Assembly (NCBI GenBank): GCA_963758695.1
Contig: CAVWWM010000002.1
Span: 1,651-65,650, forward strand
Direction: 5' to 3'
Origin: an uncultured Actinomycetes bacterium
GTDB taxonomy: Bacteria; Actinomycetota; Acidimicrobiia; Spongiisociales; DATADW01
Length of the DNA stretch: 64,000 nt
In this document: piece by piece, positions 1 through 64,000 of the stretch
Position numbering within the stretch: position 1 is the first letter of the stretch
Layout of the letters: each line of letters starts with the position of its first letter
Made by a program: the position numbers and the translations under genes
Notes under the pieces: generated by a model
The model's database searches: none
Seen by the model: the letters and a program-made list of their open reading frames with translations, nothing else
What the model was told of the DNA's origin: nothing

Positions 1-192
1 CCGGTGCTGAAGGAGGGACCGATCGCACCGAGGACCTACGCCATCATGCCCCCAGACCGTTGGATGGGCAGAGTGCATGGCGGACGTCGATTGCGCGCCA
101 CCGCCTCCTCATTCTGAAACCATGCAGGTTGGAGGTCACGGTCCCCAGCGGGTGGGAATCATTCGCCGGCCACGCTCGTCCTGGCGCCGCCA

Positions 193-632
193 TTGCCTGC
201 GGAAGGCCCTGACGGCGCCGGGCTGGCCTTCGGGTGGTACGCCGTGGGACTTCACTCGGAACCCTGTCGCCCTGCGCCTCACAGCACGCCCGACATCCTG
301 ATCGGTCCGACTGTGGATGAATTCGTCGACGCGGTCATCGCTCATCCATCGCTGGATGTCACCGCCCCGGTCGATGTCGAACTTGGTGGCTATACAGGGC
401 AGTTCCTCACGCTGACCGCCCCGTCAGACATCACCGGCTGCGCCGACTGGCGCCCTTGGGAGCATGGGATCCCGCGCACAAGGCCCTGACAACATCTGGA
501 ACCTCTGGGTCGTCGACGTGGACGGGCTTCGGGTGATCGTGCACAGCGAGGAGTTCCCAGGAACCTCCGAGGAAGGATAAGGCCGAACTTAGGGCGATTG
601 CCGAGTCAATCCGCTTCGTGCCTGAGCCATAA
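193..632 (+). pseudogene. fragmented conserved hypothetical CDS (5' extent unclear, at least two frame changes)
   Basis: Protein-like translation VDEFVDAVIAHPSLDVTAPVDVELGGYTGQFLTLTAPSDITGCADWRPWE (ORF 193..489). It continues sensibly as NIWNLWVVDVDGLRVIVHSEEFPGTSEE and then DKAELRAIAESIRFVPEP-stop (630-632) only after frame changes near 480 and 575. Confidence 0.3.
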
Positions 633-1259
633 GCGCTGTCTGGCACCAGGGACAACGTGTCTCGGACGATGCGGGCGTCGTGTGTTGGACCATGGAACCC
701 TCGAAGGTCGCATGTCGGGCCAACATCGACTTCGAGATATGGCACCGCTCCATCCGGCGGCGCTGCCGAGAGTGCGAGCGGCTGCAGCGTCGGGGTCTGC
801 TCGTCGAGTGACGCTCCCGTTGGTATACGCAGGTCGGATACCAAACGCTCATTTGGGATAAAAACCCCATGTATTGATTGGGGCCCCTCCACTTGTTGGT
901 GGGTGGTCACGTAGCGTGGCCTCGGGAGGGGCTCCGGCCGTGACGAAAAAGCCCTGGGCCTTGGGGCCCGTTGACCTGATCGTTCCCGGAGCCCGTTCTC
1001 GAGCAGACCCGGTTGAGGAAATTGGTGGGATCTGATCGGCCTGGCCTCGGGTCCGGTGCACCGTATGAATCACATGGCTGGGTGGGCTACGTCGGCTGCC
1101 TGGCGATGTCGGGTGGGGTCGGGAGCATCCCTGAGCTTTTGGTCGAGCGCGAGCGAGGGGTTCTCCCGGGAACAATCAGTTGCGGGCGTCCCGGCCTAGC
1201 AGAGATGTAATCCCCATCTGGGCTGGCGGTGTCCGCTCGTGTGAAGGGAGAACCCCTCG

Positions 1260-2570
1260 ATGCAAGTGAACACATCAGACGCCCGGGTGTCTATCGGAAT
1301 TGATGCTGCGGTGGTGGCAGCTCACCAGGTGGCGGTTCGGGGCGAGGTCCGTGAGGACTTCAAGATCCGGTCGACGTTGGCCGGGTTGGCCGAGCTGACG
1401 CAGCGTCTCGAGCCTTATGCGGGGGCGATGGTGGTGGCCGAACCAACGGCGGGGACCTGGCTTCCGTTGGCGCATGCCGTGGCCGATGCCGGCTGTGGTA
1501 TCGGGTTTGTGGCTAACCGCGATTCGGCCCGGCTCCGCAGGGCGATCGTGGGTGCCTCCAAGACGGATGTGATAGACGCCGACATGTTGGCCCACTGCGA
1601 AGAGGTCCTCGGGGTGGTTCTGGCGCAGGTGCCGCCTCCGGGTCAGATCGCCCTCCGCCGGGCGATGAGACGTCGTCACATTGCCACGGTCGACGCCCAC
1701 CGGGCGGAATGCAGGCTGTGGGCGGTGGCGGCGTGGGCGTTCCCTGACCTGTGGCGAGCCACCGGCGGTCACACCCTGGCTCAGCCGCTGCTGGGCAATT
1801 GGCCGCATCTGGAGAGTCTGAGCCGAGCAAGGAGATCCTCGATCAGCGAAGTGATCGCAGCTCACAGTCGCGACCACGACCCGCAACGGAGGGCGGAGCG
1901 GATCCGGGACGCGGCCGCCGGCTGGGCCCGGTTCTGGAAGGGTCGCCTCGACCTCGACGCCCTCGCCTGGGAGGTGACCGCCATGCTCGATGACATCGCC
2001 GCTGCTGACCAACGGCAGAAAGATGCCACAAGACAGGCGACCCGGCTGTGGAAGCACCATTGGCCTGATGACCCGTTGATCTCGATCCCGGGGATGGGGC
2101 CGATCTGCTCGGCGGCGATCCGGGGCTGGTGGGGAGACGCCGCCCAGTTCCCTACGGCCAAAGCGGCAGTGGCACACACCGGTCTCAACCCGTCGATGTG
2201 GTCCTCAGGTCTCACCGAGAGCCCTTCCCGGCGGATCACCAAGCAAGGACCGGCCGAACTACGCCTCGCCCTCTACCAGGCGGCCAATGTTGCCCGACGA
2301 CACGACCCCCAACTCGCCGAGCACTACCGACGGCTCATGGTGGAACGAGGCCACAACCACATCTCGGCCAACACCGCCACCGCCCGAAAACTCGCCTGCA
2401 GAGCCTGGGCGATCGCCACATCCGGGCGGACCTACCAACCACGCGACCTCAACGGCAATCCGATAAACCACAACCAAGCCACCGCGCTCGCCGTTGAACT
2501 CACCATCGACGACGAAATCCGAGCCCGACGGCGCGGTCAAACCCGACGAGGACGACTAAACACGATCTGA
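1260..2570 (+). CDS. IS110-family transposase/recombinase
   Basis: Intact 436-aa ORF. N-terminal IGIDAA...VVAEPTAGTW...DVIDADMLA (DEDD-type region). C-terminal PGMGPICSAAI...TGLNPSMWSSG...ITKQGPAELRLALYQAANVA, typical of the IS110 Transposase_20 domain. AAGGGAG-type RBS about 9 nt upstream of the ATG. Confidence 0.9.
   Translation: MQVNTSDARVSIGIDAAVVAAHQVAVRGEVREDFKIRSTLAGLAELTQRLEPYAGAMVVAEPTAGTWLPLAHAVADAGCGIGFVANRDSARLRRAIVGASKTDVIDADMLAHCEEVLGVVLAQVPPPGQIALRRAMRRRHIATVDAHRAECRLWAVAAWAFPDLWRATGGHTLAQPLLGNWPHLESLSRARRSSISEVIAAHSRDHDPQRRAERIRDAAAGWARFWKGRLDLDALAWEVTAMLDDIAAADQRQKDATRQATRLWKHHWPDDPLISIPGMGPICSAAIRGWWGDAAQFPTAKAAVAHTGLNPSMWSSGLTESPSRRITKQGPAELRLALYQAANVARRHDPQLAEHYRRLMVERGHNHISANTATARKLACRAWAIATSGRTYQPRDLNGNPINHNQATALAVELTIDDEIRARRRGQTRRGRLNTI
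1260..2570 (+). mobile_element. IS110-family insertion sequence (core only; true ends lie somewhere in 633-1259 and 2571-2775)
   Basis: The transposase gene sits in the gap between two convergent host genes. This family lacks classical inverted repeats, so the ends cannot be fixed from a single copy. Confidence 0.6.
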
Positions 2571-2775
2571 CCAGCCCTGACAACCAGCGCTCGACCATCA
2601 CCACCGCACCGCCGGCCAACCCGACGCGCCCACACACGGTGAACAACAACCCCTTGACACCCGTTAGGAAATCAGGTCAGGGCCATTGCTACCGGTACTC
2701 GTCGTAGTGGACGTTGCCGGCGACGCCGCGGGAAGCGCTTGAGAGCACCGTTCCGGGTCCATCCGATGACAGGCC

Positions 2776-3715
2776 TCAGCCTGTACCCGCCCAGTCCAGG
2801 ACACGCATCGCCCGCATCGTGTTCCATCGGCTGGGGAAGCCGTCGGGCCCTTCCATCTCGAAGTGCGTCGGACCCTGGTGCGTGTTCTCCAGCGGCCATC
2901 TGCCCTTGGCATCGCGCTTCCCCGCCACCAGCTCGACAGCCTCGGCGGACCGGTCGTCGAGGGCGGCGCCGGTCGACCGGAAGTAGTCCAGACCGCGGAG
3001 CACGTCGTAGTACCAGCGCGGTCGGAAAAGAGAACATGGTGAATCTCGGGTCGACGATCTGTCTGGTCGAACGTCCACGGAAAAGACCCCGCTCGAGGAG
3101 GTACTCCTCGCCCCGCAAGCGGGCGGCCGCCACCGGCTCGGACGATCCCCCGGCATGTTCCCACGCCAGCAGCCCCTCGAGCACACAGATCAGCGTGTGG
3201 AACGACGACACCGTCGCCCCATACTCGGCAAAACAGTTCCAGCCCCCATCGTCGAGTTGCTCGCTGAGCAGGCGGTCGACGATTCCGTCGACGGCCTCCC
3301 CGAAGTAGGCACCGTTCGCAAGTGCGATTCCATTGATACATGGCTCTGTCTCGCCGTCGAAGTAGAGGGCGTTGTTGGCGTCCCACCGCACGTTCGTGCC
3401 AACCAGCGAGATGGCTCGGCGTGCCTCGGCGGAGTCGGGGTCGACACCAAGATCACACAGCAGTTGGAGCGAGAAGTGGGTCGCCGTCCAGGCGTCGAAG
3501 AACGGTTTCGTGTCATCGGCCCAACCGGGCCGATAGGTTCCGCCGTCCCACCTGCCGTCATCCGCCTGCAGCGCGAGCAGCTCCGCACCCCACCCCTCCA
3601 CTGCGACCCGGTCACGCTCGGCCCCAACGACCTCGATTGGCTCGTTGGTCATGTCGCGGATCACGTGCCAGCGGATCGCCGGATCCGAGTCGAGAAGCCA
3701 GTCTGTAACGCTCAT
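2776..3715 (-). CDS. prenyltransferase/terpene-cyclase-like alpha-alpha toroid repeat protein, one frame change near 3028
   Basis: DGRWDGG and DDGGWNCF repeat motifs. After ...DPRFTMFSF the sensible sequence RPRWYYDVLRGLDYF...GKRDAKGRWPLEN...RWNTMRAMRVLDWAG continues in the frame of ORF 2776..3186. The shift lies in the run tcttttcc (minus strand). Confidence 0.6.
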
Positions 3716-3732
3716 CTAGTCAGATCACCTTC

Positions 3733-4758
3733 CTACCAGTACTCCTCATAGTGAACATTCCCTTTGACCCCTCGGCGGTCGATGGTGAAACCCATCTCGT
3801 GGAGGATCTGGCACATCCCCACCGTTTCGGGGAACGTTGGTTCGTCGCCCTCCCATTCGGCGAGCCCGATCATCGCCGGATTACCGCACAGGTAGACGTG
3901 GGTGGTGGTGGGGTCGAGGTCCGTCCCAAGAGCTACCGCTAGCGAGCCGTCGGCGGCAAGCTCCTGGAGATAGCGCTTGGGAGCGCCACCCGGGTCACGA
4001 GTTATGACCGGCAGGTAGTGGTAGTTGGGGTACCGCTGCTCCAATTGGTGGTGCTCCTCGATGTAGGCGAGGTCATCGGGGTACCGCACCGAGACCGCAC
4101 CGAGGATCGGCCCGTAGTGACCCTTGCGGAGCAGTTCCACCACCATGGCGTTGTGCGGCGCCTCGCCGGTCCCGGTGGAGAGGAAGAGAACGGGGGCGGA
4201 TGGGTCGTCAACCGCATCGAGCGTGTATCTCCCCGCCATCTTCGGTCCCAGGTAGACCCGGTCGCCGACTCGTTTCAGGGCGAGGCGGGGGGTGAGACCG
4301 GGGATGCGATCGCCCTCCGGCGCCACCAGGACGATGTACAGCTCGATCTCGTCCTCGTGGACCGGGTCCACCATGTACCCGCGGGTGTCGAACAACGGGC
4401 TAGAGATGGAGTAGGAGCGGCGGATCAGCTTCTCCCGGTTCGCCTCGGGGATAAGGTCGTCGACGTCGTCGATTCGCGGCTCCCATGCCCCCATCCCGAG
4501 AGTGCAGTACTGCCCCACCCGCCACGGCGCCTGGCCGCCGTCGGGACGCACCCTGAGCCGCCACAGCTCGTTGTGGGCGGTGTCGAAGTGGGTGATGGTG
4601 GCGTTGTAGTGCTGGGCCCGCAGGTCCTCGACCCTATGGGCGTCGATCTGGAAGCCGTGCTGGGGCCCGGCCAGGTCGGGGAGGGTGGGGAAGCACGCCT
4701 CCCGGATCGCCTCCCATGCCCGCCCCGACGGGACGAGGTGGTCCTGTGCCGGCTCCAC
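3733..4758 (-). CDS. ferredoxin-NADP+ reductase (plant-type FNR family)
   Basis: RSYSISS (FAD RxYS motif), LFLSTGTGEAP (NADPH GTGxAP motif) and the aromatic C-terminus ...VHYEEYW. GTG start. Confidence 0.85.
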   Translation of the reverse strand: MEPAQDHLVPSGRAWEAIREACFPTLPDLAGPQHGFQIDAHRVEDLRAQHYNATITHFDTAHNELWRLRVRPDGGQAPWRVGQYCTLGMGAWEPRIDDVDDLIPEANREKLIRRSYSISSPLFDTRGYMVDPVHEDEIELYIVLVAPEGDRIPGLTPRLALKRVGDRVYLGPKMAGRYTLDAVDDPSAPVLFLSTGTGEAPHNAMVVELLRKGHYGPILGAVSVRYPDDLAYIEEHHQLEQRYPNYHYLPVITRDPGGAPKRYLQELAADGSLAVALGTDLDPTTTHVYLCGNPAMIGLAEWEGDEPTFPETVGMCQILHEMGFTIDRRGVKGNVHYEEYW

Positions 4759-5495
4759 ACCGTGCTGTCCTCCAACACGAACAGACCTTCCGGAGCTTGC
4801 TCACCGGCTTCCAGTAGCCCCTCGAGTGACGGGTCGGAGGCGACGCCGAGAGCGAAGACGACGTGGTCGAACTGGAGGTCAGGGGTGCGGCGATCCTCGA
4901 ACACGGCCATCGGGTACCCGCCGACATCGTCTATGGCCGACGGCTCGGAACGCCAGAGGACGGTGACCATCTGCTGTCGCTCCAGGTCGGAGAGGGTGCG
5001 GCGGGTCAGCGATGAGAGATCGGCGAACTCCCCGGTGAAGCAGAGCACCACCCGGGCGTCCCCCTCCACCAGTTCGAAAGCCGCCGCCGCGGCCCGTTCT
5101 CCCGGACCGACCACCAGCACATCCAGGTCCCGGGTGGCCAACCCCAAGGCCCGGAAGTGGATTCGATCCTCGAGCGACACCGGGAGTTCGTATGCGGGTC
5201 GAAGGGGCGTCTCGGTGGTTCGCTCGGCAATGGCACACGCCGTCGCCTGGAAGGTGTCAGCCACCGACTCGACGAGGACCGATCCATCGGGACCTCGCCC
5301 AATGCGTCGCAGCGGTGATTGGTAGCGGACGGTCAGGCCGTAGCGGCCAACCGCGTCCAGGGGCCGGACAGCGTCGCTCCCCGCGAGCACCAACACCCTC
5401 GCCAGTCCGGCGTGCTCCGCCTCTACCGCTAGCGAGAGCGCCGCCGGCGTCCCCCCGGCGACGATCAGGTCATACGACGCCACCACGGAGTTCAC
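4425..5495 (-). CDS. FAD/NAD(P)-binding oxidoreductase; the domain-like part ends near 4760 and the rest is an out-of-frame read over the FNR gene
   Basis: Two Rossmann dinucleotide motifs (YDLIVAGGTPAALSLA and DVLVVGPGERAAAAA). GTG start at 5495 overlaps the ligD stop (GTGA). There is no stop codon until 4425, and the last ~110 codons are an Arg/Pro/Ser-rich tail. Confidence 0.55.
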   Translation of the reverse strand: MNSVVASYDLIVAGGTPAALSLAVEAEHAGLARVLVLAGSDAVRPLDAVGRYGLTVRYQSPLRRIGRGPDGSVLVESVADTFQATACAIAERTTETPLRPAYELPVSLEDRIHFRALGLATRDLDVLVVGPGERAAAAAFELVEGDARVVLCFTGEFADLSSLTRRTLSDLERQQMVTVLWRSEPSAIDDVGGYPMAVFEDRRTPDLQFDHVVFALGVASDPSLEGLLEAGEQAPEGLFVLEDSTVWSRHRTTSSRRGGHGRRSGRRASPPSPTWPGPSTASRSTPIGSRTCGPSTTTPPSPTSTPPTTSCGGSGCVPTAARRRGGWGSTALSGWGHGSRESTTSTTLSPRRTGRS

Positions 5496-6984
5496 CGACC
5501 CGGCGACGCCCCCACGGTGGCCAGGTCCTCGAACCGGCACTCGCGGGGATCCTTGTCGTCACGCAACCCCTTGAACGACGGAGCGCGCAGCCGCCCCGCA
5601 TCGGTCAGTTGGCGGTACTCGACCGTCGCCACCAACTCGGGCTCCACCCACCGGACCTGACGCACCTGGGGGACCGCCTTGCGCTCGACAGCGTCGAGCA
5701 CGGGTTCCTTCCGTTCGCGGGTTGCCAACTCGGACAACACCGCAGCGAGCGAATCGCGGTTGAACCCGGTGCCGACGTTGCCGACGTAATGGAGCCCCTC
5801 GCCTTCGTAGGCTCCGAGGACCAGCGATCCAATCGTCCCCGACCGGTTGCCGGCACCCGGTCGCCACCCGAGCACAACGACATCGGCGTCGAGCACCGTC
5901 TTGATCTTCACCCAGTCGGGCGAGCGGCGTCCCGGGTGATAGCGCGAATCGATGCGCTTCGCCATCACACCCTCCAAACCCTGCGCCTTCGCCGCGTCGT
6001 AGAGCGCTATCCCCGAGCCGGCAACGACCGGTGACACCTGGAGTGTGTTCGACGGAACGACGATCTCCCCAAGCAAGCTCTGTCTCTCGGTGAGAGGACG
6101 AGCGGTCAGGTCCTCCCCGTCGAGGTAGAGCAGGTCAAAGGCCATGTAGGTCACAGGAGCTGACCGGGACGCCCTCTCGACATCAGCCGGTCTGCGGAGG
6201 TGCATGCGGTGCTGCAGCGCCTGGAACGAAGGGATCCCGTTCTCCAACGCTATGACCTCACCGTCGAGCATGGCACTTGTCGCCACCAGCCGGTCGTAGA
6301 GTCCCGCCAGTTCGGGATAGGCGACGGTGACATCGTGGCGGTTGCGCGATACCAACCGGGTCTCGTGGGTGCAGGTCGCGATGGCGCGGATGCCGTCCCA
6401 CTTCGGCTCGAAGCTCCATCCCGGTCGTCGAAGGCGTCGTCACCGAGTGTGGCCAGCATCGGCTCCGGCTGCGGGAATGGCGCCGGCGGAGGACGGAGAT
6501 CCTCGGAGAGGATGGCGAGCCACTGCTCTTTTCCCTGCTCCGTGCCGGTTCGTATGAGGTGCCAGATGCCGCGCAGCCGCTCTCCCTCCAGCCGGAAAGT
6601 GAGTTTCCCCGGTTCGCGGTCGAGCATCTCGTAGTCGCCCCGGTCGAAGATCCGGACCTCCCCACCCCCGTATTCACCTTTCGGGATCGATCCGGAGAAG
6701 GTGCGGTACTCCCACGGGTGGTCCTCGACGTGGATGGCGAGGGTGCGTACGCCCGGGCGCAGTGGGAGGCCCTTGGGCACCGCCCAGCTCACCAAGACAG
6801 GGGTGTCGCCGTTGAGCATCTCCAGCCGGACGTCGTGGTGGAGCCGTGTCGCATAGTGCTGCTGGATGACGAAGTGGTTCCCAGGTTTCGCAACCGCCGG
6901 ATCGACATCCCCGGCGAAGGAACCGGGCGGCTCCGGTGTGCGCTCGAAGCTGCGCTTGCGGTCGTACTCGGAGGTCTTGGCCAT
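5492..6984 (-). CDS. ligD: LigD-type ATP-dependent DNA ligase, phosphoesterase + ligase domains, one frame change near 6418
   Basis: N-terminal 3'-phosphoesterase motifs FVIQQHYATRLHHDVRLE...WAVPKG (ORF 6250..6984). The ligase adenylation motif EPKWDGIR and the OB-fold part lie in the frame of ORF 5492..6355. Junction ...DDAFDDRD|WSFEPKWDGIRA needs a 1-nt shift. No polymerase domain. Confidence 0.85.
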
Positions 6985-7012
6985 CAGGCCCGTGCCCGCC
7001 CACTGTCACGGA

Positions 7013-7711
7013 TCACTTCGCCGCTGCCCGCGCCTTGGCCAATTGCTCCTTCTTCTGTTCGATCCGCCGCTGCGCCGAGTCGACGACCCGCTGGGCCTGG
7101 TCGGCGTGCCGGCGCGCCTCCTTGGCCTCCTTCTGGAGCGAAGACATCTCTCCCTCGAGTTGAGCCACCTCCTCGGTCAGGGCGGCGATCCGGGCGTCTG
7201 CCTTGCTGGGCCTGGGCGGTCGAGGCTCGGATGGCGGAGCGGCAGTCAATGCGACCTCGCCAAACCCCGAAAGCTCCAACTCGGCGGTGAGCCTGCCATC
7301 ACGCAGCGCCTCTTCGGCGGAGGGGTCGGAGGCGGTGGCGAGCAAGGTTCGGGCCATCCGTTCCCTGGTCGACTCGGCCGCGCCCAGCCCCGCCTCTTCG
7401 AGGAGCTCTGCGGCCCGGTCCACCAGCTTCCGCACCACACGAAGGCGCTCGTCCGAAGCCTTCCTCGTGTCGGCGACCGACGCCGCACCCCTGAGCGAGG
7501 CGTTCGCCTTCCCGAGGGCCTTGATCAGGATGGGAGCATGGCGAGCCAATTGGTCGAGGCCCCAAACCACGGTCGTCGGCTTGCGGAGCCCCGCCACCTC
7601 GGCGGCCTCGGTCTCGTTGCCACCGGCTCGCAGTTCCTTGGCGATCCTGTTGCGCGTGGCGACGAACTCGTCCAACGGGACGCCAAACAACTCCGCAAGG
7701 CGGTCGGTCAT
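7013..7711 (-). CDS. hypothetical protein with C-terminal coiled coil
   Basis: Likely ATG at 7711 (MTDRLAELFGVPLDEFVATRN...). The tail EEVAQLEGEMSSLQKEAKEARRHADQAQRVVDSAQRRIEQKKEQLAKA is heptad-like. No family recognised. Confidence 0.5.
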   Translation of the reverse strand: MTDRLAELFGVPLDEFVATRNRIAKELRAGGNETEAAEVAGLRKPTTVVWGLDQLARHAPILIKALGKANASLRGAASVADTRKASDERLRVVRKLVDRAAELLEEAGLGAAESTRERMARTLLATASDPSAEEALRDGRLTAELELSGFGEVALTAAPPSEPRPPRPSKADARIAALTEEVAQLEGEMSSLQKEAKEARRHADQAQRVVDSAQRRIEQKKEQLAKARAAAK

Positions 7712-7796
7712 CACCGACACGCTATCCGGCTCGCTGGCCCTAGTGGGCTGCGCGGTTCGGCGGTGGTCCCGGGCGTCCCGGTTAGCCTCGACCGAC

Positions 7797-9713
7797 GTGC
7801 CCAAAGCCACTGCCGATCCGGCTCCGCTCCAGCTGACCGACGACGACCTGTTCCTCTTCAACGAGGGGAACCATTTCCGCCTCTACGACAAGTTCGGCGC
7901 CCACCTCGGTGCTCGAAAGGGCGTGGATGGAGCCTTCTTCACCGTGTGGGCGCCGGACGCCGAATACGTGTCGGTGATCGGAGAGTTCAACGAATGGGAA
8001 CCGGGCGACAACCCGCTCGCCGTGAAGGGCGACTCCGGGATCTGGACGGGGTTCATCGCCGGGGTTGGCGAGGGGTCTACGTACAAGTACCACATTGCAT
8101 CGCGCCACCGTGGCTACCGGGTGGACAAGGCAGACCCGTTCGCCTTCGACAACGAAGTGCCGCCGGCAACGTCGTCTGTGGTGCGCGACCTGGCCTACCA
8201 GTGGGGCGACCAGAGTTGGATGACCGCCCGAGCCCGGCGGGACCTGCGGAGGGATCCGGTGGCGATCTACGAGGTCCATCTCGGCTCGTGGATGCGCGAT
8301 GTTGACAACCGCCCGTTGGGTTACCTCGAGGTTGCCGATCGCATGGTCGAGCATCTCGACAACCTTCATTTCACCCATGTCGAGTTCCTCCCCGTCATGG
8401 AGCACCCCTATGAGGGCTCCTGGGGGTACCAGTCGCTCGGCTACTTCGCACCGACGGCTCGGTTTGGGAGCCCTCAGGACTTCATGACTCTGGTCGACCG
8501 TCTCCACCAGGCCGGTTACGGGGTGATCTTCGACTGGGTGCCGTCGCACTTCGCGGTCGATCTTCACGGTCTCGTCTACTTCGACGGAACCCACCTCTAC
8601 GAGCACGCTGATCCCCGCCAGGGGTTTCACCCCGATTGGGGCACCTTCATCTTCAACTACGGGCGCAACGAAGTCCGGAGCTTCCTCATCTCGTCGGCGC
8701 TCTTCTGGTTGGACCGTTATCACATCGATGGGCTGCGGGTCGACGCCGTCGCCTCGATGCTCTACCTGGACTATTCGCGACCCGCCGGACAGTGGATCCC
8801 CAACCGCTACGGAGGCAACGAGAACCTGGAGTCGATCGAGTTCCTCCGCAAGCTCAACGAGGCGGTCTACGAGTCGTACCCGGGGGTGGAGACGTTCGCC
8901 GAGGAGTCAACCGCCTGGCCCGGGGTGTCGCGACCGACATATCTCGGAGGGCTCGGGTTCGGGTTCAAGTGGGACATGGGGTGGATGCACGACACGCTTG
9001 ATTACCTGAGTCGTGACCCGGTGTTCCGCAGCCATCACCACACCGAGCTCACCTTCCGCGGGCTGTATGCGTGGACCGAGAACTATTGCCTGCCGCTGAG
9101 TCACGACGAGGTGGTGCACGGCAAGCGCTCACTGCTGGAGAAGATGCCAGGCGATGACTGGCAGAAGTTCGCCAACCTGCGACTGCTCTTCGTGAGCCAG
9201 TTCGCTCAATCGGGCAAGAAGCTTCTCTTCATGGGTGCCGAGATCGGCCAGCGGCGCGAGTGGAACCATTCGATCGGGGTCGACTGGCACCTCCGCCAGT
9301 TCGCGGCGCACGCCGGTGTCGAGCGTCTCGTGGCGGACCTGTGCCGGGTCTATCGCGACGAGCCTGCACTGCACGTCCTCGACTGTGACGCCGCCGGCTT
9401 CGAGTGGATCGAGGCCAACGACTGGCAGGGCAGCACCCTCGCCTTCCTCCGCAAGGACGATGGTGACGAGATCGTGCTGGTCGTGCTCAACGCCACACCC
9501 GTGCCCCGGTACAACTACCGGGTCGGCGTCCCCAGGGACGGGACCTGGACCGAGATCCTCAACAGCGACGCCCTCATCTACGGCGGGAGCGGGCACGGCA
9601 ACCTCGGCGAGGTCGAAGCGGTCCCCAACGGGACGCATGGGCGACCCTTCTCGATCGGGCTCACGCTGCCCCCCCTTGCCGGGGTGATGCTGCGCAATCG
9701 CCCCGCTCCGTGA
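7797..9713 (+). CDS. glgB: 1,4-alpha-glucan branching enzyme (GH13)
   Basis: LFNEGNHFRLYDKFGAH, then GH13 regions DWVPSHF, GLRVDAVASMLY, FAEESTAWP and LSHDEVVHGK. In-frame GTG at 7797. The ORF upstream of it (7203-7796) is antisense to the neighbouring gene. Confidence 0.9.
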   Translation: MPKATADPAPLQLTDDDLFLFNEGNHFRLYDKFGAHLGARKGVDGAFFTVWAPDAEYVSVIGEFNEWEPGDNPLAVKGDSGIWTGFIAGVGEGSTYKYHIASRHRGYRVDKADPFAFDNEVPPATSSVVRDLAYQWGDQSWMTARARRDLRRDPVAIYEVHLGSWMRDVDNRPLGYLEVADRMVEHLDNLHFTHVEFLPVMEHPYEGSWGYQSLGYFAPTARFGSPQDFMTLVDRLHQAGYGVIFDWVPSHFAVDLHGLVYFDGTHLYEHADPRQGFHPDWGTFIFNYGRNEVRSFLISSALFWLDRYHIDGLRVDAVASMLYLDYSRPAGQWIPNRYGGNENLESIEFLRKLNEAVYESYPGVETFAEESTAWPGVSRPTYLGGLGFGFKWDMGWMHDTLDYLSRDPVFRSHHHTELTFRGLYAWTENYCLPLSHDEVVHGKRSLLEKMPGDDWQKFANLRLLFVSQFAQSGKKLLFMGAEIGQRREWNHSIGVDWHLRQFAAHAGVERLVADLCRVYRDEPALHVLDCDAAGFEWIEANDWQGSTLAFLRKDDGDEIVLVVLNATPVPRYNYRVGVPRDGTWTEILNSDALIYGGSGHGNLGEVEAVPNGTHGRPFSIGLTLPPLAGVMLRNRPAP

Positions 9714-10768
9714 GCTTGAAGTCCCGGTTGGTGGAGCGGATCCGATCCGATGGCCCGATTGGGTTCGACGCATTCATGGATGCGGCGCTCTACGACCCCC
9801 AGGGTGGGTATTTCACTACGGGTCCGCTTCGGTCGGTGAAGGCGGGGGACTTCCTCACCAGCCCCGAGGTGAGTGCCATGTTCGGTGAGACGCTGGCGGT
9901 GTTCGTCGAGACCGAGCGGGTGCGGGCTGGGCGACCCGCCAAAGTTCACCCTGGTCGAAGTTGGGGCGGGGTCCGGCTCGCTGCTGGCCCCGCTGCTCGC
10001 CGCCTTGGAAGGGCCGGTGGAGTCCTGGGCGGTCGAGGCTTCCCCCGCGGCGCGCTTCGCCCTCGAGGAGGTGGTGCCGGGGAGGGTGGTGGATTCCCTG
10101 GAGCAACTGCCGCAGGGATTCATCGGTGTGGTGATCGCCAATGAGTTGCTCGACAACCTCCCCAGCGCCATGGCGGTGCGGACCGCCACCGGATGGGATG
10201 AGCGACTGGTGGGAGAGGCCGACGCCACCCTGGTAGAGGTGACGGCACCGGCCAGGGCCGAGGTGGCGTCGTGGGCGGACCGTTTCGCCGGACCCGCCCC
10301 GGTCGGTTCGATCGTCGAGGTGCAACTGGCGGCGGGAGAGTGGCTGGGTTCGGCGTTGCAACTGCTCGAGCATGGCGCCGTGGTGGTGATCGACTACGGC
10401 GACAGCGCCGAGGGGCTGGCGCCGCGCCGGGCCCAGGGCACGATTCGGACCTATCGCGCCCACCACATCGGTCCCGACCCGCTCGAGGAGCCCGGAGACA
10501 CCGACATCACCGCAGACGTCAACTTCACCGCCCTGGCGGCGGTGGCCGAGGAGCAGGCGCCATCTTCGAGGTCCATCGCCAGGACGACTTCCTCGCCGGT
10601 CTCGGATTGCGGGGCCGTCTCAGCGAGTTGCGATATGAGGAGCTCGACCTGGCACGCACCGATGACGCCCTCGCCCGGCTCAGCGTCAGGTCGCGCCGCA
10701 CCGAGGCGGAGACCCTTCTCCACCCACGGGGGCTGGGCGACTTCAGGGTTATGGTCGTTCGCCGATGA
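9710..10768 (+). CDS. MidA/NDUFAF7-type (DUF185) SAM-dependent methyltransferase, two frame changes (~9925, ~10556)
   Basis: FMDAALYDPQGGYF, TLVEVGAGSGSL, VIANELLDNLP, VVIDYGD and IFEVHRQDDFLAGLG are spread over three frames. Start GTG overlaps the glgB stop (GTGA). Confidence 0.75.
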
Positions 10769-10815
10769 GGGTCCATCCGACCGAGGGGGAACCGGTGGGG
10801 CGGTATCGGCGTCCC

Positions 10816-11305
10816 ATGCGCATGAGGCGGTTGGCCATCGTTCTTGCGTTCGGCTGGGCACTCACCGCTTGCGGCGCCGGAGATCTTGCCGCGCCTACGC
10901 TCCCCGCTGAGGAGACGACCACGACCGAAAACACTGCCGAGCCGCCACCCACCACGGGACGCCCCGCTCCGAGCCTTCCTCCAAGTCGACCCTTCCCACC
11001 GTTGTGACCACCAGCACCCTTGGTGTGACCGGCGAGGTCCCGGCGCGCTTCCTCGATCCGGTGGTGGCCGACGCCGCGGCTCGCGCCGAGGTGGAGGAGT
11101 CTTCTGTGTGGTGCTCACCGCCGCAGCCATGCAGTGGCCTGACGGCTCGCTGGGCTGTCCTGAGCCCGGCGTCATGTATACCCAGGCGGTCGTCGACGGG
11201 TCACAGATCGTGGTCGAGGCGGGTGGCGAAACCTACGACTACCGACTCGACGGCAGCGGCAACTTCAGGCTCTGTGATTCGCCAGTCGGGAAGCTGAGCC
11301 CTTGA
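10816..11305 (+). CDS. small lipoprotein, two frame changes (~10995, ~11100)
   Basis: Signal/lipobox MRMRRLAIVLAFGWALTAC. Later parts GVTGEVPARFLDPVVADAAARAEVEESS and VVLTAAAMQWPDGSLGCPEPGVMYTQAVVDGSQIVVEAGGETYDYRLDGSGNFRLCDSP lie in other frames. Confidence 0.5.
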
Positions 11306-11594
11306 GTCTCGCGGCGACGAGGTGCCCGCCACGAAACGGCTCGCTCAATCGGCGAGGGTGATGGCCTTCGCCTCGTTGTTCCCCGGACCCGCCCCGGTAG
11401 AGGAGGAGGATCCCCGTCTCGGTGTTGTTGGTGTCGGACTCCGTGTCGTCGTCGCACCACGATGTCTCCCCCTCTTATCGAGTGTTCCGATCCCACCCCG
11501 ACCGGCAGCCCAACCATAAATCCAGGGCAAGGCATGAGCACAACGAAGGGGCCGGAATTCTCCGGCCCCTTCGCTGGTCAGTTGGCGGTGCGGT

Positions 11595-14623
<3,029 letters not shown>

Positions 14624-14856
14624 CTGAGACTCCTCCTCCACAGTCGAAATGTGTTGCGCACCGTGCAGCTTCCCTAAACCCAAGCCACCCGGCGCCTAAG
14701 ACCCTAGCAACGAGCGTTCTGGCTCGGCCCGAGTGGCATGATCGGCTTTTCGGCCAGACAGGTTGAGAGAGACCCGAACGGGCCGGGCCGATACGGGTAC
14801 CTCCGTATCGCGGATCATGAGTCGTCATATAGCAGCCGGCATTACCGTTTCCTTTC

Positions 14857-17800
14857 GTGGCAGAGCTCACCACCAGCACGCTGCTCTTCACGGACCTGGT
14901 GGCCTCCACCAACATCCGGGCCCAGGTGGGGGATGACGCCGCCGACCTGGTCCACGCGGAACACGACCGTGTTCTTCGCGAGGCGCTCGGAGCCACCGGC
15001 GGACGAGAGGTGAAGACCCTCGGCGATGGGCTCATGGCCGCCTTCCCCAGTGCCGCCGATGCCCTCACCGCAGCAATTCGGATCCAAGAGGGGATCGCCG
15101 CCCTCAATCAGGAGAAACCGGCAATGCCTCTCGCGGTGCGGGTCGGGGTCAACAGCGGGGAGGTATCCCACGCGGATGGCGACTACTCGGGGTTGCCGGT
15201 GGTGCTGGCGCAGCGCGCCTGCGAGCGGGCCAACGGTGGCCAGATTCTCATCACAGGTTTGGTTCGGTCCCTGGTGGGCTCGCGCCGCACGTTTCGTTTC
15301 ATCCCTAAGGGGCCATTGGCACTCAAGGGGGTGCCCGAGCCGGTGGATCTTTGGGAGCTGGACTGGCGGACACCCGGAGATGCCATGCCTCCTGCGCCGG
15401 ACGAGCCCATCCCCTTCCCTGCAGTGCTGGCACGCGCTGCGGTCACCTCCCTGGTGGGACGAGACGAGGCGCTGCGCCGTCTCGATGACGCCTTGGAGGG
15501 CGTCCGAACGGTGAACAGCGGATGGTGTTGGTTTCCGGGGAGCCCGGAATCGGGAAGAGTGCTCTCGCCGCCGTTTGGGCGCTCCACGCTGCCGAGGAAG
15601 GCGCCCTGGTGATGGCGGGCCGCAGCCCGGCGGAGGCGGTGACCTCGTATCAACCGTTCGTGGAGGCGATCCGTCCGGTGGTAACGGCCCGGCCGGGATT
15701 GATCGCCGGGGCCGGACCACGAGCCCACATGCTGGTTCGGCTCCTCCCCGACCTGGCAGATCGGCTGCCCAGGTCCGATGTACAGGCCGACCCCACCACC
15801 GAGCGCTACCTGCTCTTCGAGGCGGTCAGTGCACTGCTCGGTCGGCTCGCCGAGGAGTCCGCTTTGGTTCTGGTCCTCGACGACCTTCACTGGGCGGATA
15901 CGCCGTCGGTGGCGTTGCTGGAGCATCTCGCCCGTCACCCAGACCAGCCGCCGCTCTTGATGATTGGCACCTACCGGGACACCGACCTCAGCAGGTCTCA
16001 TCCGCTGGCCGCCACTCTCGGCGAGCTGCGGCGGGAGCGGCGCTTCGAGCGCATAACCCTCGATGGGCTCGATCGCACGCAGGTGAGCGAGCTCATCGCC
16101 GGCCTCATCGGCCGATCCGCCCCAGCTGACCTTGCGGCGTCGATCCATGCCGAGACCGAGGGGAACCCGTTTTTCGTTGAAGAGGTGGTGGCGCATCTTC
16201 TGGAGATGGGTGCGCTCGATCCCTCCGGCGACTGGCGCTCGGCGGTCCCCATCGAGGAGTGGGGCATACCCGAAGGCTTGCGGGAGGTGATCGGACGACG
16301 ACTGCAAAGACTGGAAGAGCCTGCTGCTCGCGTCCTGGGCTTCGCAGCAGTGATCGGGCGGGAGTTTGATCTCGATCTGTTGGAACAGATCGCCGACGAC
16401 CAACCCGGGGTGGTGGAGGACGCCGTCGATCATGCGGTAAGCGCCCGACTGCTCGTGGAGATAGGCGGACCGCACGGACGATTCGCCTTCTCGCACGCTC
16501 TCATTCGACAGACGCTCTACGAGGAGCTGCCGCCCACCCGCAGGATGCGAACCCACCGCCGGGTGGGCGATGCGCTCGCCGCCTCGGGCTCGCCCCCTGG
16601 TGAGCTGGCGCACCATTGGACGGCGGGTCACGACTTGCCTCGAGCGTTGCAGTCCTCGCTGGCGGCAGCCGCGGCAGCCGAGCAGGTATTCGCCTTCGAC
16701 GACGCGCGGCGTCACCTCGACCTGGCTCTCGAGATTTGGGACGACGTGAAGAACGCCGAGGAGGTGACTTCCACCGACCACATCGATCTGTTGCGCCGAG
16801 CCGCGGAGATGTGGTTCCTGACAGAGGCCGATGCCAGGGCAATCGAGCTCATCGAGCGAGCGATCGCCGACGTGGACAGCCGGGAGGAACCGGTACGAGC
16901 CGGTCTGTTGCACGAACGGCTGGCCCGCTACTGCTGGGTGGCGGGCCGGGGATCTGCGGCAGTTGCCGCCGGCGAAGAGGCGGTTCGCCTCATCCCTGCC
17001 ACCCCGGCTAGCCGGGAGCGGGCCACCGTCATGGCGTCGGTGGCGGGGATCCTCAATCTGATGGGCCACTACGAGGAGGCAGGACGCTACGCCGAGGAGG
17101 TCATCTCCCTGGCGCGGCTGGTGGGCGCCCGCAAGGTGGAAGGCCACGCCCTCACCACGCTGGGCTCGGTCGAGGGGGTCACCGGGAACCTGGCGCAAGG
17201 GATAGCGCACATCCGAGCGGGGCGGGAGCTGTCCGAGACCGAGTCGGCGGTCGACGACCTGATGCGCAGCTATGCGAACGCCTCCTTGATCCTCGACCGG
17301 GGGGGCAAGCTGCGGGAGGCAGCGGAGGAGGCGCTGGCGGGGGTGGAGTTGGAAGGGCGCCTCGGGCTGCATGGCAACTATGGGTTCTTCCACACGGCAA
17401 ATGCCGCTGGGTCGCTGATACGCCTGGGAGATTGGGAGGAAGCAGGGCGGCTTCTCGACTTCGAGGTCCCACCCGGAGCGAGGGCGGTGGCGGTATTCAA
17501 CGTGTTGTTCCAGCGCGCCATCCTGGCGGTCAGGCAGGGCCGTTTCGAGGAGGCCGAGACTCTCTACTCACGGTGGATGGAGGAGAGCCGGGAAGTGATC
17601 GACCCCAGGTCGTCGCCCCGATTCACGCAACCGGCGCTGAACTGGCGTTTTGGCAGGGTCGGCTCGAAGAGGGCCTGAGTCTGGTGTTGGAGGGAATCAA
17701 GCTGGTTGAGGGCACCGAGGACTGGTCCTACAGCCTTGCTCTATTCACGGTGGGTCTTGCCATCCTGGCTGACCTGACGGGAGAGCAACCGGAACGCATG

Positions 17801-18154
17801 GCTGAGTGGCGCGACGGGGCCGGTCGCATCTGGGATCTGGCGGCACCTGCTCCTGCGCTGAGTCCCGACATCCCAGCCCAGGTGGCGCTGTGTCGGGCCG
17901 AGTTGGGTCGAGTCGAGGGTCGGGCCGAGCCCGGATTGTGGGCGGATGCCGCAGCGCTGTGGGCTGTCATTCCGCAACCCTATGAGGAGGCTTATGCCCG
18001 CTTCCGTCAGGCGGAGGCGTTGGCAGAAGCCGGCAGCCCGGCCGAGGCGGCAGTCCTCTTGGATGAGGCTCGGACCACGGTGCGCCGGTTGGGAGCACGC
18101 CCATTGGAGAACCTGATCGACCAGCTTGCGACGAGGTTCCAGGTGGAGCTTTGA
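14857..18154 (+). CDS. class III adenylate/guanylate cyclase domain fused to AAA(P-loop) STAND ATPase and TPR-like repeats, two frame changes (~15508, ~17606)
   Basis: Cyclase motifs LLFTDLVASTN and VKTLGDGLMAAF. P-loop VLVSGEPGIGKSAL, Walker B LVLVLDDLHWAD, and a long helical-repeat C-terminus. No HTH seen at the end. Confidence 0.8.
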
Positions 18155-18196
18155 CCGCTCGTTCTATGCACGGATGGTCGATACGCTGAAATCGCC

Positions 18197-19048
18197 ATGA
18201 ACAACTTGAAGACCGTCGCCCTGCTCGGCTTTCTCAGTGCCCTCGTGGTGCTGCTCGCTCAGGTATTCGGGCTATCGGCTTGGGCCGGTCTCGGCATCGC
18301 CGCCGGGCTCAACCTCCTCATGTACTTCTTCTCGGACCGGATAGCCCTCTCCTCGAGCGGGGCCCGTCCGGTAACCGAGCAGCAGTTGCCCGAGGTGTAC
18401 GCCGTCGTCCGCCGGCTGGCGGCGGCGCAAGGCATGCCGATGCCTGCCATCTACTACATCAATTCGCCCCAACCCAACGCGTTCGCCACCGGTCGCAGCC
18501 CGAGCCGAGCCGCAGTGGCCGTCACCTCCGGGATCCTCCAGACCATGGCACCCGGCGAGCTCGAAGGTGTCCTCGCCCACGAGCTGGCTCATGTGCGCAA
18601 CCGGGACATCCTCATCTCGACCATCGCCGCCGTTCTGGCAGCAGCGCTGTCGGTGTTCGTCCGGTTTGGCTTCTTCTTCGGCGGGGGGAGGCGCGACGAC
18701 TTGGGCAACCCGGTGGGGGCGATCCTCGCTCTGGCGAGCATCATCCTCGTCCCGCTCGCCGCCATGCTGATCCGGCTCGCCATTTCCCGCGCCAGGGAGT
18801 ACGAGGCCGACGCATCCGGCGCCCGTGTCACCGGCGAGCCGCTGGCGTTGGCCTCGGCCCTGGAGAAGATCGGTATGGCCAGCGCCCGGATCCCCATGAA
18901 CGTCAACCCGGCGTTCGCCGAGCTCTACATCGAGAACCCGGCCAAGGCGATCAACCGCCGTGGAGTGACCCAGTTGTTCTCTACCCACCCGCCGATCGAG
19001 GACAGGATCCGGCGGCTGCGTGAGATGGCCTCCGCCTCTGCCAACTGA
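18197..19048 (+). CDS. htpX: M48 zinc metalloprotease HtpX
   Basis: Membrane N-terminus, HELAHVRNRD (HExxH), EYEADASGA and STHPPIEDRIRRL C-terminal motif. Confidence 0.9.
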   Translation: MNNLKTVALLGFLSALVVLLAQVFGLSAWAGLGIAAGLNLLMYFFSDRIALSSSGARPVTEQQLPEVYAVVRRLAAAQGMPMPAIYYINSPQPNAFATGRSPSRAAVAVTSGILQTMAPGELEGVLAHELAHVRNRDILISTIAAVLAAALSVFVRFGFFFGGGRRDDLGNPVGAILALASIILVPLAAMLIRLAISRAREYEADASGARVTGEPLALASALEKIGMASARIPMNVNPAFAELYIENPAKAINRRGVTQLFSTHPPIEDRIRRLREMASASAN

Positions 19049-19052
19049 CCGA

Positions 19053-19091
19053 CTTCACCCCACCGGTGCGGGGCTTCACCCCACCGGTGCC
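19053..19091. repeat. 22-bp tandem duplication (cttcaccccaccggtgc x2) at convergent gene ends
   Basis: Copies at 19053-19069 and 19075-19091. The second copy encodes the last codons and stop of the PhyH gene on the minus strand. Confidence 0.7.
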
Positions 19092-19813
19092 CGTCCCCCA
19101 ACGTATGCCGGTTCGGCCAGGAGCCGTTGCCGTTCGGTGAGCATTGGAGTCACCTCGGTGGGGACAGATGGGCGGCGGTCCCAGGCCGAGTTCCCCGGGC
19201 TGTACTTGTAGAGGAGATGTCGCCGCTCGTGGGTGGCGGTCCAGGGGAGCGTCCCATGGGTGAGGGCTTCGGTGAAGATCACCACGTCGCCGGCCCGGTG
19301 GGCAACCTGTTGGACCAGCCTCGTCGGCACTTGAGTGGGGCGGGGGAACGCACCTTTGTGACTCCCGGGGACGGCGCAGAAACCGCCCTGGCCGGGTGGT
19401 GAGTCGACCAGCGCCCAGGAGACCACGCACAGCCCATTGTGCATCCGGCCGTTCTCGGTGACGTAGTACTGCGAGCGATCGAAGGGGACACCCCCACCAT
19501 GGAGCCCGAGCCCCGAGGTCCCCGGCGCCATGACGATCCCATAGGCATGGTCGAGCCGGACGTTCGGTCCGCACAGATCGACCATGACAGGTAGGACCGC
19601 TGGATGGTCGATGAGCGTGCGACAAGCCTCGTCCCACCCGAGGAACACGTTGCCAAAGCGCTGGCTCCGTACGGTCTCACCGGGAGGCGGCAGCTGCTGT
19701 TTCTCCCAGACACTGTTGAGGTGAGCCACCTCGTCAGCCGAGAGAACCCCTTCGAGGAGGATGTATCCCTCTAAGTCGAACAGGTATCGCTGGAGATCGG
19801 TGAGGCCGGGCAT
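19076..19813 (-). CDS. phytanoyl-CoA dioxygenase (PhyH) family Fe(II)/2-oxoglutarate oxygenase
   Basis: 245-aa ORF with LFDLEGYILLEGVL, VRLDHAYGIV and GGFCAVPGSHK...GDVVIFTEALTHG (His/Asp...His-type facial triad context). Confidence 0.75.
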   Translation of the reverse strand: MPGLTDLQRYLFDLEGYILLEGVLSADEVAHLNSVWEKQQLPPPGETVRSQRFGNVFLGWDEACRTLIDHPAVLPVMVDLCGPNVRLDHAYGIVMAPGTSGLGLHGGGVPFDRSQYYVTENGRMHNGLCVVSWALVDSPPGQGGFCAVPGSHKGAFPRPTQVPTRLVQQVAHRAGDVVIFTEALTHGTLPWTATHERRHLLYKYSPGNSAWDRRPSVPTEVTPMLTERQRLLAEPAYVGGRAPVG

Positions 19814-19894
19814 CCGGGCAAGCTAGCCACGGACCATCTTGGACCACGCCCCCAACCGTCCCGTAGGTGCCTCTCGCTAACCTGTCCGCCCCCT

Positions 19895-19976
19895 GCCGGG
19901 ATACCCAAGCGGCCAAAGGGAGCAGACTGTAAATCTGCCGGCTCAGCCTTCGGAGGTTCAAATCCTTCTCCCGGCA
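19895..19976 (+). tRNA. tRNA-Tyr (GTA), long variable arm, CCA not encoded
   Basis: Acceptor GCCGGGA/TCCCGGC, anticodon stem-loop GCAGA-CTGTAAA-TCTGC, T arm GGAGG-TTCAAAT-CCTTC. Confidence 0.85.
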
Positions 19977-20062
19977 CGACAAGCCAGAACGTCCGGAAAC
20001 TGCCGTTTACCAGGCAGTTTCGTGCCCGCGTTGCCTTTCTGTGGCTTTCGCCGTTCTGGTCG

Positions 20063-20620
20063 TCACGCCAGGTCCGGCTCGGCAACCTCACCGGCGTCGG
20101 CGGCTTGGGCATCGGCAGCATCGGCGGCCTCGGAACCGGCGAGGTACTTGATCAGGTCGTTCGAGTGGGTGATCGGCAGGCGATTGCCTTCCAACTCGAT
20201 CCTGGCTCCGGTCTCGGGCTGCACCAGCTCGAGCGTCCGTACGTTCACCCGACCGTGCACCTTGATCTCCAGCCCTCGGCGGGCGACCCGGAACAGGAGC
20301 TCGTCTGGCACGTCCTTCCTGCCCATTTTCGCCAATGGGAACCCGTAGATCGTCGATGCCGACGCACCGACGAGCATCTGGCTAGGCAGGCCGCTGGAAG
20401 CGGCGTTGGCCGCGATACCGGCGACTGCGCCGACGCCTAATCCGATCGCGTCGCCCACGTCGCCGAATGCGCCGCCGACCTCACTGCCGATCATGCCGCC
20501 CGCGAACAGCGCCCCACTCTGACCTCTCGGCTCGAACTGACCAACCTCCTCGATCCGGTCGTCGATCTCCATGCGATCGAGGGCGGTTTGGACTGCGGCG
20601 ATCATGTCTTTCTCGGCCAT
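20063..20620 (-). CDS. hypothetical protein (Gly-rich central segment), sole gene between tRNA-Tyr and its partial copy
   Basis: 185-aa intact ORF. It has a GGMIGSEVGGAFGDVGDAIGLGVGAVAGIAANAA segment followed by a beta-rich C-terminal half. No family recognised. Confidence 0.5.
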   Translation of the reverse strand: MAEKDMIAAVQTALDRMEIDDRIEEVGQFEPRGQSGALFAGGMIGSEVGGAFGDVGDAIGLGVGAVAGIAANAASSGLPSQMLVGASASTIYGFPLAKMGRKDVPDELLFRVARRGLEIKVHGRVNVRTLELVQPETGARIELEGNRLPITHSNDLIKYLAGSEAADAADAQAADAGEVAEPDLA

Positions 20621-20667
20621 GAACCGAACCTAGACGGCCCGCGGTGATGGGGTGACCGGCTGGCTGC

Positions 20668-20714
20668 AAAATCTGCCGGCTCAGCCTCCGAGGTTCAATT
20701 CCTTCTCCCGGCAC
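20668..20714 (+). repeat. degenerate copy of the 3' half of tRNA-Tyr (att-like direct repeat)
   Basis: aaatctgccggctcagcctccgaggttcaattccttctcccggcac matches 19931-19977 of the intact tRNA. The differences are 2 substitutions and a 1-nt deletion. No 5' half is present upstream. Confidence 0.8.
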
Positions 20715-20719
20715 TCCTT

Positions 20720-22279
20720 CTATGGTGGGCCTAGTCGGTCGAAGGCGCGTCCCAGCGTCTTTCGGTAGAGCGGGGCAACCGTGTCCACGAGTAGATAGCC
20801 GCAGAGGACGCCTACGGCGATTGCGATCATGGCGCCGACGGTGCTCAGGAAGTCCTCGAGTCCGGAAATCGGGTTGTCGGTGAGGTATTCGGTAACGCCG
20901 ATCACCCCGAGCGCTCCCGGCACGAGCAGCCAGAACCCGGGAAGAAACGAGACCAGCGCCGGGGGCCCGAAATGGGTGTTCTCCACGAGGCGCGCCACCG
21001 GTGTCATGGCTAGGGCCCCAAGGAAGCCGCCGACGAATCCACCGCCGAGCTGGTTTCCCACCTGTTGCCCGAGAAAGGCGACTAGGAGCACCAGAAACAG
21101 CCCTGGTAGGGACCTGCGGGGCGGCGAGTAGTAGGCCGCCACCCCGACCCCGAACACCATCGCACCGAGCCACGGCGCCCACCATCCGAAGGTGTTCTGA
21201 GGTATGTCGACAAGCCCTGCCGATGGCAGCCCCACTAGCTCGGCCGCAACAAGGATTCCTGCAGCAAGTAGGACCAGTTGCAGAGCTCCCGAGACAAGGC
21301 GACTAGCACCAGCTACCAGTTGCCCGGACGACAGCTCGATGACAGACATGGTTAGCGCGGCGCCGGGTAGGAACGTTACAAGTGGGGCAATCATCGCCCG
21401 GAGGTTCGCATTGCCCCAGCCTTCGTTGGCCAGCGCGAAAGTGAGGGCCGAAACGATGAATGCGGCGGCGATCGGCATGAGAGGTTGAGCCCGCGCCCAC
21501 CTGCCGCCCACCAGCTTGAGGACACCTACGAGGGCCCCGAAGAAGGCGGCCAGAGCAAGGTCCGCACCGGTCGGCTGCAATATGAGGCACAGCCCGACTG
21601 TCAACAACACGTGCCCAAATAGCGTCAGGGGCAGGGAATAGCGGGGACGGCTCGACATAGCCGCTTGGACCTCGTGGATACCCTCGGCGGGCTCGATCTC
21701 CGCTCGCCTGGCGCGCTTCAGGATGTCGTAGAGCTTTGAGGTTTGGTCGAGCCGGAGTGCCCCACGTGACTGGAAGGTCGGCTCCAGTGTGGCTGGTCGG
21801 TTTGGGTCGAGTGCGACGAAGATGAAGGTGGGGAGAACCGCGAACCTCGCCTCCGGAGCCCCGTAGGCCGATGCCACGACCCAGAGGTGATCCTCGATCT
21901 CGTTGACTGCCCCACCGGCGACTGTTAAACCGCTCCCAAGGTAGAGGAGGAACTGTTGCAGGGCCTCCTCGCGTGAGTGTGAATCGTCTGCAGGGGTTTG
22001 GTCGGGTGGGCTCGTTCCGTTTCCCACTTGGTCCGGTTCCCTTGTGGGGTCTTTCACGATGAGGACGGCGCGGCCGTCACGCACCACCCCATTGATCGTC
22101 GCCTCGTGAATCTGGGTGCAGATGTCGGTCCACCACGACTGGGCGGATGCTACCGAATGCGTTTGTGTGCCCAGCGCCGGGCGCGCCCTGCGGACAGGAG
22201 GCTTGACGCTTCCGAGATCGAGGAGACGATTCTCATAGGCGCTGCCACTCCAAGACCTCGCCGAAGTCACATCTTTCAC
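20720..22279 (-). CDS. ThrE-type threonine/serine exporter family membrane protein (start uncertain)
   Basis: Soluble N-terminal part, then about 10 hydrophobic segments. LGSGLTVAGGAVNEIEDHL and ...LLVPGALGVIGV motifs fit the DUF1212+DUF3815 architecture. Confidence 0.65.
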   Translation of the reverse strand: MKDVTSARSWSGSAYENRLLDLGSVKPPVRRARPALGTQTHSVASAQSWWTDICTQIHEATINGVVRDGRAVLIVKDPTREPDQVGNGTSPPDQTPADDSHSREEALQQFLLYLGSGLTVAGGAVNEIEDHLWVVASAYGAPEARFAVLPTFIFVALDPNRPATLEPTFQSRGALRLDQTSKLYDILKRARRAEIEPAEGIHEVQAAMSSRPRYSLPLTLFGHVLLTVGLCLILQPTGADLALAAFFGALVGVLKLVGGRWARAQPLMPIAAAFIVSALTFALANEGWGNANLRAMIAPLVTFLPGAALTMSVIELSSGQLVAGASRLVSGALQLVLLAAGILVAAELVGLPSAGLVDIPQNTFGWWAPWLGAMVFGVGVAAYYSPPRRSLPGLFLVLLVAFLGQQVGNQLGGGFVGGFLGALAMTPVARLVENTHFGPPALVSFLPGFWLLVPGALGVIGVTEYLTDNPISGLEDFLSTVGAMIAIAVGVLCGYLLVDTVAPLYRKTLGRAFDRLGPP

Positions 22280-22340
22280 TGGGCACCGCCCGAATAGAGT
22301 CGCCTGGCTAAGACCGCTTCAGAGACAGCGAGGCGCCCAG

Positions 22341-25300
22341 ATGCAGGCGTTTCTATTCACAGATATCGAAACGAGCACGCGCCTCTGGGAGGAACACCCC
22401 GATCAGATGGCGGCGGCGCTTGCTCGACACGACTCGATCCTCCGGCACGCGATAGAGCGGTCCGGTGGCCGAGTGCTGAAGACCACCGGCGACGGCATGA
22501 TCGCAGTCTTCGACTCGGTGGTCGACGGCCTGGATGCCGCCGATCAGGCTCAGAAGTCTCTCGGCTCCGAGACCTGGGGGGCCACCGGGCCCCTGCGGGT
22601 GCGGATGGGGGTCCATGCCGGTGAGACGGACGACCGCGATGGTGACTACTTCGGGCCCGTGATGAACCGGACTGCCCGGATCATGGCCGCCGGTCACGGC
22701 GGACAGGTGTTGCTATCCGCCATCGCCGCCAGGATGGCCGAGGATCAGCTTCCCCCAGGGGCGCGATTGCGTGACCTGGGCGCACACCGTCTCAAGGACC
22801 TGACTCTTCCTGAGCACCTCTACCAACTGGTCCAAGACGGCCTCGGGTCCGAGTTCCCACCATTACTCACCCTCGAAGCAAGACCCCACAACTTCCCGCA
22901 GCAGACCACCGAATTCCTGGGACGAGCCGACGAACTGGCTGCGATCGAGGTGATGCTGGAGTCCAGGAGTACGAGGTTGTTGACCGTCGTCGGACCTGGA
23001 GGAGTGGGCAAGACACGTCTCGGGCTGCAGGTCGCCGCCGAGCAGATGGACCACTTTCGAGACGGAGTCTTCTTCGTCGACTTGTCGGCCGAGACTGATC
23101 CGGACAGCGCCTTCGAGGCGGTGGTAAGGGCGCTCAATCTTCCGCTTTCAGGAGGTGGCGAACCGCTCCAGATCCTGAAATCACGGCTCCGCGACAGCCA
23201 GATGCTCCTGGTTCTCGACAACTTCGAGCAGGTGACCGCAGCGGCTGCCGGCGTGTCCGAGCTGCTTCAGGCGGCGCCGGATCTCAAGATCATCGTGACG
23301 AGCCGGGAGACCCTACGGGTGAGGGCTGAGCACGTCTTCCCCGTCCCGCCGTTCGGCCTGCCCCATCCAACGGACCCGACATCTTCAATCGCCGAATCCG
23401 AAGCGGTCCAACTCTTCAGCGAGCGTGCCCGGGCGGTGCGTCCCGAATTCGTCATCACCGACGAGAACGCCACTGAGGTAGCCGAGATCTGTCTTCGACT
23501 CGATGGTCTGCCTCTGGCCATCGAGCTGGCTGCCGCCCGGCTCAACGTCTTCACGCCGTCCGACCTGCTCGACCGTCTGCGCGACCGGCTCGATGTTCTG
23601 GGAAGCGGGGGACGGGATCTCCCTGACAGGCAGCGCACCCTGTGGGCAGCGATCGGGTGGAGCTATGAGCTGCTCGACGACGGCGAGAGGTCCATTTTTG
23701 AACTGATGTCGGTGTTCACGACGGCGGATCTCCCGACTTTGGAGGCGGTGTCCGCCAACGCCTTTGGGGAAATTCCGCTCGTCGACTCGATCGCCTCGCT
23801 GGTGGACAAGAGCCTGGTTCGAGCGGTTGAGAGGGCGGGTTCGCAGCGCTTCTCCATGTTGCTCACGATCAGGGAGTACGCCGAAGCCCGGCTGGCCGAC
23901 AACCCCGAACAGAACGAGGCGGTGCGCCGGGCCCACGCCGTCCATTACTCCGAATTCGGCGCGCAGCTGCATGAGCGTCTCCGTGGCCCTGGACGCGAGG
24001 CTGCCCTCACCGACCTCGAATTGGAGATCGGCAACGTGAGGACCGCCTGGCGTTACTGGGTCGACCGAGCCGATCTGGAGCAGGTGTTCGAACTCGTCGA
24101 CGGGCTGTGGGCGCTCCACGAGGCCAAGGGTTGGTACCACGCCGCCATGGAGCTCGCCACCGATGCGCTCGAAGTGCTGGACAAGGTCGGTCACTCACCG
24201 GGGCTCGCCGCCCAGGAGTTGGCCCTGCGCACCAGTCTGGCCCGCGCCTCGATGGCGGTGCACGGATACGGCGTGGAGGTCGAGGAGGCCTTCAAGGCAG
24301 CCCTGGCGATGGCGCACACCGCGGGAACTGCTGCACAGCAGTTCCCGGTGCTCCGTGCCCTTGCCACCTACTACATGGGCGTGGCGAACTTCGAGCAAGG
24401 GGCCGTGTATGGGCAACGGCTGCTCGACATGGGGGAGCGCGAGGGTGACGACTCGATACGGATCGAAGGCCACTACGTCTACGGGGGAGCCAAGAGCTTC
24501 AGCGGTGATCTCGAAACAGGTCTGCCCCACCTCGAGCGTGTCATCGAGCTTCATGATCCTCGGGTCCATGGCTCGGCTCGCTTCCGGCTCGGGCCTAACA
24601 CAGGCGTTACGGCGCGGGTGGCATCGGGCCTCATTCTGTGGCAAAGCGGTGCTCTGGGGCGAAGTGTCGCCCGGCTCACCGAGGCGCTCGAGATTGCCCG
24701 GGACCTCGACCATCCCTACAGCGTGGCCTTTGCCCTCTATCACAATGGCCTGCTCGCCCTGTTTAGGAGCCGTTTCGACGAGTGTGGGCGAATCGCACGC
24801 GAGCTTGCCGCGGTGGCGGAGGACAACGACTACGTGGTGTGGAAGACACTCGCCACCGTCCTCGAGGGGGTGTCGTTGACCGCCCTCGGTGGGACCGAGC
24901 AGGGCCTGGCGATGACCGAAACCGCCATAGACCTCTACCAAGGGCTGACTACACCGCCGGTGTTCTGGCCGCAGCTTCTCTCGGTCAGAAGCCTGACACA
25001 CGCCTTGGCTGGTCGGCCCGAGCAGGCTCTTGTTTTGATAAATGACGCGTTGGAGATTGGGCAGCCTTATTCGACGGCTCCACCCGATTTCCTGGTGCTC
25101 AAGGGCGACTTCCTCCGCATGCTGACCCCACCGGACCTCGTCGGAGCCGAGGCGGCCTACGAGGCCGGTACCCAAGATGCCCGGACGGCGGGGCTTCACC
25201 TCATCGAACTGCAAGGGCTGACCCGTCTGGTCGGTCTCCGAAGGGAGCTGGGCCGATTCCCCGATGGCAGCGCCGAGCTCGCCGAGCTATATGCCAGTTT

Positions 25301-25400
25301 CACGGAGGGGCACGATGAGCACGACATCACCTTGGCTCGAGACCTATTGAATGTGGAGGGATCCCAATCAGCGCCACTCCCGGGCGCGGAGCTTCCCTGA
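22341..25400 (+). CDS. class III adenylate/guanylate cyclase domain fused to NB-ARC-type STAND ATPase and TPR repeats
   Basis: Intact 1019-aa ORF. Cyclase motifs FLFTDIETST, LKTTGDGMIAVF and GPVMNRTARI. P-loop VVGPGGVGKTRL, Walker B MLLVLDNFEQV, IIVTSRE, and a long TPR-like C-terminus. Confidence 0.85.
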   Translation: MQAFLFTDIETSTRLWEEHPDQMAAALARHDSILRHAIERSGGRVLKTTGDGMIAVFDSVVDGLDAADQAQKSLGSETWGATGPLRVRMGVHAGETDDRDGDYFGPVMNRTARIMAAGHGGQVLLSAIAARMAEDQLPPGARLRDLGAHRLKDLTLPEHLYQLVQDGLGSEFPPLLTLEARPHNFPQQTTEFLGRADELAAIEVMLESRSTRLLTVVGPGGVGKTRLGLQVAAEQMDHFRDGVFFVDLSAETDPDSAFEAVVRALNLPLSGGGEPLQILKSRLRDSQMLLVLDNFEQVTAAAAGVSELLQAAPDLKIIVTSRETLRVRAEHVFPVPPFGLPHPTDPTSSIAESEAVQLFSERARAVRPEFVITDENATEVAEICLRLDGLPLAIELAAARLNVFTPSDLLDRLRDRLDVLGSGGRDLPDRQRTLWAAIGWSYELLDDGERSIFELMSVFTTADLPTLEAVSANAFGEIPLVDSIASLVDKSLVRAVERAGSQRFSMLLTIREYAEARLADNPEQNEAVRRAHAVHYSEFGAQLHERLRGPGREAALTDLELEIGNVRTAWRYWVDRADLEQVFELVDGLWALHEAKGWYHAAMELATDALEVLDKVGHSPGLAAQELALRTSLARASMAVHGYGVEVEEAFKAALAMAHTAGTAAQQFPVLRALATYYMGVANFEQGAVYGQRLLDMGEREGDDSIRIEGHYVYGGAKSFSGDLETGLPHLERVIELHDPRVHGSARFRLGPNTGVTARVASGLILWQSGALGRSVARLTEALEIARDLDHPYSVAFALYHNGLLALFRSRFDECGRIARELAAVAEDNDYVVWKTLATVLEGVSLTALGGTEQGLAMTETAIDLYQGLTTPPVFWPQLLSVRSLTHALAGRPEQALVLINDALEIGQPYSTAPPDFLVLKGDFLRMLTPPDLVGAEAAYEAGTQDARTAGLHLIELQGLTRLVGLRRELGRFPDGSAELAELYASFTEGHDEHDITLARDLLNVEGSQSAPLPGAELP

Positions 25401-25511
25401 GTAACCGGTCGCACTCGAGGCAGCTGCAGGTGTCGCGCTCGAAGCGGCGTGGCACAATGTTTGCTGGCCTATCGCCCTCGCGCTGAAGGCCGGCAAGTCC
25501 AAGGAGATCCG

Positions 25512-26270
25512 TTGCAGGCCCAGATCGGGGTGCAGCTCTACACGCTGCGAGACATGGCGACACGGGATCCGGAGGGGATGCTTGCGCGGCTTGGGACGAT
25601 CGGGTTCGTCGCCGTCGAGTCGGCCGGTCTGTTTGGTCGTCGACCGGAGGCGGTGGCCGCGATGCTGGCCGACTCAGGGTTACGCCTGTGCAGTGCTCAC
25701 GTCGGGTTCAGGGACGACGACACATACGAAGCCGATCTCGAGGCCCACCAGAGGGCGGGTGCCACCACCTTCATAATCCCGGCGTTGCCCCCGGAAGGCT
25801 TCGTCGATCTAGACGCAGTCCGGCGCACAGCCGAGACAATCAACCAGGCAAATCAGCGGGTCAGGTCAATGGGAGGAGAGCTCGGCTACCACAACCATCA
25901 CTGGGAGATGACGCCGATCGACGGGCGGCCGGCGCTGCTCCACCTCGTCGAGCACCTCGAGCCGAGCGTCCTGTGCGAGGTGGATGTGTACTGGGCCCGC
26001 GTCGGGGGTGTCGACCCGGCTCGGCTGGTCGCCGACCTTGGTGACCGGGTCCGAATGCTCCACGTCAAGGACGGTCCCGCCGACCACCCCGAGAGCGCCA
26101 TGGTGGCGGTGGGGGAAGGTGCTCTCGACATGCCGCCGATCCTCGCCGCCAATCCGGCGGTGGTATGGCACATCGTCGAGCTCGATCGGTGTGACACCGA
26201 CATGTTCGAGGCCGTGGAGCGCAGCTATCACTTCCTCGTGGACGGGGGCCTGTCTCAGGCGCGCCGATGA
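25512..26270 (+). CDS. sugar phosphate isomerase/epimerase (xylose isomerase-like TIM barrel)
   Basis: IGVQLYTLRD start motif and ELGYHNHHWE metal-binding region. AAGGAG RBS 5 nt before the TTG at 25512. The longer ORF from 25449 has no RBS. Confidence 0.8.
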   Translation: MQAQIGVQLYTLRDMATRDPEGMLARLGTIGFVAVESAGLFGRRPEAVAAMLADSGLRLCSAHVGFRDDDTYEADLEAHQRAGATTFIIPALPPEGFVDLDAVRRTAETINQANQRVRSMGGELGYHNHHWEMTPIDGRPALLHLVEHLEPSVLCEVDVYWARVGGVDPARLVADLGDRVRMLHVKDGPADHPESAMVAVGEGALDMPPILAANPAVVWHIVELDRCDTDMFEAVERSYHFLVDGGLSQARR

Positions 26271-27364
26271 AACGTGTCGGGATTATCGGATGTGGCGTCA
26301 TCGCGCCGACATATGCCACGACCCTCAACGAGATCGACTTCATCGATTTGGTCGCCTGTTCCGACAGCATGCCCGATCGAGCCGCCGAGTTGGCGGCGAG
26401 CTACGACATTCCCCGGGTAACTCCGCTCGACGCGCTCCTTGCCGATGACGAAATCGATGCAGTGATCAACCTCACCCCTCCCAAGGCCCATGGCGTCGTG
26501 ACCGGGGCGGCGCTGAAGGCGGGAAAGGCGGTCTTTAGCGAGAAGCCGCTTGGCGTTGAGTTCACCGAGGGCAAAACGCTGGTTGACGCAGCCGCCGAGA
26601 GTGGGCTCCGGCTCGGTTGCGCCCCGGACACGTTCCTCGGCCCAGGCCTGCAGACCTGCCGCGACATCGTCGAACGGGGACTGATCGGGGAGCCGGTGGC
26701 TGCGAACGGCTTCATCCTCGGGCCGGGTCCCGAGCACTGGCATCCCGATCCAGGGAGCTTCTATCAACTGGGCGCCGGGCCTCTGCTGGACGTGGGTCCC
26801 TACTACCTCACCGCCCTCGTCCAGCTGCTCGGGCCTGCACGACGGGTGAGCGGTGCGGCTCGGATCACCCGTGCGGAGCGTCCGATCCTCTCGGGACCGC
26901 GCCGTGGCGACATGATCCGGGTTGAGGCACCGACCCACGTCAGCACCATCGTCGAGTTCGCATCCGGTGCGATCGCCACCCTCGTCACCAGCTTCGATGT
27001 GGCGGCGACGCAATACCGAAATCTGGAGATCTACGGCAGCGAGGCGACGCTGGCCGTGCCCGACCCCAACACCTTCGGCGGTCCGGTGCGGATAAAGGCG
27101 GTGGGCTCGAAGCAGTGGCGGGACCTCCCTCTGCGGTCGACGCATCTGCCGTTGCGGCGGGGCATCGGAGCGGCAGACATGCTGTGGGCGATGGGCAGCG
27201 GACGAGCACACCGGGCTTCCGATGTGCTGGCGCTGCATGTGCTGGAGATGATGACGGCATCGATCGATTCAGCCGAGACCGGGCAAAGGGTGGATCTCAC
27301 CACCAGTTGTGCCCCCGCTCCGCTCCTGCCACTCGGTCTCGCTCAGCACACCTTCGACGACTGA
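26267..27364 (+). CDS. Gfo/Idh/MocA family oxidoreductase
   Basis: MKRVGIIGCGVIA Rossmann start and AVFSEKPL motif. ATGA overlap with the upstream isomerase gene. Confidence 0.85.
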   Translation: MKRVGIIGCGVIAPTYATTLNEIDFIDLVACSDSMPDRAAELAASYDIPRVTPLDALLADDEIDAVINLTPPKAHGVVTGAALKAGKAVFSEKPLGVEFTEGKTLVDAAAESGLRLGCAPDTFLGPGLQTCRDIVERGLIGEPVAANGFILGPGPEHWHPDPGSFYQLGAGPLLDVGPYYLTALVQLLGPARRVSGAARITRAERPILSGPRRGDMIRVEAPTHVSTIVEFASGAIATLVTSFDVAATQYRNLEIYGSEATLAVPDPNTFGGPVRIKAVGSKQWRDLPLRSTHLPLRRGIGAADMLWAMGSGRAHRASDVLALHVLEMMTASIDSAETGQRVDLTTSCAPAPLLPLGLAQHTFDD

Positions 27365-27510
27365 AGGGAGCCAGCCGTGCTGGTGAAGCCATCGATCAGC
27401 GCGCAGCACCCCGTCTTCCGATTCGTCGGATAGCTCGAGAAGGGCCGGCGCGACAGCGGCCTCTGCAGGCGGTGGGAAAAGCCTAGGTTTGGGAGCGTCT
27501 GGAGGGGACG

Positions 27511-28776
27511 TTGAACACTCTTATCTCGGCGCTGATGGTGGTGCTCTCGGTCCTGGTGACGGTGACACCGGAGCAGGCAGGCGACGACGACAAGGTTTAC
27601 CAGGAGGAGGATCGAGATCGGTTTGGTCCCCCGCCGATGGTTCCCCAGAACTTCCTGCCCGAGAACAGTCGGGTCTCTGAGACGATTGGCTCCAAACCGA
27701 ACTTGTTCCTGTCGTTCGACGATGGAAACTCGAGCCTGACGCCGGTGTTGCTCGATGTGCTCGCCGACTATCCGGACGTCGGGGTCACCTTCTTCGTGAA
27801 TTGCAAGGAACCGATCTCCGGAGTGATGCAGCGGATCATCGACGACGGACACGCCATCGGCAACCACACCTGCCATCACTCCTTGATGACAGGGATGAGC
27901 TCGTCAGAACGATGGAGCCAGTTCGAACAGCTCAACCAGTTCGTGACCGATCGGGTGGAACCTGATATCAGCATCGGGTGTCACCGGCCGCCGTTCGGCG
28001 CCACCAACGACTCGATCCGGGCTGACGGCGCCGCCCTCGGCTTGCGGGAATGGACGTGGACCATCGACCCATACGACTGGCAGCTGCCGGGGGTGGAGTC
28101 GATCCTCGCCGATCTCGAGAAGATGCGGAACGGGGACATCATCATCCTGCACAACTCGGAGGGAAAGTCGCAGACGATCGAGGCGGTGCGGATCTTCTTC
28201 GCCGAGCACTACGACGACTACCTGTTCCGAGCCCTTCCCCAGTGTGGGGTATCGCTGGGACCGTTCGCTGACGTTCCCAGCAGCGGCACGTTCACCGAGG
28301 ACATCGCCTGGGTCAAGGAGCAGGGCATTGCCCTCGGATGCAATGTCGAGGGCACGATGTTCTGTCCCGATGACCTGGTCACCCGGGGCCAGATGGCGAG
28401 CTTCCTGAGCCGCGCTCTCGAGCTTCCAAAGCCGAGCCGCGGCTACTTCAAGGACGATGGGCACAACGCCCACGAAGACAACATCGACCGGTTGGCAGAG
28501 GCGGGAATCAGCAACGGCTGTGGCGACCGTATCTACTGCCCCGACGACTCAGTGAGCCGCGCTCAGATGGCGTCGTTTCTCGTCAGGGCGCTCGGGCTCG
28601 AGCCGATCCCGGGAGATGTCTTCGGCGACACTTCGGGGCCCCATGAGCCCAACATCAACGCCCTCGCTACCGCCGGGATCACCAAGGGTTGCGACGCAGA
28701 CGGAAAGAGGTTCTGCCCGCACGTGCCGGTGACCCGCGAAGAAATGGCCGCCTTCCTGCACCGGGCGTTCGGTTAG
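27511..28776 (+). CDS. secreted polysaccharide deacetylase (CE4/NodB) with three C-terminal SLH-type repeats
   Basis: Hydrophobic N-terminus; NodB motifs FLSFDDGN, HAIGNHTCHH and RPPFGA. Three repeats follow of the type F.D..G.H...I..LA.AGI..GC....FCP...V.R.QMA.FL.RAL. Confidence 0.8.
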   Translation: MNTLISALMVVLSVLVTVTPEQAGDDDKVYQEEDRDRFGPPPMVPQNFLPENSRVSETIGSKPNLFLSFDDGNSSLTPVLLDVLADYPDVGVTFFVNCKEPISGVMQRIIDDGHAIGNHTCHHSLMTGMSSSERWSQFEQLNQFVTDRVEPDISIGCHRPPFGATNDSIRADGAALGLREWTWTIDPYDWQLPGVESILADLEKMRNGDIIILHNSEGKSQTIEAVRIFFAEHYDDYLFRALPQCGVSLGPFADVPSSGTFTEDIAWVKEQGIALGCNVEGTMFCPDDLVTRGQMASFLSRALELPKPSRGYFKDDGHNAHEDNIDRLAEAGISNGCGDRIYCPDDSVSRAQMASFLVRALGLEPIPGDVFGDTSGPHEPNINALATAGITKGCDADGKRFCPHVPVTREEMAAFLHRAFG

Positions 28777-28931
28777 CGCACTCGAGTTGTCCCGCGATCG
28801 GCATCGGAAATAGGTCGAGCGACCCATCTCGGGGGGATTCGCCGGGGGTCGATGATCTTCGTCCGCGGACTCTGAGCGCGCCTGGGCGCTTCCGCGATCT
28901 ACCGCAGTGTCGACCTTGAGGGAAGGAATCG

Positions 28932-30191
28932 ATGATGTCGAAATGGAGAAGGTTGGTAGGCGCGGTGTCGCTGGGAGTCTTGCTCCTGCCGACGGCCGCT
29001 TCTGCTGAGGAGACGCCCGGCGACCTTTGGGGCGACGAGAGCGACGTGGTCATCGACCTCGTTGAAGGCGAGGAGGCACCCGCCGGTGGATTCACCGAGG
29101 CGGCACAGTACGGGTGGGAGCCGCTGGGCATCGTCGCCGGAGGATCCCAGATCCGCCGTCACTCGCTGGGCCGCGATGTCTGGGAGGTGTGGCTGTGCAA
29201 CACCGGTCCCACGCCATACACCTACAGCCCGGAAACCCTCAAGAAGAAGCTCAACACCCGCGTCGGACCGTACTTCGACTGGCAGTCGGAGGGCAAGTAC
29301 GACATCGACTTCGTGGAGGGCGGCATCGTCAACGGCACACAAGACGGGGATACCTACGGCGACATGAGTCTCTGTCTCAACAAGGTCGCCAACCGCACCG
29401 AAGGCAACCGGAACGGTGTGGTCCTGGTCCTCGACGAGGTGCTTTCGTTTGCGGAGGGCTTTGCTGGGCTGGCCGGACCCGGTTCGTTCTGCATCGATGG
29501 GGGTGCCTGCGGGTCAGTGCCCGACACCTTCCCCGGCAACTACCGCTACGCCCTTCTCGGTGCCGAGACGTTCACTTCGAACACCGTGTTTGGGGAGGCG
29601 CTTACGTCGATCGCTGCCCATGAGATGGGTCACGCCATCCACTTCCCCCACTCTTCCTCGGGTGGCGGGGACGACTACGACAACCCGATCGATCTCATGA
29701 GCGGCAACAGCGAGACCTTCGACGGGCAGCCGGGCTACACCGAAGCGGATCCATACGGGACGCTTGCCTTCAATCGCTACGCGGCAGGATGGATCCCCTC
29801 GGGCGACGTGGTGGTGTTCGAGGACGGGGCGAAGACGATCAAGCTGGTGAAGCCGAACTACGCCGGGAAGCAGTTGGTTGTCATTCCCTTGTCCAAGGGG
29901 CGCTATGTCACGATCGACGCCCGACTCAACGACACGCATGACCCGATCCCCGATTCGGTCGAGGGGGCCGCGGTGCACATCGTCGACCAGCGTCCCAACT
30001 GCCCCGAAGCCGACGCCTACGGACTCACCGCTTGCTTCGGGATCCTGCGAACCCACGTCCAGAAGCCGGCCAACCCATACGGGGCACAACACGTGCTCAA
30101 GAAGGATCAGGAGCGCAACGTCGGCGGGTATGTCGTCAAGGTGCTGGGCAAAGGCGCCAACTGGGTGAAGGTGAAGGTCACCGAGGTCTAG
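28932..30191 (+). CDS. secreted zinc metalloprotease, metzincin-like HEMGHAIHFPH motif
   Basis: Signal peptide MMSKWRRLVGAVSLGVLLLPTAASA. Single HExxH in the context AAHEMGHAIHFPH. No family recognised beyond zincin. Confidence 0.6.
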   Translation: MMSKWRRLVGAVSLGVLLLPTAASAEETPGDLWGDESDVVIDLVEGEEAPAGGFTEAAQYGWEPLGIVAGGSQIRRHSLGRDVWEVWLCNTGPTPYTYSPETLKKKLNTRVGPYFDWQSEGKYDIDFVEGGIVNGTQDGDTYGDMSLCLNKVANRTEGNRNGVVLVLDEVLSFAEGFAGLAGPGSFCIDGGACGSVPDTFPGNYRYALLGAETFTSNTVFGEALTSIAAHEMGHAIHFPHSSSGGGDDYDNPIDLMSGNSETFDGQPGYTEADPYGTLAFNRYAAGWIPSGDVVVFEDGAKTIKLVKPNYAGKQLVVIPLSKGRYVTIDARLNDTHDPIPDSVEGAAVHIVDQRPNCPEADAYGLTACFGILRTHVQKPANPYGAQHVLKKDQERNVGGYVVKVLGKGANWVKVKVTEV

Positions 30192-30226
30192 AGGAGGCGC
30201 ATAGCTTCACCGCTCGCCGATCTCGG

Positions 30227-30255
30227 GAGCGCCCTAGCCGCCGTGCAGGGCGCTC
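30227..30255. terminator. hairpin between convergent genes (possible bidirectional terminator)
   Basis: Perfect 9-bp stem gagcgccct / agggcgctc with an 11-nt loop. It overlaps the last codons of the minus-strand gene. No T-tract. Confidence 0.35.
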
Positions 30256-31691
30256 TCGAGTGCGGACCGGGTCCCCCTGTTCCGAATCGAAGTGAGAGCT
30301 TCGGCGAAGGCCGCGATGAGGCGCCGATTCTTTGCCAGGTCGTCGCCGAACATCTGCCTGAAGTCGAGAAACCGGGCCGGGTCCGAGAGCGATGCCCGAG
30401 CGTGTTGGCGTGCCGTCTCGAGAAGCGGGTCGTCGGCGGGTTCGATCGCCGAGCCGTCATCTGCAACACCAACGAGGTATTGGCACCAACCGGCGAGTGC
30501 GAGAGCACTCAAGCCAATCGGGCCGCCACGTCGAAGCTGGACGCCGACCGTTGGCAGTACGAACTTGGGGAGTTTGGCGGAACCGTCGTGGCACAGCCGC
30601 GGGATCTGATCGGCGATCGCACCGTTCGAGAATCGGCCAACAATCGTCGCCTTGTAGCCCTCGACATCGACGCCGGGCACCGGTGGAAGAGTCGGAGCCG
30701 CCTCACGGTCGAGGAACGCCCTGACGAAGCGACGGAGGGGCGGGTCCGCCATTGCGGTGTGCACCTGGTCGTGGCCGCGGAGTGCGGCGAGATAGGCGAG
30801 CACGGAGTGTGCGCCGTTGAGGAGGCGAAGCTTCATCTGCTCGTAGGGCTCGACATCTGTGGTCACCACGACGTCCAAGTCCTCCAGCGGCGGCCGTCCT
30901 GCGGCGAAGGTGTCCTCGATCACCCATTGCCGAAAGGGCTCGGCCACCACCGGCCAAACATCAATGACGCCGGTCTCGGTGAGCAGCCATTCGCGGTCGG
31001 CGTCGGTCGTGACCGGGGTGATCCGGTCGACCATGCTGTTGGGGAAGCCGACCTCCCGCTCGACCCACTCCGCCAGAGCGGGATCGACGCTCTCGGCCTC
31101 ACCCAGGGTGGCGGTCCGGGCCACGTCTCCGTTGGAGACAATGTTGTCGCAGCTGACGACGCTCAGCGGACCCGCGTCGCGCGCCCGCCGGAGGGCGAGA
31201 CCAGCGGCCATGATCCCAAAGGCCGAAGCCTTCCCCGCCATGGATGACCCGGGGTCGTACCGACCCTCCTCGATCGGATAGCCGCCCTCGGTGACGGTGA
31301 GCGACACGATCCTGGTGTCCGGATCCGAAATCCGCTCGACCAGTCGGGTGGGGCTGGGGTGAGCGTGGATGTAGTCCACGATGCTGCCGACGATCCGCAC
31401 CTTCGTGACATCGGGACCGCGCAGAACAAGGCTGTAGAGACATTGCTGGCTGCCCAGCGCCGACGCCATGGCGGCATCACCCACAAGCACTCCGCTGCCA
31501 ACGATCGACCAGTCCCGGTGGCCGGTCCGGCACAGGTCATCGATATACGAGCCGAGATGGGAGCGGTGGAAACCACCCACACCGATGTGGACGATGCTTC
31601 TTCGCAACCGGGAACGGTCGTAGGTCGGGACCTCCACCCGATCGGAGATCTCTGGCAGAACTTCGGGCCGGAGCGAAACACCGGGTTGCAC
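30234..31691 (-). CDS. mannitol dehydrogenase family oxidoreductase (mannitol 2-dehydrogenase / fructuronate reductase type)
   Basis: IVHIGVGGFHRSH N-terminal dinucleotide motif, VSCDNI and NSMVDRITP. Confidence 0.85.
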   Translation of the reverse strand: MQPGVSLRPEVLPEISDRVEVPTYDRSRLRRSIVHIGVGGFHRSHLGSYIDDLCRTGHRDWSIVGSGVLVGDAAMASALGSQQCLYSLVLRGPDVTKVRIVGSIVDYIHAHPSPTRLVERISDPDTRIVSLTVTEGGYPIEEGRYDPGSSMAGKASAFGIMAAGLALRRARDAGPLSVVSCDNIVSNGDVARTATLGEAESVDPALAEWVEREVGFPNSMVDRITPVTTDADREWLLTETGVIDVWPVVAEPFRQWVIEDTFAAGRPPLEDLDVVVTTDVEPYEQMKLRLLNGAHSVLAYLAALRGHDQVHTAMADPPLRRFVRAFLDREAAPTLPPVPGVDVEGYKATIVGRFSNGAIADQIPRLCHDGSAKLPKFVLPTVGVQLRRGGPIGLSALALAGWCQYLVGVADDGSAIEPADDPLLETARQHARASLSDPARFLDFRQMFGDDLAKNRRLIAAFAEALTSIRNRGTRSALESALHGG

Positions 31692-31699
31692 GACGGGTC

Positions 31700-32806
31700 T
31701 CAGTCAGATGGGTAGCTGAGCCGGGCCCACCCGATCCGACTATCGGCCATGCCGTAGAAGACGTCCGCCCGACCCTCGCCCCGGTCGTCGATCCCGGTGG
31801 GGAAGACGACATTGGGAACGATCCCTTCCTGTTCCTCGGTGGTCTCCGCCTCGAGCAGAGGCTCGGTGGAGCGGTAGAGGAGCCTGGTGACGTCCTCGCT
31901 GTCGTGGACCATCACCCCTGCGGCGTAATGAAGCCGTTGCTGCTGGTCCTTGCCCGGTTCGTAGATGCCGGTGACTCCGTGGTACAGCGTGAGCCAGCCG
32001 CCGGGGGTGCGGATCGGTGGTGTGCCGCCGCCGATCTTGATCAACTCCCATGGCTGCTCGCTGGTGGCCACCTGTCGGTGTTGGCCCACCCTGACCAGGT
32101 TGGCGACGTCCTCCCCGACACGTTCAGCGTCGGCGAAGGACACCCAGATGCCGGGCCGGGGGTCGGCGACCCCGGTGGGCGGGGCCGAGTAACCGAGCAG
32201 GCTGTGCTCGGACAAATCCCAGTCCGGTCGGTGGATGACGGCGTAGGCGGAGGATCCGTCTGGCGCTATGACCGGCTCGGGAAACCACATGGCGTCCTTG
32301 TTGGCGTATAGACCGATATCGGTCCCCAGGGCCGGCTCGTAATCGAAGCGGAGCGGCCCGAGACGCTCCCAGTGCTCCAGGTCGGCGGAGATCGCCAGGC
32401 CGATTCGAGGACCGAGCGGCCCGTAGGCGGTGTAGGTCATCACGTACCGGTCGAGGGTGGTGATCCAGGTGATCCGAGGGTCCTCGACCCCGGCGGTCCG
32501 CGAGTTGATCTCCCAGATCTCGGTGGGCTCGAGCACGATGCTCAGCGGATCTGTCCCTACCGGTTCACCCGAGGCGCCGAAGCAGACTTTGGCGCGCCCA
32601 ATCCGGGAGAAGTTCTGCTCGGCTACAAGACGTGGGAAGAGCCAGAGGTCGCCTTGGCGATCTCTGGCGGCAGCCGGGTTGAGGACCCCCCATTGCTGGA
32701 TCGGATCGTCGGCGACCGGGTGCATCAATACGCTTTGCCGCTCCAGCCGGTATCCCCGGTCCTCGCGGGAAGCGCATTGCCCGGTGGCGTCGGCCGGCGT
32801 GCTCAA
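31700..32806 (-). CDS. GH130 family glycoside phosphorylase/hydrolase (beta-mannoside type)
   Basis: GVLNPAA, VEDPRITW, YTAYGP and FYGMADSRIG motifs of the DUF377/GH130 five-bladed propeller. Confidence 0.8.
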   Translation of the reverse strand: MSTPADATGQCASREDRGYRLERQSVLMHPVADDPIQQWGVLNPAAARDRQGDLWLFPRLVAEQNFSRIGRAKVCFGASGEPVGTDPLSIVLEPTEIWEINSRTAGVEDPRITWITTLDRYVMTYTAYGPLGPRIGLAISADLEHWERLGPLRFDYEPALGTDIGLYANKDAMWFPEPVIAPDGSSAYAVIHRPDWDLSEHSLLGYSAPPTGVADPRPGIWVSFADAERVGEDVANLVRVGQHRQVATSEQPWELIKIGGGTPPIRTPGGWLTLYHGVTGIYEPGKDQQQRLHYAAGVMVHDSEDVTRLLYRSTEPLLEAETTEEQEGIVPNVVFPTGIDDRGEGRADVFYGMADSRIGWARLSYPSD

Positions 32807-33738
32807 CCCTTGACGCCCGCTCCCAGGTCCGACGCCTGGAAGTACCGCTGGAACACCAGGAAGAGGACGACAACCGGGATGGCCAGCACGGTCGCTCCCG
32901 CCAGGATGGCACCAATCGGGTTGGCGGTGCTGCCGGCGACCGTGGAGATGAAGTTGGCCAGTGCCACCGCCAAGGGCTGCAGGTTTGCCTGCTTGGTGAT
33001 GAGGAACGGCCAGAGGAACTCGTTCCAGGGCCCGATGAATGTGACTAGGACGGCGGTGAGGATCGCAGGTCGGGCGATGGGGACTGCCACTCGGAGCAGG
33101 ATGCGCAGCTCGCCGGCGCCATCGACCCGGGCGGCGTCGAACAGGCTCTGGGGGACCGCCAGGAAGAACTGGCGGAAGATGAACACCGCAGTGGCGTTCA
33201 CCGCGAAGGGGAGGATCATCCCGAGGAAGGTGTCGGCGAGTCCAAAGGCGCGCACGATCATCACGAACAAGGGGATCATGAGGAGCTGAAACGGGAGTAT
33301 CAGGCTGAGAAGGACGATCCCGAAGATCGCCCCTCGACCACGGAAGTTCAAGACGGCGAGGGCATAGCCGGCGAGCATCCCGAGAACGAGGGTGGAAATG
33401 ATGACGCCCAGGGTGAAGATCAGCGAGTTCCTCAGTGTCACCAACAGATCGAGGCGTTCGTTTATGGCGATGAAGTTGTCGACGGTGAGGGTGCTCGGAT
33501 CGGGAAAGGCACCAGCGACCGTGGGGTCGGGCTGTGCCTGAAACGCGCCGACCACCATGTACCAGAAGGGAAAAAGGAAGACGAGCGCTCCGATGAGGAG
33601 CAATACCAGGCTTAGGACGCGGCCGGCGGTGAGGCGTTTGCCGCGGGCGGCAGAGTCTGCGGTGGTCGTCTCTCGGCCGCCATCACCGGCGACTTCGGTT
33701 CTGGTCTTGGCAGGATCGTCGGCCGGACCAACCATCAC
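32803..33738 (-). CDS. carbohydrate ABC transporter permease
   Basis: Six hydrophobic segments and the EAA-type loop LFDAARVDGAGELRILLRVAVP. 4-nt overlaps with both neighbours. Confidence 0.9.
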   Translation of the reverse strand: MMVGPADDPAKTRTEVAGDGGRETTTADSAARGKRLTAGRVLSLVLLLIGALVFLFPFWYMVVGAFQAQPDPTVAGAFPDPSTLTVDNFIAINERLDLLVTLRNSLIFTLGVIISTLVLGMLAGYALAVLNFRGRGAIFGIVLLSLILPFQLLMIPLFVMIVRAFGLADTFLGMILPFAVNATAVFIFRQFFLAVPQSLFDAARVDGAGELRILLRVAVPIARPAILTAVLVTFIGPWNEFLWPFLITKQANLQPLAVALANFISTVAGSTANPIGAILAGATVLAIPVVVLFLVFQRYFQASDLGAGVKG

Positions 33739-34667
33739 TCCCGCCCCTGCACCCTGTAGAGGATGGCCGACACGGTCATGACCAATGCGGCGAGCATCAC
33801 ACCGATAGCAGCGCCAATCCCAGCGTTCCCCTGTTCGATCCCCTTTTGGTACATCAAGAGCACCGGCGACATGGACGCCCCGTTTGGCCCACCGCCACCT
33901 GTGAGTAGGTAGGGCTCGGTGAAGAAGTTGGCCCCCACGATGAACGCCACTATCACCACCAAGGTTGTGGTTTGCTGCACGCCAGGAACGGTCACCGAGC
34001 GGAACTTATGAATCGTCCCGGCGCCGTCGATGTCGGCGGCCTCGTACAGTTCGTGGGGGATGTTCTGCATCGCGGCCAGGTAGAGGAGGACGTAGAAGCC
34101 GAGCTGTTTCCACGTGGCGAAAAGGGCGATGATGGGCATCGCCCAGAACCGGTTGACCAGCCAGGATGGATCCGGAGCGAGCGGTCCCAGGACCTGGTTG
34201 ACGATCCCGTTGATCGAGAACATGTACATCCACACCGAGATCAGCGCCACGCTCGCCGCAACGTATGGCACGAAGTAGGACGCCCTGAAGAAGGCGCGTA
34301 GTGGCAGGGCCTGGTTCAGCGCCGCGGCGAGAACCAGGCCCAGGAGCACCGTCAGCGGGACGTTGATCACCACGAAAATGACAACGTTGAGCGCGGCTCG
34401 CTGCGCCACGGGGTCGGCGAGCACGGTGGCGAAGTTCTCGAAACCCACGAAGGGCCGCTCGACCACGGCTCCCGGTGCGGCAAAGAAGTAGTCGTGGAAC
34501 GAGATGTAGACCGCGAACACGAGTGGGAAGGCGAACAGGGCCAACCAGAAGAGGAAGTAGGGAGCTGCGAAGGCATACCCGATGGGGTGCTCGCCGAAGA
34601 TTCGCTTCTTCAGCGGCTGCCGATTGGCGGTTGCCGCCAACGCCGCGGTCGTGGTCTCTTGGCTCAC
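33735..34667 (-). CDS. carbohydrate ABC transporter permease
   Basis: EAA-type loop LYEAADIDGAGTIHKFRSVTVP. 4-nt overlaps with both neighbours. Confidence 0.9.
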   Translation of the reverse strand: MSQETTTAALAATANRQPLKKRIFGEHPIGYAFAAPYFLFWLALFAFPLVFAVYISFHDYFFAAPGAVVERPFVGFENFATVLADPVAQRAALNVVIFVVINVPLTVLLGLVLAAALNQALPLRAFFRASYFVPYVAASVALISVWMYMFSINGIVNQVLGPLAPDPSWLVNRFWAMPIIALFATWKQLGFYVLLYLAAMQNIPHELYEAADIDGAGTIHKFRSVTVPGVQQTTTLVVIVAFIVGANFFTEPYLLTGGGGPNGASMSPVLLMYQKGIEQGNAGIGAAIGVMLAALVMTVSAILYRVQGRE

Positions 34668-35983
34668 TCGCTGGCGAGTTCGGTGATGCTGTCTGCCGCC
34701 TCCTGAAAGGCGGTGTCGATCTCTTCGTCACCGAAGATCACCGACGCAGACCAGGCGTCGCGGAACGTCTGCCACACCTCGACCGAGTTCGGAATCGAGG
34801 GAACCTCGATGACTCGCTCCACCTGTTCGGCGAATGGTAGGAAGCCGGGGTTCTCCTCGAAGAAGTCGGCATAGAGGTCGGTGATTCCGGGCCGGAAAGG
34901 CATCTGCCCGGTCATCTCGAGCAGTTGCCTGTCCGCCTCCTCGCTCATGGTGAACTTGAGGAACTCCCAGGCCGTCCCCCGGTTCTCACAACTGGTGTAG
35001 AGCCCGACCGACTTCCCATCGGCGAAGGTGGACAGGTCTTCGGCAGCAGTCCCCCCCGACGTTGGCGGCGGGACCACAGCCCAATCAACGTCGGTGTACA
35101 CCGCCACCGCCCACGGCCCGGCAGAGTTCATCGCAGCGATACCGTCGGCGAAGGCGTCGCCCTGGTATTCCTCCCGGGGGACGAGTCCATCTTCGTACAA
35201 CTGGCGCCACACCTCGGCGATCGCCTTGCCCTCATCGGTGTTGAACTGTGCTTCTCCGTCAGCCACCAGCAACTGTCCGGTCTCGGCGGCGAACCATGGG
35301 TAGAAGTCGAACCAGGACTGGAAGAACTGCGATGTCGGAGCCGGGTAGATTGCGGCCTCAGCGACACCGGAATCGACGAGGGTCTGGGCGGTTGCGGCGA
35401 ACTCCTCGTAGGTACCGAGCGGTGGGTTCTCCGTGTCGAGCCCTGCTTCTTCGAACATCGCCGTGTTGAAGAGGATCATCACCGGGTTGGTCTTCCACGG
35501 CATCTGGTAGTAATTGCCATCTGGCGACTGATACTGGGCGGCTGCCTCACCACTCCGCTCCTCGATGAACGACGCCCCGTCTTCGAATTCGTTCAGCGCC
35601 ACCAGGCCCTGCTGCTGCAGGAAGGCGGGCACCGCCGCAGGGGCGGTGTTGTATATAAGGCACGGCGTGTTGCCGGCGGTGATCGAGGCGGCGATGACTG
35701 CCTCAGAGGTCTCACCCGCCGGGATCTCTTGACCGGTGACCTCTTCTTCGGGGTGCTCGGCGTTCCAGGCCTCGATCTGGGCCGTGGCCCACTCGATCTC
35801 CTGGGCGTTGTTCGAGTACCAAATGGTGATGGGGCCGGTGGCCTCGCCCCCGGCGCCTGCTGTCGTGCCGGTGTCGCCTCCGGTGCCTCCCGTTGTGGTG
35901 GCGGTGCCTCCGCCGTCTCCGCAGGCAGCGACGAGGACCACAAGAACTGCAAGGATCATCGAAATAGAGCGGGCTCGGGTCAT
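34664..35983 (-). CDS. extracellular sugar-binding lipoprotein of the ABC transporter
   Basis: Lipobox ILAVLVVLVAACGDGG, Thr/Gly linker, then a type-1 periplasmic binding protein-like sequence. Confidence 0.85.
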   Translation of the reverse strand: MTRARSISMILAVLVVLVAACGDGGGTATTTGGTGGDTGTTAGAGGEATGPITIWYSNNAQEIEWATAQIEAWNAEHPEEEVTGQEIPAGETSEAVIAASITAGNTPCLIYNTAPAAVPAFLQQQGLVALNEFEDGASFIEERSGEAAAQYQSPDGNYYQMPWKTNPVMILFNTAMFEEAGLDTENPPLGTYEEFAATAQTLVDSGVAEAAIYPAPTSQFFQSWFDFYPWFAAETGQLLVADGEAQFNTDEGKAIAEVWRQLYEDGLVPREEYQGDAFADGIAAMNSAGPWAVAVYTDVDWAVVPPPTSGGTAAEDLSTFADGKSVGLYTSCENRGTAWEFLKFTMSEEADRQLLEMTGQMPFRPGITDLYADFFEENPGFLPFAEQVERVIEVPSIPNSVEVWQTFRDAWSASVIFGDEEIDTAFQEAADSITELASE

Positions 35984-36114
35984 GGCCTATCTCCCCTTCT
36001 GTCCGGCGTCGGTGTTGCTTTTGGCTCGGCTGGTGTTTGCGTCCTCGTTTCGGGGTATGAAACCCTTTCGGATGCGGTCCGTCAAACCTCGGACCGCTCC
36101 GGAAAGGGGTTCCC

Positions 36115-38152
36115 ATGAACCGTACTCGTCGAGCCGTTGCCATAGTCATCGGCTTCCTCTTGGTGGCGGGGCTGTCGCCGGCCACTGCTTTCGCCCAGTC
36201 CGACCCGCTCACCAATCTCGATCACCTCGATTTCCTTGGCGATCGGGTTGTACCCCCGGAACAGGAAGGTCACACCACCTATCAGCTGGATGTCGATCCA
36301 TCGATCGGTGTGCTCTGGACATACGCCGAGCCGGGTCCCGATGGCGAGTACCGGCGGCTCGGCGGTGGGGTCTACGACCCCGAGACAGACACCTATGGCC
36401 AGGGCGCCTTCAACGCAGATGACATCTCGCGCGCCGCCGTGGTGTACGTGAGGCATTGGATGCAATTCGGCGACGACCACAGCCGCAACCAGGCCTATGA
36501 GTTGCTGCGCGGGCTCACCTTTCTGCAGACGGTGAGCGGGGAGAACCGGGGCAACGTGGTGCTCTGGATGCAGCCGGACGGCACCCTCAACCCGAGCGCC
36601 GACCCTCCGGAGCTTCCCGACCCCTCCGACTCGGGAGCTTCGTACTGGCTGGCGCGCACCATATGGGCGCTGGGCGAGGGTTACCGGGCGTTCCGGGACG
36701 CCGATCCGGACTTTCGCCGAGTTCCTGCGGCAGCGACTCGAGCTTGCCATCGACGCCGTGGATCGCCAGGTCCTCACCCCCAAGTACGGCGAGATGCAGA
36801 CGGTAGACGGGTTGCAGTGGCCCTCATGGCTGATCGTCGATGGCGCCGACGCCTCCTCCGAGGCGATATACGGCCTCTCCGCCTATCAGAGCGCCGGTGG
36901 CAGTCCCGCCGGACTTCTTGCCTTGCAGCACTCGGGAACGGGGTTGCCCTGATGCAACTCGGCTCAGTCGGGCGATGGCCGTATCGGGCGATCATGCCCT
37001 GGGCCCAGTCGCGATCGGTATGGCACGCCTGGGGAGACCAGATGTCAGGAGCGTTGGCCACCGCCGGCGCCACCCTCGGGAATCCGGGTGGGTCACGGTT
37101 GCGATGCGGGAGGTCGGGAGCTTCACGCCTCACCTGCTCGTCCAAGGTGGCCCGGAGAACGGCTGGCTACCGGCGCCGGCCGAACGCACCCAAATCGCCT
37201 ACGGCGCCGATGCCACCCTGCAGAACCTGGTTCGCACCGGCGAGGCGAGCGGGCGAAGCGGCTTCCTCGACTTGGCCGGTATCGCCGCCGCCTGGTACTT
37301 CGGCAACAACCCGGCGGCCGAGCCGATGTACGACCCCGAAACCGGCCGCACCTACGACGGCATCAACCCCGATGGTGTGATCAACCGCAACTCGGGCGCC
37401 GAGTCAACCATCCACGGCCTGCTCTCCATGCTTCTGCTGGACGAACATCCCGATATCGCGGCCCGGGCTCTGATCGCCGGGCGAACCGACCAGGTCACCT
37501 GGGAAATGGTCGAGGCCGAGAGCGGTGAGCTGTCCGGAGCCGCCGAGGTGGTGACGCCTCCGTCCGCCTGGACCGGCGAGAGCTTGTGGTCGGGCGGCGC
37601 CTACGTCGTCGCTCGCCTCGGGCGGGTCGGTGGACGTTGCCGTGGAGCCTCCCCACCCGCGATCGGTACTGGGTCTTCGGGGTCTCCGAGCGTCAGCAGA
37701 TCCCTCTTCGTGCGGTGGAGATCGTCTACGAACTGGACGGGGTCGCCGCCGGGCGTCAGCCCCAGGGCGGTGCCGGTCCCCAAGGGATCACCCCCACCCC
37801 GGGGTACCTCGGAGTGGGGCAGTCGCACGCCAGGACGACCGTGGAGGCGGGTTCCGGCGTGGTCACCGCTGCCTTTTCAGGACGGCGTGGCGAGGCGCGC
37901 TTGGACGCGGTGCTCCTCCAGCCTGAGATCGAGTGGTTGGTCCTCGGGGGGGATGGCGGGCATCAGGGAGTGCTTCGCAGCTTCAGCGACCGGCTACGTC
38001 ACCAGCGAGTCGAGATGGGGGACGGCGGCCAACCCGAGGCCCGCGCCTACAACGACCTGGGTGTTCTGGTGCGCACCGTGCGCGGCCGCAGCGGTGTGGT
38101 GGTGGCGCCGGTCCTGCCCGGTGGTTTCACGGTGGTCACTTCGGTTCCCTAA
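36115..38152 (+). pseudogene. secreted protein of unknown function (possible glycan-active enzyme), at least four frame changes (~36713, ~36930, ~37085, ~37615)
   Basis: Signal peptide MNRTRRAVAIVIGFLLVAGLSPATAFA. Sensible sequence hops between ORFs 36115.., 36758..36952, 36840..38180 and 37586..38152. Divergent from the sugar operon. Confidence 0.5.
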
Positions 38153-38237
38153 TTTCGGGGCCTCGCAGGCGGGTCGATGACTTTGGTCCTTCGCGTCCGT
38201 CTGATGGGATGGGGTATGACACACCGGAGGAGGAATC

Positions 38238-38852
38238 ATGAGGAAGATCAAAGCCGGGCTCTTCATCGCGCTCGATGGAGTGGTTGAAGCACCCGACCAG
38301 TGGCACTTCCCCTACTACAACGACGAGATGGGCAAGGCCGTGGATTCCACGCTCGGCAAGGGCGACACGATGTTGTTCGGGCGCAAGACCTACGACAGCT
38401 TCGCCGGGGCGTGGCCCGAGCGGGAGGCCGCCGGCGAGGAGGACGCCCACTTCGCCAAGGTGCTCGGAGACATTCGCAAGATCGTGGCATCGAACCAGAA
38501 ACTCGAGTTCACCTGGCGTAACTCGGAGCAGCTCGAAGGCGACCTCGTCGAGTTCGTCACCGCCCTCAAGAACGAGCCGGGTGGCGACATCACCATGAGC
38601 GGCTCGGTCTCGGTGGTTCGCCAACTGCTCGCCGCGGGACTTCTCGACGAGCTGCACTTGTTGGTTCACCCCATCGCGGTTCGTAAGGGCATGACATTGT
38701 TCGAAGAGGGCGAGACCCCGATCCCGTTGAAGCTGATCTCGTCCGAGGCATTCGGGACCGGCGTGCTGAACCTCGTATACGCCCCCGACGAATCACCGCC
38801 GGAGGGCACCTACGAGGACGCCAAGGCTCAGTTGCCCCAGGTCGAGGAATAG
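38238..38852 (+). CDS. dihydrofolate reductase-like (RibD C-terminal domain) family protein
   Basis: MRKIKAGLFIALDGVVE..., LFGRKTYDSF and ITMSGSVSVVRQLL...DELHLLVHP. GGAGGAGG RBS. Confidence 0.8.
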   Translation: MRKIKAGLFIALDGVVEAPDQWHFPYYNDEMGKAVDSTLGKGDTMLFGRKTYDSFAGAWPEREAAGEEDAHFAKVLGDIRKIVASNQKLEFTWRNSEQLEGDLVEFVTALKNEPGGDITMSGSVSVVRQLLAAGLLDELHLLVHPIAVRKGMTLFEEGETPIPLKLISSEAFGTGVLNLVYAPDESPPEGTYEDAKAQLPQVEE

Positions 38853-38996
38853 CGGAGCGGCTTGGAACCACCGCAGTCGCTTTCCCTAGCGATCACGCCG
38901 GCTTCCTCGGCGGCGAGTTCGGCCAAACAGGCGACCCAGACGCCTTCGCCGCCACCTTGCGTCAGGTACTCGACGAGGAGTGACCGACCGGCGGGT

Positions 38997-39407
38997 CTAA
39001 GAAGCTGGCGCGCCTCCGACAAGGCGAGACAAGAGGTCCCCCCACCACAGGCCGAGCACGGCGGAGGCGACCTCGCTCGGCTCGAGACCCTTCCGGATAT
39101 GGCTGACCGTCACTCGGGTCGCAGCGGCTTCCGGCTCGAACCGGATCTCGACGGTGTCGCCCGGTTGGGCGTGCGGTCCCTCCCAGGCGAGTTCGATCCG
39201 ATCTGGCTTGTCGATCGCTGAGACGGTGGCCAGGACCTTCGCCCCATCGCTGGTCGCTTCGACCAGTCGGTCTCCTTCGAAGCGGATGATCGAATCAGGA
39301 GTGCGGTCGCGCACCCACCAGCGGTCGATACCGTCGACGAACAGGGCGTAGGCGCGCTCCACCGGTACTGGTACCAGGCAGGTGACGTTGACCGTTCCCT
39401 CAGCCAT
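38997..39407 (-). CDS. SRPBCC/AHSA1-like domain protein
   Basis: 136-aa ORF. VERAYALFVDGIDRWW and the TVEIRFEPE...TRVTVSH pattern. 8-nt overlap with the upstream ArsR gene. Confidence 0.7.
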   Translation of the reverse strand: MAEGTVNVTCLVPVPVERAYALFVDGIDRWWVRDRTPDSIIRFEGDRLVEATSDGAKVLATVSAIDKPDRIELAWEGPHAQPGDTVEIRFEPEAAATRVTVSHIRKGLEPSEVASAVLGLWWGDLLSRLVGGAPAS

Positions 39408-39735
39408 CGGCCACCTCTGCGGCGTGCTTTGCGTAGGCGGTGAGTTGTTCGCTCCAGAACCGGGTCACCTCATCCGACCATTCGCTGAGTTGCCGGAGAG
39501 GCTCCGGCCGAATGGTGTAGATGTGACGGCGGGTGTCTGCTGGGTCGAGATCGACCTGGACCAGACCGGCCCGGCGCAGTGACCTGAGGTGCCCGGTCAG
39601 CGCCGCTCGGCTCACACCGATGCGGGTGGCGATCTCGCTCGGGGTCAACGGACCATCCGCCAGCACCTCCATGGCCTCCCGCCTTGTGGCGTCGGCCAAA
39701 GCGACGAGGGTTGCGTCGATGGCTGCGGAGGTCAT
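39400..39735 (-). CDS. ArsR/SmtB family transcriptional regulator
   Basis: LADATRREAMEVLADGPLTPSEIATRIGVSRAALTGHLRSLRRAGLV winged-helix HTH. ATG at 39735 overlaps the upstream stop (ATGA). Confidence 0.85.
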   Translation of the reverse strand: MTSAAIDATLVALADATRREAMEVLADGPLTPSEIATRIGVSRAALTGHLRSLRRAGLVQVDLDPADTRRHIYTIRPEPLRQLSEWSDEVTRFWSEQLTAYAKHAAEVADG

Positions 39736-40112
39736 GTCTCGGAGGCGAAGTACCAGCGATGACCCTCGGGGTCGACCGCACGGTAGGTGCGATAGCCGTA
39801 ATCCTGGTCGGCCGGTTCGCCGAGCACGATGGCCCCTGCCGTCCGCGCCCGCTCGTAGTGCCCATCGATGTCGTCGATCTGGCACCACACCTGGCTGTGG
39901 ACACCCCCCAACTCGTGCGGCGTGGAGAAACCTCCATCCCGCCAGACCGATGACAGCGCGATCACCGCGCCGTCGAGAGCCATTTCGCAATGGGCGACGG
40001 TGCCGTCGTCCCCGTCCATCCGGAACGTCTCCTCGAAACCGAAAGCGTCGTGCAGAAAGTCGATCGCTGCGGGCGCATCGGCGTAGTCCAACATCGGCAT
40101 CAACTGCGCCAT
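39732..40112 (-). CDS. VOC (glyoxalase/bleomycin-resistance) family protein
   Basis: 126-aa ORF. DAPAAIDFLHDAFGFEE...HCEM...YGYRTYRAVDPEGHRWYF. Confidence 0.8.
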   Translation of the reverse strand: MAQLMPMLDYADAPAAIDFLHDAFGFEETFRMDGDDGTVAHCEMALDGAVIALSSVWRDGGFSTPHELGGVHSQVWCQIDDIDGHYERARTAGAIVLGEPADQDYGYRTYRAVDPEGHRWYFASET

Positions 40113-40174
40113 CTCGTACCTCCTGGCTGCCCAGCTTAATCAACGAGCCAGTTGATAGTCAAGCAAGCCCTTGA

Positions 40175-41446
40175 CTAATGCCAGTCGGCCATGTGATCCG
40201 CCTGCGTGGGTAGGTAGGCACCAGGACCGAAGTGCTCGTCGTAGAACTCGAGGTCGAGGTGGTGCGCCTGCAGATAGGTGAGGCAGAACAGGCTGGGTAC
40301 GGTCCCCGGGAACTTGCCATAGCGGTCGAGGATGTACTGCGCCTGGAGGGCGACGCACGCCTTGAACTCGTCGGAGTGGACCTCGGCGGCACCCCTCACC
40401 CGGGCGCTCTCCTTCCAGGCACCGGGCGTCCCGGGGTGGAATGGCCCACCCGGACCGAATTTCCTCTGGGCGAACGCCTCCACCGCAGTCGCCATCTCCG
40501 GATAGTGCGGCGGGCAGTAGGCGGCGAAGACCCCGTCCTGGCCTGTCGGGTTGGGGAGGGCCCAGCGCTCGTCGGTGTCATATCGGAAGCCGAGACCGGG
40601 GATCGCCGGGTCACCGCTGGCCCCGAGAACGGTGTACCGATCGATCCCATCGAACATCCACCCGCCCAGTCCTATCGCCTGGAGTATCAGCATCCCGGCG
40701 TAGCACGAGGTGGTTAGCTCGGCGGTGGCCTCGGTGAGGGCGTACTGCTCGAGAAAGGACAGGGGGAAGGGCTCGTCTATGTCGACCAGATTGCGGAACT
40801 GCTCCATCCCCGCGACGCGGTCCCCGCTGACATCGTCGGTCATCGAGTAGCCGTTCTGGGTGATGAAGCAGAGGATTGCGATCATCGTCTGGGCTACGTC
40901 CGCTACCGGTATCAACAGGAGGCTGCCCGGGCGGTTGACACACCAGGTGTTGTGTCCCTCCATGTACGGCTCCTCGGGCGGGATGTTGAGCCGACCGTCG
41001 GCGAGCTTGCGGATCCTCGACCGGTGAACCTCGATGACCTGCTCGATGTCGACCGGGTCGCCCGGTTCCCGCTCGACGAGCTTGGGAGCGTCGCGGGTCT
41101 CGAATAGATAGACACCCTCGTCGTCGGTGAAGAACACCTCAGATGTGTGGAACCCCGCCGCCGAGGGGAAGGTGCGTCCACCGGCGGCACCGGAGTAGTT
41201 GGCCAGATTCGGGGCGTAGGTGGCGTTGCGAGTAATGGCGTAGTGCCACCCGGTGTTCCCCGCCGCCGATGTGAGAACGAGCATCTTCTCAAGATCGGTC
41301 AACGGGAGCGGCGGATGTGCCGACTTGTGAGCCAGCGGACCGTCGGGGATCTCGGAGCCGAGGGAGAAGCGACGCGCCCGCCGGCCGTGGATCGCCTCGA
41401 TCAGGGGGAAAGTCATCGCCTTGTCCAGCCCTTTCGGCCCTGCCAT
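40175..41446 (-). CDS. conserved hypothetical, possibly a long nitroreductase-fold protein
   Basis: Likely ATG at 41446 (MAGPKGLD...). The N-terminal IEAIHGRRARRF resembles the nitroreductase RRSxRxF motif. The remainder is not recognised. Confidence 0.35.
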   Translation of the reverse strand: MAGPKGLDKAMTFPLIEAIHGRRARRFSLGSEIPDGPLAHKSAHPPLPLTDLEKMLVLTSAAGNTGWHYAITRNATYAPNLANYSGAAGGRTFPSAAGFHTSEVFFTDDEGVYLFETRDAPKLVEREPGDPVDIEQVIEVHRSRIRKLADGRLNIPPEEPYMEGHNTWCVNRPGSLLLIPVADVAQTMIAILCFITQNGYSMTDDVSGDRVAGMEQFRNLVDIDEPFPLSFLEQYALTEATAELTTSCYAGMLILQAIGLGGWMFDGIDRYTVLGASGDPAIPGLGFRYDTDERWALPNPTGQDGVFAAYCPPHYPEMATAVEAFAQRKFGPGGPFHPGTPGAWKESARVRGAAEVHSDEFKACVALQAQYILDRYGKFPGTVPSLFCLTYLQAHHLDLEFYDEHFGPGAYLPTQADHMADWH

Positions 41447-41520
41447 GTCCGAACCTCCTCTACGACGACTGGGAGAACCTAGGCCCCGCCGTTCGAAGGA
41501 GGCCCGGGTACGATCGAGAG

Positions 41521-41892
41521 ATGGGTGATGCCCGCATCCGGCCACGACTTGTGGTCGCCGACGCCGTCAGGGCGATCGATTGGTATGTCGCCGCGCTAGC
41601 AGCACGGGAAGTAGCTCGCTTCGAAGGACCAGACGGCAAGGTGGTCCACGCCGAGCTCGAGGTCGGGCCGGCCGGGTTCACACTTAAGGATGAGGACGAG
41701 GTCGACCGCTCGCCGCACTCGGGCGGCGGTGCCGCCTTACTCGACCTCGAGGTCGATGACGTCGACGCCCTGGCGGAGCGGATGCTCGCCGGGGACGCCA
41801 CCGTGGTGTTCCCGGTGGAGGATCGCGATTACGGGCGAAGCGGGCGGCTGGTCGATCCCTTTGGGCACGCCTGGATCATCACCGGGCGCTGA
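41521..41892 (+). CDS. VOC (glyoxalase/PhnB-like) family protein
   Basis: MGDARIRPRLVVADAVRAIDWY...HAELEVG...YGRSGRLVDPFGHAWII. Confidence 0.75.
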   Translation: MGDARIRPRLVVADAVRAIDWYVAALAAREVARFEGPDGKVVHAELEVGPAGFTLKDEDEVDRSPHSGGGAALLDLEVDDVDALAERMLAGDATVVFPVEDRDYGRSGRLVDPFGHAWIITGR

Positions 41893-41960
41893 GCTTCCCC
41901 GGTTGAAACCTCGAACCAAGCGCCTCGCCGGTTCGTATTCATAGATGCCCGATACACCGG

Positions 41961-42590
41961 GGGGTTTGTGATGTGGCGTCGCTGGTTGGCGGTGTCGGTT
42001 GTGGTGGTGTTGGTGGTTGGGGGTACGGCGGCGGTGGCTCAGCTGCCGCCGGGGGGGACGTTCACCGATGATGACGGGAATGAGCATGAGGGGTTCATCG
42101 AGGCGATCGCCGCGGCGGGGATAACGCTTGGTTGCAACCCGGAGGGGACGTTGTACTGCCCAGCTGAGCCGGTGCGGCGCGATCAGATGGCTTCGTTTAT
42201 CGCCCGTGGGTTCGAGTTGCCGGCGGCGGGGGAGGACTTCTTCCCCGACGATGAGGGCAACACCCACGAGGACAACATCAACCGGGTGGCGGCGGCGGGG
42301 ATCACGCTCGGGTTCGATGATGGGACGTTCGGTCCGACGCTTCTGGTGTCGCGGGCGCAGATGGCTTCGTTCCTGGCCCGGGCGATGGAGTTGGATCCGG
42401 TGCCGGGCGACCGTTTCTCTGATGTGTCGGGGGAGCATGAGGGGAACATCAACGCCATCGCCGAGGAGGGGGTGACGTTGGGTTGTGACCAGGCGGGGAC
42501 GTTGTTCTGCCCGGACGAGTCGGTGCGTCGTGACCAGATGGCGTCCTTCCTCGGTCGGGCACTCGGTCTCGAACCCACCCCACCACCACC
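41961..42590 (+). repeat. 630-bp direct repeat, copy 1 (identical to 42982-43611)
   Basis: Lines compared base by base. All six-frame ORFs over the two copies are identical in the track. Confidence 0.9.
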
Positions 42591-42981
42591 GGGGACCTCG
42601 AGTACCAGCTCGTCGAGCACAAGTTCCTCCAGCTCTTCGTCGAGTAGCTCGTCATCGAGCAGCTCTTCGAGCAGCACGTCCTCCAGCAGCACGAGCACGA
42701 CGATGGACGACGACGAGGTGGTGATCTCGATCACCGCGGTGCAGGACTTTGGCGACACGACCGTGTCGGTGGGCACCGAGGTCGTCTGGGTCAACAACCA
42801 GAACAACATGAATCACACGAGCACATCGGGCGTCCCGCCCACCGAGGACGGCACTTGGGACTCAGGGATCCTCAACCCAGGGGAGGACTTCTCCCGGGTC
42901 TTCAACACCGCGGGGAGCTTCGAATACTTCTGCACGATCCACGGCAGCGTGATGACCGGCACGATCATCGTCGAGGACTGA
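41968..42981 (+). CDS. secreted SLH-repeat protein with poly-Ser linker and C-terminal cupredoxin domain
   Basis: Signal/TM MMWRRWLAVSVVVVLVVGGTAAVA, three SLH-type repeats and a Ser/Thr run. Cupredoxin end HTSTSG...FEYFCTIHGSVMTGTIIV supplies the His...Cys-x2-His-x3-Met copper ligands. Confidence 0.8.
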   Translation: MMWRRWLAVSVVVVLVVGGTAAVAQLPPGGTFTDDDGNEHEGFIEAIAAAGITLGCNPEGTLYCPAEPVRRDQMASFIARGFELPAAGEDFFPDDEGNTHEDNINRVAAAGITLGFDDGTFGPTLLVSRAQMASFLARAMELDPVPGDRFSDVSGEHEGNINAIAEEGVTLGCDQAGTLFCPDESVRRDQMASFLGRALGLEPTPPPPGTSSTSSSSTSSSSSSSSSSSSSSSSSSTSSSSTSTTMDDDEVVISITAVQDFGDTTVSVGTEVVWVNNQNNMNHTSTSGVPPTEDGTWDSGILNPGEDFSRVFNTAGSFEYFCTIHGSVMTGTIIVED

Positions 42982-43611
42982 GGGGTTTGTGATGTGGCGT
43001 CGCTGGTTGGCGGTGTCGGTTGTGGTGGTGTTGGTGGTTGGGGGTACGGCGGCGGTGGCTCAGCTGCCGCCGGGGGGGACGTTCACCGATGATGACGGGA
43101 ATGAGCATGAGGGGTTCATCGAGGCGATCGCCGCGGCGGGGATAACGCTTGGTTGCAACCCGGAGGGGACGTTGTACTGCCCAGCTGAGCCGGTGCGGCG
43201 CGATCAGATGGCTTCGTTTATCGCCCGTGGGTTCGAGTTGCCGGCGGCGGGGGAGGACTTCTTCCCCGACGATGAGGGCAACACCCACGAGGACAACATC
43301 AACCGGGTGGCGGCGGCGGGGATCACGCTCGGGTTCGATGATGGGACGTTCGGTCCGACGCTTCTGGTGTCGCGGGCGCAGATGGCTTCGTTCCTGGCCC
43401 GGGCGATGGAGTTGGATCCGGTGCCGGGCGACCGTTTCTCTGATGTGTCGGGGGAGCATGAGGGGAACATCAACGCCATCGCCGAGGAGGGGGTGACGTT
43501 GGGTTGTGACCAGGCGGGGACGTTGTTCTGCCCGGACGAGTCGGTGCGTCGTGACCAGATGGCGTCCTTCCTCGGTCGGGCACTCGGTCTCGAACCCACC
43601 CCACCACCACC
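42982..43611 (+). repeat. 630-bp direct repeat, copy 2
   Basis: Offset of 1021 bp from copy 1. Identity ends abruptly at ccaccaccacc|. Confidence 0.9.
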
Positions 43612-43903
43612 CACCACCACGATCGCGACGACGACGACCTCGGCCCCGCCGCCGCCCGACGACGTCTTCGTCTCGATCGAGGACTTCCTGTTCTCGCCGA
43701 ACGACATCACCGTTGAAGAGGGAACCCAGGTCTGGTGGACCAATGTCGGGGACGCGGACCACACCACCACAGGCAGCTCTTGGGACTCGGGGGCCCTCGA
43801 TGCGGACGAGTCCTACGCGGTGACCTTCGAGACGCCCGGTACCTACAACTACATCTGCACGATCCATGACTTCATGACCGGGGTAGTGCGGGTCACCGAC
43901 TGA
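42989..43903 (+). CDS. secreted SLH-repeat protein with Thr/Pro linker and C-terminal cupredoxin domain (paralog)
   Basis: The first ~205 aa are identical to the upstream paralog. The diverged cupredoxin end DADHTTTGSSWDSG...YNYICTIHDFMTGVVRV supplies the His...Cys-x2-His-x3-Met copper ligands. Confidence 0.8.
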   Translation: MMWRRWLAVSVVVVLVVGGTAAVAQLPPGGTFTDDDGNEHEGFIEAIAAAGITLGCNPEGTLYCPAEPVRRDQMASFIARGFELPAAGEDFFPDDEGNTHEDNINRVAAAGITLGFDDGTFGPTLLVSRAQMASFLARAMELDPVPGDRFSDVSGEHEGNINAIAEEGVTLGCDQAGTLFCPDESVRRDQMASFLGRALGLEPTPPPPTTTIATTTTSAPPPPDDVFVSIEDFLFSPNDITVEEGTQVWWTNVGDADHTTTGSSWDSGALDADESYAVTFETPGTYNYICTIHDFMTGVVRVTD

Positions 43904-43911
43904 GGGAGTCG

Positions 43912-43940
43912 GGGGGTGACGCCGAACCGGCGTCACCCCC
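43912..43940. terminator. strong hairpin between convergent genes (bidirectional terminator candidate)
   Basis: Perfect 13-bp GC-rich stem gggggtgacgccg / cggcgtcaccccc with a 3-nt loop, 9 nt after the stop at 43903. Confidence 0.6.
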
Positions 43941-43949
43941 ATGCTCCGG

Positions 43950-44447
43950 TCAGCGAATGATTCGGAGCGTGAGCGTGCTCTCCGTCTCGCCCACGAACCT
44001 GAGGATCATCTCGCCATGGGCGGTGCGGTACCGCCTCGTTCCTCCGGTGATCGCCGCCCGGATCTGATCAGTCGTCTCGGTGAACGTCGCCAGGGTCCTC
44101 ACCGTGATCTGGCCGGCCGGCAGGTCGAGCGTGCCCAGGCAATGGAAGGTGGTTGCTTCGTCCTCACCTATGCCGACCAGTGTGCAGGTCCCGGCAAAGA
44201 CGCCAACGTTCCGGTCACCGATGAACAGATCGTCGTTGAAGACGAAATAATCACCGAGGCTGAACCCGGGATCCCCGACATCGATGTCCACGTCCTCGAT
44301 GGCGCTGATGGCGGTGACCCGCAGCACCTCGACCTTGCCGGCACCATCCGTCGACAGTGCTGACTTCGGTGAGGCGGCCGCCGCCGGAAGGCTGGCGACC
44401 ACGAGCAGGAGCGCCGCCACGGCCCCGAGTCTGAGCTTGGTTCTCAT
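43950..44447 (-). CDS. secreted hypothetical protein (beta-rich)
   Basis: GGAGAAGAGGGG RBS plus ATG at 44447. Signal peptide MRTKLRLGAVAALLLVVASLPAAAA. No family recognised with confidence. Confidence 0.55.
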   Translation of the reverse strand: MRTKLRLGAVAALLLVVASLPAAAASPKSALSTDGAGKVEVLRVTAISAIEDVDIDVGDPGFSLGDYFVFNDDLFIGDRNVGVFAGTCTLVGIGEDEATTFHCLGTLDLPAGQITVRTLATFTETTDQIRAAITGGTRRYRTAHGEMILRFVGETESTLTLRIIR

Positions 44448-44802
44448 AGAACCCCTCTTCTCCCCCCAATTGGTCGATTCAGGCTGGTGTCGTTCTCGAC
44501 AGGGGGAGCGCGGATGGAAGGCAGCGTGGCGGAGGCGAGGGCGAGTGAAAGTGGACGTCGAACGCCGCCCCCCGCCCGGCACACCTTGGGAAGTTCTACT
44601 GCTCCCGGCGCGGCCTCGCCCACAGGTGTCGTCATCGACCCTCCCCCGTGTTGCTCCCGCGCGCACCGTAGACCTGCGTCAGGAGTTTTGCACTGGCGCC
44701 TAGGTAGTTGACCGTTCCGCCGCGCCGGCCCACCAGGTCGGCCCTGCCGGACCGAGCGACCAACCGGACCCATCCCCTAGAGATGCCCAATTGCGGGTAG
44801 TG

Positions 44803-44946
44803 GTGATGTGGCGTCGGTGGTTGGGGCGAGGGGACCCTCGACGCCGACGAGTTCTATTTCGCAGCGCCTGTGACCCGCCCGGTAGTCATGGCTACATCTG
44901 CACGATCCCCGTTTTTCTGACCGCCGTAGCGCGGGTCACTGACTGA
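44803..44946 (+). pseudogene. remnant of a third SLH-cupredoxin paralog (start fused to the last ~35 codons)
   Basis: gtgatgtggcgtcggtggttgg matches the paralog start. It runs directly into ...ccctcgacgccgacgag...ctacatctgcacgatcc...gcgggtcactgactgaggg, which matches the 3' end of 42989..43903 including the stop context. Confidence 0.7.
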
Positions 44947-44965
44947 GGGTTCGAAGCACTTCGAT

Positions 44966-45397
44966 CTATGCCGGAGCCAGTGAACCCTCGGTCACCTCGG
45001 CCTTGTGTGCGGCGAAGGCGCCAAGGACTTCCTCTTTCTCCTGTGCAGGGATACCAAAGCTGTCGAGGGTGCGCCCCAGCTCGGCGGCGACCTCGTCGAA
45101 TTCCGATGGAGTGATGTGGAACTCTCGGTGAGCCTCCTCGAGCCCCAAAGGCGTGCTCCCCGGCTCGGTTGCGGTGAAATCGAAGGGTCCCCCCGCCACG
45201 TCGCAAACCCACAGGGTTCGCATGAACTTCAGCCCGGGGAGCCTCTCCAGGCTGTTGGTGTGCCATTCGCGGAGAACGGGGTTCTCGGATCCCTGGCCAA
45301 CGATCGGGTTTGCGATGAGGGCATCGCTGAACCTGTCCACCACAGCCGCGATGGCGAATACGCCACCCAGCCTCTCGTAAAGACTCGCCTCGGGCAT
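44966..45397 (-). CDS. glbN: group I truncated haemoglobin
   Basis: SLYERLGGVFAIAAVVDRFSDALIANP start typical of trHbN. EAHREFHITPSEFDEVAAEL holds the proximal His region. Confidence 0.75.
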   Translation of the reverse strand: MPEASLYERLGGVFAIAAVVDRFSDALIANPIVGQGSENPVLREWHTNSLERLPGLKFMRTLWVCDVAGGPFDFTATEPGSTPLGLEEAHREFHITPSEFDEVAAELGRTLDSFGIPAQEKEEVLGAFAAHKAEVTEGSLAPA

Positions 45398-45455
45398 AAC
45401 CGCCTCCTTGGGTCCCCCTTCAATCTGAAGGGATTTCTATTACAGAACTAGGTTA

Positions 45456-45484
45456 GTTTTACACCCTACGTAGCGTCACGTCAA
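45456..45484 (-). promoter_or_regulatory. candidate promoter of the haemoglobin gene (TTGACG-17 nt-TAAAAC) with embedded CTACGTAG palindrome
   Basis: Read on the minus strand in the most AT-rich patch of the window, about 55 nt upstream of the ATG. A leader hairpin cccttca-gat-tgaaggg and an AAGGAGG RBS follow. Confidence 0.25.
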
Positions 45485-45646
45485 CCTTGTTGGCATGCCT
45501 CGGTGTGGATCGTTGGTTCGCTCGGAGCCGCAAGATGACGCGGTTACGGCGGCGCCGCCTTTGCGGCGATGTGCGATACTTGGCGACCCCGAGGATCCGG
45601 CGCTTGAATCCGCCGCCGGCTCGCTCAGGTGCAGGGTTTGACCCTC

Positions 45647-45719
45647 GCCCCCTTAGCTCAGCTGGCAGAGCACCTCCATGGTAAGGAGGAGGTCTCCGGT
45701 TCGAATCCGGAAGGGGGCT
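45647..45719 (+). tRNA. tRNA-Thr (GGT)
   Basis: Acceptor GCCCCCT/AGGGGGC, D arm TAGCTCAGCTGGCAGAGCA, anticodon loop ATGGTAA, T arm CCGGTTCGAATCCGG. Confidence 0.9.
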
Positions 45720-45780
45720 CCGCCCGGCCGATCCCGACCGGGTTGACAAATGAAGACGGTGCGGCCACCGCACCAGGCGT

Positions 45781-45854
45781 GGCGGCGTAGCTCAGTCGGT
45801 GAGAGCGCTCGACTCATAATCGAGAGGTCGGCAGTTCGAGTCTGCCCGCCGCTA
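45781..45854 (+). tRNA. tRNA-Met (CAT), elongator type
   Basis: Acceptor GGCGGCG/CGCCGCT, anticodon stem-loop CTCGA-CTCATAA-TCGAG (no GGG/CCC initiator signature), T arm GGCAG-TTCGAGT-CTGCC. Confidence 0.85.
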
Positions 45855-45880
45855 CCGACGGGAACGAAGAAGGAGTTGTG

Positions 45881-47070
45881 ATGGGGAAGGCGAAGTTTGA
45901 GCGGACGAAGCCTCATGTGAATGTGGGGACGATGGGTCATATTGATCATGGGAAGACGACGTTGACGGCGGCGATCACGAAGGTGTTGCATGAGCGTGAT
46001 TCTTCTGTGGCGTTCACGTCTTTCGATCAGATTGATAAGGCGCCTGAGGAGCGGGAGCGGGGGATCACGATCCAGATCGCTCATGTGGAGTATGAGACCC
46101 CGAACCGTCATTACGCCCATGTGGATATGCCGGGTCATGCTGATTACATCAAGAACATGATTACGGGGGCGGCGCAGGTGGATGGGGCGATCCTGGTGGT
46201 GTCGGCGGCTGATGGTCCGATGCCTCAGACGAGGGAGCATGTGTTGTTGGCCCGTCAGGTTGGGGTGCCTTCGATCGTGGTGTTTTTGAACAAGGTGGAC
46301 ATGGTCGATGACCCTGAGCTGTTGGATTTGGTGGAGCTCGAGGTGCGGGATCTGTTGACCGAGTATGAGTTCCCGGGGGATGAGGTGCCGGTGGTGCGCG
46401 GTTCGGCCTTGCAGGCGCTTGGAGGGGGAGGGGGAGGGTCCTTCCCAGATCGTGGAGTTGATGGAGGCGGTGGATTCTTACGTGCCGGAGCCGGTGCGTG
46501 ATGTGGAGAAGCCGTTCATGATGGCGATCGAGGATGTGTTCAGTATTACGGGGCGGGGGACGGTGGTGACTGGTCGGGTGGAGCAGGGTGTGTTGAAGGT
46601 GAACGAGGAGGTGGAGATCGTCGGGATCCGCCCTACCCGCAAGACGGTGGCTACTGGGGTGGAGATGTTCCGTAAGTTGTTGGATGAGGGGCGGGCGGGG
46701 GACAACGTTGGGGTGCTGTCTGCGGGGGGTGGGTAAGGATGAGGTGGAGCGGGGTCAGGTGTTGGCTAAGCCGGGGTCGATCACTCCGCACACCAATTTC
46801 GAGGCGGCGGTGTATGTGTTGACTAAGGAGGAGGGGGGCCGGCACAACCCGTTCTTTTCTGGTTACCGCCCCCAGTTCTATTTCCGGACGACTGATGTGA
46901 CTGGTTCGGTGACGTTGCCGGAGGGGACGGAGATGGTGATGCCGGGTGACCAGACGCAGATGACGGTGGAGTTGATCGCTCCGATCGCGATGGACGACGG
47001 TTTGCGTTTCGCCATCCGCGAGGGTGGCCGCACCGTCGGTGCCGGCCGGGTCACCAAGATCCTGAAATGA
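45881..47070 (+). CDS. tuf: elongation factor Tu, split into three ORFs by two single-base insertions (~46420, ~46719)
   Basis: [36 protein letters not shown] and NKVD. The sequence continues as ...[26 protein letters not shown]...[13 protein letters not shown] in ORF 46365.. and as ...[19 protein letters not shown]...[15 protein letters not shown] in ORF 46684... Confidence 0.95.
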
Positions 47071-47087
47071 GCGGAGCTCATTTCAGG
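47061..47087 (+). terminator. hairpin spanning the tuf stop codon
   Basis: Perfect 12-bp stem cctgaaatgagc / gctcatttcagg with a 3-nt loop. A second imperfect palindrome follows at 47088-47140. No clear T-tract. Confidence 0.4.
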
Positions 47088-47167
47088 GTGGTAAGTGGTT
47101 GGTGGTATGGTGACTTATCACCTACTACCTACCACCTAGAACTGCGAACGAGCGAAGCGAGTGAGCC

Positions 47168-47329
47168 ATGCCTTCTGACAAGAGACCGCCGCTGACGTTG
47201 GCTTGTGACGTTTGCAAGCGTCGCAACTACGTCACCACCAAGAACAAGACCAACACCAGGGACCGGCTCGGATTGCAGAAGTACTGCAGGTGGTGCCGCG
47301 TCCACACCCTGCACCGAGAAACCCGTTGA
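47168..47329 (+). CDS. rpmG: 50S ribosomal protein L33 (Cys-containing zinc-ribbon form)
   Basis: Manual translation [53 protein letters not shown]-stop. Too short for the ORF track. Confidence 0.9.
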
Positions 47330-47362
47330 TCCCAGGGGCGGGGCAGGCCGACCAGTGGTAGC

Positions 47363-48331
47363 TTGCCGAGCCGACCCTGCGGGTGGAGTGAGCAGGTCTG
47401 CATCGGGACGGGGCTTCGCCAACAAGCGGAGAGACCCCGTCCCGATCGCGTCGGGTCGGCGTGGTCGCTGACGACGGTCCGCCATTCGGACCGCCTCGAG
47501 GGTTGGCGGATCGGACCGGCCCCGCTCACACTCACTCCCGACAGGGTGTCCAACCTGGTGGCGGCCACAGGCGACGACCCCGAGCGCTGGACGGCGGCAG
47601 CACCGCCTTCCTTCGGCGCGGTGACGTTGTTCGCAGTGGCCAAGGACCTTCTGGCAGCACCCGAGCTTGTCGGGCGCGGGGTGATCCACTCCGAGCAGAC
47701 ATTCGAGTGGCACCGGCCGTTCGTCATCGGGAGCGAGGTCGAGGTGGAAGGTGTCGTCGGGAGGGTCCGTTCGAGGGGTCCGGCCACGTTTGTCGGGCTC
47801 GATGTCACCACCCGCGATGTGTCCGGCCCGGTGCAGACCTCGGCGTCGAGCTTCGTCGTGATCGAAGCCGATCCCGCGGGGTCGGCTGACACCGGAAGCG
47901 AGCCTGGACCCGAGGAACGCGCCATCGACGAGCGACCCACGCCGCGACCGCTCCCCGCCGTCGGGACGCAGCTTCCACCGCTGGTCAAGTCGGCCAGCCG
48001 TGGTGATCTCCTCCGCTATGCGGCCGCCACCGGTGACTGGAACCCCATCCACTGGGACCGCGCCGCCGCGGTGTCCGCCGGACTGCCCGGGATCGTGGCG
48101 CACGGTCTGCTGATGGCGGCGTGGGTGGTCCAGGCCGCCGCCCGCCATGCCCTTGGGGACATGCCGCTCCGTCAGGCGCGCCTTCGCTTCAGGTCACCGC
48201 TGCGACCGGCCGAGCCGGCGTTGGTTGAGGGCGAGGTCCACGAGGAGGGGTCGCTCCGTCTGCGGGTGGTTTCCGGCGGCGAGGAGAGGGTCACGGCTAC
48301 GGTTGTGCTCGAGCCGTCGAGCGGTGGGTAA
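47363..48331 (+). CDS. double hot-dog MaoC-like (3R)-hydroxyacyl dehydratase (HadA-like + HadB-like halves fused); start uncertain
   Basis: The C-terminal half carries the hydratase-2 motif YAAATGDWNPIHWDRAAAVSAG. The N-terminal half is a non-catalytic hot-dog (...VIHSEQTFEWHRPF...). Its position between rpmG and secE mirrors the mycobacterial had locus. Confidence 0.75.
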   Translation: MPSRPCGWSEQVCIGTGLRQQAERPRPDRVGSAWSLTTVRHSDRLEGWRIGPAPLTLTPDRVSNLVAATGDDPERWTAAAPPSFGAVTLFAVAKDLLAAPELVGRGVIHSEQTFEWHRPFVIGSEVEVEGVVGRVRSRGPATFVGLDVTTRDVSGPVQTSASSFVVIEADPAGSADTGSEPGPEERAIDERPTPRPLPAVGTQLPPLVKSASRGDLLRYAAATGDWNPIHWDRAAAVSAGLPGIVAHGLLMAAWVVQAAARHALGDMPLRQARLRFRSPLRPAEPALVEGEVHEEGSLRLRVVSGGEERVTATVVLEPSSGG

Positions 48332-48335
48332 CCCC

Positions 48336-48903
48336 ATGCAAGAGCTGAGGGTCGAATCGAGCGTCGATCTTCTGGTGGATCGAGCCCGACAGGGGGACCG
48401 AAACGCCTTTGGCGACCTGGTTCGGCTCCACCAGCACGAGGTGTTCACCTTGGCGGTGAGATTGGTTGCCGATAGGACCGTTGCGGCGGATGTGGCGCAG
48501 GATGCCTTCATCCGCGCCTGGCGGGCACTCCCCAAATTCCGCGGCGACGCGGCGTTCGCCACCTGGCTGCACCGGATCACGGTCAACGCCGCATGGAGCC
48601 AGAGGCGCCGAGCGGCGGCCCGCCCCGTTTCCCAACTCGACGAGGCGCTTGCCGTCCCCGATACCGACCCGCTCCGCCAACCCGAGCGCGTCGGCGAAGT
48701 GGCCGATCTACGCCAGGCCCTGGGAGACGCCATTGGCGCGCTCCCCATTGGGATGAGGGCGGTGGTGGTGCTCAAGGACATTTACGGGTGGAGCCACGAC
48801 GACGTGGCCCGCGGCACTTGGGATCTCCGAGACCGCGGCCAAGGTGAGGCTCCATCGGGCGCACCTCCGGCTCAGAGAGATGCTCGACGGGCGACACCCA
48901 TGA
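48336..48903 (+). CDS. ECF (sigma-70 family) sigma factor, one frame change near 48808
   Basis: Region 2 is HQHEVFTLAVRLV...DVAQDAFIRAWRAL. Region 4 MRAVVVLKDIYGWSHDDVA continues as AALGISETAAKVRLHRAHLRLREMLDGRHP-stop only after a 1-nt shift. Confidence 0.8.
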
Positions 48904-49270
48904 CGGCGCGCACCCATCTCGCTCGACGTGCGCTGGCGACCACATCGCTTCCCGGCGCCGCCACCGCCAAGGAGCATGTGGAGGGCTGTCTCGCCTGTCA
49001 GGCCTCTGCCGCCCACGATCGGCGGTTGCAGCGCCGGCTGGCGCTCCTCCGCCACGAACTGATCCCGGCCCCGGCCGGTTTGGTCACTCTGGTCCTGGCT
49101 CGGATGGAGGCCGCACCCGGTGTGGCGTCGACACGCGGCCCGATAATCGCCGGAGCATCGGTGTTGGCCGCAGCGGCGGCAGCGGCCGCCATGGTGGCGG
49201 CGCGGTCGACGGGGTGTGGCCGCTCCCGGATGAGGCAGCGGGGCATGGGTGTACACTGCGTCCGGCCCAT
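48900..49270 (+). CDS. anti-sigma factor (zf-HC2 type), 3' end uncertain
   Basis: ATG overlaps the sigma stop (ATGA). HVEGCLACQ gives H-x3-C-x2-C, followed by a hydrophobic Ala-rich segment. The ORF has no stop before tRNA-Trp, so a further frame error is likely. Confidence 0.45.
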
Positions 49271-49334
49271 CGGTAGACTCCGCCCAGGCGGGCTCACCGC
49301 CCTTTCCCCGCACGATCGAGCCGAGGGGAACCGG

Positions 49335-49408
49335 AGGGGTGTAGCTCGAATTGGCAGAGCGCCGGTCTCCAAAACCGGAGGTTGCGGGTTCGAGTCCCGC
49401 CGCCCCTG
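49335..49408 (+). tRNA. tRNA-Trp (CCA)
   Basis: Acceptor AGGGGTG/CGCCCCT, anticodon stem-loop CCGGT-CTCCAAA-ACCGG, T arm GCGGG-TTCGAGT-CCCGC. Confidence 0.9.
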
Positions 49409-49432
49409 CTCCGCAAGGAAGCGATACGTGAG

Positions 49433-49744
49433 ATGAACCGAGAGATGAGGCGCCTCGTTGAACGCGAGGAGCGACGACAGAAGCAGACGCAGCGGGCGCG
49501 CCCCAAGCGTTCCGCCGGCAAGCCGGCTGAGCAGAAGCCGAGCCTGTGGCATCGGCTTGGCATCTTCTTCCGCGAGGTTCGCACCGAGCTCCGGAGGGTG
49601 CAGTGGCCGACGCGAGATCAGATGATCGCCTTCACCTCGGTGACCCTCATCACGACCACGGCGGTGACGCTCATCGTCTTCGCCTTCGATGTCGTGCTCA
49701 AGGAGGGCATCTTGTGGCTGCTCCAGGGCGCCGGGCAAGGGTGA
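49433..49744 (+). CDS. secE: preprotein translocase subunit SecE
   Basis: Basic N-terminus, then FFREVRTELRRVQWPTRDQMIAFTSVTLITTTAVTLIVFAFD. Conserved position after tRNA-Trp. Confidence 0.9.
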   Translation: MNREMRRLVEREERRQKQTQRARPKRSAGKPAEQKPSLWHRLGIFFREVRTELRRVQWPTRDQMIAFTSVTLITTTAVTLIVFAFDVVLKEGILWLLQGAGQG

Positions 49745-49748
49745 AGCG

Positions 49749-50357
49749 ATGACCGACGCTGTTGACATCATCGAAGAGACCGAGGTCGTCGAAGAGGAAG
49801 AGCCGTACACCAGTCCCTACGACCTCGAAGGCGACTGGTACGTCATCCATTCCTATTCGGGCTACGAGAACAAGGTCAAGGCCAACCTCGAGACCCGCAT
49901 TCGGTCGATGCATATGGAGGACCGGATCTTCGAGGTGGTCATCCCACTCGAGCCGGTGGTCGAATTCAAGGGTGGCCGGAAGGTCACCGTCCAGAAGAAG
50001 GTTTTTCCCGGCTACATCCTGGTCCGGATGGTCCTCGACGACGACTCCTGGTATGCGGTGCGTAACACGCCGGGGGTCACCGGGTTCGTTGGGGGTGGGA
50101 GCAAACCATCACCGTTGTCAAGGCGCGAGGTGGAGCGCTTCCTCGGGGTAGAGAAGAAGGAAATCAAGAAGGAACCCCGCTACAAGCCGGAGTGGGAGGT
50201 CGGGGAGACCGTCCGGGTCGTAACCGGGCCGTTCGCCGACTTCAACGGCGTGATCGAGAGCATCAATGTCGACCAATCCAAGGTCGTGGTGCTGGTCAAC
50301 ATCTTCGGGCGCGACACCCCGGTGGAGCTCGGGTTCGAGGACATCACCAAGCAGTAA
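49749..50357 (+). CDS. nusG: transcription termination/antitermination factor NusG
   Basis: [23 protein letters not shown] and the KOW region [22 protein letters not shown]. Confidence 0.95.
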
Positions 50358-50388
50358 GACTTGGTACTCGGTACTTAGAAGGAATCGC

Positions 50389-50820
50389 ATGGGACGGAAG
50401 AGACTCGTCACGACATTGAAACTGCAGATTCCCGCCGGGCAGGCCAGCCCGGCGCCTCCGGTGGGCACCGCCCTCGGGCCGCACGGGGTCAACATCATGG
50501 ACTTCGTCCGCGCCTACAACGAGGCAACCGCCAGCCAGACGGGGACCATCGTCCCGGTCGAGGTTTCGATCTATGAGGACCGCAGCTTCACATTCGTCAC
50601 CAAGACGCCGCCCGCCGCCGTCCTGCTGCGCCAGGCCGCCCAGGTGCCGAAGGGTTCCTCGACCCCCCGCACCGAGAAGGTGGGACGGGTGACCAAGGCG
50701 CAGATCCGCCAGATCGCAGAGACGAAGATGCCCGATCTCAATGCCAACGACATAGACGCCGCGATGAAGATCGTCGAGGGGACGGCGCGGTCGATGGGTA
50801 TAGAGGTACTCAGTACCTAG
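50389..50820 (+). CDS. rplK: 50S ribosomal protein L11
   Basis: [30 protein letters not shown]...[11 protein letters not shown]. Confidence 0.95.
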
Positions 50821-50887
50821 TACTTAGACAAGAGCGGTGGGAGAGCGGTGCCTGAGCTGCTCGTCTGGACCACGAAAGGAATGGCTG

Positions 50888-51607
50888 ATGCCGAGACACG
50901 GCAAGAAGTATCTGGAAGCGATGCGTCGCTTCGACCACAACGCCTCTTACACCGCCGATGAGGCCGTAGACCTCGTCAAGGTGCTCGCTCCGGCCAGCTT
51001 CGACGAGACGGTCGAGGTCGCATTCCGGCTCGGGATCGACCCGCGGCGCGCCGACCAGATGGTCAGGGGCACTGTGAGCCTTCCGCATGGCACCGGGAAG
51101 GCGGTCCGTGTCGCCGTGTTCGCCCAGGCCGACAAGGCGCGCGAGGCCGAGGCCGCTGGCGCAGATCTGGTTGGTGGCCCGGAGTTGGTGGCTCGGATCC
51201 AGGACGGGGAGCAGCCACTCGACTTCGACATCGCCGTCGCCACCCCCGACCTGATGTCAGAGGTGGGGAAGTTGGGCCGTGTCCTCGGTCCCCGGGGTCT
51301 GATGCCAAACCCCAAGGCCGGGACGGTCACCGCCGACGTGGGCAAGGCCGTGGAAGAGTTCAAGGCCGGGCGCATCGAGTACCGCAACGACCGCTATGGG
51401 AACGTCCACGCCCCCATCGGGAAGGTGTCCTTTGAGCGTGACCAGCTGATCGGCAACCTGGCAGCGCTCACCTCCGAAATTGTCCGGACCCGGCCCGCTG
51501 CCGCAAAGGGACGGTACATCCGGCACGTCAGCGTTTCGTCGACGATGGGGCCCGGCGTTGCCGTGGACGCCGCCAAGCTGGACGACCTGACCGCCCTCGC
51601 CCACTGA
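50888..51607 (+). CDS. rplA: 50S ribosomal protein L1
   Basis: MPRHGKKY..., [50 protein letters not shown]. Confidence 0.95.
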
Positions 51608-52051
51608 GAAAGGCCACAGGGGAGCCTCGCCTCTGGAGCGGCTGCTCAGCGGTGAGCGGCGGGGCGGCCGCCAGGGTGCCACCCAGAGAACCGATCCTCT
51701 GCGGTGGGGCAGGGTAGGGGCTGCTCTCCACCGAGGTTCTCGTACGCCGTGCCTCTCCCGGGACGGTAGCGGTCAGGTGAGGACGTCCCGCCCGGCAAGG
51801 CCCCCCTGTCGTGTCTAGTGTCGCGCCACCAAGGTCCCTTTGTCTAGCGCTTATTCGGGCGCGAAAATCGGTCGCAATTCACCTGTTACCATCGTCCAGC
51901 AACAAGGCCGGAGACCGCGGGCGCATCGCCTAAGGGGTGGCAAGTCACCCACCTGCGCAGGTCACCTTTGAAACCGGGTCGTTACCTCATTGGCGCGACC
52001 TCCTCGAGGGTCCTGGTCTCCGACCGGGACCTTTCTCTTTGAGGAGGACGC
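51608..52051 (+). promoter_or_regulatory. long rplJ 5' leader region (possible L10-L12 autoregulatory leader)
   Basis: 444-nt non-coding gap between rplA and rplJ with several local hairpins and GAGGAGG 6 nt before the ATG. No covariance-model check was possible. Confidence 0.3.
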
Positions 52052-52387
52052 ATGCCACGACCTGAAAAGGTCCAGGCAGTTGAAGACATAAGAAGCCGGA
52101 TCGAATCGGCGCAAGCGACATTCTTGACCGAGTACCGCGGTCTCAATGTCGCTCTACAGCAGAAACTCCGGCGAAGCCTGCGCGCCACCGGGACGGAATA
52201 CAAGATCGTCAAGATGACGCTTGCCCGCCTCGCTGCCGGGGAGTTGGGTATCGAGGGTGCCGAGGAATGGCTCACCGGCCCAACCGCCCTCGCTTTCGCC
52301 GGGGATGACCCGGTGGAGACGGCCAAGGCGCTGCGCGACTTCGCTCGGGAACACGAGCAGCTCGTGGTCAAGGCCGGATTCCTCGGC
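52052..52387 (+). pseudogene. rplJ: 50S ribosomal protein L10, 3'-truncated at the block junction
   Basis: MPRPEKVQAVEDIRSRIESAQATFLTEYRGLNVALQQKLRRSL...REHEQLVVKAGFLG is canonical L10. From codon 113 the frame reads the antisense of the neighbouring gene, and no rplL follows. Confidence 0.85.
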
Positions 52388-53377
52388 GCATTCGACCATG
52401 ATGTCCATGTACCAATCGAACCGTTCCACGCTATACAGGTAGGGGTTGGGTCCGCCGGGGTTCTTGCGAATCGTTTCCAGCCACGGGATGTTTTCCACTG
52501 AAAGGTGACTGGTGAGCCGGAGCGCGGCCTTCTGCTTCTTCGCGAAGTCGTTGACGGCCAGCTCCAGAGCGGCAAGCGATGGACGGTCAGGCGCCGTGAG
52601 GCTCAGGATCATGGCCGTATGCTGCCGGCCCCGGTCCTTCACCGGGAAGAAGAGCGCAATCGATCCGGGCGTGTGTCCCGGAGTGAGCGCCATCGTCACG
52701 GTCGTATCGCCCAGCGTCAACTGTTGTCCGTGCTTCACCTCCATGTCACGACGGGGGAGCGCCCTGCTCCGCCGCTGCCGCTCCGAGAGGCCTTCGATGA
52801 GATTCCAGTCTTCAGTGGCCATCAGGACCTTCGCGTTGTATTCTGCTGCAGGGTACTGGGCGCCGCCAAAATGATCGAAATGACCGTGCTGGACGATGAC
52901 GTACTTGATCTGGGTCGGGTCGAGACCGAGCTTCTCCAGTGAAGGCACGATCACCTTCACGGCGTCTGCCTCGGAGTTCAGCGTGTCGACAATGATGATT
53001 CCATCGCTCGTGTTAATCGCCCAGCCGCCGACGGTGTTGAATCCGAAGAAATAGAGATTGTCGAAAAGCTTCGTCGGCTCGATGACGGCCTGTGGCTCCG
53101 GTGGCAAGCCCTGGAGCTGCCTGATCACCGCCGGCCTTCGGGGACCCGTATTGGTGCACATCACCTTGGTTTCCGCCACCAGGTCGGGCTTCGCCTGTTT
53201 CGCGATCGCCATGGCGGCCGCGATGTGCTTCTGCGCCTCGGTGGATTCCGCCATCTGCTTTTCAGTAGGCTCGTCGGGATCCTGCGCGGGTCCGCCCCGC
53301 TGGGCAGCGAGCGGTGACTGCAATGCCCCTGTCATGCAGGCTGCGACAGCGAACCCGGCCAACAGTCTCTTCAGCAT
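52388..53377 (-). CDS. secreted metallo-beta-lactamase-fold hydrolase, extreme 3' end cut at the junction
   Basis: Signal peptide MLKRLLAGFAVAACMTGALQSPLAAQ, VIVQHGHFDHFGG (HxHxDH) and LTPGHTPGS. Sensible sequence ends ...SVERFDWYMDIMVECAE at about 52388. The rest of ORF 52154..53377 is antisense rplJ. Confidence 0.8.
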
Positions 53378-53460
53378 GAAACCTCCTTGTGGACTCCACG
53401 TCCGTCACGGAACTCGAACGACACGGCGGCCCACCGCCTCCACGGGCTCGTCACCTTCAT

Positions 53461-54015
53461 TCATCGGCCCCGCGCTTCTGACGTCAACGTGGCTGGGTAC
53501 GGGCCTGCGACGTCCCGCGCCTGGTTCGCGTTGATCAACGATTGACACGGCCCAGGCGCCGGTACTCGAGCGCACACGACGAGCGTGACGCGGTAGTCCT
53601 CTGGAGCGATCGTCGTTCCCTCACGGGGCTGTGGCTTCAGATCGACGAGTCGAACGACCAGGCCCTCGTATTCGGCATCCCGTCCGACGCGTTCGCTCGT
53701 GTGCAGCATGCGAGTGGCGGAGGCTGCGGGAGGTTTCTCCAGCATAGCTCCACGACAGCATCGCCAGCCCACACGCACTGACGTCCTGACGGGGCATCGC
53801 GAATCCTCGGTCACCCCTTCGAAGCGCACCAGCAGGTTCTCGTCAGCCAGGCGGGACGCCTCGTTGGCTTTCAACTCGAACGGCTCGCCGCGCTTCGCCG
53901 CTCCTGCCGGCTGACTGTTCTGTCCCAGCAGTGACGTCGCGAGGGCGATGACCGCGAGGGCGGTTGCCGGCAGACTCCTGATGAGCCCGCCTCGCTGAAT
54001 TAATTGGGAAACCAT
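53461..54015 (-). CDS. small secreted protein with DSRCP...CVWAG motif, two compensating frame changes (~53790, ~53745); 3' end uncertain
   Basis: Likely start MVSQLIQRGGLIRSLPATALAVIALATSLLG. FELKANEASRLADENLLVRFEGVTEDSRCP is followed out of frame by RQCVWAGDAVVEL, then back in frame LEKPPAASATRMLHTSERVGRDAEYEGLVVRLVDLKPQP. Confidence 0.45.
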   Translation of the reverse strand: MVSQLIQRGGLIRSLPATALAVIALATSLLGQNSQPAGAAKRGEPFELKANEASRLADENLLVRFEGVTEDSRCPVRTSVRVGWRCCRGAMLEKPPAASATRMLHTSERVGRDAEYEGLVVRLVDLKPQPREGTTIAPEDYRVTLVVCARVPAPGPCQSLINANQARDVAGPYPATLTSEARGR

Positions 54016-54133
54016 CAATGCCTTCCCTGCGTTCCTCAGTGTATACTCCCGGCGCTTGCCGGCGTCCGTGATTTCGATTCCGGTAAGTTCGAGCTCCCCA
54101 CCTGACCATTCGACCTTTCCTCCAGAAGGTGTC

Positions 54134-57100
54134 ATGAGAGCATCCATTCGCACCCTGACGTTGAGCGTTCTGTTGTTCGCGTTCGCGGTTCCGGTTCGCG
54201 GTCAACAGCCGTCGGCCGGCGCTGGCGCATCACCGGCAGAGCTGACCGCTGTCGCCGGAGGCATGGTGACCGCCTTCGACGCAGACGGAGTTCCAACCTT
54301 CATATGGGGAAGCGGACAGTCCGCTCCGGCGCTCGGCGCTCCGGAGGCGGCGGCACGCTGGCATCTGGGGCGGTTCGCTCGCGCATTCAGGACGTCCCCG
54401 GCCGAGCTTGCGTCGGCGCGCCTCGTCCAGTTGCAAGGGTGCCGTCCGGCGGCGTGATCGCACATTTCCGTCAGCAGCTCGGAGGTCTCGACATCTACGG
54501 CAGCGACGTCAAGGTGCTCATCGGCGACGACTCGCGCCTCGTCGCCATCACGGGTCGGCCTGTACGCCGTGGACGGCCGCGGTCCGGGACTCGAGTTCCA
54601 GGTTTCCTCCGTGCAGGCGCTCGCCAATGCGCTGTCGCACGTGTCGGGCGGCAGGGTGCAGACCGCGAGCATCGTCGGCATATCGCCGTCCGTCACGGAT
54701 ATCCAGAGTGGAGCGGGCACAGTCCAGTGGTTTCAACTTGCGGATCCCGCCGGCAGGGTGCTCGCCGACCCGGCCCCGGTCAAGCAGATCCTCTTTCCCG
54801 CTGGCGGTGCACTCGTTCCAGCGCACGAAGTCCAGTTCTATGCAGGCGCCGGCGACTCGAACGACTCGCTTGCCTTCCGCTACATTGTTGCGGCCAGCGA
54901 CGGGCGCGTGTTGGCGCGCCGGAACCTGACGGCGAGCGAGGGGCCGCAGGAAAGCGCGGGCGGATCCGAAAGGGCCCAGCCTGCGGAACCTCCTGCTGAA
55001 TTCCTCTACCGTGTATGGGCGGATGGGACAGGCGACCTGCGTCCGCAAGACGGGCCGCAGACCGACGTCACACCCCACCCGGCCGGCGTGCCGGACGACA
55101 CGGAGCCGCCATTCGTCCTGCCGAACCTGGTGACGATGGGCGGCTTCAACCACCCGCGAAGAGGAAGGGCTCCGTCTGAGCGCGGACGCTGAGAGGGAAG
55201 CCGACGGCGCGACGGCGGAGGCCGGCCTCGGGAGGCTCGGGAGAGTGGCGGACCCCTGGCTGCCGGCTGATGCGACGGAGACGTCAGGGAACAACGCGGA
55301 CGCGTACGTGGATCACTCGGCGCCGGACGGTGTCTCGGTCGGCGATTTCCGGGCCACGACCACGTCCCACGGACGTTCGACCGGACGTACGACACGGCGG
55401 CGCCTCCGCTCGCCAGCGTCGATCAATCGCAGGCCGCCATTACTCAGACCTTCTACACGGTCAACTGGCTGCACGATTACTGGTACGACTCCGGATTCAA
55501 CGAAGCCGCCGGCAACGCGCAGAAGGACAACTACGGCAGGGGCGGCATCGGCGGCGATGACATGCGCGTCGAGGTCCAGGACGACTACTTCGGCGGATCG
55601 CGCAACAACGCGAACATGTCCACGCCGTCCGACGGCGTGCGGCCGCGCATGCAGATGTTCGTGTTCTTGGGGCGCGAAACCCGCACGCTCAGGCTCATGC
55701 CGGGCGGTGACCTCGAGACGGGCAGCGCGTCGTTCGGCGCGGCCACCTTCGACATCACCGCCCCGGTCGTCCTGGCCAACGACGGCATGGGTCCGTCGCC
55801 AACCGATGCGTGCGAACCGCTTGTGGGCGTCGCCGGGCGAATTGTCCTCGTCGATCGCGGGACCTGCGCGTTCATTGAAGGCCGTTAACGTCGAGGCCGC
55901 GGGCGGGGTCGGCATGATCGTCGCGAATAATGTGGCCGGCCCGCCGCCAGGGATGGCGCGAGCCCATCCCCGTCACCATTGGGGCGCTCTCCATCACCCA
56001 GGCGGACGGAGCAGCCCTGAAAGCGGCGCTTGCGCTGGGGGCCGTCAGTGCGCGCATGCTCCGGCAGCCGGGGCTGGAGCGCGACTCGGCGCTCGACAAC
56101 CAGATCATCGCGCACGAGTGGGGTCATTACCTGCACCACCGCCTGGCTGATTGCGGGTTGCAGCAGTGCGGCGCGCTCAGCGAGGGCTGGGGAGACTTTC
56201 TCGCGCTGCACATGATGTCGCGCTGGGTGACAACCTCGACGGACGTACTCCGGCTCGGTGTACGCCAGCCGGATTTTCGGCGACTCCGCGTATTACGGCA
56301 TCCGGCGCTCCCCCTATTCCGTCGACTTCGCGAAGAACGGCTTGACGTTCCGGCACATCTCCAATGGAGAGCCGCTGCCCCCGGGACCTTCCCGGCGGCC
56401 CGAACTCGGAGGTGCACAACGCCGGAGAGGTCTGGACGTCGATGCTCTGGGAAGGCTATGTCGCGCTCCAGAAGGCGAACCCGTTCCCAAGGCGTTTCGA
56501 AGAGTCCGCCGCCGCATGTCCAACTACGTGGTCGCCGGCCTGCAGATGACGCCGCGCGACGCCACCTACACGGAGCAGCGGGACGCGATCCTCGCCGTAG
56601 CCGCGGCCGGCCGGAACAGGCGCGTTGACCTGGGCGTGCTCGCCAACGCGTTCGCCAGACGGGGGCCGGAAGCTGCGCCATTGCCCCGCCGCGGGCTCAC
56701 TGATTTCGCCGGCGTCACCGAGAGCTATACGAGGTCCGCCCCGCATCGAAATCGGCGCCATCAGCCTCGAGGTGGATCGGAGGTCGTGCGACGGCGACGA
56801 CTACCTCGACGCGGGCGAGCAGGGGTGGGTGGCCATCACGGTGATGAATGGCAGCGCCACGCCAATGCTGGATACGGTCGTCACGGTCAACTCGGCGACG
56901 CCCGGCATCTTCTTCCCTCGCGGCATTTCCGCGCGCATTCGCCGGATCGGCCGTTCAGCAGCGCCCGGGCGCGCATCAGGATCGCGCTCGACCGCACCGT
57001 CTCGGGCCTCGGCTCGCTCGATCTCGAGGTCAACGTGTCCAACGCAGAGGCCTGCGAGGCGGTTGTATCCCGGTCCTTCACGGAGAGGATCAACGCTGAC

Positions 57101-57695
57101 GATGTCGCCAATGCGTCGAGGATCGACGAAGTGGAGACGATGATCACGCCGTGGACCTCGCTGGAACCGATGCGAATGAGGTCTGGTCGCGGGTGGAGGC
57201 GACGCCGTCCAACCGCGCGTGGCTCGGCGCCGATCTCTCGGGGATCACGGACACGGCGCTGCAGTCGCCAGCGCTGCTCGCGAGCGCGACCGATCCGCTG
57301 GTGATCACGTTCGAACATCGCCACAGTTTTGAAGCGTTCGAAGACGACATTCTTCGATGGCGGGGTGATCGAGATCCCTCAACAACGGGGCCGCGTGGGA
57401 GGACATCACCTACGTCGACGACCCTGGCTACGGCGGCACGCTGTTCGAGGAGGCGGGCAACCCACTGGGCGGCCGCGACGCCTTCGTGGCTCAAAATGCC
57501 GGTGGCCGGCCCGTGACACGGTCACACTCGACCTCGGGCGCCATTACCGGGCCGGACCGTGCGCATCCGTTTCCGGATAGGCGCGGACGAAGCCGCGGGC
57601 GATGTCGGTTGGGAGATTGACAACATCACCGTTCGGGGACGACCAACACGCCATTCCCGATGCTGGTCGAAGACAGAAGTATGTGTAGACCGTAG
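54134..57695 (+). pseudogene. M36 (fungalysin-like) zinc metallopeptidase with PA-domain insert, at least a dozen frame changes
   Basis: Signal peptide MRASIRTLTLSVLLFAFAVPVRGQ. Catalytic motifs AHEWGHYLHHRL (HExxH), SEGWGDFLAL and NSEVHNAGEVWTSMLWE. PA-like segment RIVLVDRGTCAFIEG...AGGVGMIVANN. Fragments are spread over ORFs 54056.., 54304.., 54569.., 55245.., 55562.., 55930.., 56258.., 56364.., 56625.., 57151.., 57329.., 57559... Confidence 0.7.
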
Positions 57696-57739
57696 AGCGT
57701 CGCAGAGGAGGAGAGACGCAAAGTTACTCGAGTCGCCAT

Positions 57740-57808
57740 CTTCCGGCTGAAGCCGGAAGCCACACCGGGCACGAATGTCTGGCTGTGGCTTCCGGCTTTA
57801 GCCGGAAG
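57740..57808. repeat. pair of inverted GC-rich hairpin repeats (REP-like) between convergent genes
   Basis: cttccggctgaagccggaagccaca (57740-57764) and tgtggcttccggctttagccggaag (57784-57808). Each unit is itself a hairpin CTTCCGGC-loop-GCCGGAAG. Confidence 0.85.
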
Positions 57809-57827
57809 ATGACTGTAGCGGTGCGCT

Positions 57828-59234
57828 TTATTTCGTGAGCACTCGGATCGTGCCGTCGCCCTTGTTCAGCAGAAAGATCTGATTGTCCGGGCCCAGTATT
57901 CATCCGCAGATCCGCACGCGTCGCGGGCATCTTGCCCTGCGCCATGTTCTTGGCCTTGATCACCTCGAGGAAGGTCTTCGCCGTGCCGCCCTCGTTGAGC
58001 AGGATGCGGCGGATGGCATCCTGGCCGCCGCTCGGCAGGTTGTCCGCGTTCACGTAGAAGAGTTCGCCGCTGGGCATGTCGGCAAAGATCAGCAGGTTCG
58101 CGAGCTGCGGGACCTGGTTGCCGCGATAGACCACCAGGCCGCCGGCGGCGGACTGGGATTGCAGGAGCGGGTCGAGCTGTCCCCATTCGGCGATCGGATA
58201 GGTCACCTTCGGGTCGCCGCGCTGGTTTTCGAGCGCCACGCCTTGGCGCCCCCCGTATCTGTAGCTGCCCTCCCAGACGTTCCACCCGAGGTTGGCGCCC
58301 GGTGTGACGCGGCTGATTTCCTCGACAGTGCCCTGGCCGATGTCGGACATGAACATGGCGCCGTTGCGCGAGTCCCAGGCGAATCGCTGCGGATTGCGCA
58401 CGCCGTAGGCGTAAATCTCGGGGAGCGCGCCCGGCGTGTTTCGCATCGGGTTGTCGGCGGGGATGCCGTATTTCTTGTTCGCGCTGTTGTTGCCCAGCGG
58501 GTCGATGCGGAAGATCTTCCCGAACGCGATGCCCAGGTTCTGCGCCATGTTGAGCGGGTCGCCGCCGCTGCCGCCGTCCGCGACGCCCATGTACAGCAGG
58601 CCGAAGTCCGGAGAGTTCGGCTCGGCGAGCGGGTTGAAGGCGAGCATGCCGCCGTTGTGGTTCTGGAACGGGTCCCGCCATCGCATGAGCTCACGCGGCG
58701 CGCCGCCGTCGTAGGTCGCCGCGCCGGGGGTCTTGGCCGTCCACTCGAGCAGCACGGCATGGTGCGTGTCCATTCCGCCTGGTGCGGGATGGAAGTCCGC
58801 CGGCGGCGTCATGTTCGTGGTGTCGGTGTAGGTGTAGAACTTCCCGAAGCCCCGGCTGCCTTGCTGGTTGAACTGCGGGTGAACCGCGAAGCTCTGGAAG
58901 CCGCGCTCGCGGCCCATCGACTGGACCGGCACTCCCGCCGCGTTGATATCCAGGTACTTCGTGACCGTCTTGCCGTCCTCAGTGACCCGATAGAGCTGGC
59001 CGCGCATGTCGTTGACGAACACGCGGCGCGTCCCCGGCTCGGTGACGAGGTTCATCATGCGCGCCGCCACGCCGTCGATATCCGGCAGCGAGGCGAACTC
59101 CTGGTAGTTCACGCGGATGACGCCTCGGTCGCGGGAATGGCCGTCGGGAACGGGTCGGTGGGTGCCTGCGCGAGCACACCCAGGACCGGCAGCGACGAGA
59201 GTGCGATGACACGAATCACGTGTGTCATGGCCAT
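57828..59234 (-). CDS. PQQ-dependent sugar (glucose/sorbosone) dehydrogenase-type beta-propeller, two frame changes (~59125, ~57890)
   Basis: ERGFQSFAVHPQF, NHNGGMLAFNP, YAYGVRNPQRFAWD and DIGQGTVEEI. The signal peptide MAMTHVIRVIALSSLPVLGVLAQA and the true C-terminus DNQIFLLNKGDGTIRVLTK-stop (57828) are in other frames than the main ORF 57724..59685. Confidence 0.75.
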
Positions 59235-59348
59235 CTAACCTATCCGAATGCGCCATTCTTGTGTAGGGGACGGGAATGGGTTTCCATTTTCGTGCTCCAA
59301 GGCCTCTGTGTCTCGTGTCCCTGTGGCCCGTGGAACTGAAAAAACGCT

Positions 59349-60267
59349 TCAGCCACGGGCCTCCAGTGCCGCAGGTGTGAAGAAGTCGTCCGCGTTCCGG
59401 TGCTGGAATCCGAGCCGGCGCGCGAAACCTGGATCCTGCGCGCCTGCGCCGACGTAGATGCACTGCGAGACGTCGAGAAGATAGCGCTGAATGAACACGA
59501 CGCCCAGGCCGGGCAGCGGCTTGCGGCACCAGCAGGTCGGCGGCCCGGCGCCATGTGGACAGTACTGAACGTCGATGGACAGTCCCAACATCTCCTGCAT
59601 GCGCGCGAGCACGGCATCGACGTTGCCGGCGGACATCGTTCCTTCGGCGACGCGCGGTTGCCAGGACAGCCCCAGCACGCGCCAACCGGCGGCCTGATAG
59701 CCACGCAGCACTTCTCCGCGTTCGGCACGCACCTCGACATCCTCGACAGACGCCGGCGTGCGTGAGCCGGATCGGCTGCGATACAGAACGTCGTCACACC
59801 ACACGATGAGCGCGCGGTTCACAAAGGAAGGGTTGTGCCGGCGCTCGAATGGCATGACGTCAATCCGCGAGAACATCACGGAGGGATCCGGGGGCTCCAG
59901 ATCACGTTGATAGCGGAACTGCACTGCCGGACCGAATGACGCCGCGTCGAGCCGGGCGTTCCCCAACAGCGTCCGCCACGCGACGTTCACCTGTGCATCC
60001 TCGACGCTGGTCGAAAGCCAGACACACCGGACTGGAAGGCCGCGTTGCCCGGCGGCCTGAATCACGGCCGCCCTCGACTTGCGGGAGACATACGTATTGT
60101 CGAGGACGATGCGCGAACGTCCGGAGGCGAGTGCGCGATCGAGAGCCGGAAGCAGCCCGCGCAACGATCCGCCGACCTCGTCGCGGTTCAACCGCTGGTA
60201 GCCCTGCGCGACGAACGATCCGGCCACGGTGCTCTTCGGCGCCGGGCAGGCCAATAATCAGAACCAC
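59349..60267 (-). CDS. P-loop kinase (AAA_33/polynucleotide-kinase-like) fused to HAD-type phosphatase (GmhB/PNKP-like), frame change in the P-loop (~60236)
   Basis: VVLIIGLPGA then, after a 1-nt shift, KSTVAGSFVAQGYQRLNRDE. The C-terminal CPHGAGPPTCWCRKPLPG resembles the Zn-binding motif of histidinol-phosphatase-type HAD enzymes. Confidence 0.6.
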
Positions 60268-61176
60268 TTTACCATCCGCGTGCTCGGGCGCCGGACGATC
60301 GCGGCGCGCCTCGCGGAACCGCAGCGCCCGCCCGGCGGGAATCGCTCGTCCAGGCGCGCGCGATCGTCGGCGGTCAACGCGATTCCGCAGGCACGAGCCA
60401 CTGACCGCGCCGTTTCCACACGGGTGGGTCCGGAACGGGCAGCGCCAGGTCCGACAGGTCGGTCAGCCAGGCCAGAGCGATCTCGAACGGAGTGGCGCCG
60501 TGGCGCGCCGCCACATCCAGGAGCGCGGCATCACGACCAGTGCGATGCCGGCGCTGCGGCCCGCCGAGCGGCCGGTACCCAAGAAGCTGAATGCCGTGGG
60601 CGAGGCAGTATTCGGCCACGCCGCTCAAGATGTTCGTCCTGCCAGATGCTGAGCTCGACCTGTACCGAGGCAATCTCCGTGATGCGTCTGGCTTCCTCGA
60701 TCTGACCAACGTTCACATTGCAGAGACTGATCCCTGGATGAGCCCGTCGCGCTTCAACGAGGTCAGGGCGCGGACGCTGGTCGCCAGCGGCGTTCGCGGG
60801 TCGGGCGCGTGAAGCTGGTACAGGCGGATGCGCTCGACGCCGAGGGCGCGCCGGCGGCCCCGCACGCCGCGATGAGATGACGTGCCCGTCCATCCGCGAC
60901 CCAGTTGATGCGGCCGGGTGAGGCCGCCTTAGGTGGCCACCAGATGCGCGAGCGGTCGCCGTTCCACGCCGCCAGCGCTCGCGCGATCAACCGCTCGTTG
61001 TGGCCGGTACCGGTGTCGTCCCAGCAGTACACGTTCGCGGTGTCGAGAAAGTTGACGCCGGCATCGAATGCGGCATGCAGCACGGCGATGGCCCGATCCT
61101 CGTCGCGATCGCGATCGGTCGAGAGACGCATGCACCCCGCGCCGATAACCGGTGCACCCTCCGTCGTCCACGGCAT
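60258..61176 (-). pseudogene. aldo/keto reductase, at least three frame changes; may be fused in frame to the downstream kinase-phosphatase
   Basis: VIGAGCMRLS...AFDAGVNFLDTANVYC...GHNERLIARAL (catalytic Asp/Tyr region), GISLCNVNVGQIEEA, AEYCLAHGIQLLGYRPLGG and GIALTADDRARLDERFP, spread over ORFs 60763.., 60531.. and 60374... Confidence 0.65.
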
Positions 61177-61223
61177 GCCGCAAGTGTATCAAGGTGCGGG
61201 CCGCCCTGACCCTCGGCCGTTGT

Positions 61224-61372
61224 CTTCCGGCTGAAGCCGGAAGCCACATACCCAACTCCCAACGCCCAACGTGATGCTTGCCCCAACTCCCAAACAGTTG
61301 GGAATTGGCCCTTCCGTCGTGTTGGGAGTTGGAGTGAGAGTTGAGAGTGTGGCTTCCGCCTTCAGGCGGAAG
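61224..61372. repeat. about 150-bp imperfect palindrome bounded by the same hairpin repeat units (MITE/REP-like)
   Basis: Left cttccggctgaagccggaagccaca (61224-61248) and right tgtggcttccgccttcaggcggaag (61348-61372). The inner arms cccaactcccaac / gttgggagttgg are also inverted. Confidence 0.8.
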
Positions 61373-61421
61373 GCGGCAACTCAGCGGGCCCCGGGGCGGA
61401 GCTTGCCTAGCTGACGGGCTC

Positions 61422-61820
61422 ATGCCTTACAATCCGCGTCATGGCATCAGGTTCATCATCCCCGTCGCCGCCGCATGGGTCACCACGATTGCCCTGATCG
61501 CGCAGGGTAATCCGGAGGCGGCCAACTCAAAAACCCGGTCGCGTCGACGCCCGACTCAATCGCGGCGGGCAAGCAGCTTACACGAAAAACTGCGCCGCAT
61601 GTCATGGCATCAACGCAACAGGAGGGACGGGCAACGACATCGCGCCGCCGTCGCCGGATCTGACCGACGCCGAGTGGCTGCGCGGCGGGAGCGAGGCGAG
61701 ATCTTCTACGTGATCAAGAACGGGATCCCTCCCGATCTGAACATGCCCGCGTGGGGCGACCGCATGAAGGATCCCGATATCTGGAACGTCGTGAATTTCG
61801 TGGCGAGCCTGAAGAAGTAG
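61422..61820 (+). CDS. class I c-type cytochrome, three frame changes (~61528, ~61575, ~61688)
   Basis: N-terminal membrane/signal segment GIRFIIPVAAAWVTTIALIA. LKNPVASTPDSIAAGKQL, YTKNCAACHGINATGG (CxxCH) and EIFYVIKNGIPPDLNMPAWGDRM lie in three frames. Confidence 0.7.
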   Translation: MPYNPRHGIRFIIPVAAAWVTTIALIAQGNPEAANSKTRSRRRPTQSRRASSLHEKLRRMSWHQRNRRDGQRHRAAVAGSDRRRVAARRERGEIFYVIKNGIPPDLNMPAWGDRMKDPDIWNVVNFVASLKK

Positions 61821-62016
61821 GCCGGTGTCCGGCGGCTTCGGCCCTTCCGGCTAACCCGAAAGCGAAGCTCACTGAGTTCGCGATCACAACACACCAGGCA
61901 CCGAGACACCGAGGCGAATTTTTCCCACGGCGTCCTCGGTGCCTTTGTGCCCCGGTGTGCCGTAATCACGCGTGGACCGGATCGGGCCGGGTCCTTTCGA
62001 ACCCAGCCCCGTGAAT

Positions 62017-64000
62017 CTACTTCGCCAGCGGGTTCGGCCGTACCTGGAACTTGACGACCTTGCTCGTCGTCCCCTTCCGCCTTCGGCATGGAACGGGGCG
62101 CGCGTCGCGAACGTCGAGCAGATCCCCTTGCCTTTCCAGCCGCCGTTCGGATCGTCGATGCGTCCGTCCAGTCCCTTGCCGTAGTAGCCCATCGGATACG
62201 GCACGCGGAACGTCATGAACTTGCCGTCGACGAGGGCGAGCAGGGCTTCTGATTCGTTGCCCGTCGCGAGCGGAATGTCCTTGCCGATGCCCAGCATGTC
62301 GAAGCGATCGACGAAGTTGTAGTATGCGCTCTCAGCGCTGGCGGACTCGACCGCGCCCTTGTAGTTCGGCCCCGGGAAGGCGTACAGCGACCAGCCTTCG
62401 GGGCAGTGCTTGCCCGTCGCGTTCGGTCCGTTGAGCGGGGCCTTGCACTTGCGGCGATCGAAGCTCGCGTATTGGCCGCTCGACAGCACCGTCCAGACGA
62501 CGTTGTCGCTGTCGACGTCCATGCCGCGCGGCGCAAAGCCCGAGCCCGACGCTTTCGGATCCTTGAACGGCACCTCGTAGACCTCGGACAGCGCCGTTTC
62601 CGGAGAATTCGATCCGAGCGAGAGGCGCACGACCAATCCCGGCATCCCGGTAACCGATCCCCAGATCGCGTTGCCCTTCGGCTCGGGCGCGACGCCGTAG
62701 AAGGCCGTGACGACGCGCTTGTCCTTGGTCGGATCGACCGGCTGATCGGGCTCGACATACGCATCGCGCTTGCCGTTGCCGTTGGTGTCGAGCACGAACG
62801 CCGTCCAGCCCTGCGCCTTCTTCTCGTCGCCCGTCTTGTCGAAGATGCGCGTGTCGAACCAGCCCTCGACCGGGCCGCCGCCCGGTGAACCACAGCACGT
62901 CGTTGTTGTCGAAGTTGAGGTGATGCGTCCCGAAGCAGGTGTCGATCGTCGTGATCTTCTTCGTCTTCGGGTCATACAGCTGCATCTGGCGTCCGCTCTG
63001 GGTGATCGGGAACGCCTTCGCCGATGGATGATCCGAGCCCTGCCGGCACCACTCCGCGGTCTGGTTGGGACGGATGCGCGCCGCAACCCACACGCGCGCC
63101 TGCTTGTCCATCGCGAAGCTGTGCGCGCTGGACTGCGCCGTCCAGATCACCTCATCGCCCCAGTACGGCGAGGAGGCCGCCGGCGGCGTATCGGCTTCGC
63201 TCGGCGTTTTCGGATCGCGGACCTGCAGCTTGACCATGCTCGCCGTGTTCGTCTTCGGATCCACGACGGGCAGGTAGTCGCCGGAGGCCTCGAGCGCGCC
63301 GTAGATCGGTCCGTTGGCGTTCACCCTCGGGTTGCGCTTGTCGCTGGCAATCTCGTCGTGCAGGTAGTGGCGCGGATCCGCCCAGTCCCACAGCGTGATG
63401 ACGACGTTGCGCTCGCGGCCCTGCGGGCGCGGCGGCGCGGCCTGCGGCAGCTCGCCGCCGGCAATGCGATCAGTCCAGTCGGCGTACATCGCCAGCGCGC
63501 GCTGGCGGCCCACCTGCGTGAAGCGGTTGCTCATCCCGGCGCCCGCCTGGCCCGACTGGATGCGGCGATCCCACGCGGCGGCGCCGGAGTCGAACACGCC
63601 AAGGCTCTTCGGAACTTCGCGCGTCGCCTTGTTGCCGAGCGCATGGCAGCCAGTGCAGCCGTCGGTGTTGACGATGTTGCGAACCCACTCGCCCTGGCTC
63701 TTGCATCGTTGGGCGAGATGCCGTTGCCCTGCGGGCCGGTGCCGGGGAAGTCGCTGGCCGGCGGGACCTGCAGCAGCGAGAACCAGTACAGCGCCGGGTA
63801 ATACTCGGCCGCTGACTTGGCATCGGGTGCGGGAACCGCCTTCAGGTTCACGGTCTTCCCGGGCGCCGACTGCGACTTCGGCGAATCGACGAGGCCGTAG
63901 CCGCGCACCCAGACGTCGTAGTTCGCCTTGGGCAGGTCGGGGAGCAGGTAGCGCCCTGGTCGTCGGTCACGACGACCTTCACCATTTTCGTCGGCAGGTC
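62017..64000 (-). pseudogene. large secreted protein: CarboxypepD_reg-like N-terminus, CxxCH haem motif and beta-propeller-like body. 5' end lies outside the window; four frame changes (~62075, ~62885, ~63705, ~63953)
   Basis: VKVVVTDDQG|RYLLPDLPKANYDVWVRGYGLVDSPK, NIVNTDGCTGCHALGN, then a long body through ORFs 62332..63597 and 61884..63086. True end GTTSKVVKFQVRPNPLAK-stop at 62017. Confidence 0.6.

Follow-up and report, generated by a model that had tools for sequence, protein, structure and literature searches.

MAGs assembled from long reads only need polishing when coverage lies below ~40x, as indels fragment their gene calls, and the fragmentation of MAGs is furthermore strongly affected by microdiversity (Sereika et al., 2022, PMC9262707). 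Collapsed haplotypes and strain mixtures in long-read assemblies are a second described problem, which is targeted by strain-phasing approaches, e.g., Strainy (bioRxiv 10.1101/2023.01.31.526521). The stretch of 64,000 nucleotides analysed here (in the following, the window) belongs to a soil-metagenome bin which shares central features with the unpolished or low-coverage long-read MAGs to which the IDEEL test has been applied (Sereika et al., 2022, PMC9262707), including gene-splitting single-base indels throughout the genome, a low estimated completeness (72%) in few contigs (32) and a fragmented relative that is free of breaks. Unlike in those MAGs, however, most indels of the window lie outside homopolymers, insertions outnumber deletions and about half of the insertions resemble two alleles written in tandem. 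As in collapsed-haplotype artefacts, errors are found where strains, or a 99.3% identical tuf paralog, would collapse; here, the collapse would follow from an allele signature obtained against other species, from a single paralog and from a pair of allelic short-read contigs. We consider it very probable (roughly 0.87) that the frame breaks are consensus indel errors of a highly contiguous soil-metagenome bin, clustered by mixed strains or paralogs and complemented by a misjoined tail, rather than mutations that arose in the organism. What the data show is that the window alone carries these indels, that short-read contigs contradict them, that they accumulate at variable sites and that the join is a chimera. 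The sequencing platform was probably a long-read one and low local read depth may have added to the errors; read depth and allele mixtures at the break sites are likewise deduced from the assembled sequence.

A preliminary description of the window had listed single-base frame disruptions at 17 positions, and nearly all of them were recovered. The frame was followed along the window by a 7-state codon-usage (codon log-odds) Viterbi path, as the signal of a GC3 frame plot turned out to be too weak, and was cross-checked by Pfam domains and alignments with genomes of the same genus. Switches on this path fell at 474 (listed as 480), 572 (575), 3012 (3028), 6415 (6418), 9922 (9925), 10556 (10556), 10982 (10995), 11097 (11100), 15504 (15508), 17603 (17606), 36711 (36713), 36893–37092 (36930 and 37085), 37631 (37615), 46417 (46420) and 46717 (46719), those at 474, 572 and 3012 being placed by the Viterbi path alone. 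The listed hop at 48808 was not picked up by the path and is revealed by a break in the Pfam domain Sigma70_r4 instead, and a further break, absent from the earlier list, appeared at 4757. Five genomes of the same genus (G001–G005) served as relatives, and base-level alignments of the S8 protease gene (A1, with four relatives), the gene at 36133–38135 (A2) and the part of the stretch 3778–11270 with the sites 9918, 10553, 10977 and 11107 (A3) covered ~7 kb of the window. As the preliminary description had proposed, alignment to homologs allowed the indels to be placed: about 40 single-base indels in A1–A3 are private to the window, with more insertions than deletions in the aligned regions (~25 vs. 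14). G001, the only fragmented relative (440 contigs) and apparently a short-read assembly, has none of its own, while the highly contiguous G003, G004 and G005 have theirs elsewhere.

Logan short-read contigs from soil runs (among them X1, X2, X3 and X7) provided an independent check. They differ from the window by exactly one base at eight sites (4761, 6422, 14101/14102, 14118, 17602, 37648, 56738 and 62884), carrying an extra base at 4761, 6422 and 17602 and lacking one at 14101/14102, 14118 and 37648. These contigs are shallow (depth 2–6) and possibly stem from other strains, so that any single mismatch could reflect strain variation; a one-base strain difference within coding DNA would, however, itself be a frameshift. 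A search for Nanopore runs containing the window yielded none.

The uneven distribution of breaks emphasised in the preliminary description extends to the whole genome. In total, 1,356 strict break candidates were counted, i.e., approximately one per 2 kb, and their numbers per 5-kb bin are strongly clustered (variance-to-mean ratio 3.35, P about 1e-138). Eleven candidate-free gaps span at least 17.3 kb and eight of these at least 17.8 kb, for which 0.27 would be expected. Two parts of the window that had been described as clean, 18.2–36.0 kb and 38.2–45.4 kb, indeed contain ordinary gene junctions only, with stop and start codons within a few bases of each other. The former (18200–36000) comprises ~17 intact genes including an ORF of 1019 aa, and no indel was found in it across 80 short-read contigs of at least 97% identity from four runs; the latter spans 38235–45407.

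Outside these parts, several genes are broken. The moderately affected stretch 3778–11270 carries private indels at ~4761, 6422, 10553, 10977 and 11107 (deletions) and 9918 (insertion), and in its genes encoding a ferredoxin-reductase-like protein, LigD, a Methyltransf_28 protein and a small secreted protein, Pfam domains cross the switches. A regulator of the STAND/LuxR type with Guanylate_cyc and AAA_16 domains (14854–18146, plus strand) is broken at ~15504, a position spanned by the AAA_16 domain, and at 17602, where the window lacks a C that is present in Logan contigs of X2 and X3. A 1-kb hot spot lies in the gene of a secreted protein without any Pfam match (36133–38135, plus strand), in which A2 placed insertions at 36715, 37608 and 37647 and deletions at 36929 and 37082; the surplus base at 37648 is missing from an X1 contig. 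In the gene of an ECF sigma factor (48320–48900, plus strand), the frame breaks at ~48808–48815: Sigma70_r4_2 covers profile positions 1–34 of 54, and the remainder of region 4, AALGISETAAKVRLHRA, follows in another frame.

A further hot spot is the gene of a Peptidase S8 with subtilase and PA domains (11601–14639, minus strand), which features a divergent C-terminal third and in which Pfam Peptidase_S8 corresponds to residues 179–622 of the read-through protein. For this gene a dozen or more hops had been postulated, and we found 12 net frame switches resulting from about 31 single-base indels (~21 insertions and 10 deletions). Run X2 contains two allelic contigs, one of which lacks the base at 14101 and the other the base at 14102; the window has both. 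In the relatives, the S8 gene is adjoined by a gene of 3 kb, which would be located between 11448 and 11449 and is missing here. A search for it across the window's own genome, considering a possible mis-assembly, gave no match. An origin of the divergent C-terminal third from this neighbour was rejected, since the only DNA similarity lies elsewhere (13.8–14.1 kb, 67–70%).

A further case is the broken copy of tuf, encoding EF-Tu (45870–47071, plus strand), which carries inserted bases at 46421 and 46718, both spanned by the EF-Tu Pfam domains. Another copy on contig C9 (137254–138453) is 99.3% identical with two gaps and stays open for 402 codons. Each insertion adjoins a synonymous difference from this paralog, the alternatives CTT/CTG and TTG/CTG having become "cttGg" and "ctgTC" by the surplus bases. 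The same pattern was found across the aligned regions, where relatives of other species, rather than co-occurring strains, served as proxy for polymorphism: in 14 of 24 insertions the added base matches the alternative allele seen in the relatives at the neighbouring column (null 0.139, P=4.9e-7), and with stricter calling this holds for 10 of 20 (P=1.9e-4). Deletions fell on columns polymorphic among the relatives in six of 11 cases (null 0.194, P=0.01), and the both-allele pattern was also present in G003 (6/13, P=0.007). An origin from homopolymers or a methylation motif, as raised from the first three sites, was dismissed, as only ~20% of the insertions extend a homopolymer run. Taken from sequence comparison, these data suggest that strains or paralogs were mixed when the consensus of the hot spots was formed. 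A pile of reads might contain two variants of a locus that differ only slightly, originating from co-occurring strains or, as for tuf, from a near-identical paralog. The consensus would then often write both alleles of a variable site in tandem (+1) or drop the site (–1), and stretches in which the population is uniform would yield a clean consensus. Hot spots would consequently be genes that are locally variable, e.g., that of the S8 protease.

Distinct from these hot spots is the end of the contig, which beyond 52388 is a Vicinamibacterales-like (Acidobacteriota) fragment, i.e., from another phylum, misjoined inside rplJ. The 5' part of this gene for ribosomal protein L10 (52052–52388, plus strand) is cut after codon 112, and identity with all five relatives stops at 52386–52388; no matches past 52388 were found in the five genomes in a search up to 60000. 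The rest of rplJ, followed by rplL, starts at base 1 of contig C7 of the same bin, and the join truncates not only rplJ but also an MBL gene in antisense orientation. The foreign tail (52389–64000) encodes an MBL-fold protein, an M36 protease, GSDH and other proteins; its tetranucleotide distance from the genome mean lies at the 99.6th percentile, and at the protein level GSDH reaches 94% identity with a Vicinamibacterales MAG. Runs holding the body of the contig contain mere scraps of the tail, except for one contig of 204 bases in X2 (95% alike). These features correspond to those of chimeric metagenome contigs, in which genes are likewise cut and butted against each other, as at 52388, with the continuation on another contig of the bin, and in which composition, relatives and sample distribution all shift at the join. 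Nothing is atypical here, and the location in an essential ribosomal protein gene eases recognition. In agreement with the earlier claim that nearly every gene past 53.4 kb is affected, nearly all genes of the tail are broken, with ~14 Viterbi switches in this part (including those at 54552, 55148, 55355, 56513, 56743, 56915, 57134, 57313, 57376, 62881, 63702 and 63950) and two indels flanking the GSDH gene (57896 and 59124), at which L028 differs; X7 contigs show 1-base differences at 56738 and 62884. These last 11.6 kb, which stem from another organism, are poorly supported. Chimeric pieces as a general cause of hot spots were rejected, as break density and compositional oddity are uncorrelated genome-wide (Spearman 0.09, P=0.15).

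The preliminary description had named coverage-dependent consensus error, strain mixture and decay of genes as possible causes without choosing between them; the chimeric join behind the affected end of the window was not among them. Consensus error stands, since it is precisely at the breaks that short-read contigs and relatives depart from the window, and the tandem-allele signature and the 14101/14102 contigs speak for mixture of strains or paralogs; decay does not stand, as far as S8 and tuf were tested. Clustering could alternatively arise from random read error at low coverage, i.e., from local fluctuation of long-read depth without any mixing of strains or paralogs. Several observations would fit such a scenario: the autocorrelation of break density fades by 10 kb, which would also agree with the scale of read lengths, bins at contig ends are slightly richer in breaks (5.5 vs. 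4.4 per 10 kb, P=0.017), and indel load is tied to coverage below 40x (PMC9262707). Moreover, ~40% of the insertions (10 of 24) and ~45% of the deletions (5 of 11) lack the variable-site signature, so that a further error source, such as homopolymers or low depth, contributes. Fluctuating depth alone, however, would not account for inserted bases matching the relatives' adjacent allele four times above chance (P=5e-7), for both tuf insertions falling on paralog differences or for hot spots as small as 0.3–1 kb between long clean stretches, and we regard it as rather unlikely to be the whole explanation.

Real decay, in which the S8 protease gene, the second tuf copy and the genes of the tail would be true pseudogenes in the population, is far less probable still. 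The breaks are present in the sequence as deposited, the loss of one tuf copy could be tolerable given that another is intact, and the missing 3-kb gene indicates that the S8 locus is evolving. Nevertheless, despite ~31 indels, the S8 gene projected onto the frame of the intact G005 ortholog contains no stop in 950 codons, and its differences from G005 are biased towards the third codon position (110/78/251 at positions 1/2/3), with 193 synonymous and 147 non-synonymous codons. These codons show the pattern of purifying selection, and for the tested genes we reject decay. At one break per 2 kb, furthermore, about half of all genes would be inactivated, unbroken versions occur in short-read contigs, and the highly contiguous relatives each carry breaks of their own elsewhere, in contrast to the fragmented and apparently short-read G001. 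Genuine differences between strains may nonetheless underlie a minor share of the breaks, or the loss of the 3-kb gene next to S8. Programmed frameshifting or other recoding that reads through the breaks has nothing in its favour beyond the existence of +1 and –1 breaks; their contexts are heterogeneous without a common slippery motif, the break positions are missing from all aligned orthologs and the intact tuf paralog, and a single gene would have to tolerate as many as 31 of them, rendering this option practically negligible.

If the breaks are consensus errors, they are uninformative on the biology of the organism. About half of the genome's genes are then split, and the completeness of 72% is lowered by errors. 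Calls such as "pseudogene", "frameshift" or "gene fusion" in this genome are suspect until it is polished, including the rplJ–MBL join and everything past 52388. In such bins, error hot spots would mark locally variable or duplicated genes, with a 1-bp insertion beside a synonymous variable site as tell-tale. Going further, and with less than even confidence, we suggest that collapsed microdiversity could systematically leave tandem-allele insertions as a recognisable trace in soil MAGs of high contiguity and probable long-read origin. Frameshift hot spots would then map the genes in which co-occurring strains differ, in this case the secreted S8 protease, and could both flag errors and give a read-free readout of population variability.

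Apart from the breaks, the contig contains further variable and duplicated parts. Its head (1–3718), with candidate switches at ~474, 572 and 3012, lies outside the synteny with G002–G005, which starts only at 3716–3734. The head harbours the gene of an IS110-type transposase (1248–2517), and 861–2680 has a copy of 96% identity on contig C8. In the second clean stretch, a single X1 contig hints at a possible surplus intergenic base at 40130, and two tandem paralogs share an identical 5' part of 630 bp (41961–42590 and 42982–43611, 100%).

Frame breaks were mapped with codon log-odds trained on the genome's own long open frames (n = 978), applied to the window in a Viterbi path of seven states (six frames and a non-coding state), with every switch checked against stop and start positions. 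Same-strand switches were located at 474, 572, 3012, 4757, 6415, 9922, 10556, 10982 and 11097, at twelve places within the S8 peptidase gene (11601-14639, minus strand), at 15504, 17603, 36711, 36893-37092, 37631, 46417 and 46717, and, towards the end of the window, as a run spanning 54552-57376 followed by 62881, 63702 and 63950. At these sites, either the new frame lacks a start or the old frame stays open over another 40-800 bases; every switch in 18.2-36.0 kb and 38.2-45.4 kb falls on an ordinary boundary between genes, where a stop and a start are a few bases apart. The preliminary description, which had listed frame hops from the sequence alone, including a dozen or more in the S8 gene, and had named these two stretches as clean, is matched within a few bases, with 4757 as an additional site. 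Its hop at 48808 is likewise confirmed by a Sigma70_r4_2 domain ending at profile position 34 of 54, the remaining motif being in another frame. In read-through translations, Pfam domains are complete across the breaks, e.g., the LigD ligase domain (profile positions 1-204 of 204), Peptidase_S8 (residues 179-622), all three EF-Tu domains, AAA_16 behind the cyclase domain and Peptidase_M36, which is split over two pieces. Downstream of the ECF sigma gene, an anti-sigma ORF (48897-49436) continues across tRNA-Trp (49335-49409), and another frame break probably lies in this region near 49.1-49.2 kb.

The window (bases 1651-65650 of contig C2) is part of a bin of 2.82 Mb in 32 contigs with 66% G+C and an estimated completeness of only 72%. 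Among five relatives of the same genus, G002-G005 comprise 10-20 contigs each at a completeness of only 77-85%, G001 comprises 440 contigs at 93%, and a 1019-aa protein is broken into pieces in different frames in G002-G005 and intact in G001. This pattern suggests long-read assembly with indel errors for contiguous bins like G002-G005 and short-read assembly for G001. In three alignments with these genomes, the breaks appeared as single bases gained or lost in the window alone, namely an insertion at 9918 and deletions at 10553, 10977 and 11107, insertions at 36715, 37608 and 37647 and deletions at 36929 and 37082, and about 21 single-base insertions plus 10 deletions in the S8 gene. G001 showed no private indels in the two alignments containing it (S8 gene and 36-38 kb), while G003, G004 and G005 each have their own, nearly all insertions and elsewhere than those of the window, with a hot spot of G003 at 9.9-10.4 kb. 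Furthermore, two contigs of G004 (its C8 and C15) both cover window positions 28-52 kb at 91% and 95% identity, and in that sample closely related genomes consequently occur side by side and ended up in one bin.

Independent single-base differences from the window were found in Logan contigs assembled from shallow short-read soil metagenomes, i.e., public runs having 31-mers in common with the window. Contigs with 0-2 mismatches to the window carry one extra base at 4761, 6422 and 17602 and one base less at 37648 and two intergenic places, and contigs a few per cent divergent lack the window's extra bases at 14101/14102 and 14118 in the S8 gene. The control stretch 18.2-36.0 kb, covered by 80 contigs with identities of 97% or more, showed zero indels. 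Genome-wide, a conservative Viterbi criterion gave 1,356 break candidates (4.8 per 10 kb), and C2 has an average density (4.8 per 10 kb). The uneven distribution described for the window proved to be real and genome-wide: the variance-to-mean ratio of 5-kb bin counts was 3.35 (P about 1e-138), 150 bins were candidate-free versus 51 expected, and 11 gaps of at least 17.3 kb were found, 8 of them reaching at least 17.8 kb (0.27 expected). Break-density autocorrelation was 0.44 at 2 kb and had vanished by 10 kb.

As causes, coverage-dependent consensus error, strain mixture and real decay had been offered. For decay, the S8 gene with its approximately 31 indels was considered as a pseudogene, yet this was rejected: projected on the G005 open frame, it has 0 stops in 950 codons, its differences from G005 at codon positions 1/2/3 number 110/78/251, codon changes are 193 synonymous versus 147 non-synonymous, and the substitution pattern is of the same kind as in the intact orthologs of G001, G003 and G004, showing a gene still shaped by selection. 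The tuf copy in the window (45870-47071) has two extra bases, and its twin on contig C9 of the same bin (137254-138453) matches it at 99.3% identity with an open frame of 402 codons. The genome-wide break load also counts against decay, as a genome with half of its genes broken would not be viable. Of the three proposals, which do not include the chimeric join described below, consensus error and mixture are retained and decay, for the genes tested, is not; the window's frame breaks are real in the sequence and represent no biological feature. In the relatives, second tuf copies are merely 87-92% identical to the window copy, which suggests recent gene conversion or consensus cross-talk for the 99.3% pair.

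Mixture is further indicated by the inserted bases themselves. Both tuf insertions are located on synonymous differences from the C9 paralog, where 'ctt gag' versus 'ctg gag' became 'cttggag' and 'ctt ttg' versus a CTG alternative became 'ctgtctg', so that by sequence they read as both alleles in succession. Among all isolated window-private insertions of the S8 and 36-38 kb alignments, the inserted base equals an allele found in relatives at the directly adjacent column, with a different window base there, in 14 of 24 cases (P = 4.9e-7 against 0.139 expected when base and place are drawn at random, a null conservative as to gap placement). Stricter calling over all three alignments left 10 of 20 insertions with this pattern (P = 1.9e-4), and 6 of 13 private insertions of G003 share it (P = 0.007). 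Six of 11 deletions fall on columns polymorphic among relatives (expected 0.194, P = 0.01); about 20% of insertions lengthen a short run, and neither this nor the allele pattern applies to about 30%. At 14101/14102, where the window reads CG, soil run X2 yielded two contigs, one without the C and the other without the G. Our conclusion is that the collapse of two locus versions into a single consensus gave rise to a large share of the errors, the hot spots being genes that are locally variable or have a near-identical paralog; low depth probably contributes as well. Indels fragment gene calls in long-read-only MAGs below about 40x, and microdiversity influences MAG fragmentation (PMC9262707); the bin studied here shares such indel-fragmented gene calls. 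As a diagnostic, the tandem-allele signature may prove useful, although it is a property of software and not of biology.

Two repeats deserve mention in this context. The 5' ends of two tandem paralogs are 100% identical over 630 bp (41961-42590 and 42982-43611), and such perfect identity, in an assembly otherwise prone to errors, may itself be an effect of the consensus. An IS110-type transposase element (861-2680) has a second copy on contig C8 of the same bin (41007-42827) at 96% identity with 13 gaps; that the copies differ mainly by indels is expected if both contain consensus errors. Beside the S8 gene, at 11448/11449, G002-G005 are longer by about 3.0 kb (2985-3000 bases), which in G005 represents most of a 1064-aa ORF arranged in tandem with the S8 gene. 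Only the two ends of this ORF are left in the window, and a search of the window's whole genome revealed no other copy; either a real deletion or a skip in the assembly may account for the absence.

Chimeric contigs belong to the standard artefacts of metagenomics, and several lines of evidence show that 52389-64000, a fragment from another phylum, was wrongly joined to the contig. DNA similarity to all five relatives stops at 52386-52388; the join falls after rplJ codon 112 and is followed by the 3' part of an MBL-fold gene in reverse complement, both genes lacking their ends there, and contig C7 of the bin starts at base 1 with the remainder of rplJ plus rplL (1-1200). The tetranucleotide profile of this tail exceeds 99.6% of 10-kb pieces in its distance from the genome mean, with the preceding part of the window being central, and its GSDH-family protein is 94% identical to a Vicinamibacterales MAG protein, with the next matches in Acidobacteriota and Gemmatimonadota. 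Runs in which the preceding part is present contain only scraps of the tail, except for one 204-base X2 contig (95% alike). On C2, this Vicinamibacterales-like tail extends over 12.4 kb. Indels against its 94% relative include 57896 and 59124, relatives of the tail in run X7 show one-base differences at 56738 and 62884, and poor read support is suggested by the density of breaks in the tail. At 57738-57765, 61224-61249 and 61348-61373, very many soil-metagenome contigs join unrelated flanks, and these short sequences look like a conserved or repeated element of 25 bases that is widespread in the organism group of the tail.

Follow-up and report, generated by a model that had tools for sequence, protein, structure and literature searches.

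A single-gene insert between tRNA-Tyr and a displaced copy of its 3' part in an uncultured acidimicrobial genome

Between the intact tRNA-Tyr gene of an uncultured soil Actinomycetes bacterium and a displaced partial copy of the same tRNA, we found an insert of 738 bp that holds a single gene, here called g (Table 1; positions are those of the window, the whole stretch of 64,000 nt that was analysed). Our preferred reading, which we think probable by a modest degree, is that the insert is a non-autonomous, att-flanked single-gene module, CIME-like, that was placed by integrase-type recombination supplied in trans and that stands within an array of such modules at tRNA-Tyr.

Table 1. Features of the tRNA-Tyr locus and their positions in the window
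Feature	Position	Strand	Basis
Intact tRNA-Tyr (GTA)	19895..19977	+	ARAGORN; Rfam tRNA model
O, att-like identity block, tRNA-Tyr anticodon loop to 3' end	19926-19977	+	
s, 72-nt spacer, left arm of the insert	19978..20049	.	sequence
Conserved block, ORF g with 13 nt on each side	20050..20633	-	BLAST against eight loci
g, intact ORF of 185 aa, conserved hypothetical	20063..20620	-	ORF list
r35, 35-nt stub of the native upstream region of g, fused to O'; right arm of the insert	20634..20668	.	
O', displaced partial tRNA-Tyr copy (attR-like)	20664..20714	+	repeat search, MAFFT, BLAST
ThrE-family exporter gene	20720..22279	-	Pfam ThrE 8.3e-42
Cyclase-NB-ARC STAND gene	22341..25400	+	Pfam, synteny
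Vacant alternative site of g	25401..25450	.	synteny comparison
tRNA-Thr and tRNA-Met	45647..45856	+	tRNA prediction

The tRNA-Tyr gene, its displaced 3' part and the insert

The tRNA-Tyr gene is the only one that ARAGORN finds in the source assembly (G000), it scores 55.5 bits against the Rfam tRNA model at 19895-19976, and its sequence is 100% identical in four further species of the genus (BLAST). Its positions 37-83 (19931-19977) recur at 20669-20714 by repeat search and MAFFT, with two substitutions and a 1-nt deletion, and gaps divide the alignment into one block of 22 nt (95%) and another of 28 nt (93%). By eye, the similarity of O' begins further back, at C32, the first base of the anticodon loop, which corresponds to 20664 (CTGcAAAaTCTG versus CTGTAAATCTG), and within the loop O' has C for T35 and one extra A. 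A BLAST search of the whole 2.8-Mb assembly recovered O' at E = 4.3e-13 and no third copy beyond the gene and O', and among 151 genomes of the order O' is the only 3'-half copy of tRNA-Tyr at E <= 1e-4. Beside O' the tRNA model matched no 5' half, and the 35 nt preceding it did not significantly resemble tRNA positions 1-36 (p 0.67). A duplication of the whole tRNA that has left a degenerate 5' half was rejected on these grounds, and likewise for the corresponding fragment of a relative, G005 (p 0.13, no tRNA model match). The first-pass annotation had described a 47-nt repeat with the same substitutions and deletion, had seen no 5' half in the second copy, and had likened the arrangement, an intact tRNA on one side and a direct 3' fragment starting in the anticodon loop on the other, to attL and attR; its coordinates and counts were right, and this anatomy is borne out, as is its description of the enclosed DNA as one intact 185-aa ORF with no integrase.

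O' is followed directly by the flank that follows the intact tRNA-Tyr in relatives, the stop codon of ThrE lying 5 nt from its end, and measured against the empty sites of those relatives the insertion/deletion difference is exactly 737-738 bp. Besides g, the insert contains a 72-nt spacer, in which a hairpin is present, and a 35-nt stretch from the region upstream of the gene. The hairpin (9 bp, at 19996-20021) stands between the convergent tRNA-Tyr and g, and the first 13 nt of the spacer, together with the end of the tRNA, resemble an internal part of ThrE (19968-19990 against 20914-20936, 21/23 identical, matched in 0/100 shuffles). The block formed by g and its immediate margins is about 93% identical in every context in which it occurs in the genus (BLAST, eight loci). 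Terminal inverted repeats at the ends of this 584-bp block were considered and discarded, the match of 8-9 nt in G000 being absent from the other genomes. On the right, a register-constrained alignment of the stub with the native upstream region of g in relatives gave p 0.006-0.17, its last 14 nt match the 14 nt that precede the tRNA fragment of G005 (p 0.0075), and a CTG(C/T) microhomology is present at the join of stub and O'. The motif TAGGTT, at -12 to -7 before the ATG of g, could serve as the -10 box for a leaderless mRNA; a consensus promoter and terminator scan of the locus gave no match.

Gene g has 277 homologues with 37 invariant columns and no Pfam or NCBIfam match in a sequence-profile search. 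Its AlphaFold2 model (pLDDT 75.6; strands at residues 23-35 and 82-146, helices from 153) runs from an N-terminal helix through a PH/PTB-like beta sandwich, predicted to be broken by a disordered Gly-rich loop at residues 42-75, to C-terminal helices. In Foldseek the top 50 PDB matches are nearly all PH, PTB or FERM-F3-type domains, but the best E is 7.5e-3 and the TM-scores are 0.3-0.58. A PH/PTB-like fold is a seven-stranded beta sandwich with a C-terminal helix as cap, and such a fold is predicted for the g protein; if the model is right, the g family would now be defined as one of widespread, uncharacterised PH-like proteins. Conserved across Acidimicrobiia, the gene is found in most members of the genus and is widespread in the class; its G+C (0.661) is close to the mean of the window (0.656), and its GC3 (0.81) is similar to that of its neighbours. 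Judged by its sequence and distribution, g is a resident, lineage-wide gene and not the foreign cargo that Islander looks for.

Arrangements of the locus in related genomes

The first-pass annotation had proposed a comparison with related genomes for an empty tRNA-Tyr site, and such sites exist. In six related assemblies tRNA-Tyr is joined directly to the ThrE flank, so that ThrE is its direct downstream neighbour; in G003, G004:C8, G005, L044 and L045 the sequence after GGCAC, with which the tRNA ends, reads (T)CCTT(T)CTATGGTGGGCC, as it does after O' in G000. The closest relative for the flanks is G004:C8, with a dS of 0.11 for PhyH and 0.15 for ThrE. In most relatives g itself lies a few kb away. 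Its positions in relatives are about 4.7 kb off, behind the cyclase-STAND gene, or immediately next to the tRNA and without a repeat. The former position, which is vacant in the window, is occupied in G005, G004:C15, L044 and L045, the difference mapping to about 25406-25408, and in L044 g is flanked there by imperfect direct repeats of ~15 nt of the type CGGTC.CCCTTCGG. By eye, the sequence to the right of g at this position hinted at a decayed copy of the tRNA, which was rejected on unconstrained alignments (p 0.19-0.78). The latter order, tRNA, s and g without a repeat, is that of G002, L057 and L071, three lineages which include the most divergent ones.

Two further genomes have tRNA copies of their own. 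The order of G005 mirrors that of G000: tRNA, s-g, O' and ThrE-cyclase in G000, and tRNA, ThrE-cyclase, a tRNA fragment O'' and g in G005. The junction of stub and O comes after g in the former and before g in the latter, T35 is replaced by C in both copies, and 33 nt of G005 at this junction match the native upstream region of g (p 0.002-0.01). From this permuted junction we infer a circular or tandem form. In L070, tRNA-Tyr is followed by a 6.4-kb five-gene operon (two-component/ABC/serine-hydrolase), a perfect 52-nt copy of the tRNA from C32, and then the spacer and g; the 6.4-kb module contains no integrase, and L072, L073 and L074 have the same operon (87-89% identical) in a non-tRNA context. 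At least three integrase-less blocks thus stand at tRNA-Tyr in the genus, namely g, this operon, and ThrE with the cyclase-STAND gene, which by synteny is the second module of the array in the window.

These modules form the head of a larger structure. Other genera of the order have tRNA-Thr/tRNA-Met 18-170 nt after tRNA-Tyr, G000 has 25.7 kb between them (19978-45646), and a genus-specific block of 21-41 kb interrupts the ancestral tRNA-Tyr/Thr/Met/tuf cluster. A search before tRNA-Thr for a former attR, which would mark the distal end of the 25.7-kb block, found nothing significant (Rfam; local alignment p 0.18-0.49). Contig breaks about 400 nt past tRNA-Tyr in many genomes of the order were rejected as a sign of a variable hotspot, because they fall inside the conserved tuf. 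A wider reading of the array, which we regard as unlikely, is that the tRNA-Tyr of this genus may serve as a capture platform, at which a recombinase from elsewhere in the genome, or from an unseen element, would insert and reshuffle integrase-less modules of ordinary chromosomal genes at the anticodon-loop site; the smallest of these would be a single gene of 0.7 kb and the largest an operon of 6 kb, and the tRNA would be regenerated at each event. Were this true, it would amount to an integron-like shuffling on a tRNA att site, and it would have given rise to the variable 21-41 kb block.

At synonymous sites, the divergence of g does not track that of its flanks. Its dS is 0.06-0.15 in all pairs, against flank values of up to 0.62 (PhyH, G000 versus G002) and 0.37-0.44 (cyclase versus L057). 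The non-coding DNA differs between the two sides of the tRNA, the spacer on its right, common to G002, L057, L070 and L071, being 82-93% identical and the intergenic DNA on its left 63-67%. Codon constraint was rejected as a cause of the low dS, because GC3 is like that of the neighbours and the differences are evenly spread along g. Trees of g, PhyH, ThrE and the cyclase are star-like or mutually discordant, so they do not fix the order of events, and the copies could have stayed alike through gene conversion with the tRNA, which would weaken any dating. In all, g has moved between sites a few kb apart within the genus and has crossed species faster than its surroundings, a pattern of exchange that suggests unusual selection on the family.

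Possible routes of insertion

Under our preferred reading, a 738-bp module with the order O, spacer, g and 35-nt upstream stub would have entered the tRNA-Tyr gene on a chromosome that had ThrE immediately after this gene, by a tyrosine-integrase-like recombination with its crossover in the anticodon loop. The 3' part of the tRNA brought by the module would now complete the functional tRNA-Tyr, and the resident 3' part would have been displaced 738 bp downstream, where its decay would have begun. The module encodes no recombinase, and therefore the enzyme would have acted in trans, or the module would have spread later with the tRNA sequences as homology arms. That an integrase was the catalyst, and that events ran in this direction, we likewise infer. 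In favour of this reading are the anatomy of the repeat, the precise empty sites, the second case in L070, the mirror order and shared junction of G005, the discordant divergence of g and of the DNA on the two sides of the tRNA, and the ThrE-like start of the spacer.

A profile search found no tyrosine recombinase in the insert or on its 66-kb contig (C2); the PF00589 matches of G000 are on contigs C1, C9, C28 and C31, and its recombinase genes of non-Xer type include C9:2301-2783, next to tRNA-Met, and C31:820-1266. BLAST against seven genomes, six from the genus and one from the family, recovered the tRNA, O' and O'' only and no element with the att sequence, an exact 29-mer of the tRNA 3' part had 0 matches in viral contigs, and four soil runs, in which Logan unitigs are sparse, yielded no contig across either junction and no joints that would indicate excision. 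Of the two origins offered by the first-pass annotation, the decayed island remnant does not agree with a gene that is a lineage-wide resident (277 homologues) of local G+C, found a few kb away in most relatives, nor with an insert in which no trace of an integrase or element backbone was found; moreover, the L070 module has perfect 52-nt repeats and no integrase, so decay is probably not the reason for the missing enzyme. The minimal cassette is nearer the truth, except that the insert is not an isolated oddity, since it is one module of a shuffled tRNA-Tyr array.

It is also conceivable, if somewhat unlikely, that no dedicated recombinase took part, and that DNA with the order tRNA, s and g entered a strain with tRNA joined to ThrE by a homologous join on the left (PhyH/tRNA) and an illegitimate, microhomology-guided join on the right; in a variant of the same account, a fragment made circular by end joining would have been taken up through one crossover within the tRNA. 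Tandem and permuted forms would then result from unequal crossing-over at the 47-nt repeats, and the tRNA would provide homology arms in further spread. Such a course is consistent with the lack of any integrase on the contig and of any att-bearing element in the seven genomes, the viral contigs and the 151 genomes of the order, with modules made of ordinary chromosomal DNA, with the microhomology at the join of stub and O', with the deletions at short CTTCG-type repeats that are frequent at the locus, and with much homologous exchange there, as seen in the discordant trees and the flat dS of g. It accounts poorly for two unrelated inserts, g in G000 and the 6.4-kb operon in L070, that duplicate the tRNA from the same anticodon-loop base to its last base: the chance that two breakpoints fall in a 7-nt loop among 83 or more positions is, as a rough estimate, <1%, and an illegitimate join in the only tRNA-Tyr gene gives no reason for a complete 3' part. 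The preferred reading has difficulties of its own besides the missing integrase and att-bearing element. The modules consist of ordinary resident genes and hardly any other DNA, and their full tRNA 3' part would be explained only if each of them once stood directly after a tRNA-Tyr; in addition, the similarity of the right-hand flanks between contexts is weak (p 0.006-0.17).

The reverse direction, in which the ThrE-cyclase block is the newcomer that landed 35 nt upstream of g with a tRNA 3' part of its own, and tRNA/s/g is original as in G002, L057 and L071, seems improbable. It draws on the repeat-free tRNA/s/g order in three lineages, the most divergent included, on blocks in G005 and L070 that lie between the tRNA and O-s-g, so that s-g acts as the original downstream flank, and on the secondary nature, in the genus, of the entire 25.7 kb after the tRNA. 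However, the junctions of O' with ThrE and of the cyclase with Z in G000 equal those of the empty-type G004:C8, to which the G000 flanks are also nearest; this is simple if g arrived and would otherwise call for coincident breakpoints. The start of the spacer is apparently derived from ThrE, and therefore tRNA/ThrE would predate tRNA/s; furthermore, s and g of G000 are far less diverged from other lineages than is the left flank.

An assembly artefact or chimeric bin, in which reads of two strains were misjoined to give the repeat and the insert, is very improbable. The source genome was assembled from a metagenome, with a completeness of 72% and a contamination of 2.2%, the G004 bin contains two versions of the locus on separate contigs, and public short-read unitigs are too sparse over the junctions for confirmation. 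Against this, O' differs by three changes and has a left flank of its own, which excludes a read path that was collapsed or duplicated, the same kind of structure is seen in assemblies made independently from other samples (L070, G005), and a 47-nt repeat at a distance of 738 bp is, in our judgement, an atypical cause of misassembly.

What the locus implies depends on the route. A recombinase acting in trans would point to a class of tRNA-gene shuffling that has been overlooked in uncultured soil Actinomycetota, and a recombinase-free origin would make the locus a natural example of tRNA sequences as portable homology arms. Clean att-type insertions can consist of one resident gene or operon only.

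Comparison with known systems

The CIME and ICESt1 of S. thermophilus target the 3' end of a protein-coding gene. CIMEs and their tandem accretion at att sites are described for ICESt1/CIME of Streptococcus thermophilus in a review, the relevant part of which names tRNA-Lys as a target (PMC5704250, citing Pavlovic et al. 2004). As in a CIME, the insert is bordered by repeats that resemble attL and attR, at the 3' end of its target gene, lacks genes for integration or transfer, and has another att-bounded block beside it in tandem; the modules differ between strains in order and content. In contrast to a CIME, it is far smaller (0.74 kb, one gene), its target is a tRNA gene in an uncultured member of the Acidimicrobiia, and neither the seven genomes from genus and family nor the viral contigs yielded a partner element with a cognate integrase. 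It also differs in having no signs of ICE/IME decay, since backbone remnants are absent, composition is native and g is resident in the lineage; its non-genic DNA amounts to only 72 + 35 nt, and the start of the spacer resembles a ThrE leftover, not element DNA. An origin by such decay is still conceivable.

Islands linked to tRNA genes are normally recognised by their integrase, and Islander-like pipelines discard intervals without one. In Islander a 3' fragment is given for 3760/3919 islands and an anticodon-centred attP for 2083, the anticodon-loop crossover being the class A sublocation after Williams 2002 (PMC4383910), and the repeat at tRNA-Tyr has the anatomy of this commonest class of tRNA att site. 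The canonical sublocations for crossover are the anticodon loop and the T-loop/acceptor junction. The insert resembles such islands in its regenerated tRNA and its displaced 3' fragment from the anticodon loop (class A), both on the plus strand of one contig and thus in direct orientation, with the boundary of O' at the canonical sublocation (C32), and in the empty sites of relatives. It differs in being very short (738 bp), in carrying cargo that is not foreign, its composition being typical and its distribution not patchy, and in failing the integrase filter, which asks for a tyrosine integrase other than the Xer and integron types, the only notable ORF inside the interval being g.

Homology-facilitated illegitimate recombination in natural transformation, reportedly described by de Vries and Wackernagel in 2002, is comparable in that the incoming foreign DNA has one conserved anchor (here the tRNA or PhyH) and is joined through a microhomology at its opposite end, but it predicts neither a shared anticodon-loop boundary in independent events nor a duplication of the full tRNA 3' part.

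Integron cassettes offer a comparison by analogy only. The insert has no IntI, attI or recognisable attC (on the contig, and with its ends compared across genomes), inspection of those ends across genomes found no conserved inverted-repeat structure, its recombination sequence would be the tRNA 3' part, and g apparently keeps its own -10 element. It is nevertheless like a cassette in being compact, single-gene and almost devoid of flanking DNA, in occupying varying positions of an array, and, as proposed here, in depending on a recombinase encoded elsewhere.

The repeat at tRNA-Tyr and its empty counterparts

The window (C2:1651-65650) belongs to a metagenome-assembled genome of an uncultured member of the Acidimicrobiia (G000; a 2.8-Mb assembly in 32 contigs). 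The single tRNA-Tyr of this assembly is followed by a second copy of its positions 37-83 with 2 substitutions and a 1-nt deletion, recovered with E 4.3e-13 when the whole assembly was searched; by eye, the similarity sets in at the first anticodon-loop base, C32, at position 20664 (CTGcAAAaTCTG). No tRNA 5' half was found beside the copy by the Rfam tRNA model or by alignment. ARAGORN, Rfam, the repeat search and the ORF call thus agree with the first-pass annotation, which had described the repeat, the missing 5' half and a single enclosed 185-aa ORF, here called g. The neighbours of the locus are genes for an M48 peptidase, a PhyH-family dioxygenase, a ThrE-family exporter and a cyclase-NB-ARC STAND protein. 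Between the genes for the M48 peptidase and PhyH, the 17-nt sequence CTTCACCCCACCGGTGC occurs twice as a perfect direct repeat.

Features of the locus and arrangements in the genus (arrangements written in the orientation of the window)
Feature	Position or source	Detail
17-nt direct repeat	19053-19090	21 nt spacing
tRNA-Tyr(GTA)	19895-19977	ARAGORN; Rfam tRNA model 55.5 bits
tRNA end and spacer start	19968-19990	last 10 nt of tRNA and first 13 nt of spacer
Spacer, between tRNA and g	19978-20049	72 nt; 9-bp hairpin at 19996-20021
g ORF	20063-20620	minus strand; intact, 185 aa
g block, the only part common to all contexts	20050-20633	ORF and 13 nt each side; ~93% identity
Segment between g and copy	20634-20668	35 nt
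Partial tRNA copy	20669-20714
ThrE segment	20914-20936	inside ThrE CDS
tRNA-Tyr to tRNA-Thr block	19978-45646	25.7 kb
G004 version without g	G004:C8:3926-27927
G004 version with g	G004:C15:1-22769	g after cyclase gene
L070 locus with five-gene operon	L070 (JGI Ga0683585_0000309) 1394-7908	between tRNA-Tyr and copy
tRNA / spacer / g / 35 nt / copy / ThrE / cyclase	window only
tRNA / ThrE / cyclase / g / next genes	G005, G004:C15, L044, L045; G001 on right flank
tRNA / spacer / g / other genes	G002, L057, L071	copy absent
tRNA / ThrE / cyclase / next genes	G003, G004:C8	without g
tRNA / 6.4-kb operon / copy / spacer / g	L070

The locus was compared with five other species of the genus available as genomes (G001-G005) and with the metagenome contigs L044, L045, L057, L070 and L071. 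In G003, G004:C8, G005, L044 and L045 the tRNA end GGCAC is directly followed by (T)CCTT(T)CTATGGTGGGCC, the 3' end of ThrE, and in the window this ThrE sequence adjoins the partial copy instead of the tRNA. Compared with those five relatives, in which tRNA and ThrE are joined directly, the window has 737-738 bp more, delimited exactly by the repeat. This is the textbook layout of a tRNA gene that has received an element: the tRNA is completed by the copy that the element brought in, and its former 3' part comes to lie next to the former flank (principle in PMC4383910). The annotation's interpretation as an integration scar is therefore supported both by the anatomy and by the empty sites. We consider an assembly artefact unlikely. 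The flanks of the extra segment are closest to those in G004:C8 (dS 0.11 for PhyH and 0.15 for ThrE), with which the window also shares the cyclase-to-next-gene junction.

Gene g and the block that contains it

At E <= 1e-3, the protein encoded by g has 277 homologues. None of them is named or carries a Pfam domain, and the close ones come from Acidimicrobiia and soil metagenomes; the g protein itself had no match in Pfam or NCBIfam. In more distant genera g occurs in unrelated contexts with no tRNA (in L039 its neighbours are proB and proA, one on each side), and in the window its composition is like that of its neighbours (G+C 0.661, GC3 0.81). Widespread homologues, local composition and tRNA-free contexts elsewhere do not fit foreign island cargo; g is a resident gene. 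The AlphaFold2 model (pLDDT 75.6, pTM 0.73) predicts an N-terminal helix, a beta sandwich broken by a disordered Gly-rich loop (residues 42-75) and C-terminal helices, and its top 50 Foldseek matches in the PDB are almost all of PH, PTB or FERM-F3 type, these matches being weak (best E 7.5e-3).

Both sides of tRNA-Tyr are prone to rearrangement in the genus, and g occupies several positions there (see table). The arrangement with g after the cyclase gene departs from the window at about 25406-25408, and in L044 the g site after the cyclase is bounded by imperfect ~15-nt direct repeats. In the G004 bin, which probably mixes two populations, the entire region from tRNA-Tyr to tRNA-Thr is present twice, on two contigs; the version with g is almost identical to contig L045 (g dS 0.007). 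On a wider scale, tRNA-Tyr is followed by tRNA-Thr, tRNA-Met and tuf within 18-170 nt in 9/9 other genera of the order examined, and in the genus of the window the gap from tRNA-Tyr to tRNA-Thr is 21-41 kb. Since the cluster is adjacent there and split here, a large block specific to this genus has entered on the 3' side of tRNA-Tyr. In the window it includes ThrE, the cyclase-STAND gene, SLH-anchored enzymes, a sugar-uptake operon and cupredoxins, and the g, ThrE-cyclase and operon modules form its tRNA-proximal, still variable end. At the far end of this block, before tRNA-Thr, there was no significant tRNA or att remnant and no integrase. Contig ends 300-500 nt from tRNA-Tyr in many genomes of the order were considered as the mark of a variable island and rejected, as the breaks fall inside the conserved tuf after tRNA-Met. 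In G003 (C1 ~108880-109980, L032) PhyH is missing from its place between the M48 peptidase gene and the tRNA, and the gene order after the cyclase is altered.

The dS of g is 0.06-0.15 in every genome pair regardless of flank divergence, which reaches 0.62-0.66 for PhyH against G002 and 0.37-0.44 for the cyclase gene against L057; in the closest pair, G005 and L044, g has diverged no less than its flanks. Codon bias was rejected as the cause, since GC3 is like that of the neighbours and the differences are evenly spread along g. The intergenic region left of the tRNA is 63-67% identical between G000 and G002 or L057, compared with 82-87% for the spacer on the right (93% to L070, counted by hand). 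Lower dS and higher spacer identity indicate that spacer and g have a more recent cross-species ancestor than their surroundings. Within the genus the dN/dS of g is 0.24-1.1 and its dS very low, although 37 columns do not vary in an alignment of 34 diverse members of the family. This pattern suggests that alleles have recently been exchanged between species or have swept through them. As to direction, the tRNA end and spacer start match the ThrE segment in 21/23 positions, a match obtained in 0/100 window shuffles, and in every genome the ThrE segment is part of the conserved coding sequence. Judged by this resemblance, the spacer start looks like a ThrE leftover, suggesting that DNA from the tRNA end to within ThrE was once deleted via a 10-nt repeat. 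On that reading the tRNA/ThrE junction would be the older and the tRNA/spacer junction derived. Together with the empty sites, this favours entry of the g module into a tRNA/ThrE chromosome in the lineage of the window, the gene trees being star-like and too discordant to settle the full history.

A second insert and a permuted junction

In L070, a 6.4-kb insert codes for a GerE-type response regulator, a HisKA_3 kinase, an ABC permease, an ABC ATPase and a class-C-type serine hydrolase, with no recombinase and no space left for one, and is followed by a perfect 52-nt repeat of tRNA positions 32-83 and then by the spacer and g of the window. L072, L073 and L074 carry the same operon (87-89% nucleotide identity) in an ordinary chromosomal setting without a neighbouring tRNA, and in L072 and L073 it adjoins an Rce1-like gene; the G000 versions of its genes are just paralogues, 30-60% identical. 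L070 thus carries a second block of ordinary genes placed at the same tRNA base, again without an integrase. The perfect repeats make this insertion recent, and since an integrase is nevertheless absent, loss by decay is a poor explanation. The decayed island remnant offered by the annotation is not supported, both because g is resident and because the L070 module is integrase-less despite its perfect repeats.

In G005, tRNA, ThrE and cyclase are followed after ~97 nt by a 22-nt tRNA-Tyr fragment (positions 38-59, 21/22) fused to the stop-codon side of g, so that g and ThrE-cyclase blocks stand in reversed order relative to the window, where the tRNA copy lies between them. The 14 nt preceding the fragment match the 14 nt preceding the window copy (p 0.0075, register fixed), and both tRNA parts share a T35->C change. 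The last 33 nt before the G005 fragment resemble the first 35 nt of the native upstream region of g (L045, L070, L071; p 0.002-0.01), which the window's own 35 nt resemble more weakly (p 0.006-0.17). We infer that the same junction, at which a 35-nt stub from upstream of g meets the tRNA part at the anticodon loop, lies after g in the window and before g in G005; keeping its sequence and switching sides, it would point, from these short alignments, to a circular or tandem intermediate.

Proposed recombination at the anticodon loop

The best-supported explanation is tyrosine-integrase-type recombination at the anticodon loop, acting in trans on an integrase-less module. The strongest argument for an enzyme is that two unrelated inserts have the same duplication boundaries, from C32 to the last base of the tRNA, and anticodon loop to 3' end is the commonest att class in tRNA genes (PMC4383910). 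A recombinase acting in trans would yield a unit like a cis-mobilizable element (CIME) within a tandem array, following the definitions and accretion model in PMC5704250. What chiefly weakens this explanation is that the search for a cognate recombinase or an element bearing the att sequence was negative: the two non-Xer recombinases of G000, one of them beside tRNA-Met, are not tied to tRNA-Tyr. The explanation would also require each block of ordinary genes to have once directly followed a tRNA-Tyr and been excised with it, so as to gain a full tRNA 3' part. The chief rival dispenses with a dedicated enzyme, invoking illegitimate joining beside a homologous anchor, unequal crossing-over and spread through homologous arms. 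This would account for the absence of an integrase and for the intense exchange seen here, but leaves the shared duplication boundary unexplained. Elsewhere in G000 (C9:2301-2998), a non-Xer tyrosine recombinase gene directly adjoins tRNA-Met at the contig start, a candidate for a conventional tRNA-linked island.

What the window shows at tRNA-Tyr is a resident gene in a very small module that has att-like flanks and no integrase, and the genus has several such modules at this tRNA. On a minority reading, it would belong to a capture platform built on the tRNA, with a recombinase acting in trans. Its closest known counterparts are CIMEs and tandem accretion at tRNA att sites.

Follow-up and report, generated by a model that had tools for sequence, protein, structure and literature searches.

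Two adjacent genes of an uncultured member of the Acidimicrobiia, each predicted to encode a small blue copper protein carried on an SLH-type wall anchor, very probably derive from an old duplication in which the anchor-coding 5' halves have been repeatedly homogenised between the tandem copies by recombination while the copper domains diverged. The process, concerted evolution by gene conversion, is well known; the pair is a clean new example of it from uncultured soil actinobacteria. Gene A (41968..42981, plus strand, 337 aa) and gene B (42989..43903, plus strand, 304 aa) lie head to tail and 7 nt apart in a 64,000-nt stretch of contig CAVWWM010000002.1, from here on referred to as the window. 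They would illustrate how recombination can lock a wall-anchor module while the adjoining redox module diverges, with a conversion tract that stops exactly where sequence homology stops. SLH-tethered cupredoxins are widespread but uncharacterised: Acidimicrobiia from soil, sediment and the sea have them, in many cases as tandem pairs, and a literature search combining SLH with cupredoxin or with blue copper brought up nothing relevant. The architecture bears on how soluble electron carriers may be retained at the surface of bacteria that have no outer membrane.

An identical 630-nt module heads both genes

Positions 41961-42590 and 42982-43611, both read on the plus strand, form a single maximal exact run of 630 nt with no mismatches and no gaps when compared directly at an offset of 1021, just as the preliminary description had it. 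The same repeat was recovered by repeat finding in the window and by BLAST, neither of which returned an inverted copy of the block within the window. An identity of 630 bases cannot be attributed to chance. Copy 1 runs from the ribosome-binding stretch and start codon of gene A through its signal peptide and the three SLH repeats to the PTPPP hinge; copy 2 places the same sequence at the head of gene B and starts immediately 3' of the gene A stop codon. The shared 5' module amounts to 63-69% of each gene. To the left, copy 1 is flanked by unique intergenic DNA and copy 2 by the final codons of gene A together with its stop. To the right, the identity ends inside CCACCCCACCACCACC, which encodes a PTPPPP hinge, and the sequence past this hinge is unalignable. 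The translations also agree with the earlier account of poly-Ser versus Thr/Pro linkers and of the motifs FEYFCTIHGSVMTG and YNYICTIHDFMTG. One detail depends on the choice of start codon: the identity begins 7 nt upstream of the start for the listed ORF, as first described, but gene calls in the relatives start at an ATG three bases downstream (MWRRW...), and if this is the real start the identity begins 10 nt upstream and takes in the GGGG ribosome-binding stretch.

Predicted domains and structure of the two products

In gene A, a signal peptide (codons 1-25) and an SLH module (26-204) are followed by a poly-Ser/Thr linker (209-~245) and a predicted type-1 copper cupredoxin. Gene B has a signal peptide and SLH module identical to those of A, a short Thr/Pro linker and its own predicted type-1 cupredoxin. 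The Pfam SLH model (PF00395) scores 53.5 and 54.4 bits in the two ORFs against a gathering threshold of 20.8, the best stretch being the middle repeat (residues 98-133), and SLH1 and SLH3 form an internal DNA repeat at 78%. An AlphaFold2 model of B (pLDDT 84.8) folds the SLH part, at pLDDT >90, into six helices in three pairs, which Foldseek matches to the trimers 7sv3, 3pyw and 6cwh (target TM 0.77-0.84, E about 1e-9). By profile and model, both products belong to the SLH family, with a predicted three-repeat, pseudo-trimeric module. In 25 homologues, the 'xRxx' motif of each SLH repeat keeps its Arg (R71, R129 and R188) with little or no variation, which is consistent with, but not proof of, binding to a pyruvylated wall polymer, the route by which A and B would be held at the wall. 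A pyruvyltransferase of the CsaB type had no match among the roughly 35 window ORFs scanned, a set that takes in all but about 20 smaller ORFs of the window.

The model resembles the Firmicutes SLH proteins, such as Sap and EA1 of B. anthracis and SpaA of P. alvei (PDB 3pyw, 6bt4, 6cwc and 7sv3), in that residues ~30-205 superpose with a target TM of 0.77-0.84 and the motif Arg is kept in each repeat. It differs from them in a sequence identity of only 18-24% and in an extra invariant Cys pair in each of SLH1 and SLH3 (C56/C64 and C173/C181). The host, moreover, is actinobacterial (Acidimicrobiia), and the cargo is a small cupredoxin rather than an S-layer lattice domain.

For the copper half, Pfam Copper-bind (PF00127) scores 27.8 and 33.1 bits in the two ORFs against a threshold of 21.2. 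The predicted copper ligands are H283, C322, H325 and M329 in A, with the loop C-x2-H-x3-M, and H258, C290, H293 and M296 in B, with the amicyanin-length loop C-x2-H-x2-M; the four ligands (B numbering) are invariant across 25 sequences, and the two loop lengths would predict unlike midpoint potentials for A and B. Foldseek places the cupredoxin part of the B model with amicyanin (1id2 and 2gb2, target TM ~0.75), and gene A has PDB sequence matches to plastocyanin and amicyanin. Profile, fold (from the B model) and His-Cys-His-Met ligands all point to type-1 copper cupredoxins, for which copper binding is predicted. In fold and ligand set both resemble amicyanin and plastocyanin (PDB 1id2, 1aac and 1pcs), as well as the C-terminal cupredoxin of N. 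maritimus 9cck, and gene B shares the loop spacing of amicyanin. Nevertheless, neither is amicyanin proper: the TIGR02657 equivalog scores are 25.3 and 35.8 bits, far below the cut-off of 110.2, and no mau-type (methylamine dehydrogenase) genes occur within the window or in related loci. Unlike amicyanin and plastocyanin, moreover, A and B are predicted to be tethered to the wall through SLH rather than free in the periplasm. By analogy with the family, both may act as electron carriers; a scan of the window and related loci turned up no redox partner gene nearby.

Each copper half has orthologues of its own type

Eight further assemblies from related Acidimicrobiia (L001-L005 and L048-L050) carry the A-B pair in synteny; the named ones among them are Nanopore assemblies made with Flye and Medaka. 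The A-specific 3' half (42592..42981, plus strand), comprising linker and cupredoxin A, matches only the A position in these eight relatives, at 81-86% DNA identity; the B-specific half (43612..43903, plus strand), comprising linker and cupredoxin B, matches only the B position, at 84-93%, and there are no cross matches. Within the window, the two 3' halves have 41% of aligned residues in common (dS ~0.85, dN 0.56), and the cupredoxin DNA is roughly 50% identical. Since every one of the nine lineages, even the deep L005 and L050, has both cupredoxin types and has them in the same order, the two-type pair predates the split of these lineages. The duplication itself is probably old, because the distance between the two copper domains is about that which separates them from homologues in organisms with anchors of only ~60% identity. 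At codon positions 1+2, divergence from lineage to lineage is 0.09-0.17 for the A-specific half, which makes it the fastest-evolving of the genes tested, and 0.03-0.055 for the B-specific half. The ligand loop of cupredoxin A also varies by lineage, reading GSV, DDL, DNL or GNQ. Several of the relatives' copies are frameshifted, through errors or real decay.

Probable concerted evolution of the anchor halves

Of the 630 nt, the anchors of A and B differ at none in the window and at 5, 6, 7, 10, 11, 11, 17 and 70 positions in the eight relatives. Differences thus number 0-17 within a genome, the deep lineage L005 with its 70 being the exception, versus 15-57 between lineages, a between-genome distance that is not a clean clock since third-position divergence of the flanking genes (0.01-0.37 between lineages) marks the lineages as mosaic. 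The nearest anchor of another lineage lies 21-24 differences from those of the window, 24-29 from those of L003, 43 from those of L050 and 15 from those of L004. When the halves are treated separately, as the preliminary description had proposed, the neighbour-joining tree of the anchors groups A with B of the same genome (bootstrap 1.00 for the window, L003 and L050, 0.94 for L004), and the cupredoxin halves match by type. A split of all A from all B anchors receives a bootstrap of 0.00, and the closely related L001, L049 and L048 have anchors that do not cluster by genome. The idea that synonymous divergence between lineages is unusually low in the anchor was considered and rejected, as the anchor value of ~0.10 falls inside the flanking-gene range.

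The leftover differences between A and B in the relatives sit at the tract ends, either in the 7 nt upstream or in the last ~60 nt, as expected for variable tract end points. In L005, they are patchy, which indicates that homogenisation took place at different times in different lineages. L005_A lies 43-56 differences from all other anchors and L005_B 74-89; the closeness of the former suggests that the A-type anchor overwrote B in lineages other than L005. In the distant tandem pairs L051 and L052, the anchors are only 63% identical at the protein level, which implies that homogenisation is lineage specific and not a property of the fold. Greater similarity within than between genomes, adjacent halves that are orthologous, and identity at synonymous and non-coding sites are the marks of concerted evolution, and all are present here, so that the earlier proposal of gene conversion or recombination across the anchor half is upheld.

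A single recent event, either a fresh tandem duplication with a foreign cupredoxin placed in one copy or a one-off anchor replacement in a common ancestor, is quite improbable. A domain swap could indeed look like this, with an abrupt limit at the hinge and linkers that share no homology, and in these bacteria SLH anchors of the same type are joined to many further C-terminal domains, among them GH12, nuclease and transglycosylase. Such an event must nevertheless contend with the presence of both cupredoxin types, already in order, in all nine lineages. One ancestral homogenisation also predicts within-genome distances equal to those between genomes; in four independent lineages, the observed ones are smaller by a factor of 2-10, and the patchy differences of L005 again speak for separate times of homogenisation.

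The preliminary description had also raised an assembly artefact at the repeat, by which anchors that are really one copy, or really different, were duplicated or averaged by the assembler or the consensus step. This we regard as very unlikely. The window consensus is certainly imperfect, since the essential tuf gene carries at least two inserted single bases (46417 and 46719), and the exact identity of the anchors rests on this one consensus sequence with visible indels elsewhere. Zero differences are the extreme of the 0-17 range set by the relatives, and an exact-sequence look-up found no database match for the proteins with either a GTG or an ATG start. However, each copy leads on to a complete 3' half that is distinct from the other's; this pins both copies in place, and the halves have orthologues in the same order in eight assemblies. 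Nanopore reads, as used for the named relatives, span a 630-nt repeat, their independent long-read assemblies give the same layout, and the tuf indels are of the long-read type, suggesting that the window was obtained by the same technology. Random consensus errors, in addition, would create differences, not identity, and near-identity (5-11/630) recurs independently in L003, L001, L049, L004, L002 and L050.

There is next to no chance that purifying selection alone, with both anchors needing the same wall polymer, has kept them alike: the anchor is indeed highly constrained (dN 0.006-0.013 between lineages, with many invariant columns), but selection on protein leaves synonymous sites free, and the window copies show no synonymous difference inside the repeat where orthologous anchors differ at 21-25 such positions (dS 0.15-0.18), and the identity takes in the non-coding bases immediately before the start as well.

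Proposed mechanism and known parallels

Concerted evolution of the anchors would proceed as follows. The locus is probably a two-gene operon, A and B being co-transcribed, and both products would be exported and held non-covalently at the cell wall by the same N-terminal three-SLH module, each presenting a different type-1 copper domain of the amicyanin/plastocyanin class on a flexible linker. Within the genus, one anchor-coding 5' half would repeatedly overwrite the other by homologous recombination, whether gene conversion or unequal exchange, with the result that the anchors evolve in concert. The left limit of the homogenised tract would be the edge of the duplicated unit, at the start codon or ribosome-binding site, and the right limit the Pro hinge, since low-complexity linkers and roughly 50%-identical cupredoxin DNA give no homology for strand exchange. 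We infer a RecA-type mechanism, as well as the direction and tract lengths of the exchanges. The window pair, with 0 differences, is the most recently homogenised.

The textbook case of concerted evolution of bacterial paralogues by gene conversion is tufA/tufB of Salmonella and E. coli, and such cases were reportedly reviewed by Santoyo and Romero in 2005. As in these, paralogues within a genome are near identical even at synonymous sites while orthologues diverge, and the cause would be intrachromosomal recombination. In contrast to tufA/tufB, the A-B copies are tandem rather than dispersed, and are homogenised in the 5' module only, leaving the 3' functional domains free. The sap S-layer family of Campylobacter fetus offers a second parallel, with a conserved 5' region of about 600 bp that starts upstream of the ORF and gives way to variable 3' parts; antigenic variation arises there when a single promoter inverts and so switches between promoterless cassettes. 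The A-B pair likewise has a ~0.6-kb identical block running from just upstream of the start through an N-terminal surface anchor and then divergent C-terminal parts. Unlike sap, it lacks an invertible element and consists of two genes in direct repeat that apparently form one operon, and its variable parts are redox domains, not antigens. Cassette variation of the sap kind is not seen in the window, which holds only these two genes and a dead relic. Literature searches on S-layer with concerted evolution found nothing related, and those on the sap 5' conserved region found passing mentions only.

It is unlikely, though worth stating, that the perfect 630-bp repeat is maintained as a recombination substrate for the gain and loss of copper-domain cassettes, tuning a wall-tethered relay of two cupredoxins. 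If so, cupredoxin A could be deleted by anchor-anchor crossover, re-expanded, or joined by a third copy like the decayed one at 44803-44949; the relay would span the thick envelope of monoderm Acidimicrobiia, and the fast protein change of cupredoxin A, ligand loop included, would reflect adaptation to different extracellular redox partners. In any event, perfect 0.6-kb repeats are break points of short-read assemblies, and deletion variants are to be expected there.

Surroundings of the pair

A relic of a third copy (44803..44949, plus strand; repeat families D3 and D6) fuses the opening 22 nt of the gene with the terminal ~130 nt of a B-type cupredoxin; BLAST puts the 22-nt piece at 95% identity and a 130-nt stretch of the cupredoxin part at 74.6%. 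Its copper ligands His and Met are gone (YICTIPVFLTAV), and it is more deleted in L001, L002 and L004. An 8-nt match, AGATGCCC, between the sequences upstream of the relic and of gene A is too short to support a claim. Farther away, a glucose/sorbosone-dehydrogenase-like ORF (57724-59685) was considered as an anchor-sharer or partner and rejected for lack of similarity.

Between gene B and the relic lies a gene for an AOC-like, dirigent-like barrel (43950..44666, minus strand; Pfam AOC_like, 9.2e-09), which in the relatives' calls is 165 aa long, at about 43950-44447. It occurs only in relic-bearing lineages: L005 and L050 lack it, and none was found in L003. A consensus promoter and terminator scan around the A-B pair gave nothing useful. 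The short interval between gene B and the convergent AOC-like gene is occupied by a strong G+C hairpin (43905..43947, inverted repeat I12), which that scan did not call because it has no T tail; the order along the locus is glyoxalase gene, A, B, hairpin. With an RNA folding energy of -42.9 kcal/mol (z = -6.1), this hairpin is probably a two-way terminator that closes the A-B operon.

Architecture of the tandem locus

Direct comparison of the two tandem SLH-cupredoxin genes returns a single maximal exact match of 630 nt, without mismatch or gap, between 41961-42590 and 42982-43611 (offset 1021 nt), and the same repeat was recovered independently by a repeat search and by BLAST. Gene A (41968-42981, plus strand, 337 amino acids) and gene B (42989-43903, plus strand, 304 amino acids) share this block, which we refer to as the anchor. 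Unique intergenic DNA precedes copy 1; to the left of copy 2 lie the final codons of the upstream gene and its TGA. On the right, identity stops within CCACCCCACCACCACC, past which the sequences are unalignable. All that the preliminary description reported, namely tandem paralogs with 630 identical base pairs and then abrupt divergence, is present in the sequence. Its statement that the block starts 7 nt upstream of the start codon holds for the open reading frame start; gene calls in relatives begin at an ATG three bases further in (MWRRW...), in which case the block begins 10 nt before the start codon and takes in the G-rich ribosome-binding stretch. Gene B begins 7 nt past the stop codon of gene A and is followed by a very stable hairpin (43905-43947; -42.9 kcal/mol, z = -6.1) facing a convergent gene. 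Judging from this spacing and the hairpin, A and B are likely co-transcribed.

Domain content of the two products

Both products exceed the Pfam gathering thresholds for the SLH and plastocyanin/azurin-type copper-binding families, and their N-terminus, MWRRWLAVSVVVVLVVGGTAAVA/Q, resembles an export signal. The gene B product was modelled with AlphaFold2 from 25 homologues; the model has a mean pLDDT of 84.8, with values >90 across most of the SLH module and ~86-91 across most of the cupredoxin core. In PDB comparisons, residues ~30-205 superpose on the three-SLH modules 7sv3, 6cwh and 3pyw (target TM 0.77-0.84), which belong to P. alvei SpaA and B. anthracis Sap, and amicyanin (1id2, 2gb2; target TM ~0.75) is the structural match for the C-terminal ~95 residues. 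When either copper domain is searched by sequence against the PDB, amicyanin and plastocyanin come back, as does the N. maritimus enzyme 9cck through its C-terminal cupredoxin. Scores for both proteins fall short of the NCBIfam equivalog cut-offs for amicyanin, plastocyanin and halocyanin; both belong to this class, outside those named families.

Alignment of 25 SLH-cupredoxin proteins shows all four type-1 copper ligands to be invariant (H283, C322, H325 and M329 in A; H258, C290, H293 and M296 in B). The ligand loops are of unequal length, C-x2-H-x3-M in A and C-x2-H-x2-M in B, the latter having amicyanin spacing. Each SLH repeat in this alignment also keeps an Arg, without exception in SLH1 and SLH3 and in at least 90% of sequences in SLH2, and there are two invariant Cys pairs that are peculiar to SLH1 and SLH3 and have no counterpart in the canonical middle repeat. 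At the DNA level, SLH repeats 1 and 3 are 78% identical within each gene (42082-42202 versus 42433-42553, and likewise in copy 2), a likeness that may reflect internal duplication or intragenic homogenisation.

By analogy, both proteins would be one-electron carriers held at the cell wall, with the SLH module presumably binding pyruvylated wall polymer. Such tethering makes sense in a bacterium without an outer membrane to retain its carriers. A scan of ~35 window ORFs, together with the flanks of related loci, yielded no gene for a redox partner, a copper chaperone or a pyruvyltransferase. The neighbourhood consists of glyoxalase-family proteins, an ArsR-type regulator, a truncated globin, tRNAs, tuf and the secE-nusG-rplKA cluster. 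Elsewhere in the window are an IS110-family transposase gene (1260-2570, plus strand) and a gene for a 1019-amino-acid protein with an adenylate/guanylate cyclase domain and a STAND/NB-ARC NTPase (22341-25400, plus strand). Many other extracellular domains in these bacteria are joined to the same anchor module. The window also encodes another SLH protein, an exported polysaccharide deacetylase with C-terminal SLH repeats (27511-28776, plus strand), which shares just 67% DNA identity with the anchor block and therefore lies outside the homogenised pair. Literature searches surfaced no SLH-tethered cupredoxins; they are common in sequence databases, some labelled 'plastocyanin'. Tandem pairs recur in distant relatives, at L051 (1649-3652) and L052 (3094-5187), where the surrounding genes are quite different (MoxR/DUF58/VWA genes; MerR and radical-SAM genes) and the copper ligand loops are longer, e.g. 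C-x2-H-x4-M.

Age and divergence of the copper domains

A scan of one genome per species gave five syntenic loci (L001-L005), all from Acidimicrobiia/Actinomycetes MAGs of the Microflora Danica project, and look-ups of homologous proteins added three more (L048-L050). All eight share the order glyoxalase - A - B. The A-specific 3' half of the window (linker and cupredoxin) matches only the first gene in these relatives (81-86% DNA identity) and the B-specific half only the second (84-93%), so both cupredoxin types already existed before these lineages split. In the window, the 3' halves of A and B share just 41% of aligned residues (dS 0.85, dN 0.56), and each cupredoxin has equally close or closer relatives in organisms whose anchors are just 50-64% identical to those of the window. 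The two cupredoxin types are old.

They have also evolved at unequal rates. At codon positions 1+2, divergence between lineages is 0.09-0.17 for cupredoxin A, the highest among ten segments tested, versus 0.03-0.055 for cupredoxin B and 0.005-0.026 for the anchors, the one exception being the divergent L005 B anchor (0.07). Between its His and Met ligands, A varies by lineage (GSV, DDL, DNL, GNQ), while B is constant (DF). Cupredoxin A is under relaxed or changing constraint, with its ligands retained.

A decayed third copy

Repeat search, alignments and BLAST identify the remnant of a third SLH-cupredoxin gene at 44803-44949, between an AOC-like (allene-oxide-cyclase-like/dirigent-like beta-barrel) gene that is convergent to gene B (43950-44666, minus strand) and the truncated-globin gene (44966-45397, minus strand). 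The gene start is recognisable, at 95%, in the first 22 nt of the remnant (44803-44824), and 44821-44949 corresponds to the final ~130 nt of a B-type cupredoxin (74.6% to 43780-43906). An internal deletion at a TTGG microhomology has joined the two, with loss of the copper ligands His and Met. A further-deleted form occurs in L001, L002 and L004. L005 and L050 are without the AOC-like gene, and there the remnant and the flank downstream of it find their aligned counterpart in the 3' end of gene B and the DNA that follows; gene B itself occupies the remnant position. On the simplest reading, the ancestor of the window's subgroup would have duplicated the B end of the array, with the AOC-like gene lying between the two copies, of which the distal one would then have lost its interior. 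By this history, the locus has expanded and contracted before.

The AOC-like gene is restricted to lineages that also carry the relic, and its 1% divergence from L002 suggests that it was recently acquired or exchanged. Third-codon-position divergence between the window (43905-47070) and L001-L005 and L050 varies strongly by gene: that same 1% from L002 for the AOC-like gene, for instance, and for tuf 37% from L002 but 8.5% from L003. The window and related lineages appear to exchange DNA, their genomes being mosaic.

Concerted evolution of the anchors

The anchors, unlike the copper domains, tend to be most similar within a genome. A and B anchors differ at no position of the 630-nt block in the window, at 5 in L003, 6 in L001, 7 in L049, 10 in L004, 11 in both L002 and L050, 17 in L048 and 70 in L005. 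Across lineages, the smallest distance to another anchor is 21-24 differences for the window, 24-29 for L003, 43 for L050 and 15 for L004. Neighbour-joining places A and B of one genome together with bootstrap values of 100% (window, L003, L050) and 94% (L004), and no bootstrap replicate recovers a split of all A from all B anchors. The differences left in relatives lie mostly at the block ends (the 7 nt upstream of the start or the final ~60 nt), the expected leftover of variable conversion-tract end points. In L005, the deepest lineage, the 70 differences are in patches; its A anchor is 43-56 differences from all other anchors and its B anchor 74-89, which suggests that an A-type anchor overwrote the B anchor in the other lineages. 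The anchors of the distant pairs in L051 (JGI metagenome) and L052 (marine metagenome) are just 63% identical at the protein level, so homogenisation belongs to this genus-level group and not to the architecture.

Such a pattern is what concerted evolution by repeated gene conversion or unequal exchange classically leaves, here limited to the segment in which the copies stay similar enough to recombine. The earlier proposal that conversion or recombination homogenises the anchors while the copper domains diverge is supported by within-genome clustering, type-wise orthology of the 3' halves and the absence of synonymous differences. At the left boundary the duplicated unit itself stops. To the right, the Pro hinge gives way to non-homologous low-complexity linkers (poly-Ser/Thr, ~35 residues in A; Thr/Pro, ~15 residues in B) and then to cupredoxin DNA saturated at synonymous sites. 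Strand exchange in homologous recombination requires stretches of near-identity, so a tract begun in the anchor would not be able to extend into the 3' half, which, once diverged, would stay outside homogenisation. The process is of an already known kind, the same as in the bacterial paralogues tufA/tufB, a known case of concerted evolution, and the present example is well supported. It is conceivable that the repeat is in addition kept as a recombination device that tunes a wall-bound electron relay, a reading supported here only by the relic and the fast-evolving A domain.

The preliminary description had also raised an assembly artefact at the repeat. Against this, each anchor copy runs into a complete 3' half of its own that has orthologues elsewhere, an arrangement that collapse or duplication of a repeat would not yield, and random consensus errors would add differences rather than erase them. 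Moreover, the named relatives come from Nanopore reads alone, assembled with Flye and polished with Medaka (PMC12313526), and such reads span a 630-nt repeat. The window is very probably the same kind of long-read assembly, since, compared with the intact L049 orthologue, its essential tuf gene (45878-47070) carries two single-base insertions (46417 and 46719) that split it into three frames and are most likely consensus errors typical of such assemblies. These indels warn that other frameshifts in the window may be unreal, and the true A/B anchor difference, zero by consensus sequence, may be one or two.

Selection on the protein alone cannot explain the identity: orthologous anchors differ nearly exclusively at synonymous sites (dS 0.15-0.18, dN 0.006-0.013), whereas the two window anchors have no synonymous difference inside the repeat. 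Cassette switching was rejected, both of its defining elements, silent cassettes and an invertible promoter, being missing at the A-B locus. In its anatomy the locus resembles the C. fetus sap genes, which carry a conserved 5' block.

Follow-up and report, generated by a model that had tools for sequence, protein, structure and literature searches.

The 64,000-nt stretch of DNA analysed here (the window) almost certainly owes a join near its right end to assembly or concatenation rather than to biology: Acidimicrobiia and Acidobacteriota DNA abut directly at positions 52387/52388, where the gene for ribosomal protein uL10 (rplJ) and a convergent gene for a metallo-beta-lactamase (MBL)-fold hydrolase are both cut. 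A block boundary or chimeric join inside rplJ had been proposed in a preliminary description of this DNA, and that reading is borne out by homology end points, taxonomy, composition, codon usage, repeats and the intact genes of relatives. The features on which the argument depends are as follows.

1..52388, no strand: left block, Acidimicrobiia-like (Actinomycetota) chromosome segment (L001 synteny, L10 matches, tetranucleotides)
52052..52387, plus strand: rplJ (ribosomal protein uL10) 5' fragment, codons 1–112 (Pfam, NCBIfam NF000955, P0001 match)
52389..52501, plus strand: spurious tail of the rplJ open reading frame (ORF), antisense of the MBL gene, 37 residues past codon 112 (ORF list, translation, NF000955)
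52154..52387, minus strand: spurious tail of the MBL ORF, antisense of rplJ (ORF list; homologues stop 9–10 residues past ...ECA)
52388..53377, minus strand: MBL-fold (subclass B3-like) secreted hydrolase gene, about residues 1–330 (Pfam Lactamase_B, homologues)
52389..64000, no strand: right block, Acidobacteriota chromosome segment (L003 and L004 matches)
57735..57811, no strand: REP-like hairpin pair (CTTCCGGCTGAAGCCGGAAG) (repeat search; motif also in L003 and L004)
61219..61372, no strand: second REP-like hairpin pair of the same family (repeat search; motif also in L003 and L004)

Two convergent genes break off at the same point

The ORF that begins with rplJ (52052–52501, plus strand, 149 aa) reads ...REHEQLVVKAGFLG to codon 112 (nt 52385–52387) and then continues as AFDHDVHVPIEPFH. 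Its first part carries the N-terminal domain of L10, scoring above the cut-off with both profiles used: Pfam PF00466 (Ribosomal_L10) covers residues 1–98 with 90.2 bits (cut-off 22.8), and the L10 equivalog NF000955 covers residues 5–112 with 107 bits (cut-off 85). The latter match corresponds to profile positions 2–109 of 168 and does not extend past residue 112 of the ORF; the product is not a complete-length uL10, the C-terminal L7/L12-dimer helix being missing. A search with residues 1–112 returned relatives of 184–192 aa that are 96%, 91% and 88% identical, and the 96% match, P0001, is complete at 192 aa. The window fragment is without a stop codon and without the C-terminal 72–80 residues. 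That rplJ is canonical L10 as far as codon 112 (nt 52387), as originally described, is thus upheld by NF000955 and the complete 192-aa relative alike. The L10 genes of several relatives are also frameshifted.

The MBL ORF (53377–52154, minus strand, 407 aa) shows the complementary structure: it reads ...SVERFDWYMDIMVECAE and then runs on as antisense of rplJ. Full-length relatives are 338–350 aa long and terminate in ...ECARARVAALGR or ...ECAEARVAAREHR, each followed by a stop codon, so that comparison with them leaves the window gene short of its final 9–10 codons and stop. Residues 1–179 are 100% identical to P0142, a fragment, and over the C-terminal 145 residues identity to the corresponding product of locus L003 is 98.6%. 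When the C-terminal 146 aa were used as a query for same-strain copies running past the join, 12 matches were returned, none of them near-identical. The gene is complete in L004 (350 aa) and in two loci from JGI metagenomes, L005 and L006, and no L10 gene lies nearby in any MBL locus.

The MBL product matches Lactamase_B (PF00753) with E = 8e-17 and 62 bits (cut-off 22.7). With the B3 equivalog NF033105 it reaches 106 bits, below the curated cut-off of 240, and with all named B3 families it falls far under the NCBIfam cut-offs. We therefore do not take beta-lactamase activity to be implied, and on its domain match the protein is assigned to the MBL-fold superfamily only. Like the subclass B3 MBL-like hydrolases of Acidobacteriota, it has a Lactamase_B domain, an HGHFDH zinc motif and an N-terminal signal-like segment, and it is 80–89% identical to full-length homologues; unlike them, it loses its C-terminus at the join.

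Because each side breaks off mid-gene, the two ORFs run on as meaningless antisense. The ORF list and translations agree with the preliminary description that each becomes antisense of the other past the join, to 52501 and 52154, respectively, with no stop at the join itself.

The same description had remarked on missing rplL, rpoB and rpoC genes, a remark that needs one correction. A tblastn search of the window with a relative's L12 gave no match to rplL, and no second copy of rplJ is present in the window, whereas loci L001 and L002 carry rplL ∼0.5 kb 3' of rplJ. Past the join point, L001 completes rplJ and has rplL next, after which a convergent M1 aminopeptidase gene follows. Since the closest relatives have this M1 aminopeptidase gene after rplL, the absence of rpoBC is not anomalous in itself.

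Position and base-level structure of the join

Blastn homology to L001 on the left stops at 52388, and homology to L003 on the right starts at 52387; these end points leave a 2-nt overlap in which the join must lie. When the window is compared base by base with L001 and with the reverse complement of L003, this overlap proves to be CG at 52387–52388, shared by both sources, with no inserted bases between the blocks. The window tracks L001 to ...CCTCGGCG, ending at 52388, while the reverse complement of contig_215188 (L003) opens with CGCATTCGACC at 52387. The range of 52370–52400 given earlier contains the join, now placed at 52387/52388.

No linker, adapter or Ns occur at the join, and neither a direct nor an inverted repeat flanking 52388, nor a target duplication, was found. 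Among the genes called up to 10 kb to each side in the syntenic relatives, Pfam matches revealed no integrase, transposase or other mobile-element gene, no IS end was found near the join, and an Rfam scan reported four tRNAs only, with no match at the join. A 28-mer spanning the junction had no match in JGI metagenome contigs, and exact-protein look-ups for both chimeric ORFs yielded no record in the collections searched, which are incomplete. L10 and the MBL gene occur together in none of loci L001–L006: inspection of related genomes for an rplJ–MBL adjacency, one of the checks proposed at the outset, instead found relatives of either side with the gene complete and in its usual context.

The 8-mer CCTCGGCG (window 52381–52388) is common to the rplJ sense strand and to the antisense of an L004-type MBL 3' end (…TGCGCCGAGGCG…, L004:10870–10880). 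If the MBL ending of the window strain is L004-type, this 8-mer is a possible microhomology at the join.

The left block is Acidimicrobiia-like

The left block ends with genes for tRNA-Thr and tRNA-Met, tuf, a sigma/anti-sigma pair, tRNA-Trp, secE, nusG, rplK, rplA and the 5' part of rplJ. Its last 7.5 kb (window 44889–52388) are collinear with L001 (ENA ERZ25039591 contig_124574) at 91% DNA identity, the named L10 matches are Acidimicrobiia or Actinomycetota metagenome-assembled genomes (MAGs), and the tetranucleotide signature is homogeneous over 1–52388. The block shares tRNA-Trp, secE, nusG, rplK, rplA and the start of rplJ, in the usual order, with the canonical Actinomycetota neighbourhood secE-nusG-rplK-rplA-rplJ-rplL, but unlike that neighbourhood it ends rplJ at codon 112 and has no rplL. 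The relatives L001 and L002 differ from the window in having complete rplJ and rplL, and then the convergent M1 peptidase gene instead of rpoBC.

Two further features of this block were noted. A direct repeat, 99% identical between 41956–42255 and 42977–43276 (spacing 1021 nt), sits in tandem SLH/cupredoxin-type genes (41968–42981 and 42989–43903); L001 aligns to both copies, and either a genuine tandem duplication or one introduced in assembly could account for the repeat. In tuf, nusG and rplK (45881–46438, 49908–50820), G-ending codons are strongly preferred, with GGG at 75–100% of GGG+GGC, and tuf is also enriched in ACG and GCG; such a preference is unusual for highly expressed genes.

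The second relative, L002 (ENA ERZ25039531 contig_1407, 201 kb), carries complete rplJ followed by rplL, and has a peculiarity of its own. Its homology to the window and to L001 begins abruptly at window 51760, and at L002:9400–10010 its tetranucleotide signature switches ∼290 nt upstream of rplJ: positions 1–10000 are unlike the Acidimicrobiia signature and positions 10001–20555 are similar to it. Upstream of rplJ, LysR, NMO, AMP-binding, FMO and DUF3280 genes replace nusG-rplK-rplA. The switch point is intergenic and the neighbouring gene starts are intact. The switch may reflect a genuine rearrangement or island, or L002 may be another contig that is chimeric beside rplJ.

The right block belongs to an Acidobacteriota lineage

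To the right of the join, the window encodes the MBL protein, a hypothetical protein, a frameshifted M36 peptidase that carries a PA domain, a dehydrogenase of the GSDH type, an aldo-keto reductase/AAA_33 protein, a cytochrome c and a large conserved protein. Such a collection of secreted hydrolases and redox enzymes is ordinary for Acidobacteriota. Window 52387–63342 aligns over 11 kb, on the reverse strand, with L003 (ENA ERZ25039469 contig_215188, 49,651 bp) at 94.8% identity. The identity is a mosaic: ∼99% at 52.4–54.5 kb, ∼90% at 55–57.5 kb, in the region of the M36 peptidase, and 96–98% beyond. The pattern suggests strain recombination or a mixed-strain consensus.

The named MBL matches are Acidobacteria MAGs. 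Among species genomes (one genome per GTDB species), the sole match is L004, from the uncultured Acidobacteriota bacterium MFD02840.bin.2.39, whose MBL protein is 80% identical at the amino acid level; window 61403–64000 further matches L004 (15236–18213) with 86–88% DNA identity. Best-hit taxonomy, put forward earlier as a check on the two sides, accordingly returned Acidimicrobiia-like genes on the left and Acidobacteriota genes on the right. In L004, as in the window, the MBL gene has the cluster for the cytochrome c and the large conserved protein as its neighbour, but the relative order of the two differs; synteny within the lineage therefore breaks at the MBL 3' end in the comparison with L004.

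A hairpin family, CTTCCGSCTNNAGSCGGAAG, also separates the two blocks. It has four copies in the window, all to the right of the join, where none is expected by chance, in agreement with the preliminary count of four downstream and none upstream. The motif occurs four times in L003 and seven times in L004 (in 21 kb of MAG MFD02840.bin.2.39), and has no copies in L001, in L002 or in the left 52 kb of the window. The palindromic element CTTCCGGCTGAAGCCGGAAGCCACA is arranged as inverted pairs in intergenic regions. From its distribution, we regard the family as a REP-like element of the Acidobacteriota lineage of the right block.

Oligonucleotide composition and codon usage step at the join

G+C content is about 0.65–0.66 on both sides, and neither G+C nor GC skew separates them. 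Tetranucleotide distances, computed between 5.8-kb chunks, do so. Within the left block, the 36 distances have a mean of 0.0227 and a maximum of 0.0304, and the two right-side chunks are 0.0196 apart; across the join, the mean is 0.0374 and the minimum 0.0333, so that 18/18 cross-join distances exceed 36/36 within-left distances. Non-homologous segments of the relatives classify each side correctly by the same measure. Segments of L004 lie 1.8–2.4 (×10⁻²) from the right block as compared with 3.1–4.7 from the left block, while downstream segments of L001 and L002 lie 1.8–3.1 (×10⁻²) from the left block as compared with 3.8–3.9 from the right block. A sliding 5-kb tetranucleotide change-point scan has a broad maximum at 52–54.5 kb. 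Its second peak, at 14–15 kb, was considered as another block boundary and rejected; a frameshifted S8 protease gene lies there beside a strand switch.

For codon usage, the comparison was restricted to frameshift-free segments, a version with all right segments being contaminated by internal stops. GGG/(GGG+GGC) falls from 0.49 in the left segments to 0.20 in the right ones (p = 3e-6), and ACG/ACC, GCG/GCC and GAA/GAG also differ between the sides (p about 0.003–0.005). Tetranucleotide and codon usage, whose comparison across the join had been recommended, therefore both step there.

Frameshifts indicate an error-prone consensus

Many genes are broken on both sides of the join. On the left, tuf is spread over three frames (45881–47070), and the sigma and anti-sigma genes (48336–49276) and the S8 protease gene (11600–14700) are likewise disrupted; on the right, the M36 peptidase gene (54000–57300) and the GSDH and aldo-keto reductase/AAA_33 genes (57828–61176) are affected. 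Frameshifts in essential genes on the left, together with those in several genes on the right, indicate an error-prone long-read consensus rather than pseudogenes, and the other apparently broken genes of the window should be treated as sequencing errors. The contigs of the relatives bear Flye-style contig_N names, and Microflora Danica, the project from which L004 comes, used Nanopore long reads assembled with Flye --meta --nano-hq and one round of Medaka (PMC12313526). The window itself is presumably the product of an assembly of the same Nanopore/metaFlye type.

Discussion

Two properties expected of an inter-genome chimera are present. Homology to L001 and to L003 ends at a shared point, past which relatives continue normally (L001, and L004–L006 with their complete MBL genes), and the sides differ in taxonomy and in genome signature. 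The hallmarks of horizontal transfer are not: mobile-element features were not found at the junction, and the junction did not recur in independent sequences, that is, in the JGI contigs and L001–L006, collections that are incomplete. A uL10 without its L7/L12-binding C-terminus, in a genome with no rplL, would not be viable as a sole copy, given its place in the ribosomal stalk. This non-viability, the lack of mobile-element hallmarks and the difference in phylum between the sides together make a biological junction very unlikely. Sequence processing has instead almost certainly set 52.4 kb of Acidimicrobiia DNA, on the left, end to end with 11.6 kb of Acidobacteriota DNA, on the right.

Two routes to such an artefact were weighed. 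In the one that we prefer, two contig termini would have been butted together without a spacer, either because a multi-contig bin or assembly was written as one string or through a tip-to-tip join. One observation bears on this choice: contig_215188, which comes from another sample and is ∼99% identical to the window beside the join, stops at precisely the base matching window 52387 (L003:10992). As this independent contig ends at the same base, the beginning of the right block is a contig terminus that recurs between assemblies. In a chimeric read, fragment ends are brought together at random, and a break at that base is not expected; butted contig ends are for this reason slightly favoured. 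It is plausible that the shared terminus arose from a fork in the assembly graph, given that the mosaic identity may reflect strain mixing and that the MBL 3' end is a synteny break point, although its nature, whether strain fork, repeat boundary or physical end of DNA, is a matter of guesswork.

The other route is a misjoin within a single metaFlye-type contig by way of one chimeric Nanopore read in a region of low coverage. We consider it a serious alternative, with somewhat less than an even chance of being correct, and on balance judge butted contig ends the more likely of the two. The many indel frameshifts on both sides suggest a low-coverage long-read consensus, and the relatives are themselves Flye contigs. 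The signature switch in L002, ∼290 nt from the start of rplJ, indicates that switches within contigs may occur in such data; it is, however, intergenic and next to an intact gene start, and may be a real rearrangement. The 8-nt microhomology (CCTCGGCG), if the MBL 3' end is L004-like, could also have assisted a misjoin. Nevertheless, the random fragment ends of a chimeric read leave the terminus shared with contig_215188 unexplained, and no adapter remnant is present at the join. Against an artefact by either route stands the seamlessness of the join: adapter, linker and Ns are all lacking, which is unusual in scaffolds as well as in unsplit nanopore chimeras.

There remains a slender chance that window 52387 marks a point where DNA of the Acidobacteriota population reproducibly ends, or a boundary of structural variation within it, or that the junction is a real molecule. 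Were the boundary real, the MBL 3' end could be a site of site-specific insertion or rearrangement, or could border a multi-copy or strain-variable element that takes the place of the last 9–10 MBL codons.

A recent transfer between phyla, of at least 11.6 kb of Acidobacteriota DNA into the rplJ gene of an Acidimicrobiia chromosome or in the reverse direction, is very improbable. The seamless join with its short overlap is what illegitimate recombination might produce, and the right block reaches the end of the window, leaving room beyond it for a distal rplJ remnant. Such a transfer would, however, destroy an essential single-copy rplJ and detach rplL, and the inserted MBL gene would itself be truncated. 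The join is accompanied by neither an integrase nor a transposase gene, and by no IS end or target duplication, and the junction is present in no related locus and no JGI contig. The right side, moreover, is ∼99% identical beside the join to a 49.6-kb Acidobacteriota contig and retains the REP elements of the Acidobacteriota lineage along with its codon usage and tetranucleotide signature. An inversion or other rearrangement within one genome, with break points in rplJ and the MBL gene, would account for the convergent orientation of the truncated genes, yet it is more improbable still, because best hits and synteny with relatives place the two sides in different phyla, and because their oligonucleotide signatures, codon signatures and repeats are unlike.

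Read as an artefact of sequence processing, the join represents no new biological system; it belongs to a familiar class of metagenome chimera or bin contamination. Like other inter-genome chimeric contigs and contaminated metagenome bins, the window juxtaposes two phyla abruptly, with composition and taxonomy stepping at one point, and, as in known metagenome chimeras, the join cuts genes that are uninterrupted in relatives. Unlike the usual cases, its break can be placed within 2 nt and coincides with the contig terminus of an independent assembly. Chimeras and contamination of this kind are the problem that GUNC-type tools detect (GUNC is cited in PMC12313526).

The significance of the finding is one of quality control only. 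The record mixes Actinomycetota and Acidobacteriota DNA, and the join creates two pseudo-ORFs, a 149-aa 'L10' and a 407-aa 'MBL', and makes the genome appear to be without rplL. The sequence should be split at 52387/52388; annotation of the 64-kb stretch as one organism, or phylogenetic or metabolic inference made on that basis, would be wrong.
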